Source of the DNA: a virus
Lineage: Duplodnaviria > Heunggongvirae > Uroviricota > Caudoviricetes
Virus record (IMG/VR): IMGVR_UViG_3300037454_000478
Span: 122,449-152,037 of that record
Strand: one strand, 5' to 3'
DNA length: 29,589 bases
Shown: positions 1 to 29,589 of the stretch, in pieces
How the letters are laid out: each line of letters starts with the position of its first letter
How positions within the stretch are numbered: position 1 is the first letter of the stretch
The notes under the pieces: generated by a model
Database searches by the model: none
What the model was told of the DNA's origin: nothing
Seen by the model: only the letters and a program-made list of their open reading frames with translations
Translations under genes and position numbers: made by a program

Positions 1-2264
1 AATGAATCAACCGGTATGCCAATTTCATTGATATGTTTATATAATAGTTCCCACATCTCTAATTCCTCATTTTTTTCATCAAATGAGAGCGTGGGCATTG
101 GATCTGTGGACGCAACGTACTGTTCCGGAAGTATGTAAACACATCCATCATTTTTCCACACAATATCCCATGGCCACTTGTTTTCCTCATACCAAGATGG
201 TCGGGTAAGTGCATCATCCTCCTCCTCAAAACTATAATATCCAACACTTGGGTATTCCGGTAACATACCGGTCTTGAGAAAATCGTTATATTTTTGAACA
301 TTCTTTGAGGTTATATCGCTCCATTGCTTATAACGATATGATATATTCCTATAATTTTCATCCGTTGGATCCACAAAGAATGGGCATAAACGGCCCGTAT
401 AGCGAAGTACATAACCACTATGGGTGTTATTCTTGTACATCCTGCGTTCTTCCGGGTGGTATTTTCCAAATGATTCAACGGTATCAGTGATGGTACCACG
501 GGTAAAATTGATACGGTATGGTGGAATCCACGTGTTGAACAGATCTGTAAGGAATTTGATGATCTGATAGTCTTCACCTACATTTGGAGAGGTACCGTCC
601 GCCATGTAAATGCCGAATTTTCTATGTACCTGATCCTCGTTTGTGGATACCGGTGATCCCAGTGAATCGGAACTGACAATGGATTGCATAAGAGCCGCAT
701 ATCTCATGTATGTGGAGTATACAATATCATCATTCTCAAAACGTATGAGGATTCTATCGTCTGTTTTGCTGATTATCATACTTGCGTTGAGGGTATTATC
801 CACCTGTACATCGGAACAGGATATCTGCCCGGCATCCTTTATCATCGAATATATGTATATTGGTGGTAATTTTTTTACACCATACAATTCCAAATTCAAT
901 TTCGTTAGGTCGTACATGTTGTTATTTAGATAGGCAACGCCAGTATCGAAATTCATAAACAACCTTGAGGCCTGATGATCCAGGTCTCTATTAATTAGAA
1001 GGTTATATTCTATAGTCATAGTACCCGTAAAACCCTTGCAGTCAATCACCTTGCACCAGCTCGCGGCACTGTTGTATACATTGTGGTTCTCCTGTGTGAT
1101 TTCCGCTTGATCATAGTAACGGCCTTCCACTCGGTAAAATTCGTTATTATCCTTGAATACCGGTGCAAAACCATCATAGAAGTTATATATGTAGGTTGGG
1201 TTTTCAACCATAGCCCAGTGGAATATGGGTTGTGTGAATTTGTTGGTGTATATGTAATCTATGATTTTATTATCACCAATATAATCACATACATTTTTTG
1301 AATTGCTCATAACGGATCTATCCACGCGATATACCGGGATTTTTGAATAATTGGTATAAAGATCCTTGAGAGGGAGGTATTCCCCGTCATATTTCACCCG
1401 TAGTGCCACGGTGATATGTTTTCCGTTGAGTGATTCCTTCAACACGTAGGAGATATCCTCCATATTAAAAAGGAAATTGAGATTGATGAGCTGTTGGGCC
1501 ACCATGTTTGATTCACGGAACTTGGATAATAGCATATTATCGAACTCCATCATAGGGATCTCACGGTGAACCAAATCACGGATCACATATGAGATGTCAC
1601 GTGTTGCATAACGGCCTTTATCCGCCTGAACACCAGTGATAAATGCATAATCCGGATTGAACTTGATGCTCAATAAATCATCGTTGACTCCTTGGTATCC
1701 CGGATTCGGGGCGGATGGATCAGGAGAACTGTATCGGGCACTTTTATTAAGATATTCCGCCATGTATTTACAGATATTGTCCGATAATACGAGTACCCGG
1801 CGAACGATATGGTCGCGTTCCTCACCGGATACCTTTATCGAAAATTCAAATTCAAGGCGGCTTGGGTCGGTTTCTTCGGATATCCATAATGGGCAGAGAT
1901 ACGAGAACTGTTTGTCATAACGGGAAAAACGCGTTCTACGGGCGCCCATGTTGAAAATATGTGAGTATGGATCAACAATATCACCATTATTATACAACCA
2001 ATGGTCACCATTCCATTCACCTTCTGCCGAATAGAATGCATTACCTATCTCACCGAATAGGTGTTTGATGTTTTCGAGATGGGTGTAATTGAAGGTCTCT
2101 CGGGAGTTTCCTTCATTAAACACTATATTGTCATCAAGAGGTACTATATGTAACTCCGGAGTATCCATCACATGCACACCATTATCATAGTGATAATACA
2201 TGGGTATATCCCAACGGATTTGACCACCAAGGTATGGAGATGTTTTAAGGAGTTGATATCTCAT
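1..2264 (-). CDS. Large hypothetical protein (>=754 aa, 3' end runs off the window), possibly virion structural
   Basis: Hand translation from ATG at 2264 (MRYQLLKTSPYLGGQIRWDIPMYYHYDNG...) is open without a stop to position 3 (...HINEIGIPVDS). It is absent from the ORF track because its stop lies outside the window. No recognised domain. Confidence 0.85.
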   Translation of the reverse strand, partial: MRYQLLKTSPYLGGQIRWDIPMYYHYDNGVHVMDTPELHIVPLDDNIVFNEGNSRETFNYTHLENIKHLFGEIGNAFYSAEGEWNGDHWLYNNGDIVDPYSHIFNMGARRTRFSRYDKQFSYLCPLWISEETDPSRLEFEFSIKVSGEERDHIVRRVLVLSDNICKYMAEYLNKSARYSSPDPSAPNPGYQGVNDDLLSIKFNPDYAFITGVQADKGRYATRDISYVIRDLVHREIPMMEFDNMLLSKFRESNMVAQQLINLNFLFNMEDISYVLKESLNGKHITVALRVKYDGEYLPLKDLYTNYSKIPVYRVDRSVMSNSKNVCDYIGDNKIIDYIYTNKFTQPIFHWAMVENPTYIYNFYDGFAPVFKDNNEFYRVEGRYYDQAEITQENHNVYNSAASWCKVIDCKGFTGTMTIEYNLLINRDLDHQASRLFMNFDTGVAYLNNNMYDLTKLNLELYGVKKLPPIYIYSMIKDAGQISCSDVQVDNTLNASMIISKTDDRILIRFENDDIVYSTYMRYAALMQSIVSSDSLGSPVSTNEDQVHRKFGIYMADGTSPNVGEDYQIIKFLTDLFNTWIPPYRINFTRGTITDTVESFGKYHPEERRMYKNNTHSGYVLRYTGRLCPFFVDPTDENYRNISYRYKQWSDITSKNVQKYNDFLKTGMLPEYPSVGYYSFEEEDDALTRPSWYEENKWPWDIVWKNDGCVYILPEQYVASTDPMPTLSFDEKNEELEMWELLYKHINEIGIPVDS

Positions 2265-2320
2265 GTTTTTACGTAAATTTAAGTTTTTAACGATTACCCA
2301 AAAGTGTTTCGTTATTGGTG

Positions 2321-2336
2321 TTTATTATATAATAAA
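2321..2336. promoter_or_regulatory. Perfect 16-bp palindrome TTTATTATATAATAAA between divergent genes; candidate bidirectional promoter or operator
   Basis: Self-complementary sequence between the starts at 2264 (minus) and 2380 (plus); contains TTATTATA on both strands. Confidence 0.45.
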
Positions 2337-2379
2337 TACGTTCTTAATGAAGTATTCAGCTTAAAAAGAAAAACACAAT

Positions 2380-3342
2380 ATGAAAGATCTATTTAGCTAT
2401 ATAATGGAAGCCCTCCCGTACAATACGGCCAAGGAATACGTCAACATTAAACGTGATAAAAAGGCTGAAGGGTATATGATGGCGTTTTTCGATGAACTTG
2501 GTAAGTATGCCATGGAGCATGGTGGAAAATACTCACGCAACAAATACCGTATTTACCTTCCATACAAGGGGCCATCAATTGACGTTGCCGCCGATGATAG
2601 TGCTTCCGCCGGTAGCGCATCGGAATGGACAACCAATAGGGAGTGTATCAAAAACCTTGTATCCCTTGCCTTGGAAGAAAAAGGCCAGTGGATTGATAAG
2701 TGGGATTATATAGCAGGTACTGTGGATGTTGCCTTTAAAGACCAACAAGGTAACGTCAAAGTACGCCAGGGTCAAAAAATCGGTAGAATTATTTCAAAAG
2801 ATACTATACCTACCGCCCGGGGAAATGTGTCCGCATTGGATATATTCTCGAATGACCCGATTAGAATGGGTAAGAGCATCAGGTCTGCCATTAGTGGAGG
2901 GGATCTTTGGTTGGTAATTTCAAATCACGCCTACGATATTGCCGGTATGTCCACCAATAGAAATTGGACATCCTGCATGAATATCTTTAATGGTATAAAT
3001 AAGGAATATGTTGAAAACGATATCAAATACGGCACTCTCGTTGTGTATGTTATTGATAAGAATGATACCAACATCAATCAACCATACGGTCGTGTCCTTA
3101 TTAAACCATATAAACTCCAACGTACTGGTTATATTGGTACAGATGCTGCACCCATTATATATGCGCCGGAGCCAACAGTTTACTCCCCATACGTGGGTAT
3201 GAATCCGATTCGCGATTGGTTAAAGGGTATTTGCCAAGAACTTCAAGAAGGGGATGGAAAATTGAGAAGTCTCCGGGTATTATATAATGACAATTTCCAT
3301 GATAAATCCGACCCGGAGTTTCATGGAAGACGCCGTAAATAA
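2380..3342 (+). CDS. Hypothetical protein with capsid-targeting-like N-terminus (putative internal head protein)
   Basis: 320 aa ORF starting MKDLFSYIME|A; C-terminal half contains YDIAGMSTNRNWTSCM and YGRVLIKPY. Confidence 0.75.
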   Translation: MKDLFSYIMEALPYNTAKEYVNIKRDKKAEGYMMAFFDELGKYAMEHGGKYSRNKYRIYLPYKGPSIDVAADDSASAGSASEWTTNRECIKNLVSLALEEKGQWIDKWDYIAGTVDVAFKDQQGNVKVRQGQKIGRIISKDTIPTARGNVSALDIFSNDPIRMGKSIRSAISGGDLWLVISNHAYDIAGMSTNRNWTSCMNIFNGINKEYVENDIKYGTLVVYVIDKNDTNINQPYGRVLIKPYKLQRTGYIGTDAAPIIYAPEPTVYSPYVGMNPIRDWLKGICQELQEGDGKLRSLRVLYNDNFHDKSDPEFHGRRRK

Positions 3343-3354
3343 TTCAATGTCAAC

Positions 3355-5352
3355 ATGCCAATATCCGATGATCCAATACAGTCAGCTGGTCAGTTAAAGA
3401 ACAAGTCAACACTGAAAACTACATTTAACCCCATCAAGGAGGTTAAAGGCGATCAGCGTTCGCAGGCCATTCAGTGGACTTCTGCGATCTTGGATGTTGC
3501 AGTTAAAGGTCTTGGTAAGGGTAAGCGTCTTGTGGCCAACCCGTTCTATGAAAATAATGTCAAACTTCTCAAACCGGATCTTGTGTTTGTCCGTACCGCA
3601 TGGGAGGTTGCAGAATGGGAGCGTTGTGCCAATGATATATTCTATTTCATTGAGACTTATGCAAAAACCATGACCCCGTTGGGTATCCGTAACATCACCC
3701 TTCGTGAGTATCAAAAAAGATACCTCCAACTCCTTCTCGACAATCAGCTTACAATATACCGAGCCGCCCGTCAGTCCGCAAAAACAACATCCTCCGCTAT
3801 GTTCCTTTTGTGGTATATCCTATTCAATACCGATAAGAACGCCATCGTTCTTGGTAACAAAGGTAAGACCGCAAAGGAAATTCTATCCAAGGTGAAACAG
3901 GTATTCCTTGAAGTGCCATATTTCCTCAAGCCGGGTGTTGAAAAGTGGAATGAAAATGAGGTGGTGTTTGATAATGGGTGCCGTATTCTTACGGAAACCA
4001 CGGTTGCCGAACCGGCTATCGGTTTTACACTCCACTGTGTATTACTTGACGAGTTCGCCCATATCGCCCCTAATATTCAGGAGACCTTCTATTCCAATAT
4101 CTTCCCAACCATCGATGCCGCTAACGCAAAGTTGATGATTACCTCGACACAAAATGGCCCGGAGTTATTCTGTCGCTTGTTTGTGGCCGCTGAAAATGGT
4201 GAAAATGACTTCGCCCCATTCACAACCAACTGGGATGAGGTACCGAACTGGAACTCCGAAAAGAAGTGTTGGGAGAAACGTGATGAGGAATGGCGTAGAC
4301 GTAAGGTGGCCAACCTTGGCTCGGAAGAGGCATTTAATGAGCAATACGGATGTGAGTTCGCAGTAGCCACAAATGCCCTTATCCCACAACGTTTCCTTAC
4401 GAAGAAACAAATGAAGGTTAAACACTTCGTTAACAAGGAGATACTCGGTGTATCCCATGCAGATTGTTTTTACTGGCATCCGGATTATGACCCGATGGAT
4501 ATGCGGAAAGATTACATCGTATTCACCACGGATATCGCCACCGGCGTTCAGGAGGACTACACCAATGTACAGATTAATAAATTAATAGGTATCGGAGAGG
4601 ATCGCCAACCAATATTTGAAACGGTTGGATATTTCCGTACAAATATCCTTGATGATAAGGAATGTTGCCGTACTTTGGCCGAATTTATTGACCTTTATTG
4701 CCATCATAACAGGTATCTTTATAGTTTTGAGAGCAACCTTTATGGTGATTTGTGGAAATCGAACTTCAAACAGCTTGCTGAAGTTGAGTTCACCAAGAAC
4801 TTTACAATGGATAACTTCATTAAGTTCTATAATGAATCACTTACCCGTTTCCACTATGGTGTCCAAATAACCTATAAATCGAAACAACTTGGATGTAAGC
4901 TCTTCCGTACTGCTTATACGAAGAACTATATTATCAACGATTCCCATATATTCTATAATGAACTTAAATGCTTCTGTGATAAGAACGGTAACGGTACATA
5001 TGCGGCAATTTATGGTCATGACGATACTGTTATGTCCCAACTCCAACTCCCGCTTATATACGATACCATCCAATTCAAGGAGTTCCTTGAGGAGTTCATA
5101 TCCAATTCCGGTGTCGAGGATAAAGGACAAAATGAAAACTTCTTCCAAGACATTCAACCGGAGAGTAGTCAAATGCCACAAATTGGCGGCGTGAATTTGA
5201 ATAATTTCCTACCAAGTTCATTCCGTATGGCTCAATCCCAGGGCGGAGGATCGTTGTATGATCAAGGTATGGTTGAGGGTATCCCGGCACTCCCCGGGTA
5301 TCCGGGCTATAATGCCGGTGGAAATGAAGGAGGTACATTGTACGACTTTTAG
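3355..5352 (+). CDS. terL: Terminase large subunit (T4 gp17-like)
   Basis: Walker A-like ARQSAKTT, Walker B VLLDEFAH, motif III ITSTQNG, RNase H-like nuclease motifs DIATGVQEDY and GHDDTVMS, all matching gp17 order. Confidence 0.95.
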   Translation: MPISDDPIQSAGQLKNKSTLKTTFNPIKEVKGDQRSQAIQWTSAILDVAVKGLGKGKRLVANPFYENNVKLLKPDLVFVRTAWEVAEWERCANDIFYFIETYAKTMTPLGIRNITLREYQKRYLQLLLDNQLTIYRAARQSAKTTSSAMFLLWYILFNTDKNAIVLGNKGKTAKEILSKVKQVFLEVPYFLKPGVEKWNENEVVFDNGCRILTETTVAEPAIGFTLHCVLLDEFAHIAPNIQETFYSNIFPTIDAANAKLMITSTQNGPELFCRLFVAAENGENDFAPFTTNWDEVPNWNSEKKCWEKRDEEWRRRKVANLGSEEAFNEQYGCEFAVATNALIPQRFLTKKQMKVKHFVNKEILGVSHADCFYWHPDYDPMDMRKDYIVFTTDIATGVQEDYTNVQINKLIGIGEDRQPIFETVGYFRTNILDDKECCRTLAEFIDLYCHHNRYLYSFESNLYGDLWKSNFKQLAEVEFTKNFTMDNFIKFYNESLTRFHYGVQITYKSKQLGCKLFRTAYTKNYIINDSHIFYNELKCFCDKNGNGTYAAIYGHDDTVMSQLQLPLIYDTIQFKEFLEEFISNSGVEDKGQNENFFQDIQPESSQMPQIGGVNLNNFLPSSFRMAQSQGGGSLYDQGMVEGIPALPGYPGYNAGGNEGGTLYDF

Positions 5353-5403
5353 AATTTCCCCATTTTCCGGTATGTTTTGATGCCAAATTTCCCCATTTTC
5401 CGG
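5353..5403. repeat. Two identical 18-bp direct repeats AATTTCCCCATTTTCCGG (5353-5370, 5386-5403)
   Basis: Exact repeat with a 33-bp period, starting immediately after the terL stop codon. Confidence 0.9.
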
Positions 5404-5536
5404 AATTTTTGAAATAACTCTCCAAAATTGGCCTTTTTTGGGGGTTTATTCCTTAAAATTTGGAAAAATAACCGGTTTATTCACCGTTTTTATACCTATT
5501 TTTCAAATAAGCTTTAAAGTCCCGGCTTAAATGGTT

Positions 5537-5569
5537 GTTAATTTTTTGCGATACTGGTTTATATATAGG
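5537..5569 (+). promoter_or_regulatory. Phage promoter class GTTAA-N17-TTATATA, copy 1
   Basis: GTTAA 5537-5541, 17-nt spacer, TTATATATAGG 5559-5569, then AAAGGAAAGGAG (5574-5585) and ATG 5592. Confidence 0.7.
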
Positions 5570-5591
5570 TGTTAAAGGAAAGGAGTATCAT

Positions 5592-6053
5592 ATGAATCGT
5601 TACGTTTTCTACAATCCCAACCCCCTGCAGAAATATCATAAGGATGGCACCCCGATGCGATGGAAGTACTGTGACTGCACTATCCGTGCAATAAGTAAGG
5701 TCGAAAAATCCGATTGGGTGTCCGTGTACCGGATGCTGACCGAATATGGTCTCAATCACTACATGATGCCCAATGACCCGGAGTTGCTGATGAAAATATT
5801 CCCGGAGATGGGATATCTTCGCCATACGTATAAGAATACGGAGCGTATCACGCTTAAAAAGTTCGCTGAAACCCATAAGCAAGGTTCGTTCGTTGTCAAC
5901 ATGCCGGGACATGTCGTGGCCGTGGTGAATGGTAAGTACTATGACACGTTTGATTCCGGTGACTTCTACATTACTTCGTATTGGAAACAATATTGGGATA
6001 ATGAGGGGATGAACCCGGCACATATCAAACCCAGCATGTATGCCGGGAGTTAA
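5592..6053 (+). CDS. Putative papain-like (C39-like) cysteine peptidase-fold protein
   Basis: Start moved from the track TTG (5535) to ATG 5592 behind the SD-like motif. Motifs YNPNP, DCTIRAI (Cys), GHVVAV (His) and YYDTFDSG (Asp). Confidence 0.6.
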   Translation: MNRYVFYNPNPLQKYHKDGTPMRWKYCDCTIRAISKVEKSDWVSVYRMLTEYGLNHYMMPNDPELLMKIFPEMGYLRHTYKNTERITLKKFAETHKQGSFVVNMPGHVVAVVNGKYYDTFDSGDFYITSYWKQYWDNEGMNPAHIKPSMYAGS

Positions 6054-6100
6054 AAAATGTAATTTTCACCTATATTTCATTGTAATTAAACAATATCAAT

Positions 6101-6616
6101 ATGTCAAAGAAAACCGAAACCCTTACATGTTATCAATTGTGGAAGAGATACCACAATGCAAGCGAGCAAGGTACGGTGCTTCGCCGTAAATGGAAACATT
6201 TTGTAAGTGAACTCCACGACATTGAGCGCCGTATTAGTGTGGTGAAAGACGCTATCCGTAATGAATACGCGGAACTTCCCGCCAAAGATAGTGGGAAGGT
6301 TATCCCCACCGACATTCAGGATAAATTGCGTTTCCTCCGCGGTGAACTGGTTTCACTAACAGATCTCCGTAGGGAAACCCATTTCATCATTACACAGTAC
6401 AAGAAGTCCTGTGTGGAAGCAACAACCCGTGCCAACAGGTACAGCATGGCTTACCATCAAGTCCACATGATTGCGATAAGCAAGATGCAGGAAACCGTAA
6501 AAGATAGGCAGGAGTTCGTCAAGAATTTTGACTGTACGGTGACCACAAACAAGAACGGTGGTATCGAGGTTGTCTTGGTCAACAATGATGGTAACATAAA
6601 CAAATTCAGATTTTAA
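6101..6616 (+). CDS. Hypothetical basic coiled-coil protein
   Basis: 171 aa ORF with A-rich leader; tiles with its neighbours. Confidence 0.75.
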   Translation: MSKKTETLTCYQLWKRYHNASEQGTVLRRKWKHFVSELHDIERRISVVKDAIRNEYAELPAKDSGKVIPTDIQDKLRFLRGELVSLTDLRRETHFIITQYKKSCVEATTRANRYSMAYHQVHMIAISKMQETVKDRQEFVKNFDCTVTTNKNGGIEVVLVNNDGNINKFRF

Positions 6617-6618
6617 CC

Positions 6619-6987
6619 ATGAAAAAGTACAAAATGATATTGAATATCATTGGGCACAGGCTTGATGAAGAGGAACTCAAGGAGGCTTTTGAGCTGGCCA
6701 ACAAACACAGAGACACGCCGTACCATGAGGACTATAGTGAAACCGGCGGCAAAGGCTATGTCGATATCACCGCGAATCTCACACAGGTCGGTAATAACCT
6801 TAAACTGGAAATGATTTATTCCGGCGAAGGTGCCTCTTTTGATGAACGAGCGGCAAAGATAAATGAGATGGTCGAAACCGGCGAACTTCAAAAGTCACTT
6901 CTTTATGAAAGTGAGGCCGACATTGATAATCCGGATGCCATCAAAAAGGCGGATAAGATCACGGCAACTATCATACAAATCGGATGA
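6619..6987 (+). CDS. Hypothetical acidic protein
   Basis: 122 aa ORF 2 nt after the upstream stop and followed by a terminator. Confidence 0.75.
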   Translation: MKKYKMILNIIGHRLDEEELKEAFELANKHRDTPYHEDYSETGGKGYVDITANLTQVGNNLKLEMIYSGEGASFDERAAKINEMVETGELQKSLLYESEADIDNPDAIKKADKITATIIQIG

Positions 6988-7003
6988 TATTCCTTTTCCG
7001 TAT

Positions 7004-7039
7004 AAAAAGATACCGGGGACGTAAGTCTCCGGTATTTTT
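7004..7039. terminator. Bidirectional intrinsic terminator
   Basis: ATACCGGGGAC-GTAA-GTCTCCGGTAT stem with GNRA loop, flanked by A and T tracts, between convergent genes. Confidence 0.8.
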
Positions 7040-8066
7040 ATGTGGTCTTGCAGGCATCGACCATTTTATCATAAATCGGTTTTAGCTTCTTTGGGAGTAA
7101 TTTCCGGCACACGGAATCCACATTAAGTATTTCCGTATGTTCCATCACCATATCGTTGGTTTCCGTGATATACATCATGTTCGTATTGAAGTTATCATTG
7201 AGCTCCTTCAAAATATCCTTATAATCATCAACATGATTGGCCCGGATCTGTACTTCAACATAGTCGTCCTTTTTAATATCCAATGTTTCCCACTCCCGGA
7301 GCATATGTTCCGAGATGGTGAAGAAATGTATTGAGGATCTAATCGCGTGGAATTTAATGGCAATATCACCAACATGTATTCCGTCATATTCCCGGTTCAT
7401 TGTCCAAAATCCGCGCTCGGAATTGGTGTCCATGAAATCAATCGGATACGATGCTCCGGTTACCAATAGAAAATCCTCCCAGTTTATTGTAGGTTGATGG
7501 ATGTGTCCGGTGACCAACGGATAACCTTTGATCAATTTTCCGATTGCCGGATTCATGTGGAAAGGATCCGTATGGGTAAATATCATATTATTATGTGGAT
7601 CCTTATCTTTCAATATATCCGCCAGCATATCCGGGTTGTGGAATATGAACCACGGAATCATTATAATTCCGGCATATTCCGCCGGTTGGGTATTGACGTA
7701 GGTAATCCGGTTGAATTTGGGAAGCATAAGGGTGGATGAATAATTGTTTTCCGATTCCCATTGGTAGTAATAGTCGTGGTTTCCGCCTATAATGTACATA
7801 TGGGCCGTATTACGAGCTTCATTCATAACAGTATTCATCCGATCCATCAATTTTTCCACGGATTTATATACCATTGGATTGATGGATGAACGACTATCAA
7901 ATAAGTCACCCACATGTATCACTATGGTTTCGTCATAAGTCTTCACGGATTCCTCAACATACCGGATGATCTCCATAAATCCGTCCGTTTGGTGTTTTAG
8001 CCAAATCATGGAGTTATTCCGGGCACCAAAATGGGTGTCTCCGATAATTACTATATTTTGGGTCAT
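7038..8066 (-). CDS. gp47: Mre11/SbcD-like recombination nuclease (T4 gp47-like)
   Basis: Metallophosphoesterase motifs GDTHFG, GDLFD, GNHD, FTHTD and GHIH. Start moved to ATG 8066 (MTQNIVIIGDTH) because the upstream in-frame stretch overlaps a small ORF. Confidence 0.92.
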   Translation of the reverse strand: MTQNIVIIGDTHFGARNNSMIWLKHQTDGFMEIIRYVEESVKTYDETIVIHVGDLFDSRSSINPMVYKSVEKLMDRMNTVMNEARNTAHMYIIGGNHDYYYQWESENNYSSTLMLPKFNRITYVNTQPAEYAGIIMIPWFIFHNPDMLADILKDKDPHNNMIFTHTDPFHMNPAIGKLIKGYPLVTGHIHQPTINWEDFLLVTGASYPIDFMDTNSERGFWTMNREYDGIHVGDIAIKFHAIRSSIHFFTISEHMLREWETLDIKKDDYVEVQIRANHVDDYKDILKELNDNFNTNMMYITETNDMVMEHTEILNVDSVCRKLLPKKLKPIYDKMVDACKTT

Positions 8067-8070
8067 GTAT

Positions 8071-8214
8071 TCATTTTTTATTTGTACGAGTACGCTTGAA
8101 ATCATCATCCTTGGAAGGATCGATTATATCGTTCCACTTCTCATCACATTCAAGCGTATGGTGCGGAAAGTCTATTACTTCCTGCGTTGAAATCTTAATC
8201 GGTACACTTATCAT
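8071..8214 (-). CDS. Small 47 aa protein between gp46 and gp47 (not in the ORF track)
   Basis: MISVPIKISTQEVIDFPHHTLECDEKWNDIIDPSKDDDFKRTRTNKK*. ATG lies 1 nt after the gp46 stop and TGA lies 4 nt before the gp47 start. Confidence 0.6.
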   Translation of the reverse strand: MISVPIKISTQEVIDFPHHTLECDEKWNDIIDPSKDDDFKRTRTNKK

Positions 8215-8215
8215 G

Positions 8216-9829
8216 TTATTTTACCATGTTTATTATCGAATACTCCGATACTCCGGCATGCATAACTACCTTGATAACACCGTCAAGGTATTGTGGATTG
8301 ATTGGAGAGTGTGAAATTAGGAACATCACATCCCGGTCATCAAGGGTATCCCGTAGTAAACCACACATTGTATCTCGGAGATCCGCATCTATGTTTCCTA
8401 TAAGTTCATCAAGGAAATACAGGTTAAAATCAATTTGTGTGATGAATGTTTTGATAAACGCCAATATGATAATCATATCGATCACCTTCTTTTGTCCGGT
8501 GGACAAACTGGATATTGGCATCATCTCCCCATACGGATTTTTCATCATACACTTGAAATTCTCATCATAATTAATTATGTAATTTTGATGGGCCAATTTG
8601 AGGTAATTATCAATATGGGTGTTGATGGACGGAATTATGGAGGATATGATGGTTGGTCTCACCGTATCACGGATGAAATCAATCATTTCTTGGTACTCCT
8701 GTATGTTTCGTCTCAATTCATCAAGCATCTTATTTGATTCCTTGATCGTTTGATTATGACGTTCCTTTTCCGTCTTGTGACGTTTGATTATCTCAACATA
8801 TTGTTTTGTCTTAAACTTCTCCGCATTGAGGCTGGTGAGGTAATCATCGAGTTTCCCCTCCTGTTCACTCATTTCACCTTGGAAGTCAAGTACCGCCTTG
8901 CAATCCTTCTCGGAGATTTCATTTAGCCGGATTTCGTCCTTTTCCAATACGGTGAGTTCCTGCTGGAGATGTTCCTTGTGTTTTTCATCTATTGGTTGTC
9001 CGCATAATGGACAGGTTGCTCCGGATAGTTGTTTGATGGACTTTTTCATTTCCTTCATTTTACTAACAACCACCCTATGTTCCGCAACACTTCCATCCGC
9101 TATGCCATTAAGTCGCCGGAGCTCTTTCCGGTTGGCTTCACGGATATCCCTGAATTCTTTTTCCTTCTTTTCAATCAATTGATTGATGGCATCCAACGAA
9201 ACATATGTAGGTATCTCCGGCAATAACCGGTCAATGGTATCAATTGAGGCCTGTGCTGCTCGTTTATCGGATTCGATTTGTGATACTCTTATATTAATAT
9301 CTTTGATCTGCTCCTTGCACCATTCCTCATATGCCGTTAGTTTATCAAACGATATGGTTGAATTTAGGAAATCCCTGGATTCCTGTGTATTAAGGGTTGA
9401 AAGCGATTTGAAGTTATTAAATGATATAACACATAGTAATTCCAGGGTTTGACGAGGAATGTCATACCATTCATTTTCAAGTATACCTTGTATGGAACGT
9501 TTATCGGAGGCAATGACCTCCTCCCCATCGGCAGTGGCTGTCAATGGAGATTGTCCGTATGCGTTAATCTCCCGGCGGATATATATACGGGTATTTTTAC
9601 AATACACCCAAGTTTCCACCAATGCATGTTTCTTACCCCATGATATAAGGGATTCATTTGTTTTACCACGGACAGATCCGAACAATCCATATATTATTGC
9701 TTCACCAATGGTCGTTTTTCCTACTCCAACTGCTCCACTTATCTCCCATAAACCATTCATTTCCTGAAAGTTAAGGTCAAGTTCCGATATCGACTTGAAG
9801 TTGGAAAGCCTTATCCTATCAATCTGCAT
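8216..9829 (-). CDS. gp46: Rad50/SbcC-like SMC ATPase (T4 gp46-like)
   Basis: Walker A GAVGVGKTT, coiled coils around zinc hook CPLCG, ABC signature LSTGQ, Walker B YFLDE and H-loop ISH. Confidence 0.93.
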   Translation of the reverse strand: MQIDRIRLSNFKSISELDLNFQEMNGLWEISGAVGVGKTTIGEAIIYGLFGSVRGKTNESLISWGKKHALVETWVYCKNTRIYIRREINAYGQSPLTATADGEEVIASDKRSIQGILENEWYDIPRQTLELLCVISFNNFKSLSTLNTQESRDFLNSTISFDKLTAYEEWCKEQIKDINIRVSQIESDKRAAQASIDTIDRLLPEIPTYVSLDAINQLIEKKEKEFRDIREANRKELRRLNGIADGSVAEHRVVVSKMKEMKKSIKQLSGATCPLCGQPIDEKHKEHLQQELTVLEKDEIRLNEISEKDCKAVLDFQGEMSEQEGKLDDYLTSLNAEKFKTKQYVEIIKRHKTEKERHNQTIKESNKMLDELRRNIQEYQEMIDFIRDTVRPTIISSIIPSINTHIDNYLKLAHQNYIINYDENFKCMMKNPYGEMMPISSLSTGQKKVIDMIIILAFIKTFITQIDFNLYFLDELIGNIDADLRDTMCGLLRDTLDDRDVMFLISHSPINPQYLDGVIKVVMHAGVSEYSIINMVK

Positions 9830-9894
9830 TATTTCATGGTCAATTTCTTTACATAGTTAATATATGAGAACTTATAAAAAACTTAAATATATAC

Positions 9895-9925
9895 GTTAAT
9901 ATAGTGCAATTTCCGTTTATATAGG
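9895..9925 (+). promoter_or_regulatory. Phage promoter class GTTAA-N17-TTATATA, copy 2
   Basis: GTTAA 9895-9899, 17-nt spacer, TTATATAGG 9917-9925, AAAGGAAAGGA 9932-9942, ATG 9950. Confidence 0.7.
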
Positions 9926-9949
9926 TACATAAAAGGAAAGGAAAACACC

Positions 9950-10786
9950 ATGAATACCAAGGTTAACACAACGATCATCAAGGAGACCGAAAAAGCCTAT
10001 CAGCTCACCGTTGAGTACTGGACCTCCGACACTGCCCCTATCAAGACCGCCACTATGTGGGTTCCCAAGAGCCAATGCACCGTGGAGGCCGGCCAAGTCA
10101 CCGAGATCGCCGACTGGATCCTGAACCAGTGGGTTGCCCAACGCAATGATTATATGAAGAAAAACGGCTATTCCGACCATCGTCACTCCATCTGCTTCGA
10201 CATGGCTGAATACGAGCATATCAAGGCCGTGAAGAAGGCCAAGCAGGAGGCTTTTAAGGCCGAATTACAGGAAACCCTCGAGGCCACGGTCGCCTACGTG
10301 AAGCCCTACGCCGATCGTTACATGAGCGAGTTGGCCCATGATGCACAGTTCATCTATGACAACTATAAGGATTCCGGCATCCTTCCGGCCGAGATCGTGG
10401 ACGCCATCAAGGATATCGCCGCCGAGATCTCCAAGGTGTTTGGCTCCACCGCCGCTGTCGTTGGAATCAGCAAGGAGATCGCTGATTCTTGGTGGGACAC
10501 CTTCGTTGAGAAGCACAGTACATTTGAATCCGTTCGCGATTACCTTTGGTTTGAGCTCGGTGAACACCGCTGTGTGTACGGAGTCAACATTTTTGGATAC
10601 GAGACCCGTAACAAAATCAAGCTGGGTAACGGAATGCCGGTCAGCGAAAACATGCTTTCGCAGGTTATCGGTGGTACCACCGACCCCAAGGACACATTGC
10701 TTGGTAAGAAGTTCAAAAAGAACTGGGATCTCTACAACAGATTCATCGACATCGTGAACAGAATGTTTTACCTCACCAAAAAGTAA
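9950..10786 (+). CDS. Hypothetical protein (likely early); small N-terminal ETEKA...WVPKSQ domain
   Basis: 278 aa ORF with promoter and SD-like motif; C/G-ending codons are visibly preferred. Confidence 0.8.
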   Translation: MNTKVNTTIIKETEKAYQLTVEYWTSDTAPIKTATMWVPKSQCTVEAGQVTEIADWILNQWVAQRNDYMKKNGYSDHRHSICFDMAEYEHIKAVKKAKQEAFKAELQETLEATVAYVKPYADRYMSELAHDAQFIYDNYKDSGILPAEIVDAIKDIAAEISKVFGSTAAVVGISKEIADSWWDTFVEKHSTFESVRDYLWFELGEHRCVYGVNIFGYETRNKIKLGNGMPVSENMLSQVIGGTTDPKDTLLGKKFKKNWDLYNRFIDIVNRMFYLTKK

Positions 10787-10793
10787 GAAGCCA

Positions 10794-10853
10794 TGCCCCG
10801 TATAAGAGACCGAACCTAACGCGTAAAACCGCAATAAAATCGAATATATTTTA
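10794..10853 (+). repeat. Degenerate copy of the intergenic element at 15581 and 25001
   Basis: Anchors TGCCCC-TATAA, ACGCG and AAATCG(A/C)ATATATTTTA occur in the same order and similar spacing as on the minus strand of 15570-15629. Confidence 0.45.
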
Positions 10854-10869
10854 TAGAACAATTATTAAC

Positions 10870-10889
10870 TGGGGGCCAAAAAGCCCCCA
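10870..10889. other. GC-rich hairpin TGGGGGC-CAAAAA-GCCCCCA upstream of the 10911 gene
   Basis: 7-bp stem with no U-tract on the plus strand, so not a canonical terminator. Confidence 0.45.
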
Positions 10890-10910
10890 TAAAACGTATA
10901 CAACTTCGCA

Positions 10911-11204
10911 ATGGAAAAGAATATCAAATCCGGCACAATCGAACTTGCCGAAGAACTCAAAGTAAAACTCCAGCACGGAAAGACCCATTTTTGGTTCCTT
11001 AAAGACAATGGTGAGGAACGTGAGGCATACGGAACACTCAAACTCTCCGATATTCCGGAGGATAAGCATCCCAAAGGCACCGGGAAATCAAGTCCATTTG
11101 TCATCGTGTTCTTCGATCTTGAAAAAGAAGCATGGCGTTCATGCAAGAATACGAGTATTATCGCCATTGAGTCAACCCGTAACGACCGTTCAACCCTAAT
11201 CTGA
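10911..11204 (+). CDS. SH3-like beta-barrel protein (WYL_2/DUF2693-like)
   Basis: Pattern F-x-F-x-K-DNGEEREAYGTL...FFDLEKEAWRS, typical of this phage family. Confidence 0.7.
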   Translation: MEKNIKSGTIELAEELKVKLQHGKTHFWFLKDNGEEREAYGTLKLSDIPEDKHPKGTGKSSPFVIVFFDLEKEAWRSCKNTSIIAIESTRNDRSTLI

Positions 11205-11209
11205 ATGAC

Positions 11210-11647
11210 ATGAAAAAATTACTCATAATTTTATTCATCCTCATCTGTGGGATCTCCGTTGGGCAAATATGGGAACCGGCAGACCCTATAGGGGTAACCT
11301 ATTTTGAACCGGTAACTGGTACCCACATTACTATCACACCATCTTCCATCAACGTTACAACAACTGCGGAATATACCGGAATATCCACTCCTGTGAAGAT
11401 GGAAATCACTGCATATGATTCTCTCGGTCATTTCGATGGTAGAAGAACCATTTCATTACCATTTAACGATACGGAGATCTGTAAACGTATCGACAAATAC
11501 AACACAACTACATCGGGTGAGTTTGTATTTACGGTTTTTGGCAAACCCAACTATCCGGCAAATCACCTTATATGTTATAGTGTAATTATATTTACCTATA
11601 AAGCTCAACAAAGGTACGAGGAGTATCTCAAATCCATATATCGATGA
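11210..11647 (+). CDS. Secreted or periplasmic hypothetical protein
   Basis: MKKLLIILFILICGISVG signal-peptide-like N-terminus. Confidence 0.7.
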   Translation: MKKLLIILFILICGISVGQIWEPADPIGVTYFEPVTGTHITITPSSINVTTTAEYTGISTPVKMEITAYDSLGHFDGRRTISLPFNDTEICKRIDKYNTTTSGEFVFTVFGKPNYPANHLICYSVIIFTYKAQQRYEEYLKSIYR

Positions 11648-12048
11648 GAAATTATAGGAAATTCACCAAAGACCAACGCAGTACGTTCCCGTACTGGTTT
11701 TGGCATTGGTTAGCATTCAATGATGTGGCACGTGAACTACATGCTTGGAAGTTTCACCACCTCTTCCACGACATTGAAAAACCATTTTTGCGTCTTATAC
11801 TCCCCTATGAAAAGGTACAAAAATGGCACCGTACCCACAACAAGCACCATCTTGAATATAAGTATCCGGAGCGCCGTAATTGGATTGATATGTTCATTGA
11901 TTGGGAGGCATCCAGTCGTACAAAACAGGCGTGTCCTTGGAATGCGCTTGAGGAGGCACGTATCAAGCTTAATGAAGGCTCCATGAATACGGAGGAATAC
12001 AATCAATTCATCAATGCATGGAGAGAACTAATATACAAACAGGATTAG
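11644..12048 (+). CDS. HD-like metal-binding protein (DUF5662-like)
   Basis: H...HDIEK...HRTHNKHHLEY...DMFIDW pattern; ATGA overlap with the upstream gene. Confidence 0.55.
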   Translation: MRNYRKFTKDQRSTFPYWFWHWLAFNDVARELHAWKFHHLFHDIEKPFLRLILPYEKVQKWHRTHNKHHLEYKYPERRNWIDMFIDWEASSRTKQACPWNALEEARIKLNEGSMNTEEYNQFINAWRELIYKQD

Positions 12049-12108
12049 TTTGAGAAATATATCATCCAAACCTATTATTTAGAAAATAAACCCAATGAAA
12101 TAGGTGGT

Positions 12109-12522
12109 ATGAAAAATCTCGAAACATGTATAATGGAAGCAAGTTTGGATAAGGATTTTCTCTATGATATCCTTATCTCCGTTATTGAGAATAACAGAAC
12201 GGTTTATGATAAATGCACGGCATTGGCCGCAGCTATCGCCAAGAAGGCAAACCGTGGTGAACGTCCTGATTTCAATTATCTTGCAGAATCTTCCGCAGTT
12301 GATAAACTCGTTGCGGATGCCTTCAAGATTTATGTTGCCGAGTACAGTTCCCCGGGTATGCGCCTTGGTACTGCCGAACGCAAGGAACTCAAAAAGTGGC
12401 TTGCCGCCAGGGTATTCCATATCCTTGAGGATGAAATGGATGGTCTCACAGAGGATGAAATCAAGGCCTTTGAAGATAACCCATATTACAGCGCTGGTAA
12501 CTTTGGCGACATCTATAAATAA
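12109..12522 (+). CDS. Putative internal head protein (CTS-like N-terminus)
   Basis: 137 aa, starts MKNLETCIME|A. Confidence 0.7.
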   Translation: MKNLETCIMEASLDKDFLYDILISVIENNRTVYDKCTALAAAIAKKANRGERPDFNYLAESSAVDKLVADAFKIYVAEYSSPGMRLGTAERKELKKWLAARVFHILEDEMDGLTEDEIKAFEDNPYYSAGNFGDIYK

Positions 12523-12533
12523 ATCGTTTACCC

Positions 12534-12995
12534 ATGAAATCACTATACGAATATATCGTGGGTGAATCCGCTCGTCCTGATTGGGGGCCTGCCGTGGAGG
12601 ATTTTTTGAAGAAGGTTAAAAAATATGTGGATCTCACCAAAAACCCATATGAAAGCGGCGGTTTCATTGAGTATCAGGCTAAATTCTGCCCTGTATCTTT
12701 ACGCGTAAGAACCGCATTATATATCAGCGAGCCACAGCTACCAAGATACACGTATATGCCTGCCAGTGCAGGAGAAGATGCCGATATACAAATCAGATTG
12801 TTGGATCATATCTCTCCGGCCAAGAATAATTTTGAAAAGGCTCTTTTCAATAAATTCAAGGAGCTTGGTGTAAGGGAAGCAAACCGGTGGAATTGTGCCC
12901 AGTGGGGTACATGGAAATTCATCCCAAGAGACCCGGACGAATTGGTTAAAATGACCAAAGTAGTGGTGGATCTTATGAAGAAATACAAACTATAA
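12534..12995 (+). CDS. Putative internal head protein (CTS-like N-terminus)
   Basis: 153 aa, starts MKSLYEYIVGE|S. Confidence 0.7.
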   Translation: MKSLYEYIVGESARPDWGPAVEDFLKKVKKYVDLTKNPYESGGFIEYQAKFCPVSLRVRTALYISEPQLPRYTYMPASAGEDADIQIRLLDHISPAKNNFEKALFNKFKELGVREANRWNCAQWGTWKFIPRDPDELVKMTKVVVDLMKKYKL

Positions 12996-13001
12996 TTGTA
13001 T

Positions 13002-13469
13002 ATGAAAACATTATACGAATGCATCAATGAAACACTTGGCTATCCGGAGATCATCAAACCGGGGTTGGATAAATTCTGCCGTCAAATATCCAAAACATTG
13101 GAAAATGTGGATGTCGAGGAGTTTTTCAAACTTTTTGGGGAAACCTATAAAGACCAACCAAGAAAACCGGATTCGTGGCTTCGTGGTGGTACCGGATGTT
13201 TTTCGGATGATGCAACGTGGGCACTCGTGCATGGGTACTTGTGCTATGACAATTATGGTGATTATGTGAGCTTCTTACACAAGCCAACAGATGCACAACT
13301 TGCCAAGGCAACGGAATACTTGGAGAAATCGGTAAAGAAGCTTTTGGGAGAGGACAAGAAACTTTGGAAATCATTTGATACAAAAGTCAGGGTATATGTC
13401 CTCAAATACAACTCATATTACCAACCAAAAGGTACTTACGGTATTGGAGTTGACTTTACCTTTAAGTAA
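13002..13469 (+). CDS. Putative internal head protein (CTS-like N-terminus)
   Basis: ATG 13002 preferred to the track TTG at 12996; starts MKTLYECINE|T. Confidence 0.7.
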   Translation: MKTLYECINETLGYPEIIKPGLDKFCRQISKTLENVDVEEFFKLFGETYKDQPRKPDSWLRGGTGCFSDDATWALVHGYLCYDNYGDYVSFLHKPTDAQLAKATEYLEKSVKKLLGEDKKLWKSFDTKVRVYVLKYNSYYQPKGTYGIGVDFTFK

Positions 13470-13493
13470 TCACACATAAACACGAAACATACG

Positions 13494-13523
13494 AAGGATC
13501 CATCCGTGGATCCTTTATTTTTT
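13494..13523 (+). terminator. Intrinsic terminator
   Basis: AAGGATCCA-TCCG-TGGATCCTT stem-loop followed by a T-rich run. Confidence 0.75.
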
Positions 13524-13544
13524 ATATGATTAAACTTACATAAT

Positions 13545-14231
13545 ATGGGAATATTTGATAAAGCAAGACAATGGCGTGAAAAACGTAAGGCCATAAAGCA
13601 AAACAAGACAAATCAAAAGGTCGAGGAGAACCTCCCACAGGAGGCCGGGCCGAATTATTCCCTTATTAAGCAGATCAAGAAAACCCCATACTATAGCAAA
13701 TCACCTTCGGATGGCGATTCAAATGCACGTAAGTTTATCACCGATCATGTAGCCGCCGGCGGTGCCGGAAATATTGTTCCGGGTCAACTTATACTTTTTG
13801 AATATTTCGAGCCAAAAACAAAGGAGGAACTTGAATATTATGATGCTTCACCTTGCACAATATTCTTTAATGTGATCAATACAAAGGATGGAAAACGTGT
13901 CCTTGGTTTCAATATACATTATTACCCTCCAAAAATGAGACAGCAGGTAATGAACCGGATATTTGAGATATACAAACCAATATATACCAAATACTTCAAA
14001 TCCGGAGCCAAAGCATCCGTGGATGCATTTGATTATAGGTATCTCATTGCCGCATTGGAAAAGGCTGGGCTCGGATTTGGTGTCCGTATGTATATCCCCA
14101 ATCTTATCGGGCAGATATGGAAAGTTCCGCCACAAATGTGGCATATTGCGGTATTTACGGAAGGATGGTTTAAGAAACAAACCCGTACCGCAATATTAAG
14201 GTACTGGAACCAATGGAGAAAAAAGCACTAA
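13545..14231 (+). CDS. gp2: DNA end protector protein (T4 gp2-like)
   Basis: GQLILFEYFEPKTK...YYDASP...LGFNIHYYPP...R pattern and C-terminal RMY...W, as in gp2 homologues. Confidence 0.8.
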   Translation: MGIFDKARQWREKRKAIKQNKTNQKVEENLPQEAGPNYSLIKQIKKTPYYSKSPSDGDSNARKFITDHVAAGGAGNIVPGQLILFEYFEPKTKEELEYYDASPCTIFFNVINTKDGKRVLGFNIHYYPPKMRQQVMNRIFEIYKPIYTKYFKSGAKASVDAFDYRYLIAALEKAGLGFGVRMYIPNLIGQIWKVPPQMWHIAVFTEGWFKKQTRTAILRYWNQWRKKH

Positions 14232-14656
14232 CGGTGTGAGTGTAACTTTCGGTATTGGATGTATGTTGATATCTCGTGTGAGATAATCCGGCGGATCTCC
14301 TCAATACTTGTTTTGGCGAACCAATCACGGAACTCCTTATCAGTATTAAACATGAGCTCGCTTTTTATGCGAGTATAGCAGAAATATACGGAATCCAATG
14401 TCGGGTTCCACATTTTACCTTGCTCGCCGGCTGATTTTGTTTGATAAACAATATAGTCATTCGTATATTGTTTCACGATATTTTCAAATTCCTCCAACCT
14501 TGGTGTTTCCTCAAGTTTCTTCTGTCTGTACTCCGCAGATAACTGATATACTTTATTCATATCAATTGGCTCCGGAGTATTGGTATTACTCGGTTCAATG
14601 ATGGATTGAGGATTAAATTCAGGATCCTTATGTTTACGATATTTATAGAATGACAT
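14228..14656 (-). CDS. Hypothetical protein
   Basis: 142 aa, last gene of a tightly tiled minus-strand run; its stop overlaps the gp2 stop. Confidence 0.7.
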   Translation of the reverse strand: MSFYKYRKHKDPEFNPQSIIEPSNTNTPEPIDMNKVYQLSAEYRQKKLEETPRLEEFENIVKQYTNDYIVYQTKSAGEQGKMWNPTLDSVYFCYTRIKSELMFNTDKEFRDWFAKTSIEEIRRIISHEISTYIQYRKLHSHR

Positions 14657-14671
14657 GTATGTGAAATTTAT

Positions 14672-14842
14672 TTATGCACCTCCACCGTTTACCACGATAT
14701 CGTTTGCGTTAATATATAAATCATTGATTTGCCTTCTGATATTTACCGGAATTTCACTTTTTTTATGATCATTCAACAATTCATAAAGTTTATTCACTTC
14801 CGATTTGGTAAGGAGTAAGTGGTATCTTTTATGCATGACCAT
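14672..14842 (-). CDS. Small hypothetical protein (56 aa)
   Basis: ATG 14842 lies 2 nt after the upstream stop (MVMHKRYHLLLTKSEV...). Confidence 0.55.
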   Translation of the reverse strand: MVMHKRYHLLLTKSEVNKLYELLNDHKKSEIPVNIRRQINDLYINANDIVVNGGGA

Positions 14843-14844
14843 AT

Positions 14845-15108
14845 TTATATGAATTCCTTTATTTGGTCGCGTATCCATGCAACTGCACACGGATTATCCT
14901 TCTTGAATGTTTCCTCCACGCTGAAAAACAATGCACAAATACTATTGATTAATTCCTTTGATGGATTTTTATCCTTCCAAAATGTAATGGATGAGACGGT
15001 TCGGTATGCTATGCATCCACCAAATTCGGTACATAAAAATGTACCATCGGCCCGGCAATATTCGCAACCACATACATCCCTTGCTATTTTGTCACATTTG
15101 TCCGCCAT
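14845..15108 (-). CDS. Cys-rich hypothetical protein (87 aa), possibly metal-binding
   Basis: ATG 15108 lies 1 nt after the pth2 stop. MADKCDKIARDVCGCEYC...; 8 Cys. Confidence 0.6.
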   Translation of the reverse strand: MADKCDKIARDVCGCEYCRADGTFLCTEFGGCIAYRTVSSITFWKDKNPSKELINSICALFFSVEETFKKDNPCAVAWIRDQIKEFI

Positions 15109-15109
15109 A

Positions 15110-15541
15110 TCAAAATAACTGGAGGTCTTTTGTGAATTTGTCAATATCCTCACTCCAATAAGGCCCAATACCAATACAGGTGTTGGTTGGTACACCATGG
15201 AACTCCGTATTACCGGCGTCCGTGATTAAAACACATGGAATGTTGCTTTCACTGGTTATCCGGTTATACAAGGCAACCAATTCCTCATCATTTTCCACGC
15301 ACACACATATTTTCGTGAATATTCCGTTGAGCCATTTATCGAGTATTGAGTTTTCATCAAAACAAAACTGTATTAGATACTCTTTTCCAGTATCAATTGA
15401 TGTGGTTTCTTTTCTTGCAAATTTAAGAAGGGCGCCAACACTGGCATGGGCGACTTGGGCGGCAAGTTTTCCTTTACGTATGGAGTGCTCACCCTTGAGT
15501 AGATCCTTACGGAACACTATGACTTGTTTTACTTCAGCCAT
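15110..15541 (-). CDS. pth2: Peptidyl-tRNA hydrolase, Pth2 (archaeal/eukaryal type)
   Basis: KQVIVFRKDL...KGKLAAQVAHA, KICV, DAGNTEF...TCIGIGP and terminal LQLF. Confidence 0.93.
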   Translation of the reverse strand: MAEVKQVIVFRKDLLKGEHSIRKGKLAAQVAHASVGALLKFARKETTSIDTGKEYLIQFCFDENSILDKWLNGIFTKICVCVENDEELVALYNRITSESNIPCVLITDAGNTEFHGVPTNTCIGIGPYWSEDIDKFTKDLQLF

Positions 15542-15580
15542 TATGTAGAAATTTATTTATTCAATATACATTAAAATATA

Positions 15581-15672
15581 TGCGATTTAACAAGAGTTCT
15601 CCCGCGTCCTTTATAACTTTATAGGGGCACGGGAGAACTCTTGTTAAATCGCAAATAAACGCGGTTTATGCG
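15581..15672. repeat. Palindromic intergenic element, copy A (perfect 24-bp arms)
   Basis: Arms 15581-15604 and 15630-15653 are exact reverse complements around a 25-nt core; followed by AATAAACGCGGTTTATGCG. Confidence 0.9.
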
Positions 15673-15675
15673 AAT

Positions 15676-17625
15676 TTATTCTTCATCATCCTTCTTGGGT
15701 TTTTTCTTATTACCTTTATCGCCCTTTTTGGATGGTTTTTTCTTGCCTTTTTCCGGTTCGTCATTACCGTCCGATTTCTCGGATGAAGCGAAACCTTCGA
15801 CAACCGGTCGGTTATTCCTTTTATCTCTTAACTTCATCTGCTCCAATATCATGGATTTGACCTCTTCAAGCTCCTGCCTGATGGATTCAAATTCACCTCC
15901 ACTTTCATCATCGCTACCGGCAAGGTTAAGTTGCTCAATTTCCTCCTGCTTGTACTTTTCATTGAGCTTGATATCAGCATCCGACAAGTGTAAGTACTTC
16001 TGTACAAGGAATTTACTCGAGAAGTATTTGATTTCGTTACCCTCCTTGTCCATATCAATCATAGACTCCTTCATGTTTTGGATGAACTCAACGCGTTTAT
16101 CCATTAACTGAATCTGCATAAGTTCCTCGAAAAGGTTATATGATTTATATTGGACTTGGATACATGTTTGGAAATCCTTGACCGTTTGCATATCAGGGAT
16201 ATCCAAGCAGAGTTGTAACCACATTGGTTTAATGATGATTTGGGAGAATACATTACGTTGGCGGGCAACATAACGGCCAAAATCAATCTCCGAACGAAGG
16301 TAACTATCGGCATCCGTACCGAACCAGTTTTGGTCATTATCGTGGTCGAAACGATTTATAGGAATGTTGGAAACACCATATAGTTGATTCTTGAAGTATT
16401 TCAAGTAATCACTATCCATCAATTCCGGGCCATCTCCACCAAGGGTATCGATTTCCGGTGTACCGGCCTCGGATTCCGGCATCCAATACTCTTTGTTAAA
16501 TGGCATTTGCGCCTGTCCGTTGATGGTGAGCTCGCCAGTATCGGAGATAAATTTAATATCCTCACGATAACGATTCATGGCGGCGTTAAGGGTTTGGGAA
16601 CCACGGGCACGGTTCATACCTTTCACCGGAATAGTGAATTTCGTACGATATTGTGCGTTGGTAACCACCCAAATGATTTGTGCCTGCTCAATGATACGAT
16701 AAATATTATACGGGCGGACAAGACGTTCGAGATATGATAAACGCGAAATCGACTGTGTTTCTTGGAATTGGATATAAATGACCTGTGAATCAAGGAGTTT
16801 ACGTTCTTTACCATTGATACCGGCGAATTGAATCCAATACCATTTATCGTTTTCAAACTTCTTGGTAAGCGTAGCCGGATCGATAGGAACAAGACCAATG
16901 ATTTGGGTTGGCTTCTCCAACGAATCGTATACGATCTCAAACGCAATGATACCTTCAATCAACCAACGTTTGAAATCATCCCATGCCTTTGTACGCCATC
17001 CGAGCATACGATAGAAGCGTTTGAATGACTTGGTAATCGAATCATTGATTTTGTTTTGGATATCCTTGGAGAAATCAATCAAATCATTGTCATCAATATA
17101 CGGCTCCATGAAATACACATAGTTGGAATCGTATACGATGGATTCGTTTGTCATCTTATCAAGAATGTCCTCCAATTCCGGCTGCATGGCCAAGGCACGA
17201 AGTTGATCCCTCTTGGTGGTGAAATCCTTTTCAAAGAAATTACGATCCTTGTTGTCTTTCACCTTCCATGCGGAAAGAAGTTGATTGTATAGGGATGATG
17301 TGACTTCTTGCTTATCTTTCGGAAGAAGGTCTTTATCAGCCGGAAGGGCGCGCATGTTTTTAATCACCTGTTCATCCAACGACATACCCAAACGAGCCAT
17401 GTTCGAGAAGAATTTATTGATGGTTCGTTTGGATTTCTTCTCCTTCGCCGCAATTTCCGCCTGTGAGTATTTAGGTACATACCTCATCGTTTCCTTAAAA
17501 CCGGGAATGTTTGTGGTTTGACGATGATGGTCGGCTTCCGTCACATAGTCAAGAAGTCCCATATCATGGGCTTCATACAATGTTCTGAACCCAAATTCGG
17601 CGTCCTGTGATATATTGCTTTCCAT
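15676..17625 (-). CDS. gp20: Portal protein (T4 gp20-like)
   Basis: RPYNIYRIIEQAQIIWVVTNAQYRTKFTIPV, EYWMPESEAGTPEIDTLGG and YFKNQLYGVSNIPINR align with gp20 motifs; charged C-terminal tail. Confidence 0.9.
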   Translation of the reverse strand: MESNISQDAEFGFRTLYEAHDMGLLDYVTEADHHRQTTNIPGFKETMRYVPKYSQAEIAAKEKKSKRTINKFFSNMARLGMSLDEQVIKNMRALPADKDLLPKDKQEVTSSLYNQLLSAWKVKDNKDRNFFEKDFTTKRDQLRALAMQPELEDILDKMTNESIVYDSNYVYFMEPYIDDNDLIDFSKDIQNKINDSITKSFKRFYRMLGWRTKAWDDFKRWLIEGIIAFEIVYDSLEKPTQIIGLVPIDPATLTKKFENDKWYWIQFAGINGKERKLLDSQVIYIQFQETQSISRLSYLERLVRPYNIYRIIEQAQIIWVVTNAQYRTKFTIPVKGMNRARGSQTLNAAMNRYREDIKFISDTGELTINGQAQMPFNKEYWMPESEAGTPEIDTLGGDGPELMDSDYLKYFKNQLYGVSNIPINRFDHDNDQNWFGTDADSYLRSEIDFGRYVARQRNVFSQIIIKPMWLQLCLDIPDMQTVKDFQTCIQVQYKSYNLFEELMQIQLMDKRVEFIQNMKESMIDMDKEGNEIKYFSSKFLVQKYLHLSDADIKLNEKYKQEEIEQLNLAGSDDESGGEFESIRQELEEVKSMILEQMKLRDKRNNRPVVEGFASSEKSDGNDEPEKGKKKPSKKGDKGNKKKPKKDDEE

Positions 17626-17766
17626 GTAGATATATTTGCTTTATAATGATTCTTTATAATAATAAGGTTATTTAATCAGCTACTTTAGGGTTGGGTGAAA
17701 ATCAAATTAAAATACCTTAATGGAGTATATGAATGATGTATTTTTAATGCAAATAAATACATATTT

Positions 17767-18798
17767 ATGACTGATAAATACTCTAATGATTGCGCCATTT
17801 TAATCACTGGTGTTGCCGGATTGTTAGGATATAATTTTGCAAAGTGGCTTCTTGATAATACCATGCATCACGTTATTGGTATTGATGCCATGTATGATTG
17901 GGGCAACCACAACGAAGTACCTCATAATGAAAGGTACAAATTTTATCAATTGGATCTTACGAAACATTATGAGGAACTTGATGGGATTGTTAAGCAAAAT
18001 AACGTCAAAATCATATACCATTTTGCCAGCTACGCCGCCGAAGGTTTATCTCCTTTCATGCGTAGGTTTAATTACATGCAAAACACCATCGCATCAACCA
18101 ACGTAATCAATACCTCAATCAAATATGGTTGTAAACTTATATTCACCAGTTCCATGTCCGTATATGGGCATGGTAAATGCAAGGACTCCAAACTACTCTT
18201 TGATGAAAATGATAGGCCAGCACCTATTGACCCATACGGGATTGCAAAGTGGGGTATTGAGCAGGATATCCGGGTTGCCGGCGAGCAACATGGTTTGGAA
18301 TGGGCCATCATTCGCCCGCATAATGTATTTGGTATCGGACAAAACGTTAACGACCGATATCGTAATGTACTTGGTATTTGGATGCACCAAGCGGTGATCG
18401 GTAAACCTTTTACCATTTATGGTGATGGCGAACAGGAACGTGCATTTACCTATATAGATAACATCCTTGAACCACTGTATAAGGCGAAGGATCTTAAAAA
18501 TGAAGTGATCAACCTCGGTGGTATAAATGGTATTACGCTCAATGAAGCCTGTGAGGTAATGAAAAAAGTCACCGGAAAAACAGAAGTGGTTCACCTCGAA
18601 GCCCGGCATGAGGTTAAAAGAGCCATCCCGGATCCGGCCCGTTCCATCATACGTCTTAATTACAAGGATATTGTTGGGTTTGAAGAAGGCGTACGTAGAA
18701 TGTGGGAATGGGTGAATAATGAACATTGTGTTGCTGACTGGTATGAATGGGATGCTTTTGAATTGAATAAAGGGATCTATTCATACTGGAAGAAGTAA
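17767..18798 (+). CDS. NAD-dependent nucleotide-sugar epimerase/dehydratase (extended SDR)
   Basis: GxxGxxG (TGVAGLLG), SSMSVYG, YGIAK (YxxxK) and RPHNVFG. Confidence 0.92.
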   Translation: MTDKYSNDCAILITGVAGLLGYNFAKWLLDNTMHHVIGIDAMYDWGNHNEVPHNERYKFYQLDLTKHYEELDGIVKQNNVKIIYHFASYAAEGLSPFMRRFNYMQNTIASTNVINTSIKYGCKLIFTSSMSVYGHGKCKDSKLLFDENDRPAPIDPYGIAKWGIEQDIRVAGEQHGLEWAIIRPHNVFGIGQNVNDRYRNVLGIWMHQAVIGKPFTIYGDGEQERAFTYIDNILEPLYKAKDLKNEVINLGGINGITLNEACEVMKKVTGKTEVVHLEARHEVKRAIPDPARSIIRLNYKDIVGFEEGVRRMWEWVNNEHCVADWYEWDAFELNKGIYSYWKK

Positions 18799-18815
18799 CC
18801 TTCACATCAGCGCAT

Positions 18816-18852
18816 AAAAAAAAGGAACTCGCGAGAGTTCCTTTTCTTTTTG
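18816..18852. terminator. Bidirectional intrinsic terminator
   Basis: AAAAGGAACTC-GCGA-GAGTTCCTTTT with GNRA loop, between convergent genes. Confidence 0.85.
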
Positions 18853-18866
18853 TATGTGGCGTACAA

Positions 18867-19436
18867 TTAAGCGTCATCATCATCTGCCCAGTCGGAAGCG
18901 AACTTAACAGTGATATCGACAAGATCTTGAGCATTGTAATCAAGATCCTCAACACCGGCAATACCACCAACCATGATCATATCATGGAAGAGGATTTGAC
19001 GGTAAATATCACCGGCGCGGTTGGCGATCACGATCTTGAACCAATCTGCGCAATATTCTTCTTTAAGGGTTGTTTCGCCGGTTGCCTTGTTGTAACAAAG
19101 GTTGTTCCATGCACGGAAGATCTTATAGATGTAGTTGTCCGTACGCTTACGAAGGTTAAGCGAAATTGTAACCGTGATTTCATGGGCCGTATCATCGAGC
19201 TTGGATTGGAGATACGTACGGGTGGTACCCATGAACTTTTGTGTTGTCTTCTCAGGGCCTTTATCGAGAGTTCCAAGACCTTCCACCTTCTGCACCTGTT
19301 CCGTTAGAACTGCAACATCGCTGCCAAAACGTGCCATAAGTGCCTCCGGGATGGTGAAGTACATCTCGAACATATTTTTGTAGTTAGGATCCTGACGATT
19401 GTTTCCTGCCTGACTATTCTTAATGTGTGGAAGCAT
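18867..19436 (-). CDS. gp19: Tail tube protein (T4 gp19-like)
   Basis: 189 aa; N-x-FE-x-YF, Q-x-FMG-x-x-R-x-Y, WNNL and terminal F-x-x-DW, as in T4-like tube proteins. Confidence 0.75.
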   Translation of the reverse strand: MLPHIKNSQAGNNRQDPNYKNMFEMYFTIPEALMARFGSDVAVLTEQVQKVEGLGTLDKGPEKTTQKFMGTTRTYLQSKLDDTAHEITVTISLNLRKRTDNYIYKIFRAWNNLCYNKATGETTLKEEYCADWFKIVIANRAGDIYRQILFHDMIMVGGIAGVEDLDYNAQDLVDITVKFASDWADDDDA

Positions 19437-19496
19437 AATTCTATTTGTTTTTTCTTTAATAGTATAATAACTTACATTTTGTAACTTGTCAAATAA

Positions 19497-19955
19497 TTAC
19501 GCATTAATACCATCATCACATACTCCAACAACTCCGTATCGTATTGTTGACTCCGGTGTTACCACGGTAGATACCATTGGGATTTCAATGGCCTTTACCG
19601 GGGTATCATTGTCCTGTCTACGGGAAATTGCAATGGCAAATGCACCATTATGAGCGGTTGTGCAGTATTCGAGGTTATTATGCGACATTACCTCATTCCA
19701 ACTATGTGGTAAAACGGTATTTGGAGCGGTAGCAAGTCGACGATTGTATACAATTTGTTCCCACAAGGACTTGGTTAACTTGGTACCGGTAACAATATAT
19801 ACTCCATCATCCATCAATTGCATATGGGTATCGGTTAATGCGCCCCAATGCATGTTATACCAACGGGTAAGTGTATCGTTTGTACCGATATGTTGGTTTG
19901 TATTTTGGGAAGCAATCAAGGGATGCTCCTTCATTATATCCTGAAATGTTTTCAT
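19497..19955 (-). CDS. Hypothetical protein (weak CTS-like start)
   Basis: 152 aa, MKTFQDIMKE|H; tiles within the operon. Confidence 0.65.
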   Translation of the reverse strand: MKTFQDIMKEHPLIASQNTNQHIGTNDTLTRWYNMHWGALTDTHMQLMDDGVYIVTGTKLTKSLWEQIVYNRRLATAPNTVLPHSWNEVMSHNNLEYCTTAHNGAFAIAISRRQDNDTPVKAIEIPMVSTVVTPESTIRYGVVGVCDDGINA

Positions 19956-19988
19956 CAGTTTTTAAGTTTCTTTGTGGGATGGGATTGT

Positions 19989-20342
19989 TTAGGCGCCGAA
20001 ACTCTTGTTGAGGATACCAACGAGCTTACCCCATTCACCCTTTTCGACATCTTCTTTATTGTCGGAAAGAATGCCATCGAGGGTCTTGTTCATCTTGTCC
20101 TTGTCGAGCTTGTCACCAAAAACAACCTTGAACTTGTTTTCAGCGTAATCGCGGAAACTCTTCTCGTCCTTGATGGATTCACTGACCTTTTCCTGTTCCT
20201 CCTCTTCGGATTCACAGCCCATGCGGATGGCCTTCAAGCGTTCTTGTTCCTCTTCTTCGTTCTCCTTTTTGAAAGTGCCACAACCAGGGCATTCCTTACC
20301 TTCCATAAGGGATTCGCTTATAAATTCAACCAAACTTTTCAT
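19989..20342 (-). CDS. Acidic putative prohead core or internal protein
   Basis: MKSLVEFISE|S, Glu runs and further candidate [ILV]-x-E sites. Confidence 0.7.
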   Translation of the reverse strand: MKSLVEFISESLMEGKECPGCGTFKKENEEEEQERLKAIRMGCESEEEEQEKVSESIKDEKSFRDYAENKFKVVFGDKLDKDKMNKTLDGILSDNKEDVEKGEWGKLVGILNKSFGA

Positions 20343-20368
20343 ATTCTTATGATCTTTATTTCCTTTTA

Positions 20369-20755
20369 TTATGCGGACATATTGTCCAAAAGTTTCTTAA
20401 TTTCCGGTTTACCACCTTTCACACTATATATGGTGTTTGTGAGAAGATCAATGATCTCTTCCAAAACATCAATACGTTTGTTTTTAGGTAGGTCACCCCA
20501 GTAGAACGTAAATTTGACGCATTCTTCTCCGTCAACGTATTTGATTTCACATTTGACTTCGGTATCAAGTATCACACCACAATCGTTAAGATTTGCCGGG
20601 TACTTTTTATAGAATGCGTTGGCTATAGCCTTGTAATCATTCTTGGAGAGATCATCATTGGGAATCCAAGCACCATTATCGATGAAATCGATCGTGGTAC
20701 CCATTTGCCACTGGGTTTGCATGGCTTCCGAGATATATTCAGCTAATGATTTCAT
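20369..20755 (-). CDS. Putative internal head protein (CTS-like N-terminus)
   Basis: 128 aa, MKSLAEYISE|A; TAATG coupling with the upstream gene. Confidence 0.7.
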   Translation of the reverse strand: MKSLAEYISEAMQTQWQMGTTIDFIDNGAWIPNDDLSKNDYKAIANAFYKKYPANLNDCGVILDTEVKCEIKYVDGEECVKFTFYWGDLPKNKRIDVLEEIIDLLTNTIYSVKGGKPEIKKLLDNMSA

Positions 20756-21183
20756 TATTCACTTGTTTCTTTTTCTTTATAAATAATAACAGGTTTATTT
20801 TGCGATCGTTCAAGTGCATTTCGAAGGTTATCATTTTCGGATTGTAAGTTTCTATTTGAACGTTCGCAAGCGCGTAAACTGCCATTAAGTATCAAAATCG
20901 AATCATGTAACTCCTGATTGCTTTGTTGTAGAAAATCAATGGTTGTTGCAGAGTGTTTGTAAGTATGTAGATCTCCATTAAGTATCAGGATGGAATCATG
21001 CAATTCGTGATTGGATTGCACAAGAGAATCAATGACCTCCCGATTACCTTTTACCTCGAATAAATGATTTTGGTTGCGGGAGCACTTCGAACATGTTTGC
21101 ATACAGAACAAACATATAAATATGATGGCCACCCACCTCCATGTTTTCAACGGATTTTGTTTAAGTATGTTTAATAGTTTCAT
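20755..21183 (-). CDS. Membrane-anchored coiled-coil protein with an internal 31-aa-period duplication
   Basis: N-terminal TM segment WRWVAIIFICLFC; IDSLVQSNHELHDSILILNGDL and IDFLQQSNQELHDSILILNGSL repeats; ATGA overlap with the sigma gene stop. Confidence 0.75.
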   Translation of the reverse strand: MKLLNILKQNPLKTWRWVAIIFICLFCMQTCSKCSRNQNHLFEVKGNREVIDSLVQSNHELHDSILILNGDLHTYKHSATTIDFLQQSNQELHDSILILNGSLRACERSNRNLQSENDNLRNALERSQNKPVIIYKEKETSE

Positions 21184-22619
21184 TCCGCTACAATATTATG
21201 TGTTTTGAAGTTCTCGGAAAGCTCACTCATCATATTGATGAGGTCGATATCCGACTTGCGGCGGATACATTCCGTTGGATATACATTTTCAAGAAAATTC
21301 ACAACAAAGCCACGGTTGCCATCATAATGCTCATCAATATAGTTGATGTCATTTTCAAGGCAGCTGATAATGAAATCCTGCCCGGCTTCACTTAATGGTT
21401 GGATTGCACTACCCATGGCATTATTGAATACCTTACGGTTTGCCCAACGGGTACATTCCTGAAGCATGATAAATACGTTATCCGTAATCATGGCATCCAT
21501 GATTGTTTGTGCGGTATGGGTTGCAATAAGTGATTCGGAGTACATGGAAAGGAGATCCATGAGGAGATTAACAGTCCTCTTATCGGATTTGAGGAATGTA
21601 ATGATGTGTTTGATATACATGGAAACAGCCGCACCTGTGATACCCATTTCCTTGGCAATCTCAACACCGGACATTTGTTTATACCCACGGAGGCCAAAAT
21701 ATTTGTAGAACACACTTGCGGTACGAACGGAGAACTTATCATCAATAAGTTTATACACCTTATCCCATTGGGTTTTGGTGTCTCCTTTGAATGCATCATT
21801 ATCGCTTGATAGTGCAGTCATTCTATCGACCAACGTTTGGCCTTCATCATCCAGTGTTTGATCCACGGAGACCGTGTTGAAATTGCCTTTGGTATTACCT
21901 GCGGCCTTATTCTTTTCGTATTCATATTGGGAAATCCTAACGGTACGGGATAATTCATTAATATCGTTAAGGATTTGGAAGCGGATACGCCACCCAGCAT
22001 ATTGTTTGAACGTAAGGTTCTTTTGTTTCTTGACCTCTGCTTTTGCCTCCTTATCAAGTCCATCCTCCATGTCAACAAATTCATCCGGACGGTGATAATC
22101 ACTCATAGCTTTGGTGAGACCCAAATAACCGGCACTAATCAAACTATTCCAATCCAGTCCGGAACCACGATACTTGCTTGCAATTGCGGTTACAAGGCTG
22201 GCGTATTGACGGGCACAACGCTCACGTCCTTTTTCAGTTTCAAGGTCAAGTGTGATATCACCAATATCACGTTTGCCTGATATAACATTATTGAAATCCT
22301 CGGCGGTCATCAATTGGGGGAGACCCTTGATTTCAGGTTTGCATTTGCCGGCAAGTTTTCGGATTTCTTCATATATTGCCGGGGAGCCACCATACTGGGC
22401 GATTATCGCCTTAATCCTTGATGACGATCCATTGATGATTTCATCAAGTACCTCGCCACTTGTTATACCAAGCTGGATTGTATTAACGAGGATTTGGAGA
22501 TATTCTTTTGATATTGATTTGCTTCCACGAACTATCTTTTCAAATTCCTTGATCTGTTCGATGGTGAGCTTGTTCCACTCCCTACGGGACTCCGCAATTA
22601 TCTCGGTAAATAACTTCAT
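21180..22619 (-). CDS. Sigma70-family RNA polymerase sigma factor with N- and C-terminal extensions
   Basis: Region 2: YASLVTAIASKYRGSGLDWNSLISAGYLGLTKA...TFKQYAGWRIRFQI...SRTVRI. Region 3.2-like VSVDQTL. Region 4 HTH: YFGLRGYKQMSGVEIAKEMGITGAAVSMY. Confidence 0.88.
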   Translation of the reverse strand: MKLFTEIIAESRREWNKLTIEQIKEFEKIVRGSKSISKEYLQILVNTIQLGITSGEVLDEIINGSSSRIKAIIAQYGGSPAIYEEIRKLAGKCKPEIKGLPQLMTAEDFNNVISGKRDIGDITLDLETEKGRERCARQYASLVTAIASKYRGSGLDWNSLISAGYLGLTKAMSDYHRPDEFVDMEDGLDKEAKAEVKKQKNLTFKQYAGWRIRFQILNDINELSRTVRISQYEYEKNKAAGNTKGNFNTVSVDQTLDDEGQTLVDRMTALSSDNDAFKGDTKTQWDKVYKLIDDKFSVRTASVFYKYFGLRGYKQMSGVEIAKEMGITGAAVSMYIKHIITFLKSDKRTVNLLMDLLSMYSESLIATHTAQTIMDAMITDNVFIMLQECTRWANRKVFNNAMGSAIQPLSEAGQDFIISCLENDINYIDEHYDGNRGFVVNFLENVYPTECIRRKSDIDLINMMSELSENFKTHNIVAE

Positions 22620-22771
22620 AGTTACTTATTTGGTTTCTTTTATATTAGAACATACGTCTATACAATAATTATAATCATTTTATTTGAATAGTGTAAGGAT
22701 TTATCTGCAAAAACCCTAAAAGTCCTTTTACAAACGACTATTTTTTTCCCAAGTAAAATAATATATCGGTC

Positions 22772-23209
22772 ATGTTCGGTACAATACGTAACTATTTTGT
22801 GGTCAAACATCTGTTAAATAAGATTTATGACAACGAAAAGATCGAAGAGAATCTTTCGCGCACTTTTGGGGTTGAATGTAAACGCGATTGGGTAGGTCGT
22901 TTATATATGGTTGTCAATCCAATACTTCAAAATATTGAAGATGGAGGTAATACGATTGTCTATAACAAGGATGATAAGATGATGATTGAGATGTGGGTTA
23001 TGAAAAACCTTGAACTTATCAGGAATTTTGTTGTAAATAACTCCATGTTCGATCTGCTTACCTACTCCATTGAGCGGCTTGATGATGATGAAAATTACCT
23101 CATCGTGTTCAAAAACATTTATTTTGACGATATTATCAAAATCTGTAAGTGGTCTGCCGCTATAATTGCAGCCGGATTGCTCACAGGACTTGGTTTCTTA
23201 ATCTTTTAA
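22772..23209 (+). CDS. Hypothetical protein with C-terminal membrane anchor
   Basis: 145 aa ending WSAAIIAAGLLTGLGFLIF. Confidence 0.75.
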   Translation: MFGTIRNYFVVKHLLNKIYDNEKIEENLSRTFGVECKRDWVGRLYMVVNPILQNIEDGGNTIVYNKDDKMMIEMWVMKNLELIRNFVVNNSMFDLLTYSIERLDDDENYLIVFKNIYFDDIIKICKWSAAIIAAGLLTGLGFLIF

Positions 23210-23234
23210 TTGAATTAAATAAACATTTCGAGAT

Positions 23235-23885
23235 ATGTTACAACTTATTAATCGTGAAGATTACTCCGGTAGAGACCATAACGAGGTCATGGCTGAATTT
23301 CAAAAGATCGTTGACTCATACGGTGACGATATTAAGGATATGACCCTTGAACAATGTAGGGAGGAGGAAAAGCGCCTCATCGCCATCATGGATGAACATG
23401 ACAAAAACATGCTTGGTGTCGAATACGAACTTCCAAAGACCTGCAAGCTTATGGGATCCGCCAGCAGCATCACCCGTAAGGCCATCGGTGGTTATATTTG
23501 CGAACTCCTCGATAAGGTGGAATGCGAATATCAATACACCCTCGGATACTTCCAGCTCTATCAGTGGTGGAAAAACCCACAGGACAAGATTTCGTACAAT
23601 AACCTCAACAGCACGCTTCAGGTGCTCGGCAACAACATGCGTTTCCGTGGTTCACATCAGTGGCAGATGATTCTTTCCATCAACGAGTACTTCAAGCCTC
23701 TCCACAACGCATACATTATCGACAATATGCTCACTCATCTTTACGGCGCCTGCCACAGCAAACTCCTCGACAAGATGAAGATCGATAACCCGATTGCCCC
23801 GGATAACACTCCGGCCCCGGAAGCCCCAGCCCCGGAAGCCCCATCGTTTGAGGAAAGCCAAGGTGAAGCCGCCCAAGAACAATAA
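23235..23885 (+). CDS. Hypothetical protein with Pro/Ala/Glu-rich tail
   Basis: 216 aa; 15-nt tandem duplication GCCCCGGAAGCCCCA at 23814-23843 (APEAP x2). Confidence 0.8.
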   Translation: MLQLINREDYSGRDHNEVMAEFQKIVDSYGDDIKDMTLEQCREEEKRLIAIMDEHDKNMLGVEYELPKTCKLMGSASSITRKAIGGYICELLDKVECEYQYTLGYFQLYQWWKNPQDKISYNNLNSTLQVLGNNMRFRGSHQWQMILSINEYFKPLHNAYIIDNMLTHLYGACHSKLLDKMKIDNPIAPDNTPAPEAPAPEAPSFEESQGEAAQEQ

Positions 23886-23905
23886 GGCATGAAACCTTTT
23901 CGCAT

Positions 23906-23934
23906 AAAAAGGCTCACGAAAGTGGGCCTTTTTT
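23906..23934 (+). terminator. Intrinsic terminator fused to the downstream promoter
   Basis: AAAAGGCTCAC-GAAA-GTGGGCCTTTT with GNRA loop; the T-tract runs into GTTAA. Confidence 0.85.
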
Positions 23935-23967
23935 GTTAAGTATGGAGGTGTTCAGATTATATATAGG
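23935..23967 (+). promoter_or_regulatory. Phage promoter class GTTAA-N17-TTATATA, copy 3
   Basis: GTTAA 23935-23939, 17-nt spacer, TTATATATAGG 23957-23967. Confidence 0.7.
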
Positions 23968-24003
23968 TGCAAACACGAAATAACAACCTTAAAAACAACA
24001 AAC

Positions 24004-24411
24004 ATGGAAAAAAACATCAACACCGCCGCCGAAAAGGCCACCAAGAAGAACATCGCTGACATGAACCTCGTGGAACTCCGTAAGGAACGCCATCACATCG
24101 CCGCCAAGATCTCAAGCAAAAAGAAGGCTGGCAAGGACGTCACCGAGCTCAAGGCACAAGAAAAGACCATCGTTACCATGATCGCCAACATGGTTGCCGC
24201 CGAAAAGGCCACCAAGAAGGCCGGGAAGCCGGCGGTTCAAGCGAAACCGGTAGCCGAGAAGGTCGATCCGGCCCCCGAGTGCGATGAGAAGGAAAGGATT
24301 ATCAATGCGTTGAAGGCCAATAATGGCAATCGCAAAGAAGCCGCCAAGGCCCTGGGCTTCAGCGAACGCACCTTGTATCGTAGGATCAGCCAATACGGCA
24401 TCACCTTATAA
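24004..24411 (+). CDS. Lys/Ala-rich protein with C-terminal Fis-type HTH (HTH_8)
   Basis: ERIINALKANNGNRKEAAKALGFSERTLYRRISQYGI matches NtrC/Fis HTH; identical 24-nt repeat (AAEKATKK) at 24025-24048 and 24196-24219. Confidence 0.85.
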   Translation: MEKNINTAAEKATKKNIADMNLVELRKERHHIAAKISSKKKAGKDVTELKAQEKTIVTMIANMVAAEKATKKAGKPAVQAKPVAEKVDPAPECDEKERIINALKANNGNRKEAAKALGFSERTLYRRISQYGITL

Positions 24412-24433
24412 GGATAGCCCTGCCGAAAAAATT

Positions 24434-24455
24434 AGCCCGCTTGCGGGCTTTTTTT
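24434..24455 (+). terminator. Intrinsic terminator fused to the downstream promoter
   Basis: AGCCCG-CTTG-CGGGCT plus a T run that runs into GTTAA. Confidence 0.8.
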
Positions 24456-24488
24456 GTTAATATCCCGGGTGTTCCGTTTATATATACC
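24456..24488 (+). promoter_or_regulatory. Phage promoter class GTTAA-N17-TTATATA, copy 4
   Basis: GTTAA 24456-24460, 17-nt spacer, TTATATATACC 24478-24488, AAAGGAAAGGAG 24494-24505, ATG 24512. Confidence 0.7.
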
Positions 24489-24511
24489 TGTAAAAAGGAA
24501 AGGAGAACATC

Positions 24512-24985
24512 ATGAAATTACACGAATTACCTCAAGAGATTCAGGATAAACTGAATGCTGACCGCGATGGCTGGAAGGGCCACGTTGCAAGTGGTGCATA
24601 CGGAGTCACTGCCTACAATAAACTTGGCACTCGTTACTTCATGGCAACCCGCAGATGCGTTTCTTGGTACGACCTCAAGGGTCACTCGATGCCGTTTGGC
24701 GGCGGTACCTATTGGGAGGTTCGTTACGGTGAAATGAAGTGGAGCCACAACGTCCGTAGAAACCCGCTGGGCGAACGTTACGATGAATACAGCTGGGTTC
24801 ACAGCACCACCTACCGCAGTGTAACCAATCCGGAAACCGGCGAAGTTGTTGAAATACCAGGCAGGCTCGATACCAAAAAAGAGGTCATGGCCCTGCTGAA
24901 AAAACTCGAGTTCAAGGGATTCGATGAGTTGTCCAAGGAACAGTTCTTCAGCCCCAAGGCGATTGAGATTTACCCGGCCGAGTAA
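24512..24985 (+). CDS. Hypothetical protein (likely early)
   Basis: 157 aa with promoter and SD-like motif; GC-richer codons. Confidence 0.75.
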   Translation: MKLHELPQEIQDKLNADRDGWKGHVASGAYGVTAYNKLGTRYFMATRRCVSWYDLKGHSMPFGGGTYWEVRYGEMKWSHNVRRNPLGERYDEYSWVHSTTYRSVTNPETGEVVEIPGRLDTKKEVMALLKKLEFKGFDELSKEQFFSPKAIEIYPAE

Positions 24986-25000
24986 AAACACTCAAAAATC

Positions 25001-25090
25001 GCATATAAAAGGAGATCTCCTCCGTCCCGAATAACTATATAGGGGCAGAGGAGATCTCTTGTTATATCGCAAATAAACGCGCTTTATGCG
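25001..25090. repeat. Palindromic intergenic element, copy B
   Basis: Perfect 11-bp arms 25012-25022 and 25048-25058 with imperfect outer arms. Core is 21/25 and right flank 38/43 identical to copy A (hand alignment). Confidence 0.88.
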
Positions 25091-25096
25091 GATTTT

Positions 25097-25726
25097 TTAA
25101 TCTATGACCCGAATGTAAACGTTTTCCTGATCCTCAATATACGGATTTTCCTCATTGATTGTGATCCGGGTAACCGTGTGTTTCTTTTGGAACCATCTTA
25201 TGAAGAAACATTTTGAAGGTGGATCAATGGTCTCCCGTTTGGCGGTAACAAATACATCCTTTTGGGATCTCATTGTGGCATCCACACATACCTCATTAGG
25301 ATATCTCATTTCCACACAGGTTGTCCGCCATTCATCCGACACACAGGTATCGAATGCAAAATCCGGCTCGCAAAAGATTGTGTCATGAATTGGGATCGGG
25401 ATGGTATCATGTACATGGAATTGGGATGCCATGGAAATCATCGTTTGTAATTCCTTGTTTTTGATATTGAGTTTCTCCTGTTGTTCCAATAAATGTTGAA
25501 TGGTGGAATCCGATGTATGCTGAAGAACATCCATGGATAGTTGTAATTCGATAATCTCATTATCCCGGTCATCAAGAAGTGCCTTAATGTTGGCGGTGGC
25601 CACGGCATGTTCCTCCTTGAGGGATTTATTGACATTATACTGGATAATACATGTTGTACCAAGTGCAAGTATGAGACCGATCACCACATACATTACGATT
25701 TGTTTGATTTTACTCGTGATAATCAT
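25097..25726 (-). CDS. Membrane-anchored coiled-coil protein, DUF6549-like (putative spanin or lysis accessory)
   Basis: N-terminal TM segment, coiled coil, HDTI repeats, and C-terminal K-x-FFIRW-x-x-KK...ENPY, as I recall from Bacteroidota prophage lysis-module proteins. Confidence 0.55.
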   Translation of the reverse strand: MIITSKIKQIVMYVVIGLILALGTTCIIQYNVNKSLKEEHAVATANIKALLDDRDNEIIELQLSMDVLQHTSDSTIQHLLEQQEKLNIKNKELQTMISMASQFHVHDTIPIPIHDTIFCEPDFAFDTCVSDEWRTTCVEMRYPNEVCVDATMRSQKDVFVTAKRETIDPPSKCFFIRWFQKKHTVTRITINEENPYIEDQENVYIRVID

Positions 25727-26946
25727 TGGTATTTAAGTTCATTTATGAGAGCCCCACAATCGGTTCTCCTTGTAATAAAATACAACAATATAGGATTACG
25801 AATATCATTGTACGAAAATACCGGTAATGATAACATTTCATCAAACCCATTGATATTATCCAGTTTATGAACATTTTCAAGGAACATCGCATATACGAAC
25901 ATTGCCGGGCCGACTATCTTGTTTGAATTATAACATTGCACCATGTATTCGATATTTGGTTCACCCTCATAAATTGATGGGTTTTCCATGATATTCATCA
26001 ATATGTTTTGAAAATTATCAAGGGGAATGGACAATAAATGAGTGATGCCATCATACATCGAAAACGATATGTATAGGTTATTGTCATCACGACACATACC
26101 ACAGGTATATTCCATACAGTCGCTCACAAACCTAAATGGTTCGCTTACCCATATTTTGTTCATATCCCCATCATACATGACAAAATAATGGTTATATACC
26201 CAATGTTCGTATGTATCGTTTCCAATATATCTGTGGGATGTGTGGCAAATCGATAGATATCGGTCATCATTAAGTCGGATGATTTGAGTTGAACCACTTA
26301 ATGCGAAGGTAAACTCCGGAGTTTGAATTTCGTTTATAATTGTCGGGTTATTGATATCATCAGCCTCCTGTAATTCGTCAATGTTCAGCGTGAGTACCGC
26401 CGATTTATCCGGATCATACATGAACGTAAATGGTTTACCTTCGATGGGTTGCCAGTTCTTCTCCATACGTTTATCTGTATTTATAAACCATGTACGTTTT
26501 ATTGTGAAATCATCACCATATTCGACCAACTGTGTAATTACCTTACCTTCGACAATGTCAGGTCTACACCCAACACCATAAAGTATATCATTCCACACGA
26601 TAAGACGGATATCCTCCAAACCCTTGAATGATTGACCGCCCAATATAAACGAATTTTCACTTATGTTTTCATGTAATACCTTATCCGAATCAATTGGGCC
26701 TATGACATTATACGATGTGATTCCCTGAAATCTATTAAAAAGTAGGATGTATGAGAGTTTATCCTGCTTTGACAATGGAACATACATGTAATTCGTAAGG
26801 CGAGTGTTGGAGACGATATTTCCTTTATATGAGGTTATTGAGATATTTGTCGTTGCCCGGAGATTCCCATCGGAATCTTTATACGGGGAAATCAATGGTC
26901 TGCACGACCCACCATTTTGAATGCAAATATTTGAAAGGTATTTCAT
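25723..26946 (-). CDS. Five-bladed beta-propeller carbohydrate-active protein (GH130/GT91/GT108-like), paralog 2
   Basis: GLEDIRL, EKNWQPI, LSGSTQ, YNHYFV and SEPF...MEYTCGM. Confidence 0.6.
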   Translation of the reverse strand: MKYLSNICIQNGGSCRPLISPYKDSDGNLRATTNISITSYKGNIVSNTRLTNYMYVPLSKQDKLSYILLFNRFQGITSYNVIGPIDSDKVLHENISENSFILGGQSFKGLEDIRLIVWNDILYGVGCRPDIVEGKVITQLVEYGDDFTIKRTWFINTDKRMEKNWQPIEGKPFTFMYDPDKSAVLTLNIDELQEADDINNPTIINEIQTPEFTFALSGSTQIIRLNDDRYLSICHTSHRYIGNDTYEHWVYNHYFVMYDGDMNKIWVSEPFRFVSDCMEYTCGMCRDDNNLYISFSMYDGITHLLSIPLDNFQNILMNIMENPSIYEGEPNIEYMVQCYNSNKIVGPAMFVYAMFLENVHKLDNINGFDEMLSLPVFSYNDIRNPILLYFITRRTDCGALINELKYQ

Positions 26947-26962
26947 ATCATAGTACGTTTAT

Positions 26963-28564
26963 TTAAAGTATGCGTCTATCATCATTATAGTCCTTGTCGA
27001 ATTGTTTATGAAGATCCTTGGCGGCTTCATAATATTGCGACTCCCATAAACAATCCTGATACAATGATCTGATCGAATCATGACTATAGTATATGATTCC
27101 TTTTTCGTCATCCAACCTTTCAACCGCCATATTTGCAAAATACAAGGCTTCGATCATCCGGCTACGGCATTTATAAAACATTGCAGCGGCCATATAGGCT
27201 TCCGGTCGGCGAGGATCGCACATAATAGTATGCATCCACATGGAAATTTCATGGTTATCCCTGTGACCTAAATCGGCAATGCATCGAGCGGCCATAAATC
27301 TTTCGGCATATGTATAATCGAACAATTCAGCCGAATGGGTGAACACACAATATGCAGCCGCGTATAGTTTATTGTTGAAATACATCATACCTGTATCAAA
27401 CAACTCCTTCTGTATCATATCCTTATTTATATCAATAACCGGTTCAAATACATTGAGGTATTTAGGATACCCACCATTGTTGAAAACAAATGCATATTCA
27501 TTATCTGCATATCTTACCGATTCATCATTGAATATGAATTTCCGGATAACCTCCTCATCAACGGTCATGAGAAATACAAAGTTATCCTCAATTGCAAATG
27601 GTATATAGAATTTTCCATCGTGGTATTCAAGTCCACAGGTGAACTCAACACTGTAATTTGCGAAACTGAACAACGGGGACATTTTTACGATGTTCCAATC
27701 ATTATCCCACAACACGAATACATGGCAATAACGGGCAAATTTCCGGCCTGATGCCGTAAGCCATAATTCACAAGTATGTACAAGAGTCAACCAATAATCA
27801 CCCCAACGGATAACTTGTGATGATCCACGAAGTAAATCAAATCGTTCATCAGCCAATCCTTCAACACGTTCCTTACGAATAACCTCTTCTGTTTTACCGG
27901 TTTTTGGATTTGTTTTCACAACCACAGTTGGGTTGGCAAGCTGTACATAATGATATGGCATGTCCTTGATAGGCATCCAGTTCTTTTCACAATATGATTC
28001 CTCATTAAGCGCCTTTACCTTAACCCGGGTGATCTCCTTGAAATCCCCATCACTTATATGCATAAGTTCCATACGTCCACGGCCATTTCTATTGTCATCC
28101 CTACGAACCCCAGTGGTATATAATTTACCATCCCAACGAACAATACGGGCATCTTCTTCCCCTTGGAACTCCCATATAGGTTTGTAATCATCTGTTTTTA
28201 TAAGTTGGAATGTCCATGGGTCGGTTTCGGGATTTTTATTGGTACCTATAAAGTTTTGTGTTTTAAGATTCCGTCCATCCTCTTCGGGTACACTATAAAA
28301 TACCGGGCCCCATCCACTCCAATTTTTAACCGGATCAGTTGCACCATGAAGCACATAGTTGACATTTCGTATGATCATCTTGAATGTTTGATCCTGCTCA
28401 TCCCACATGATGGATGGATTACACCAACCCGGCCACATTGCATCATGTATATCTAAATCCATAGGGATCACTGTTGCACCGCCCATGAGACAATAATTCA
28501 CGAAGTATTTCACATCAGGTTCCTGAAGTAATATTGGGTTTTGAGGTTTTGGAAATGATATCAT
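26963..28564 (-). CDS. Five-bladed beta-propeller carbohydrate-active protein with C-terminal TPR-like helices, paralog 1
   Basis: NPSI, GEEDARI, EKNWMPI, LRGSSQ, YCHVFV and SPLF...VEFTCGL; TPR-like DPRRPEAYMAAAMFY...EALYFANMA. Confidence 0.65.
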   Translation of the reverse strand: MISFPKPQNPILLQEPDVKYFVNYCLMGGATVIPMDLDIHDAMWPGWCNPSIMWDEQDQTFKMIIRNVNYVLHGATDPVKNWSGWGPVFYSVPEEDGRNLKTQNFIGTNKNPETDPWTFQLIKTDDYKPIWEFQGEEDARIVRWDGKLYTTGVRRDDNRNGRGRMELMHISDGDFKEITRVKVKALNEESYCEKNWMPIKDMPYHYVQLANPTVVVKTNPKTGKTEEVIRKERVEGLADERFDLLRGSSQVIRWGDYWLTLVHTCELWLTASGRKFARYCHVFVLWDNDWNIVKMSPLFSFANYSVEFTCGLEYHDGKFYIPFAIEDNFVFLMTVDEEVIRKFIFNDESVRYADNEYAFVFNNGGYPKYLNVFEPVIDINKDMIQKELFDTGMMYFNNKLYAAAYCVFTHSAELFDYTYAERFMAARCIADLGHRDNHEISMWMHTIMCDPRRPEAYMAAAMFYKCRSRMIEALYFANMAVERLDDEKGIIYYSHDSIRSLYQDCLWESQYYEAAKDLHKQFDKDYNDDRRIL

Positions 28565-28633
28565 AAGATCGTGTTTTAATTTTTGTGATTCAAAAATAGA
28601 ATTATCGTCAAAGCATTTAAGGTTTTATACAAT

Positions 28634-28659
28634 AAAAAAAGGCACCCTCTCGAGTGCCT
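28634..28659 (-). terminator. Intrinsic terminator after the collagen-like gene
   Basis: Minus strand reads AGGCACTC-GAGA-GGGTGCCT-TTTTTT (GNRA loop). Confidence 0.75.
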
Positions 28660-28726
28660 GTTTGTTTGTTGAATGGTTTGTTGATGATTTTAACCGTTAC
28701 GGAGCTTGTTGATCATTTCCTGATGA

Positions 28727-29589
28727 TTATTGATCATCCCCTGCAGCTGTGCTCCAACTCGGCGTATATTCATTCCAGTGATCAGTACTAAGTATACTCG
28801 TCAGGTATGCATCTATCATTGTTTTTGGTAAGGCCACTATCAATTGACCGGTTTCAGAAGTTACAACCGGGAATCCATACCATTGACTTAATACCTTCTC
28901 CAATTGATCAGGTAAGTAGATTTTTAGAGGGCTCGGGGCATGATGGTTAGTAAGATTACCAAGAATGGCATGTGTGGTGTCAAGTCTTATTGTTGGTTTC
29001 ACCGTACCGGCTACAGTGTCTACAGACGAATCTGCCCAACCCTGATTAGCAACAATACCAATACCTCCACCGCTTCCGGCAGGGCCTTGAGCACCTTGGA
29101 TACCTGTAACGGTAAGCCAGTAATTTGTACCACTTTGGCTCCAACCAGCTTCACCAATTTTACCTGCAAGAGATACACCAACTGTACCCATACCACCCTG
29201 AGCACCTTGGAGGCCTTGTGTACCTTGAATACCTTGAGCACCTTGAGCACCTTGTGTGCCTTGTGTACCAACAGTACCACGTTTACCAGTTGTACCCTTT
29301 GTACCGGCGGTACCTCTATTACCAACATCACCCTCGTTCTTGGAATCACCTTGGTCACCCATTGCACCTTGTGAACCGGTGTCACCAATACCACCTTGTA
29401 AGCCTTGGGCACCTTGAGCACCTTGGGTACCAACCTTACCAGTACCGCCCTGTGTACCAAGAGTACCGATCTTACCGGAAGTACCTTGGGCACCTTTATT
29501 ACCGGTTGTACCTGTCGTACCTTTGGTACCATTAGTTATCTTACCGGAGGTACCTGCACCACCTTGAGCACCGGTATCACCGATACCAC
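28727..29589 (-). CDS. Collagen-like (Gly-X-Y) fibre protein, 5' end outside the window
   Basis: The frame of track ORF 28727..29362 stays open to 29587 (GIGDTGAQGGAGTSGK...); Gly-X-Y repeats are followed by a ~150 aa non-collagen C-terminal domain. Confidence 0.88.
   Translation of the reverse strand, partial: GIGDTGAQGGAGTSGKITNGTKGTTGTTGNKGAQGTSGKIGTLGTQGGTGKVGTQGAQGAQGLQGGIGDTGSQGAMGDQGDSKNEGDVGNRGTAGTKGTTGKRGTVGTQGTQGAQGAQGIQGTQGLQGAQGGMGTVGVSLAGKIGEAGWSQSGTNYWLTVTGIQGAQGPAGSGGGIGIVANQGWADSSVDTVAGTVKPTIRLDTTHAILGNLTNHHAPSPLKIYLPDQLEKVLSQWYGFPVVTSETGQLIVALPKTMIDAYLTSILSTDHWNEYTPSWSTAAGDDQ
29177..29587 (-). repeat. Gly-X-Y collagen repeat region (GTQ/GAQ/GTT-rich)
   Basis: GGT-NNN-NNN periodicity, seen as recurring ACCTTG on the plus strand. 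Confidence 0.9.

Follow-up and report, generated by a model that had tools for sequence, protein, structure and literature searches.

Candidate T4-type capsid-targeting peptides at the N-termini of otherwise unrelated proteins in a jumbo phage of Bacteroidota

Introduction

Alt is a large injected enzyme of phage T4 that acts on RNA polymerase. The T4 internal proteins IPII and IPIII begin with a capsid-targeting sequence (CTS), MKTYQEFIAE, which is cut by gp21 after Glu10. In this CTS, residues 4 and 7 serve targeting and residues 8 and 10 processing, and Alt is processed at both ends (PMC9026906). A cleavage logic of hydrophobic-x-E is common to the T4 proteins gp67, gp68, gp22, gp23, gp24, Alt and gp21, and is predicted for the phage tags described below.

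The phiKZ-like phages have a cleavage motif of S/A/G-x-E, and to our knowledge no common N-terminal decapeptide is known among their long, dissimilar propeptides. Large heads with dozens of packaged proteins are described for phiKZ, 201phi2-1 and SPN3US; a prohead protease cleaves many of these proteins behind a Glu, and they enter the host by ejection (PMC5694885, PMC7411985, PMC10052503). The idea of a virion-packaged RNA polymerase has also been put forward (PMC7824862).

Here we analyse a window of 29,589 nucleotides, the whole stretch from position 122,449 to 152,037 of a 152-kb IMG/VR contig (IMGVR_UViG_3300037454_000478). It carries genes that begin with the same N-terminal decapeptide pattern as the CTS of IPII and IPIII. 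As in T4, a small residue follows Glu10, the bodies are unrelated and fast-changing, and the lineage has a gp23-type capsid and, in relatives, a gp21-type protease. The count differs, with three tagged proteins in T4, at least 31 in the contig and 38 in G001, a complete 240-kb relative. Position 4 is Leu in the phage tags and Tyr in T4, and the cargo is in many cases acidic, reaches 479 aa and includes one predicted sigma factor, whereas the T4 internal proteins are basic. Unlike T4, the phage has its hosts in the phylum Bacteroidota; its tags are putative packaging signals, and the protease gene is not in the contig. The capsid and protease lineages of the phiKZ-like giants differ from those of this phage.

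Results

The initial annotation had quoted eight N-terminal peptides, and each of them matched the translation exactly at its gene start. They are listed below (slash, predicted cleavage site), with scores from an independent position-specific scoring matrix (PSSM) trained on 16 tags, all outside the window. The window gene T4 is cited by its coordinates hereafter, and T4 alone means the phage.

2380..3342, + strand: T1, 320 aa; tag MKDLFSYIME/A at 2380-2409; 14.4 bits
12109..12522, + strand: T2, 137 aa, acidic; tag MKNLETCIME/A at 12109-12138; 10.6 bits
12534..12995, + strand: T3, 153 aa, basic; 11-residue tag variant MKSLYEYIVGE/S at 12534-12566; 14.5 bits as read, 18-20 bits with one residue skipped
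13002..13469, + strand: T4 (window gene), 155 aa; tag MKTLYECINE/T at 13002-13031; 20.1 bits
19497..19955, - strand: T8, 152 aa; weak tag MKTFQDIMKE/H at 19926-19955; 4.7 bits against a null maximum of 4.0
19989..20342, - strand: T5, 117 aa, very acidic, one CxxC pair; tag MKSLVEFISE/S at 20313-20342; 20.0 bits
20369..20755, - strand: T6, 128 aa, acidic; tag MKSLAEYISE/A at 20726-20755; 21.0 bits
21180..22619, - strand: T7, 479 aa, predicted sigma-70-family protein; tag-like start MKLFTEIIAE/S at 22590-22619; 5.3 bits

As the initial annotation had noted, seven of the eight tags have Glu at position 10 and seven have Ile at position 8, and a small residue usually follows (I-x-E-[A/S/T] in six of the eight); the exceptions are T3, with the site one residue later, and T8, with M-K-E-H. 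A scan against shuffled controls, as suggested there, was run with a contig-wide PSSM built from the seven gap-free window peptides, with Met unscored, at the starts of ATG ORFs. It returned 27 ORF starts at 9 bits or more in the 152-kb contig and close to none in the shuffles: 20 order-5 Markov shuffles of the contig gave zero to one match at 7 bits and one in total at 10 bits. The motif was also expected to be commoner than at other gene starts, and with the independent PSSM six members reached 10.6-21.0 bits, compared with 4.0 for the best of 176 untagged gene starts, while the sigma-like gene (5.3 bits) and T8 (4.7 bits) passed narrowly. No further member was found when all ATG, GTG and TTG starts in the window were scanned, the next best being a 14-codon ORF at 7.1 bits. 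The tag pattern in the window is far beyond chance. In the whole contig we counted 31 tagged genes (~15% of genes), of which eight lie within the window. Membership of T8 is doubtful: its orthologue in the closest relative (L008) starts MKTFADLMQD, with Asp at position 10, and its counterpart in G001 has no canonical tag.

The information content of the tag peaks at positions 2, 4, 6, 7, 8 and 10, Glu at position 10 being a selection criterion of the set used, and amounts to 3.4 bits at position 4, 2.6 at position 7 and 2.9 at position 8; positions 5 and 9 are near background, which is reached after position 12. Five codons of both Leu families (TTA, CTA, CTT, CTC and TTG) encode Leu4 across the tags, three (ATA, ATC and ATT) encode Ile8, and the DNA upstream of the tags is not conserved. 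Selection on the tag acts at the protein level.

The bodies behind the tags, described at first as sharing no visible similarity, proved unrelated, with no BLASTP match at E<=0.01 among the 31 proteins without their first 14 residues. The carriers span 75-479 aa and many have acidic bodies (pI 4.5-6). Almost no Pfam families are found among them; they include the sigma-70-family protein, a HAD-like protein, the T1 family and many orphans, and no anti-defence domain was found in the tagged proteins. T2, T3 and the 13002..13469 product have no Pfam or PHROG family. In AlphaFold2 (AF2) models the tag lies outside the fold, with pLDDT <50 for residues 1-9 of T1 and residues 1-4 of the sigma protein and confident bodies. 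A secretion or lipoprotein signal was dismissed, given the acidity of the tag and its lack of a hydrophobic core. The observed/expected ratio of internal [LI]xE[AS] sites was 0.75 in tagged and 1.67 in untagged proteins, on small numbers and with the control [LI]xD[AS] behaving alike, so that no specific depletion was seen in the tagged bodies.

Four other ORFs also contain tag-like peptides with their Met, either internally or at the ORF end, and at least one of these peptides is a deletion relic. The copy at the end of 52026-52637 was rejected as a working C-terminal signal, as a tagged gene starts there in relatives; what remains here is a truncated tag, with a terminator hairpin behind it, and it marks a deletion at a cassette border.

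To compare the tags with T4, a PSSM from the phage's own tags was applied to T4 60-109 kb (a 49-kb stretch). Among 374 ORF starts, IPII and IPIII (15.9 bits) ranked first and second and IPI third. Other gp21-processed T4 proteins, which do not carry the MK-T/S-L decapeptide, scored -17 to -3.5 bits. The critical positions of the T4 CTS, 4, 7, 8 and 10, are conserved positions of the phage tag, and a tag elsewhere in the contig, MKTLQEYINE, has seven of ten residues in common with the CTS of IPII and IPIII.

The tagged genes of the window all lie within blocks of the genes for the large terminase subunit (TerL), gp2, portal and tail tube. These genes, and the promoter-like motifs around them, are as follows.

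3355..5352, + strand: large terminase subunit (phrog_5989, 1.7e-43; tblastn match to pT24 TerL)
13545..14231, + strand: T4 gp2-like DNA end protector, untagged here (phrog_429, 1.9e-23)
15676..17625, - strand: portal protein (tblastn to the portals of PAU, 38% identity, 1e-92, MA9V-2 and pT24)
18867..19436, - strand: probable tail tube protein (tblastn to the pT24 gene two genes after the sheath gene)
2322..2328, + strand: TTATTAT promoter-like motif, 58 nt upstream of T1
12073..12079, + strand: TATTATT motif, 36 nt upstream of T2
17656..17665, - strand: TTATTATTAT motif, upstream of the portal gene
19464..19470, - strand: TTATTAT motif, upstream of the tube gene
20782..20789, - strand: TTATTATT motif, upstream of T6

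The probable tube gene matches phrog_32623 at 2.9e-33, a family with no named function, and stands at the position expected of T4 gene 19, after the sheath gene in pT24. A gp23-family capsid protein is encoded at contig 24047-25879 (PF07068, 78.9 bits, exceeding the cut-off); the contig yielded no identifiable scaffold gene. T1 is directly upstream of the large terminase gene. The gp2-like gene is immediately preceded by three tagged genes, 13002..13469 being the third. The gp2-like product, a known head-internal protein, itself begins with the tag in three distant relatives (L035, L036 and L044; MRSLLDFLSE or MKSLLDFLGE). The TTATTAT motif precedes 10 of the 31 tagged genes versus 12 of 176 others (Fisher 2.6e-4), and the motif found before the portal gene here precedes the portal, capsid, protease, tube and sigma genes in G001. 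No Shine-Dalgarno sequences were seen upstream of the tagged genes.

T1 has 130 homologues. In most of them the leader is retained and ends in hydrophobic-x-E, with A/S-L next, and the body of the T1 family is found in unrelated jumbo phages. The AF2 model of T1 (pLDDT 86.8) gave weak GNAT-like matches in VIA-align (Z 5-6, below the trustworthy level), nothing at E<=0.001 in Foldseek against the PDB and nothing named in the Atlas search. No tblastn match to T1 was obtained in PAU, pT24, MA9V-2 or G001.

T7 opens a run of genes on one strand, of which the tail tube gene is the last. Residues 128-346 match phrog_351, 'RNA polymerase sigma factor', at 2e-14; Sigma70_r2 scores 21.8 bits, under the 24-bit cut-off, and Sigma70_r4 13.7 bits. 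Many of its 104 homologues carry precomputed PF04542 or PF04545, and its AF2 model (pLDDT 76.7) matches sigmaA/sigma70 chains over 340-400 columns (probability 1.0, E 2e-5). From sequence and model we assign T7 to the sigma-70 family, with region 2, predicted to serve core binding and -10 recognition, and region 4, predicted to serve -35 recognition. A sigma factor can work without being packaged. The tag is kept in most of the 104 homologues, conservation of the first 11 residues equals that of the sigma core, and 97% of 32 aligned sequences have Glu10.

The phage is a distant T4-type jumbo phage of Bacteroidota related to PAU, pT24 and MA9V-2. Its nearest capsids are those of these three phages and of Lak-type huge phages. 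When the window and the capsid locus were compared with the phage collection by megablast and blastn, no relative was seen at the DNA level. Clear tag families are present in PAU, MA9V-2 and G001, and pT24 has few candidates only. In PAU, ~20 genes start MK[ST][LI]xxL[YF]E[AS] and crowd the portal, protease, scaffold and capsid genes; they include the annotated scaffold gp152 and two others annotated 'internal capsid protein'. MA9V-2 has tags of the MKNFFSFINEA type, and SEFINEA within its capsid N-terminus. Among the G001 genes, ~25 of 156-226 aa have a longer common start (MKSLVESLFDKDL...), which resembles a true paralogue expansion. A strict degenerate DNA pattern, searched in PAU, pT24, MA9V-2, LR756500 and G001, was too narrow and gave one match, in G001. 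N-terminal sequencing showed that maturation shortens the PAU capsid protein from 585 to 520 residues (PMC5646251), and the cut adjoins ALME. A K-W-x-x-hydrophobic-x-E stretch near the N-terminus is common to the capsid proteins, a likeness to the gp21-processed head proteins of T4. For this phage, as for PAU, pT24 and MA9V-2 in the literature searched, no virion proteome was found.

Orthologues keep the tag in drifting form in the sigma and T1 families, in T5 (69% identity in L008; MKSLTDYVKE/S) and in 35118-35456 and its G001 counterpart. Among close relatives, tagged genes come and go as units with fast turnover. T2, T3 and 13002..13469 are missing from the syntenic region of L008. T6 is absent there from between its two neighbours and therefore behaves as a gene-sized insertion or deletion.

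A T4 gp21-type prohead protease (S77, PF03420) is encoded by four complete relatives, PAU, pT24, MA9V-2 and G001, and by further IMG/VR relatives; a profile scan of IMG/VR returned 20 contigs, with none from the three closest partial relatives. In the relatives' proteases, both the His and the Ser motif align with those of T4 gp21, and the N-terminal hydrophobic-x-E site aligns with LIE-9 of T4. The G001 protease has a tag-like site at its start and is fused to a repeat-rich, scaffold-like tail. In the 152-kb contig, no protease gene was found with PF03420, by tblastn with the four relatives' proteases or with a clade HMM (best E 0.23), an absence that is excusable only because the contig is rated 68% complete. 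A complex predicted from the L144 protease domain (alignment A2) and T6 residues 1-40 scored 0.00, a value that is counted neither for nor against an interaction.

Discussion

Taken together, these comparisons make it fairly likely that the eight N-termini belong to a set of 31 or more T4-type capsid-targeting propeptides, with a cut behind Glu10, whose cargo is packed and injected. The modular head-targeting tag on a large injected cargo, as first proposed, is supported in part, by the T4 CTS match, protein-level selection, the unrelated bodies, the position of the tag outside the modelled folds and the T4-type head lineage. Against it count the lack of a protease and of an identified scaffold gene in the contig, the acidity of many bodies, the two weak window members, the tag-like peptides in four other ORFs, the internal sites that are not specifically depleted, and the ability of a sigma factor to act unpackaged. 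Since a T4-like head-loading peptide occurs on many genes, the phage probably loads into its head, and injects, an unusually large set of proteins, its own sigma factor included.

From homology to IPII and IPIII of T4, we infer docking, cleavage, packaging and injection. Residues 1 to 10 or 12 would form a short amphipathic helix with Leu4, Tyr7, Ile8 and Leu12 on one face and Glu6 and Glu10 on the other, and this helix would dock the new protein onto the scaffolding core during prohead assembly. A gp21-type (Peptidase S77) prohead protease would then cut after Glu10, at [I/L]-x-E before a small residue, and the freed body would remain in the head until the next infection, when it would exit together with the DNA. 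Fast-changing, mostly orphan proteins would make up this cargo, along with a conserved sigma-70-family factor, which, if packaged, would arrive in the next host ready to redirect the host RNA polymerase.

Some tagged proteins may be disposable prohead-core parts and not injected effectors; the annotated PAU scaffold gp152 is itself tagged. That most carriers are such parts, targeted to the prohead like T4 gp67, gp68 and gp22 and then degraded and expelled, is rather unlikely; on that reading an 'injected arsenal' would be overstated. Several small neighbours of the PAU protease are tagged as well, the G001 protease combines a tag-like start with its scaffold-like tail, and most carriers are small orphans without enzyme domains. 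However, 31-38 different scaffold parts would be unprecedented, and the fast turnover of carriers in close relatives is unlike that of essential assembly parts. The sigma factor and T1, for instance, have well-folded globular bodies in which internal [LI]xE[ASGT] sites are few, and the same tag in T4 marks injected proteins.

We regard it as improbable that the tag is an N-terminal helix for a use outside the head, whether for a host or phage partner (RNA polymerase, a chaperone or a timer protease) or for timed degradation. One carrier is sigma-like, sigma factors act in the cytoplasm, and protease and scaffold genes were not found in the contig. On this account, however, the near-identity to the T4 CTS at the same key positions would be a coincidence. 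T4 head-assembly genes are present in the lineage, the PAU carriers cluster by the portal, protease, scaffold and capsid genes, and every lineage's variant ends in a gp21-type hydrophobic-x-E site.

A DNA or mRNA feature is very improbable as the source of the likeness, be it a translation start region rich in A/T and free of structure or a recombination junction at which gene cassettes are shuffled. The conserved residues have mostly A/T-rich codons (AAA, TAT, ATA and GAA). Bacteroidota do not use Shine-Dalgarno pairing, and the tagged genes fit this in having no such upstream sequences. The truncated tag at the end of 52026-52637 lies at a deletion, and tagged genes are gained and lost as units between relatives. 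Against this, Leu4 is encoded from both Leu families, CTC and CTT included, Ile8 by three codons, positions 5 and 9 are free to vary, and 176 untagged genes under equal translation constraints do not have the pattern. A role in recombination could be a side effect of the 30 conserved bases and would leave the selection at the amino-acid level unexplained.

Least credible of all is a single old paralogous family with bodies diverged past recognition and the N-terminus as a last remnant without targeting, as the ~25 G001 genes with a longer common start might suggest, given that carriers of 75-479 aa include sigma-70-family, HAD-like and T1-family proteins, the last known in unrelated jumbo phages, that no pairwise similarity of bodies is seen and that conservation ends sharply at residue 12.

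We therefore return to capsid-targeting propeptides as the preferred reading. Anti-defence or host takeover had been raised as possible functions of the cargo. The second is favoured by one carrier, as a sigma factor among tagged cargo fits host takeover; the first found no counterpart among the domains of the tagged proteins. If the sigma factor is packaged, its likeness to the virion RNA polymerases of N4 and phiKZ-like phages would lie in bringing in the phage's own promoter-recognition device, and early genes would then have no need of host promoters. Those phages inject whole polymerases, whereas the sigma factor here would borrow the host core enzyme. We know of no described injected sigma-70-family subunit that uses the host core enzyme, nor of virion delivery of such a factor by any phage. 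Tentatively, we propose that in a PAU-like clade of Bacteroidota phages, including gut and rumen lineages, the CTS may have expanded from three to 30-40 proteins per genome, so that the whole injected proteome could be read by one decapeptide. Within it, a sigma-70-family factor would be delivered by the virion and would reprogramme the host core RNA polymerase at the moment of infection.

If the tag is T4-like in function, it would be a label, readable from sequence, for the proteins that a large group of uncultured phages from gut, rumen and environment package and inject, and a T4 head-loading signal would be conserved between phages of Proteobacteria and Bacteroidota. It would point to dozens of candidate first-minute effectors per genome, in anti-defence or host takeover, beyond the range of domain searches, and would provide a ready-made packaging tag for engineering Bacteroidota phages. 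A tagged sigma factor in a late gene context raises the testable idea of a phage that injects a sigma subunit, and since the cultured relatives PAU and MA9V-2 have tag variants of their own, these ideas can be tested by ordinary virion mass spectrometry.

A family of N-terminal tags on unrelated proteins

The window covers the terminal 29.6 kb of a viral contig of 152,037 bp, the completeness of which CheckV puts at 68%. The initial annotation had reported eight proteins in it whose N-terminal decapeptides resemble the capsid targeting sequence (CTS) of phage T4. We recovered all eight peptides exactly as quoted, each at the first ATG of a well-supported ORF, and the tag observation in the window is confirmed. 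No ninth tagged member was found when all possible start codons of the window were scanned.

Tagged genes (window coordinates)
2380-3342, + strand, T1
12109-12522, + strand, T2
12534-12995, + strand, T3
13002-13469, + strand, the T4 gene (distinct from phage T4)
19497-19955, - strand, T8
19989-20342, - strand, T5
20369-20755, - strand, T6
21180-22619, - strand, T7, sigma-like

A first matrix used the seven window peptides without a gap and left Met unscored. With it, 27 ATG-ORF starts in the contig reached 9 bits or more, compared with 0-1 at 7 bits and 1 in total at 10 bits in 20 order-5 Markov shuffles, so the tag is far more frequent than chance would allow. Once variants with a one-residue shift or an altered position 10 are included, 31 of ~207 genes are tagged. 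To avoid circularity, a second matrix was trained on 16 tags from outside the window. Six window members scored 10.6-21.0 bits with this matrix, against a top score of 4.0 among 176 untagged gene starts, and the two borderline members, the sigma-like gene (5.3 bits) and 19497-19955 (4.7 bits), lay barely above that value. Matrix scoring of relatives' loci gave 54 matches in 544 kb from 31 closer-relative loci versus 4 in 609 kb from 49 distant-relative loci.

The proteins behind the tags had been described as unrelated, and indeed no pairwise BLASTP match at E<=0.01 was found among the 31 proteins after removal of their first 14 residues. This body diversity contradicts the view that the tag marks a diverged paralogue family. 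The tagged proteins span 75-479 aa and pI 4.5-9.4, and Pfam and PHROGs were nearly silent on them, except for matches to the sigma-like protein, one HAD-like hint and an ORF with a DUF3008 domain before an internal tag. This last ORF, outside the window at contig 53794-55047(-) (L138:1794-3047), carries DUF3008 at residues 3-56; its internal tag, which includes the Met (MRSLFDYIVE|A), follows at residue 59 and precedes an orphan body of 350 aa. Either the two parts are fused or two separate genes have been read together.

Selection acts on the peptide

Leu4 of the tags is encoded by TTA (11), CTA (8), CTT (5), CTC (3) and TTG (2), and Ile8 by ATA, ATC and ATT. The information content peaks at positions 2, 4, 6, 7, 8 and 10, is low at 5 and 9, and falls to background beyond 12. 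This codon spread and information profile imply selection on a peptide of ~12 residues, and the codon usage contradicts an origin of the similarity in mRNA constraints. No DNA conservation was seen upstream of the tagged genes. The conserved residues have the spacing of an amphipathic helix, and residues 4-11 are helical in the AF2 model of the sigma-like protein.

Likeness to the phage T4 tag

The T4 CTS comprises the first ten residues of IPIII, of which residues 4 and 7 serve targeting and residues 8 and 10 cleavage by gp21 (PMC9026906). We confirmed the peptide in the T4 sequence, where IPII has identical first ten residues. Using a matrix made solely from the tags of this phage, we scored 374 ATG-ORF starts in T4 60-109 kb. 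IPII and IPIII ranked 1-2 (15.9 bits) and IPI ranked 3 (4.1 bits), whereas other T4 head proteins scored -17 to -3.5 bits. The resemblance to the T4 CTS is thus both quantitative and specific.

Phage lineage, protease and tag variants in relatives

The contig encodes a Gp23-family capsid protein, the nearest of which belong to Sphingomonas phage PAU, Tenacibaculum phage pT24, Chryseobacterium phage MA9V-2, Lak phages and other huge uncultured phages. The true host of PAU is a Sphingobacterium (PMC3738902), and the absence of visible Shine-Dalgarno sequences in the window would fit a Bacteroidota host.

One gene of the T4 gp21 protease family (PF03420) is present in each of PAU, pT24, MA9V-2 and the relative G001 (239.8 kb, completeness rated 100%), and further IMG/VR relatives have it too. 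The catalytic His and Ser motifs of these proteases align with gp21, and their N-termini hold a hydrophobic-x-E site, the equivalent of T4 LIE-9. N-terminal sequencing has shown cleavage of the PAU capsid protein, which shortens it from 585 to 520 residues (PMC5646251); proteolytic head maturation in the clade is therefore experimentally grounded. The cut falls beside ALME.

Tag variants also occur in these phages. Approximately 20 PAU genes start with MK[ST][LI]xxL[YF]E[AS] and cluster where the portal, protease, scaffold and capsid are encoded; the annotated scaffold is one of them, and two others bear the depositors' label 'internal capsid protein'. MA9V-2 has MKNFFSFINEA-type starts, one of them between the portal and protease genes, the position of T4 genes 67 and 68, and its capsid N-terminus holds SEFINEA. 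Only a few candidates were seen in pT24. Of the G001 starts, 38 reach 7 bits or more, among them a large MKSLVESLFD subfamily. In G001, ~25 genes of 156-226 aa (L090-L101; for example 211800-214070 and 226011-234211) start with MK[ST]L[VQRA]ESLFD[KD][DN], retain only the first L-x-E of the tag and may be a true paralogue expansion.

No protease gene was found in the 152-kb contig (68% complete) by PF03420, tblastn or a clade HMM, and no scaffold gene was recognised in it. The relatives' protease gene lies shortly downstream of a nucleotidyltransferase gene; downstream of the contig homologue of the latter (52026-52637) there are instead a terminator hairpin and converging genes. The simplest assumption is that the protease gene belongs to the third of the genome that is missing. 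The nucleotidyltransferase ORF itself, outside the window, has MKSLYEYLMMK as its last residues, and a long hairpin comes after the stop codon (contig 52600-52720; L138:600-720). Since a full tagged gene starts there in relatives L144 and L145, this 'C-terminal tag' is what remains of a tagged gene that was deleted.

The sigma-like protein and T1

The sigma-like protein matched phrog_351 at 2e-14, with Sigma70_r2 slightly below the cut-off, and has 104 homologues of similar length, many with PF04542. Its AF2 model (pLDDT 76.7) gave primary sigma factors as the best 50 Foldseek matches, at probability 1.0. In an alignment of 32 homologues with identities as low as 32%, 97% retain Glu10 and 81% retain Phe4; conservation is 0.61 in the first 11 residues, 0.62 in the sigma core and 0.42 in residues 12-120. 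The family's starts vary (MKLFTEIIAE, MKSFTEQILE, MLKFSERILE, MNNFSNIIE), nearly always ending in hydrophobic-x-E plus a small residue. Given the borderline score with the independent matrix, tag membership of this protein is probable but not certain. A second, partial match to it in G001 (221146-221790; 30% identity over 240 residues) means that relatives may encode two sigma-family proteins.

T1 has 130 homologues, mostly with a short leader that ends in hydrophobic-x-E followed by A/S-L and comes in variants similar to the PAU type (MKLYQLFE|AL) or the MA9V-2 type (MRFQKFINE|AL), and a minority begin directly at the post-tag sequence. In the T1 model (pLDDT 86.8, pTM 0.82; residues 1-9 below 50), the tag is predicted to lie outside the fold, as expected of a removable propeptide. 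The fold has no clear solved relative, with no Foldseek match and only GNAT-like matches (Z 5-5.8) by VIA-align. On the same contig a public gene call for T1 begins only at Met9 (312 aa), which shows that the tag can be lost in automatic annotation. Relatives of the T1 body occur in unrelated jumbo phages (Erwinia Alexandra and Yoloswag types, Pseudomonas Lu11, Ralstonia RsoM2USA and Dickeya JA29), and distant homologues have DUF4116 or HEAT repeats.

Gene context, turnover and upstream motifs

The window encodes a large terminase (TerL), SbcCD-like nucleases, a gp2-like DNA end protector, a portal and a probable tail tube protein, and all eight tagged genes lie within packaging or structural blocks. 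T1 is immediately upstream of TerL and T2, T3 and the T4 gene are immediately upstream of the gp2-like gene, while the same-strand run ending at the tube gene contains the sigma gene, T6, T5 and T8. Between the sigma gene and T6 lies an untagged 142-aa gene (window 20755-21183(-)), conserved in the closest relative, L008; it probably encodes a membrane protein, given its N-terminal hydrophobic stretch.

L008 (portal 79% identical, syntenic with the window) keeps the sigma gene, T5 and T8 and is without T6, T2, T3 and the T4 gene, which is the turnover expected of accessory cargo. The tag drifts yet persists in orthologues: T5 starts with MKSLTDYVKE in L008, and contig gene 35118-35456 (MKPLQEYLNE) pairs with a G001 gene starting MKQLTESLFD. 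In phage T4, gp2 acts inside the head. The gp2-like gene of the window is untagged, whereas in three distant relatives it lies beside the portal gene (L035:9146-9889, L036:535-1278, L044:5099-5848) and has a tag-like start, MRSLLDFLSE or MKSLLDFLGE.

TTATTAT occurs within 70 nt upstream of 10 of the 31 tagged genes versus 12 of the 176 others (Fisher p 2.6e-4). Among these 12 are the portal and tube genes, the gene that leads a five-tag operon and two ORFs whose C-termini hold tag relics. The motif also stands upstream of the G001 genes for the capsid, portal, protease, tube and sigma proteins.

TTATTAT(T) motifs (window coordinates), ~25-60 nt before the portal gene, the tube gene and several tagged genes
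2322-2328, + strand
12073-12079, + strand
17656-17665, - strand
19464-19470, - strand
20782-20789, - strand

This distribution suggests that tagged genes are co-expressed with virion genes, and TTATTAT(T) is a candidate late promoter element; we give this hint of timing modest weight because the motif is short and A/T-rich. The operon leader, outside the window at contig 35458-37146(-) (L137:9458-11146) with TTATTAT upstream, encodes a RimK-type ATP-grasp protein whose C-terminus bears a long extension and is followed by the five tagged genes (33258-35456). A second upstream pattern, TTTATATA then AAAGGAAAGGA immediately before the ATG, was observed at window ~9900-9949 and 24460-24511, upstream of 9950-10786 and 24512-24985, and is repeated before many small plus-strand contig genes; it probably represents a further class of promoter, combined with a purine-rich ribosome site of an unusual kind.

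A probable head-targeting tag on modular cargo

The best-supported explanation, and in our judgement a fairly likely one, is a T4-type head-targeting tag on modular cargo. Because the protease is not in the contig and packaging, cleavage and injection are predictions, we infer head targeting from homology. The main alternative within this framework is that many of the tagged proteins serve as disposable parts of the core and not as effectors. A literature search returned no description of such tags beyond T4 and its close relatives. The kind of tag is itself known from T4; what sets this case apart is how many genes bear it (15%), the presumed host phylum and the probable sigma cargo.

Follow-up and report, generated by a model that had tools for sequence, protein, structure and literature searches.

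REP and BIME elements are short, dispersed, imperfect palindromes that lie at gene 3′ ends, in convergent or same-direction settings, show compensatory changes and stabilise messages or terminate transcription. The inverted repeats of plastid 3′-UTRs are stem-loops that serve RNA 3′ ends and RNA stability, and their loops invert between relatives through recombination of the arms. Among phages, PeSL and PmSL cassettes are found in those of the T4 type; the stems of PeSL are short (A3-4G3-loop-C3T3-4, for example) and lie upstream of sigma70-like early promoters, among small ORFs of the same direction (PMC2839356; PMC4122927). The large phages of the rumen, to which the element described here belongs, are almost entirely uncharacterised.

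We analysed a window of 29,589 nucleotides (the whole stretch from position 122,449 to 152,037 of the 152-kb phage record IMGVR_UViG_3300037454_000478) in which a first-pass annotation had proposed a pair of dispersed hairpins, A and B. The pair is real and was correctly placed (Table 1). The similarity of the two copies (82-84% identity over ~96 nt) far exceeds chance, and both are members of a family for which nhmmer and covariance models identify nine copies (A to I) in the record, spaced ~9-21 kb apart. Six further copies are present in fragment G011 and 19 in three relatives, for a total of 34 copies in five related records; none was found in the seven more distant relatives searched. The element in G011 is 98% identical to that in our record, and yet the two have almost no genes in common. 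Horizontal transfer of the element with G011 was considered and rejected: in the complete relative G005, the regions matched by the genes of G011 complement those matched by our record. G011 is therefore probably the remaining part of such a phage genome and not a transfer partner, in which case one large rumen phage would carry about 15 copies. The runs bearing the phage, kept as contigs, are bovine and goat gut metagenomes and metatranscriptomes. No Rfam model matched the window at its gathering threshold; by E-value, only generic long-hairpin (miRNA precursor) models appeared, far below threshold, and the plastid psbJ 3′-UTR model gave the element a sub-threshold 29.9 bits (threshold 61.7). 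A blastn search of the phage GenBank collection with the portal region returned no match.

Table 1. Coordinates of hairpin copies A and B, their parts and their neighbouring genes (window numbering)
Feature	Position	Strand	Details
PTH2 peptidyl-tRNA hydrolase gene	15110..15541	-	PF01981, E 1.6e-28; downstream of copy A, same strand as portal gene
Copy A promoter-like site	15563..15591	-	GTTAAA 15591-15586 in left-arm base, 17-nt spacer, TATATT 15568-15563
Copy A main hairpin	15581..15653	.	73 nt; R2 match 77 bits; flank extends to 15675
Copy A outer arms	15581-15604 and 15630-15653		perfect 24 bp around tip region
Copy A tip	15605..15629	+	short C/G stem closing AT-rich apical loop, core TATAACTTTATA
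Copy A flank	15650..15675	+	small hairpin CGCAAATAAA / TTTATGCG, then AATTT, into portal stop codon
Portal gene, T4 gp20 type	15676..17625	-	PF07230, E 8e-74; phrog_213; TAA 15676-15678 abuts copy A
157-aa gene	24512..24985	+	ends 8 nt before copy B A-run
Copy B main hairpin	~25001..25070	.	R2 match 76 bits; flank extends to 25093
Copy B GATC sites	25014-25017 and 25053-25056		
Copy B tip	25024..25047	+	TCCC-GAATAACTATATA-GGGG
Copy B flank	25068..25099	+	small hairpin, then GATTTTTTA; overlaps stop codon of 209-aa gene
209-aa ORF	25097-25726	-	TAA 25097-25099

The perfect arms first noted in copy A are borne out by both the sequence and the RNA fold, which reaches -56.2 and -53.6 kcal/mol on the two strands (z about -11.4); copy B folds at -43.8 kcal/mol (z = -7.4). 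At ~25 bp the stems are, as had been remarked, far longer than the ordinary terminators of this genome, which are GC-rich and 8-13 bp in length. The four arm differences between A and B that had been described as mirrored in the opposite arm are all found: one is GAGTTC/GAACTC in A versus GAGATC/GATCTC in B, two lie in CCCG/CGGG versus CCTC/GAGG, and one in ATTTAAC/GTTAAAT versus ATATAA/TTATAT. Two more arm differences are unmirrored, one of them yielding a G.U pair. Across the family, compensatory double changes are present in 21 of the 24 main-helix pairs, and 81% of the main-helix cells are paired, compared with at most 48% in slid controls; none of 500 shuffles reached the observed score. 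Further copies and covariation, the absence of which had been named in the first-pass annotation as grounds for dropping the element, are both present, and the covariation is strong. The two strands fold about equally well across copies. A wobble-pair test for the acting strand showed no bias (37 G.T versus 45 A.C mismatches), and among 11 same-direction copies the sense fold is the more stable of the two in 6, no significant excess.

Beside the main hairpin, copies A, B and C carry a small hairpin, CGCAAATAAA-CGCGG-TTTATGCG, that had been proposed to compete for the end of the right arm. This second hairpin exists and overlaps the stem base, and the minimum-energy fold of copy A holds both structures. 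A regulatory switch, also among the roles offered in the first-pass annotation, would here be of the attenuator type, with the small hairpin excluding the base of the large stem and vice versa; it would draw on the CGC that, in copies A, B and C, belongs both to the small hairpin and to the right arm. The overlap is, however, just 3-4 nt, minimum-energy folds accommodate both hairpins, and the alternative pairing is not conserved, since D, E, F, H and I and all relatives have either no small hairpin or another one; we regard such a switch as extremely improbable. In the consensus fold only a 3-bp stem is left of the small hairpin. In a goat-gut strain (X7) the small-hairpin loop contains SNPs at 15661 and 15663, and the big hairpin contains none. 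The flank of copy A looks like the promoter of this phage with its -10 box spoiled (GTTAAA-N17-TTATGC).

The position of the element is strictly patterned. Each of the 34 copies occupies an intergenic gap at a gene 3′ end; of these gaps, 21 are convergent, 13 same-direction and none divergent. Within this record the element occupies 5 of 13 convergent junctions versus 4 of 184 others (Fisher p = 6e-5), and the remaining real convergent junctions have ordinary GC-rich two-way terminators. Copies A and B both lie 4-7 nt from a minus-strand stop codon, in agreement with the nearness first reported. The portal label given to the gene ending at copy A is confirmed (Table 1); the ‘DUF6549-like’ label given to the 209-aa gene ending at copy B is not, its protein having no match to any Pfam family at E <= 0.01 or any PHROG at E <= 0.001. 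This 209-aa gene and the 157-aa gene, which has its own promoter (GTTAAT-N17-TATATA at 24456) and a GGAG ribosome site, run towards each other, so that the junction at copy B is convergent. No hairpin other than the element is present at junctions B, C, H and I. Junction D has an ordinary terminator directly beside the element, and the element may be redundant there.

An A-run (CAAAAATCGC) lies to the left of the hairpin, and a T-run adjoins the hairpin on the strand that leads away from the flank (GCGATTTTTG on the minus strand of copy B). On the other strand the T-run is 22-25 nt off, past the small hairpin, a spacing that is not canonical for an intrinsic terminator. In copy B, the minimum-energy fold joins this T-run to the A-run at 24993-24999. 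The simple terminator scan scored loops of up to 8 nt. Position and flanking A- and T-runs most favour the plainest role, a two-way terminator at gene ends, which the first-pass annotation had set aside. With moderate confidence, we infer that the family consists of structured two-way terminators or 3′-end hairpins. Copies E and G separate genes of the same direction and have no recognisable promoter after them, and read-through would thus be needed if the downstream genes are expressed. In the one well-covered RNA run (X4) no contig spans 15661-15663, whereas DNA contigs do, an observation from a single run that proves nothing.

At two copies the base of the stem forms part of a promoter-like site. 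A scan of the genome with the regular expression GTTAAN-N16-18-TATNTW gave 36 matches, 35 of them on the plus strand and most of them 48-71 nt upstream of an ATG. The sole minus-strand match is the site at copy A, which precedes the PTH2 start codon (15541) by 50 nt, and its geometry is that of the others; the first-pass annotation had overlooked this -35 box in the arm of copy A. The phage encodes a sigma-like protein at window 21180-22619. GTTAAA-N17-TATATT is present only at copies A and F, 50-54 nt before an ATG, the other seven copies in the record lacking it. A search of the 152 kb for a T7-type RNA polymerase, for which the control was uninformative, found none.

Some parts of the hairpin are conserved in sequence and not just in pairing. 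In an alignment of 23 copies the tip core ATAACTA is conserved, with the AACT columns invariant or nearly so. The tip is present in either orientation relative to the flank, and in same-direction copies its orientation shows no bias with respect to transcription (4 versus 3 independent cases). Each arm contains a conserved GATC, the two being 39 nt apart in most copies and at a constant distance from the tip, and the arm sequence beside the tip is hypervariable. Avoidance of GATC was rejected, the tetranucleotide being common in the genome (673 sites), and so was the tip as a promoter, since it is unlike both phage promoter motifs, GTTAAN-N17-TATATA and TTATTATA. DNA and RNA contigs both break inside the tip of copy B (25028-25043), which is a repeat assembly effect; the loose contig ends at this tip derive from paralogous copies.

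The conserved 7-nt tip core, the GATC at fixed spacing and the 25-bp stem exceed the needs of a plain terminator and point to an extra role. Our tentative suggestion is that the hairpin is a two-part recognition module, in which the tip (ATAACTA between a C-run and a G-run) and the GATC duplex at a fixed distance would be read, independently of strand, by a putative phage or host factor such as a structure-and-sequence-specific nuclease, nickase or binding protein, either marking on the DNA where gene blocks end or processing both convergent transcripts. If so, large phage genomes would possess a new type of punctuation signal. From presence/absence profiling no candidate gene for a reader of the tip emerged; it yielded only a handful of unannotated proteins and a single protein with DUF2786.

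The same conserved parts bear on two further readings, both of which the first-pass annotation had offered. RNase III needs a duplex of roughly 20 bp, a length exceeded by the ~25-bp stems, and the hairpin could be an RNA processing or stability signal that sets the 3′ ends and half-lives of messages, through cutting of the duplex by a host enzyme of the RNase III type or through a tip-reading factor that measures down to the GAUC duplex. The constant distance from tip to GATC, the pairing kept by covariation and the siting of copies E and G inside apparent operons where read-through is required would all suit such a signal. Searches of the 152 kb of the record found neither an RNase III nor a dsRBD gene, however, so the processing enzyme would be the host's, and the unfixed orientation of the tip relative to the transcript is hard to fit with the reading of a loop in one RNA; we consider the explanation unlikely. 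The conservation of the tip core in either orientation would suit a DNA-level site, a palindrome or cruciform read by a phage or host protein in nicking, clamp loading, recombination, replication or DNA organisation, the terminator-like look then being secondary, as in the paired DNA uptake sequences of Neisseria. The lack of strand bias in wobble pairs, the fixed spacing of GATC, the spacing of the copies at about 10-20 kb along the genome and the ordinary terminator already present at junction D are in keeping with this. Strict confinement to gene 3′ ends, never in divergent gaps, is by contrast RNA-level behaviour, the hypervariable arms beside the tip leave a sequence-specific duplex binder little to hold, and the profiling offered no gene for the reader; we consider a DNA-level site unlikely as well.

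Comparison between genomes bears on how the copies arose. Six copies are syntenic between this record and its closest relative, G001, and copy A is roughly so as well; for 16 of 17 copies the best match lies inside their own genome. Syntenic sites combined with a likeness that is stronger within a genome than between positional counterparts indicate concerted evolution rather than transposition, and the genome-specific divergence at shared sites fits gene conversion at fixed sites. The first-pass annotation had also raised a non-autonomous mobile repeat, of the MITE or REP kind, spreading by transposition into intergenic gaps. Near-identical dispersed copies between unrelated genes (over 89 nt, copy B matches the copy at 67680 of G011 with 97.8% identity; B and C are 91% identical) and a copy at 90145 of G001 that has no counterpart in this record would be explained in this way. 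Against it stand the syntenic junctions with their genome-specific divergence, and arms that covary instead of keeping a transposase-binding sequence. The target duplications and empty sites that the annotation had suggested looking for did not appear: no direct repeats flank the elements, and the sole presence/absence site contains unrelated sequence, with neither a precise excision nor a clean empty site. A Y1 transposase (PF01797; RAYT/IS200) is absent from the 152 kb of a record that is 68% complete, in a search that matched control genomes. We therefore judge a mobile repeat to be very unlikely. Rearrangements are not in significant excess beside the elements, where 7 of 7 comparable junctions are synteny breaks versus 90 of 111 others at this level of divergence (p = 0.24).

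Taking the family to be two-way terminators, the element would be a module that ends transcription units, built of a ~25-bp hairpin with an A-run at one border and a T-run at the opposite one. The hairpin would fold as RNA on either strand and so probably stop or strongly attenuate transcription from both directions, leaving a stable 3′ hairpin on the message. Where the next gene has the same direction, as at copies A and F, the base of the downstream arm would supply the GTTAAA -35 box of the phage promoter class, and the module would close one unit and open the next. Selection keeps the pairing, the stem length, one GATC per arm and the tip core, with the inner stem sequence free to vary while paired, and copies at fixed genomic sites swap sequence and so evolve in concert within a genome. 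The family offers a natural experiment in the evolution of RNA or DNA structure, in which sites are kept, stems are rewritten with compensation and copies are homogenised per genome with tip and GATC constant, and it would be useful as a marker for annotating transcription units in this clade. We infer a role for the tip from its conservation; if it has a dedicated reader, the two would form a new signal-and-factor pair.

Comparison with known systems places the family near several of them. Integron attC sites were rejected: the RYYYAAC...GTTRRRY core (ATTTAAC...GTTAAAT) fits only copies A and F, the stem base in B, C, D, H and I being TATAAA/TTATAT, and copies 9-21 kb apart form no cassette array. 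Plastid 3′-UTR repeats are likewise stem-loops at gene 3′ ends with loops in both orientations, but their sequences are unrelated and their loops have no conserved family motif. With REP and BIME elements the family shares the type of palindrome, the siting at 3′ ends and the compensatory changes; it differs in having no GTAG-type 5′ motif and no RAYT gene found in the 152 kb of this 68%-complete record, in belonging to a phage genome with only ~15 copies, and in positions that are conserved between relatives. Bidirectional intrinsic terminators resemble it in that, where convergent genes end, they have a hairpin that folds on both strands and is bordered by an A-run and a T-run; the element is found at the same type of site as the GC-rich two-way terminators of this genome. 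The stem of the element is, however, 2-3 times longer, its apical region measures 13-25 nt versus 3-8, a flank of 22-25 nt precedes one T-run, and tip and GATC are conserved in sequence. Like PeSL cassettes, the copies resemble one another and are scattered over the intergenic regions of a phage whose structural genes are of the T4 type, they have a terminator-like stem-loop that is closely followed by a phage-type promoter (here at A and F only), and they give recombination a repeated substrate, seen here as concerted evolution. PeSL cassettes cluster in hyperplastic regions and beside indels that distinguish close relatives; the corresponding count of synteny breaks beside the present elements, given above, is not significantly raised. 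They differ from PeSL in their ~25-bp stems with conserved tip and GATC, in lying mostly at convergent junctions without a promoter, and in having the -35 box inside the stem. If the tip has no dedicated reader, the family would still correspond, distantly and with a structure of its own, to the terminator-promoter cassettes to which the shuffling of modules in T4-type phages is attributed.

Copies A and B are long hairpins in the window, the final 29.6 kb of the 152,037-bp viral record (estimated completeness 68%). Fold energies for copy A are -56.2 (+ strand) and -53.6 kcal/mol (minus strand), ~11 standard deviations below shuffled sequence on either strand; for copy B they are -43.8 and -42.0 kcal/mol (z -7.4 and -5.4). 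Over about 96 nt the copies are 82-84% identical, and all four arm differences that the first-pass annotation described as mirrored in the opposite arm are confirmed in the sequence. They share a right flank, ATCGCAAATAAACGCG(G/C)TTTATGCG, followed by a T-rich run up to the stop codon of a minus-strand gene. The junction at copy A is same-direction, since the portal and PTH2 genes are both on the minus strand, and that at copy B is convergent, since the 157-aa gene is on the plus strand and the 209-aa gene on the minus strand. The 209-aa protein has no match in Pfam or PHROG, and the label 'DUF6549-like' earlier attached to its gene is thus without support.

Coordinates of hairpin copies, neighbouring genes and promoter-class sites (window positions unless marked genome)
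Feature	Position	Strand	Description
Copy A hairpin	15581-15653		73 nt; perfect 24-bp outer arms, one-base bulge, short C/G stem, AT-rich apex
Copy B hairpin	about 25001-25070		architecture same as copy A
Seven other copies	genome 20.5, 41.7, 52.7, 72.4, 92.7, 103.4, 116.9 kb
Portal gene	15676-17625	minus	PF07230, E 8e-74; neighbour of copy A
PTH2 peptidyl-tRNA hydrolase gene	15110-15541	minus	PF01981; other neighbour of copy A
157-aa gene	24512-24985	plus	own promoter and ribosome site; neighbour of copy B
209-aa gene	25097-25726	minus	other neighbour of copy B
Promoter-class sites	5537-5565, 6049-6076, 9895-9923, 23935-23963, 24456-24484		~30 more in genome
Sole minus-strand promoter match, copy A	GTTAAA 15591-15586; TATATT 15568-15563	minus	GTTAAA in base of hairpin arm; 17-nt spacer

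The pair first noticed has further copies: searching the record with a profile of the first copies yields nine (A-I), and two covariance models recover the same nine and none extra. Among relatives gathered via the portal protein, G001 (portal identity 79%) has 8 copies, G002 (71%) 6 and G003 (67%) 5, and none were found in seven records, G004-G010, at 52-65% identity. An exact search of viral contigs with a tip 16-mer found six copies (loci L173-L178) in a separate 105-kb fragment, G011 (IMGVR_UViG_3300037454_000475), which carries hairpins near-identical to those of the record and promoters of the same class, and yields just seven weak protein matches to it. Genes of this fragment match the complete 240-kb relative G005 mostly where the record gives no coverage, and loose ends that match its element flanks occur in the sequencing runs that contain the record. 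Given this complementarity and co-occurrence, horizontal transfer of the elements is the less likely reading; the fragment is probably what is missing from a genome of the record's kind, in which case a complete genome would hold about 15 copies.

The covariation suspected from A and B extends across the family. When 23 hairpins are aligned, each oriented by its tip, 81% of cells in the 24-pair main helix are paired and 21 of the 24 pairs have changes on both sides, a level of covariation matched by 0 of 500 shuffles; sliding the partners by 1-3 columns lowers pairing to 41-48%. The outer stem, TATAA(A/C)A.../...T(G/T)TTATA, is fairly constant, and a near-invariant GATC lies in both arms, 39 nt apart in most copies. 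The 7-9 bp from GATC to the tip differ in nearly every copy and are fully compensated, and the tip core ATAACTA is kept, usually flanked by a C-run and a G-run. Relative to the flank, the asymmetric tip is oriented one way in A, B, C, G, H and I and in reverse in D, E and F. The tip of plastid 3' hairpins is flipped through recombination between the arms, and by analogy the same process would explain the flip here. No single strand stands out as the functional one: G.T and A.C mismatches occur in similar numbers (37 vs 45), both strands fold about equally stably, and at same-direction junctions the tip lies either way relative to the transcript (4 vs 3).

Gene-by-gene comparison places copies H, F, G, C, D and B at junctions syntenic with G001, and A roughly so. 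Between genomes, syntenic pairs have a mean likeness of 0.65 vs 0.66 for non-syntenic pairs; within-genome copies are more alike (0.70 and 0.77) and include near-identical groups (B/C, 0.91; three G001 copies, 0.92-0.96), and for 16 of 17 copies the best match lies within the same genome. Because syntenic pairs are no closer than others while copies within a genome are closer, the pattern is one of concerted evolution, in which the sites are old and their sequences homogenised by exchange between copies. Such evolution argues against transposition, which is further disfavoured by the absence of direct repeats flanking the copies, of a clean empty site (the sole presence/absence site, G001 90145 vs window 5353-5534, gives unrelated sequence) and of any match to a Y1 transposase in the 152-kb record; the non-autonomous mobile repeat proposed at first is not supported. 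An excess of rearrangement beside the elements is not shown, as 7 of 7 comparable junctions are synteny breaks, yet so are 81% of the others. The gap at window 5353-5534 follows a 665-aa gene and contains AATTTCCCCATTTTCCGG twice in direct orientation; in G001 the syntenic gap is occupied instead by the long hairpin and has a similar word after it.

All 34 copies occupy the gap after a stop codon, 21 at convergent and 13 at same-direction junctions and 0 at divergent ones. Within the record, copies lie at 5 of 13 predicted convergent junctions vs 4 of 184 others (Fisher p = 6e-5). The other real convergent junctions hold classic two-way terminators, ordinary GC-rich hairpins with an A-run on one side and a T-run on the other. 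At junctions B, C, H and I the element is alone, with no other hairpin. One convergent junction outside the window, after a DUF2786 gene (genome 33214-33257), has an ordinary terminator and then a lone TATAGTTAT, which may be left over from an element since replaced; in G002 the homologous gene stops right at one of the long hairpins.

The promoter pattern GTTAAN-N16-18-TAT(A/C/T)T(A/T) has 36 matches in the genome, 35 on the + strand, most of these 48-71 nt upstream of a start codon. This strong phage-specific class can also be written GTTAAN-N17-T(T)TATATA, nearly all on the + strand and often followed by AAAGGAAAGGAG; at g32585, g38493 and g62536 a terminator-like hairpin lies between the -35 and -10 boxes, its loop holding the -35 box. 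The minus-strand match at copy A is 50 nt before the PTH2 start codon, and copy F is arranged likewise upstream of a small ORF. Since the match sits in the arms of A and F, the module at these two same-direction junctions would end one unit and carry the promoter of the next. Copies A, B and C conserve a right flank, GTTA(A/T)A-N17-TTATGC, which, its -10 being spoiled, is probably a decayed or silenced twin of the same promoter and not an independent signal. The second hairpin reported to overlap the right arm does exist in A, B and C; its restriction to these copies and its overlap of merely 3-4 nt with the big stem leave the suggested switch role without support. In a goat-gut strain, the sole two local SNPs fall in the loop of this small hairpin.

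A further motif, TTATTATA(T/A)A, is found repeatedly upstream of minus-strand genes (structural and probably late), including at window 17626-17766; ahead of the portal gene, for example, it reads CCTTATTATTATAAAG. The motif is reminiscent of the T4 late promoter TATAAATA. CTAG occurs 0 times in 152 kb vs 63.5 expected from neighbouring trimers, and in G001 4 times vs 87 expected, with CATG at 0.38 of expected; this avoidance looks like escape from host restriction. A long 9-nt periodic repeat run at window 28727-29587 (minus) encodes a Gly-X-Y, collagen-like protein and runs off the record end. Two 80-nt direct repeats (20862-20941 and 20955-21034; 73% identical, 93 nt apart) lie inside a 142-aa minus-strand ORF (20755-21183) and are an internal duplication in a small protein.

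On balance, the element is best read as a two-way terminator or 3'-end hairpin, given where it lies, its A/T runs, its folding on both strands and the way its sites complement those of ordinary terminators. Termination is not sufficient on its own: a plain terminator does not account for the 25-bp stem, the fixed tip core, the invariant GATC at set spacing, a T-run that on one side lies 22-25 nt from the hairpin, the ordinary terminator already adjacent to the element at junction D, or the genes after copies E and G that have no visible promoter. These features leave room for a role in RNA processing, which we consider unlikely, and for one at the DNA level, which seems rather improbable. Searches of the 152-kb record (68% complete) found no RNase III, dsRBD or Y1 transposase gene, and no T7-type polymerase gene, the control for the latter search being uninformative. 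Presence/absence profiling gave no convincing candidate for a tip-reading gene, and the element matches no Rfam family.

The hairpin family does not qualify as REP, MITE or attC elements, and only two of its copies fit the definition of PeSLs, the terminator-promoter stem-loop cassettes of T4-type phages (PMC2839356, PMC4122927). The closest known things are these cassettes, ordinary two-way terminators, bacterial REP elements and plastid 3' inverted repeats, with each of which the family has function-level traits in common. Copies A and F follow the PeSL logic of a unit end joined to the next promoter, and differ in that here the -35 box lies within a far longer stem.

Follow-up and report, generated by a model that had tools for sequence, protein, structure and literature searches.

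We describe a phage sigma factor, here called sigma1, that may travel in the virion and act at the very start of infection. Its gene lies in a DNA stretch of 29,589 nucleotides (the window), and the simplest account of the evidence would be that sigma1 is packaged into the head, cleaved, and ejected with the DNA, so redirecting the host RNA polymerase. Judged from the sequence, we hold this account as possible, at somewhat less than an even chance, because the leader peptide of sigma1 is atypical for its genome, does not follow the leader switch seen in two related genomes (G002 and G003), and the promoters assigned to sigma1 are a guess. In the proposed mechanism, sigma1 would be made together with the head and tail proteins, and its N-terminal decapeptide would work like the capsid-targeting sequence (CTS) of phage T4, docking sigma1 in the scaffolding core of the prohead. 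A prohead protease of the gp21 type (family S77) would then cut after Glu10, and the mature protein of about 54 kDa, starting SRREWNK, would stay in the head with the other leader-tagged proteins. Ejected with the DNA into a new cell, sigma1 would bind the host core RNA polymerase and direct it to phage-specific promoters. More tentatively still, a whole clade of uncultured Bacteroidota jumbo phages might carry its own sigma-70-type factor in the capsid, loaded by a T4-like peptide and trimmed by the prohead protease, and might start its first transcription from phage-specific promoters on the host core polymerase.

The window is the final 29.6 kb of a 152-kb IMG/VR entry judged to be 68% complete. 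The source is a large uncultured jumbo phage of the PAU/pT24 type from gut or rumen. The record contains a T4-like gene set, including the portal (phrog_213), the large terminase (TerL), gp46/47-like nucleases and a Gp23-type major capsid protein. The capsid protein is nearest to those of Sphingomonas/Sphingobacterium phage PAU, the Tenacibaculum phages pT24 and PTm1, Chryseobacterium phage MA9V and the Prevotella Lak phages, which makes a member of the Bacteroidota the most likely host (host assignment of PAU: PMC3738902). No phage RNA polymerase was seen in the 152 kb. Sigma1 and its parts are located as follows, where a slash marks the cleavage position, proposed in the case of this phage.

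21180..22619, minus strand: sigma1, sigma-70-family factor, 479 aa (phrog_351, family profile, AF2 and Foldseek).
22590..22619, minus strand: leader codons MKLFTEIIAE of sigma1, with the proposed cut after E10 (sequence, family conservation).
Sigma1 residues 1-10, minus strand: leader (this and the following parts from model and profile).
Sigma1 residues ~20-125, minus strand: N-terminal helical domain.
Sigma1 residues ~128-240, minus strand: region 2 with an insertion.
Sigma1 residues 225-279, minus strand: low-confidence linker.
Sigma1 residues ~280-345, minus strand: region 4.
Sigma1 residues ~347-479, minus strand: helical C-terminal extension.

Sigma1 is a true sigma-70-family factor, and the original prediction of a sigma70 open reading frame opening MKLFTEIIAE/S is confirmed by PHROG match, family profile and fold. 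Its N-terminus reads MKLFTEIIAESRREWNK, and its ATG is the earliest possible start, two codons past the upstream stop. The single sequence matches phrog_351 (E 2e-14). A family profile built from 65 homologues matches RpoD/SigA chains of the PDB (E 2e-19), and it aligns region 2 and region 4 separately. Region 2 aligns to RpoD/SigA at positions ~128-240 in the family profile, where the Pfam model Sigma70_r2 gives a sub-threshold hit for the single sequence (E 1.7e-4). For region 4, positions 206-342 make up a second HMM domain that matches RpoD 429-567, and the Pfam region 4 match is weak (E 0.047). Some homologues carry precomputed Pfam matches to region 2 or region 4. The AF2 model (pLDDT 78.5) has sigmaA/sigma70 chains for all of its best 50 Foldseek matches in the PDB (50/50, probability 1.00), with low TM-scores, as off the polymerase the domains take up a different arrangement. 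A poorly modelled linker stands in place of region 3, and the C-terminal extension comprises about 130 residues.

The sigma1 family is known only from metagenomes. It is large, with at least 160 clusters at 50% identity (161 at E <1e-30 in an exhaustive profile search). Searching 50,697 phage records with sigma1 (tblastn) and with 10 kb of the DNA (megablast) gave 0 matches, and a search with the sigma1 profile found the sigma absent from the cultured relatives PAU, pT24, PTm1 and MA9V-2, all of which have leader families. An apparent profile match in pT24 was rejected as spurious, as it falls on an Asp-rich stretch. Lak-C1 and LR756500 gave weak sigma-core matches only. The sigma-like open reading frame of Lak-C1, read with TAG as Gln, opens MRVINKKKALYNSLMEGISRSLRNTLNED and has a long K-x-LY-type helix at its N-terminus; a DNA pattern for a Lak leader found 9 matches against 3 in the control, which is too weak to use. 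Besides sigma1, the record encodes a second sigma, sigma2, with both Pfam domains above threshold and an ordinary N-terminus that has no leader.

Record position 49071-50060, plus strand: sigma2, 329 aa.

The decapeptide had also been noted on several small hypothetical proteins of the phage, and this holds more widely: about 27 open reading frames of the 152-kb record open M-K-[STP]-L-x-[ED]-[YF]-I-x-E, of which 7 or 8 are inside the window. The bodies of these proteins are unrelated. With the first 12 residues removed, pairwise BLASTP found no similarity at E 1e-3, and Pfam found no domain in ten of the largest. Synonymous codons vary freely between the leader genes and the upstream DNA is unrelated, which argues for selection on the peptide and not on the DNA. 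By these comparisons the leader family is real, more than chance, and acts as a peptide. The leader genes are concentrated on the minus strand (20 of 27, compared with 56 of the 200 genes overall; p 1e-7). The leader peptide, its Met included, is also found at the C-terminus of three enzyme-like proteins. In G002 and G003, up to 25-35 genes per 110 kb are tagged. Members on the plus strand of the window, together with a neighbouring gene, are these.

2380..3342, plus strand: leader protein MKDLFSYIME/A, 320 aa (leader scan).
12109..13469, plus strand: three consecutive leader proteins, MKNLETCIME/A, MKSLYEYIVGE/S and MKTLYECINE/T (leader scan).
13545-14231: gp2-like DNA end protector, directly downstream of the three-leader run.

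Within this family, the leader of sigma1 is a divergent and not a typical member, as judged by its sequence score. On the family matrix of the genome it reaches 6.8 bits, compared with 31-36 for core members, and ranks 19th of 200 N-termini; only 2 of 707 internal Met sites score near or above it, at 22.9 (probably a real start) and 5.8. It departs from the genome consensus at L3, F4 and I7, which replace S/T, L and Y/F. Six of its ten residues (M1, K2, E6, I8, A9, E10) are identical to the T4 CTS, MKTYQEFIAE, and I8-A9-E10/S11 fits the gp21 motif with a hydrophobic residue at P3, Glu at P1 and a small residue at P1'. Residues 1-10 form a short helix outside any domain with a pLDDT of 47 in the AF2 model, and low confidence outside the domains is as expected for a linear motif.

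Conservation of the decapeptide in homologues had been set beforehand as a test, and the homologues do conserve it, contrary to what would have refuted the original prediction. Among the 197 family members with 340 aa or more, 152 retain the pattern M-K-x-F-[TS]-x-I-[IVL]-x-E-[SA]-[RK], and many of the others are mis-called starts or near variants. In the 65 homologues, which go down to 31% identity, the mean frequency of the top residue is 0.66 over residues 1-10, whereas it is 0.33-0.51 in the next eleven blocks of ten residues, so that by sequence the leader is the best-kept part of the first 120 residues of sigma1. The leader codons vary synonymously between sigma1 orthologues. The family has two registers of the leader, in which the Glu falls on residue 10 or residue 9; either way, P3 holds I/V/L, P1 Glu, P1' S/A/G and P2' in most cases R/K. 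Core-only sigmas of ~210-240 aa from the same profile search mostly have no leader peptide. Co-variation of the sigma leader with the leader type of each genome is mixed. The two are alike in G004; in G002 and G003 the other leaders have switched to MKHIxESIIGRKG while the sigma has kept MKLFTEQILES, and there the two therefore do not co-vary. The predicted likeness of the sigma leader to a CTS thus stands in part: the peptide-level family and the gp21-like site are borne out, and the sigma leader itself is a divergent variant that ignores the switch in G002 and G003. A motif so constant within one protein family could also be an intrinsic part of the sigma.

Searches of the 152-kb, 68%-complete record with PF03420 and the pT24 protease brought up no S77 protease. 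In the lineage such proteases are present: the 'prohead core scaffold' of pT24 matches Peptidase_S77 above threshold, and proteases are annotated in PTm1 and PAU, the latter as capsid maturation protease. The PAU protease gp151 lies amid gp149, 150, 152, 153 and 154, all of which open MKT[LI]xQLYE, and two of these five were named scaffolding and internal capsid protein by the depositors. A pattern search found 14 leader starts in PAU, all on one strand, and 0 in the control. The relative G005, which has a sigma homologue, encodes a fusion of S77 protease and scaffold flanked by five leader-type small genes on the same strand. The PAU major capsid protein is matured from 585 to 520 aa, as determined by N-terminal sequencing (PMC5646251). 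The PAU capsid cut adjoins L62-M63-E64, and the major capsid protein of our phage retains I38-H39-E40/G at the aligned upstream site. A predicted complex of an S77 protease domain with residues 1-40 of sigma1 scored 0.00, which speaks neither for nor against binding.

The surroundings of the sigma1 gene are those of late or structural genes, on the minus strand with the major capsid protein, portal and tube. The original prediction placed the sigma in an operon with three leader proteins upstream of the tail tube gene, and such a block is indeed found, one of the three leaders being a weaker match. Sigma1 comes first in this minus strand block, and the genes follow in the order given here, with the portal further on.

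20755..21183, minus strand: ORF142, with an N-terminal TM segment and repeated coiled coil and without leader; its start overlaps the sigma1 stop by 4 nt.
20369..20755, minus strand: L128, leader MKSLAEYISE/A (leader scan).
19989..20342, minus strand: L117, leader MKSLVEFISE/S (leader scan).
19497..19955, minus strand: L152, weaker leader match MKTFQDIMKE/H (leader scan).
18867..19436, minus strand: tail-tube-fold protein, 189 aa (phrog_32623; AF2 and Foldseek).
15676..17625, minus strand: T4-type portal protein (phrog_213, E 2.7e-74).
22772..23885, plus strand: orf145 and orf216, divergent neighbours of the sigma1 gene, kept in all five relatives.

For the 189-aa protein, phmmer against the PDB and BLASTP against T4 gp19 gave nothing significant. 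Its AF2 model (pLDDT 79.8) matches T4 gp19 (5w5f), the KP1 tube and other tail-tube chains in Foldseek, and this fold search of the model settles it as a predicted tail-tube fold. Five relatives (G001 to G005), whose sigmas are 30-61% identical to sigma1, retain the order of sigma and L117 as well as the orf145/orf216 pair. L117 always follows the sigma, and its C-terminal 60 aa are 63-73% identical even where the sigma is only 30-32% identical; in the ESM Atlas it has chance-level matches only. ORF142 is kept in G001, G002 and G003, and L152 is syntenic in G001, G004 and G005. On a 377-kb contig, leader-type small genes and a TM protein again come after a distant member of the sigma1 family.

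In T4, the CTS is cut once by gp21 (PMC8442874) and is enough to bring foreign proteins into the head (PMC8442874; PMC3012670). The cleavage motif of gp21 is L/I-x-E (PMC9026906), and T4 gp24 (MAKINELLRE/S) and gp22 (MLKEQLIAE/A) have the same design as the CTS leader. Like sigma1, the T4 internal proteins (IPs) IPI, IPII and IPIII carry a peptide of about ten residues at the N-terminus of unrelated proteins, with I-x-E followed by a small residue. Our phage further shares with T4 the T4-type portal, the Gp23-type capsid protein and TerL, and S77 proteases are found in its relatives. The T4 IPs are small basic cargo, DNA-associated or anti-restriction, whereas the cargo proposed here is a 54-kDa transcription initiation factor. 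The leader family is also far larger here (~27 genes), and its tag can be C-terminal. Another T4 protein, Alt, is a packaged, gp21-processed and ejected ADP-ribosyltransferase by which the host's RNA polymerase is modified. As proposed for sigma1, a head-packaged protein retunes the host polymerase to phage promoters at infection; Alt acts enzymatically on the alpha subunit and is dispensable, whereas a packaged sigma would replace the specificity subunit.

Virion RNA polymerases are delivered by N4, by crAss-like phages and by jumbo phages of the phiKZ/AR9 type. These solve the same problem, early transcription independent of the promoter specificity of the host, by delivering a whole polymerase, whereas here it would be a sigma alone that uses the host core enzyme. 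The phage sigmas SPO1 gp28 and gp33/34, T4 gp55 and phiEco32 gp36 are made after infection, and to our knowledge all characterised phage sigmas, such as those of SPO1 and T4 gp55, act after synthesis in the infected cell. They redirect the host core polymerase to phage promoters, as predicted for sigma1, and they have no cleavable leader, whereas sigma1 has a leader as well as additional domains at both its N- and C-terminus, and its gene context is of the late type. We know of three ways in which phages start an infection: host holoenzyme on host-like promoters, an injected modifying enzyme (T4 Alt), or an injected complete polymerase (N4, crAss, phiKZ). An injected sigma, if true, would be a cheaper fourth solution that needs neither the host sigma nor a packaged polymerase, and it would explain how promoters that differ from the host consensus can be used from the first minute on. 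The leader would then give a sequence rule by which to predict which proteins are injected by the uncultured phages that abound in gut and rumen, and would offer a natural tag with which to load proteins into their capsids.

The literature that we found on CTS and sigma factors consisted of T4 reviews only, and that on packaged or injected sigmas of packaged polymerases, with no packaged sigma among them. This agrees with the novelty suspected in the original prediction, as no established packaged sigma was found. A Listeria phage sigma peaks in mid-infection (PMC12282133), and a survey of jumbo phages mentions phage sigmas and not their packaging (PMC7824862). The sigma and anti-sigma of Staphylococcus phage fRuSau02 were detected in virions by LC-MS/MS; the authors judged the sigma to be carry-over because host polymerase subunits co-purified (PMC5618024). 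This sigma was thus in a virion preparation, but it has no targeting peptide.

The main alternative, which we regard as somewhat unlikely, is that sigma1 is an ordinary middle or late sigma acting inside the cell, that its N-terminal peptide is a functional helix specific to the family, and that the likeness to the other leaders is coincidental. The peptide might contact the polymerase or a partner such as L117, or might be a stability element, and short amphipathic helices look alike. Such a reading fits the sigma leader having its own consensus (F4, T/S5, I7), distinct from that of the other leaders, and staying constant where the other leaders of a genome change. It also agrees with what characterised phage sigmas do, namely act after being made in the infected cell, and the strictly syntenic L117 and orf145/orf216 could be regulators of sigma1. 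However, the conserved positions are those of a gp21-type site at residues 8-11, which is kept despite the register shift of one residue, and the model confidence at the leader is low. The leaderless sigma2 further shows that a sigma can do without the peptide in this phage, and the sigma1 gene is grouped with leader and structural genes.

We weigh two further readings. In one, which we consider improbable, the whole leader family would be a different address or processing signal, such as for localisation to the membrane or an assembly site, chaperone recognition or regulated proteolysis, and the sigma would share it. The link between tag and capsid in this lineage is drawn from sequence, the number of tagged genes in G002 and G003 is large for head cargo, and the tag is also found C-terminally on three enzymes. 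Against this, the tagged genes of PAU and G005 cluster round the prohead protease and scaffold, tagged proteins of PAU were given the names scaffolding and internal capsid protein by its depositors, the tag ends in the T4 protease motif, and the heads of giant phages are known to contain processed proteins by the dozen (PMC9026906). The other reading, which strikes us as very improbable, is that the leader would send sigma1 to the prohead or its protease for late sequestration or cutting, so that its regulon is turned off and any virion copies do nothing in the infection that follows. The sequence features that point to targeting and cleavage would fit this equally, and T4 core proteins are degraded and expelled, not injected (PMC9026906). 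However, the retained cargo of T4 (IPs and Alt) has a single N-terminal site and an intact body, unlike the degraded scaffold (PMC8442874), and encoding 479 aa in a late operon merely to have the product destroyed would come at a high cost.

One predicted promoter type of the phage, class A, is TTGTTAAG-N-TTTATATATA, written GTTAA-N17-TWATATA. It occurs in 26 copies in the record, all of them (26/26) on the plus strand and mostly ~25 nt before an ATG, compared with a mean of 0.75 in shuffled sequence. The nearest relative, G001, has class A too (16 sites, each of them on the plus strand), and distant relatives do not; this is the distribution one would expect of a promoter recognised by a factor of the phage. 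It was found before 0 of the 27 leader genes (p 0.047) and before neither the sigma1 nor the sigma2 gene. Strict scanning of the 60 nt upstream of every gene turned up no copy of the Bacteroidota consensus TTG-N17-21-TAnnTTTG; the remaining third of the genome could hold early promoters of the host type. Our guess is that class A, which is unlike the Bacteroidota consensus, is the best candidate for the promoters read by sigma1, and the assignment is a guess because two sigmas are present. The promoter-like elements of the window are listed here.

23935..23963, plus strand: class A promoter (predicted, pattern scan).
5537-5565, 9895-9923 and 24456-24484, plus strand: other class A copies in the window (predicted, pattern scan).
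22626..22632, minus strand: CAAATAA element, 7-13 nt before the sigma1 ATG, resembling the (T/G/C)AAATA(A/G) elements.

A second element, (T/C/G)AAATA(A/G), precedes the ATG by 12-22 nt in the genes for TerL, the capsid protein, the tail tube and sigma1 and in several leader genes, and by 49 nt in the portal gene. It may serve either as a late promoter or as a signal for initiation.

Besides the T4-CTS-like decapeptide at N-termini, a copy of this leader, its methionine included, was found at the C-terminal end of three proteins in G000, the whole viral record. The tag seems to be portable to the N- or C-terminal end.

1707-2132, minus strand: DUF5856-like protein, C-terminus ...GG-MRPLFDYIKESFFTEE
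26090-27010, minus strand: nucleotidyltransferase-like protein, C-terminus ...C-MEPLSTYLLEAFNNMPL
52026-52637, plus strand: cytidylyltransferase-like protein, C-terminus ...RP-MKSLYEYLMMK

Leader genes are also present in other genomes. Per ~110 kb of the relatives G002 and G003 (loci L029-L040), there are 25-35 genes that start with MK[HST][IL]xESIIGR[KR]G, a leader which is different from that of G000 and more uniform still. These genes form arrays of ORFs of 105-160 amino acids, several of which are positioned directly 3' of the sigma gene. Such tags are borne not only by sigma factors but also by enzymes, as seen for a NUDIX hydrolase in a T4-like Logan contig (locus L052), where a minimal sigma adjoins the portal and gp13 genes.

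8001-8750: minimal sigma, 249 amino acids, N-terminus MKSLFEHILES
9673-10122: NUDIX hydrolase, N-terminus MKPFTQYIKEN

The T4 gp2 DNA end protector is a head-internal, injected protein. In the window, a gp2-like DNA end protector gene is directly preceded by three consecutive leader genes (12109-14231, plus strand).

Among the genes that follow sigma on the same strand are L117 and ORF142. The L117 gene (window 19989-20342, minus strand) is always found 3' of sigma. Relatives with a sigma identity of only 30-32% still show 63-73% identity over the C-terminal 60 residues of the L117 product (...WGKLVGILNKSFGA). L117 may be a sigma partner or regulator. ORF142 (window 20755-21183, minus strand) overlaps the stop of sigma and is kept in G001-G003. 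Its N-terminal membrane segment leads into a coiled coil with an internal repeat (LQQSNQELHDSILILNG, twice), and the protein resembles a spanin or anchor rather than a classical anti-sigma.

In structural and leader genes, the ATG is preceded at a distance of 12-22 nt by a short element of TAAATAA type. One copy is at window 22626-22632 (minus strand), and others precede TerL (3355), portal (17625) and a number of leader genes. Ahead of sigma, capsid and tail-tube, the element takes the variant forms CAAATAA, GAAATAA and CAAATAG. The element resembles the T4 late promoter TATAAATA, and alternatively it could be an initiation signal. The divergent intergenic region between sigma and orf145 (window 22620-22771) additionally carries a T-run / A-run pair, e.g. 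GTTTTTTAAGG...AAAAAACTT. This pair is kept in most of the matching intergenic regions of G001-G005 and might function as an operator or bidirectional signal.

The bipartite promoter TTGTTAAG-N-GTTTCGTTTATATATAnnTGnAAA is highly uniform in sequence and present in 26 copies in the record, all on the plus strand, of which four are in the window:

5537-5565, plus strand
9895-9923, plus strand
23935-23963, plus strand
24456-24484, plus strand

The other 22 copies are located elsewhere in the record. In most cases this promoter is ~25 nt 5' of a small gene, often with a hairpin immediately 5' of it. It does not match the Bacteroidota consensus and is shared with the closest relative only.

A second, leaderless sigma-70-family gene (329 amino acids; G000 49071-50060, plus strand), with Pfam r2 and r4 above threshold, lies within a plus strand block together with a GIY-YIG gene and thymidylate kinase.
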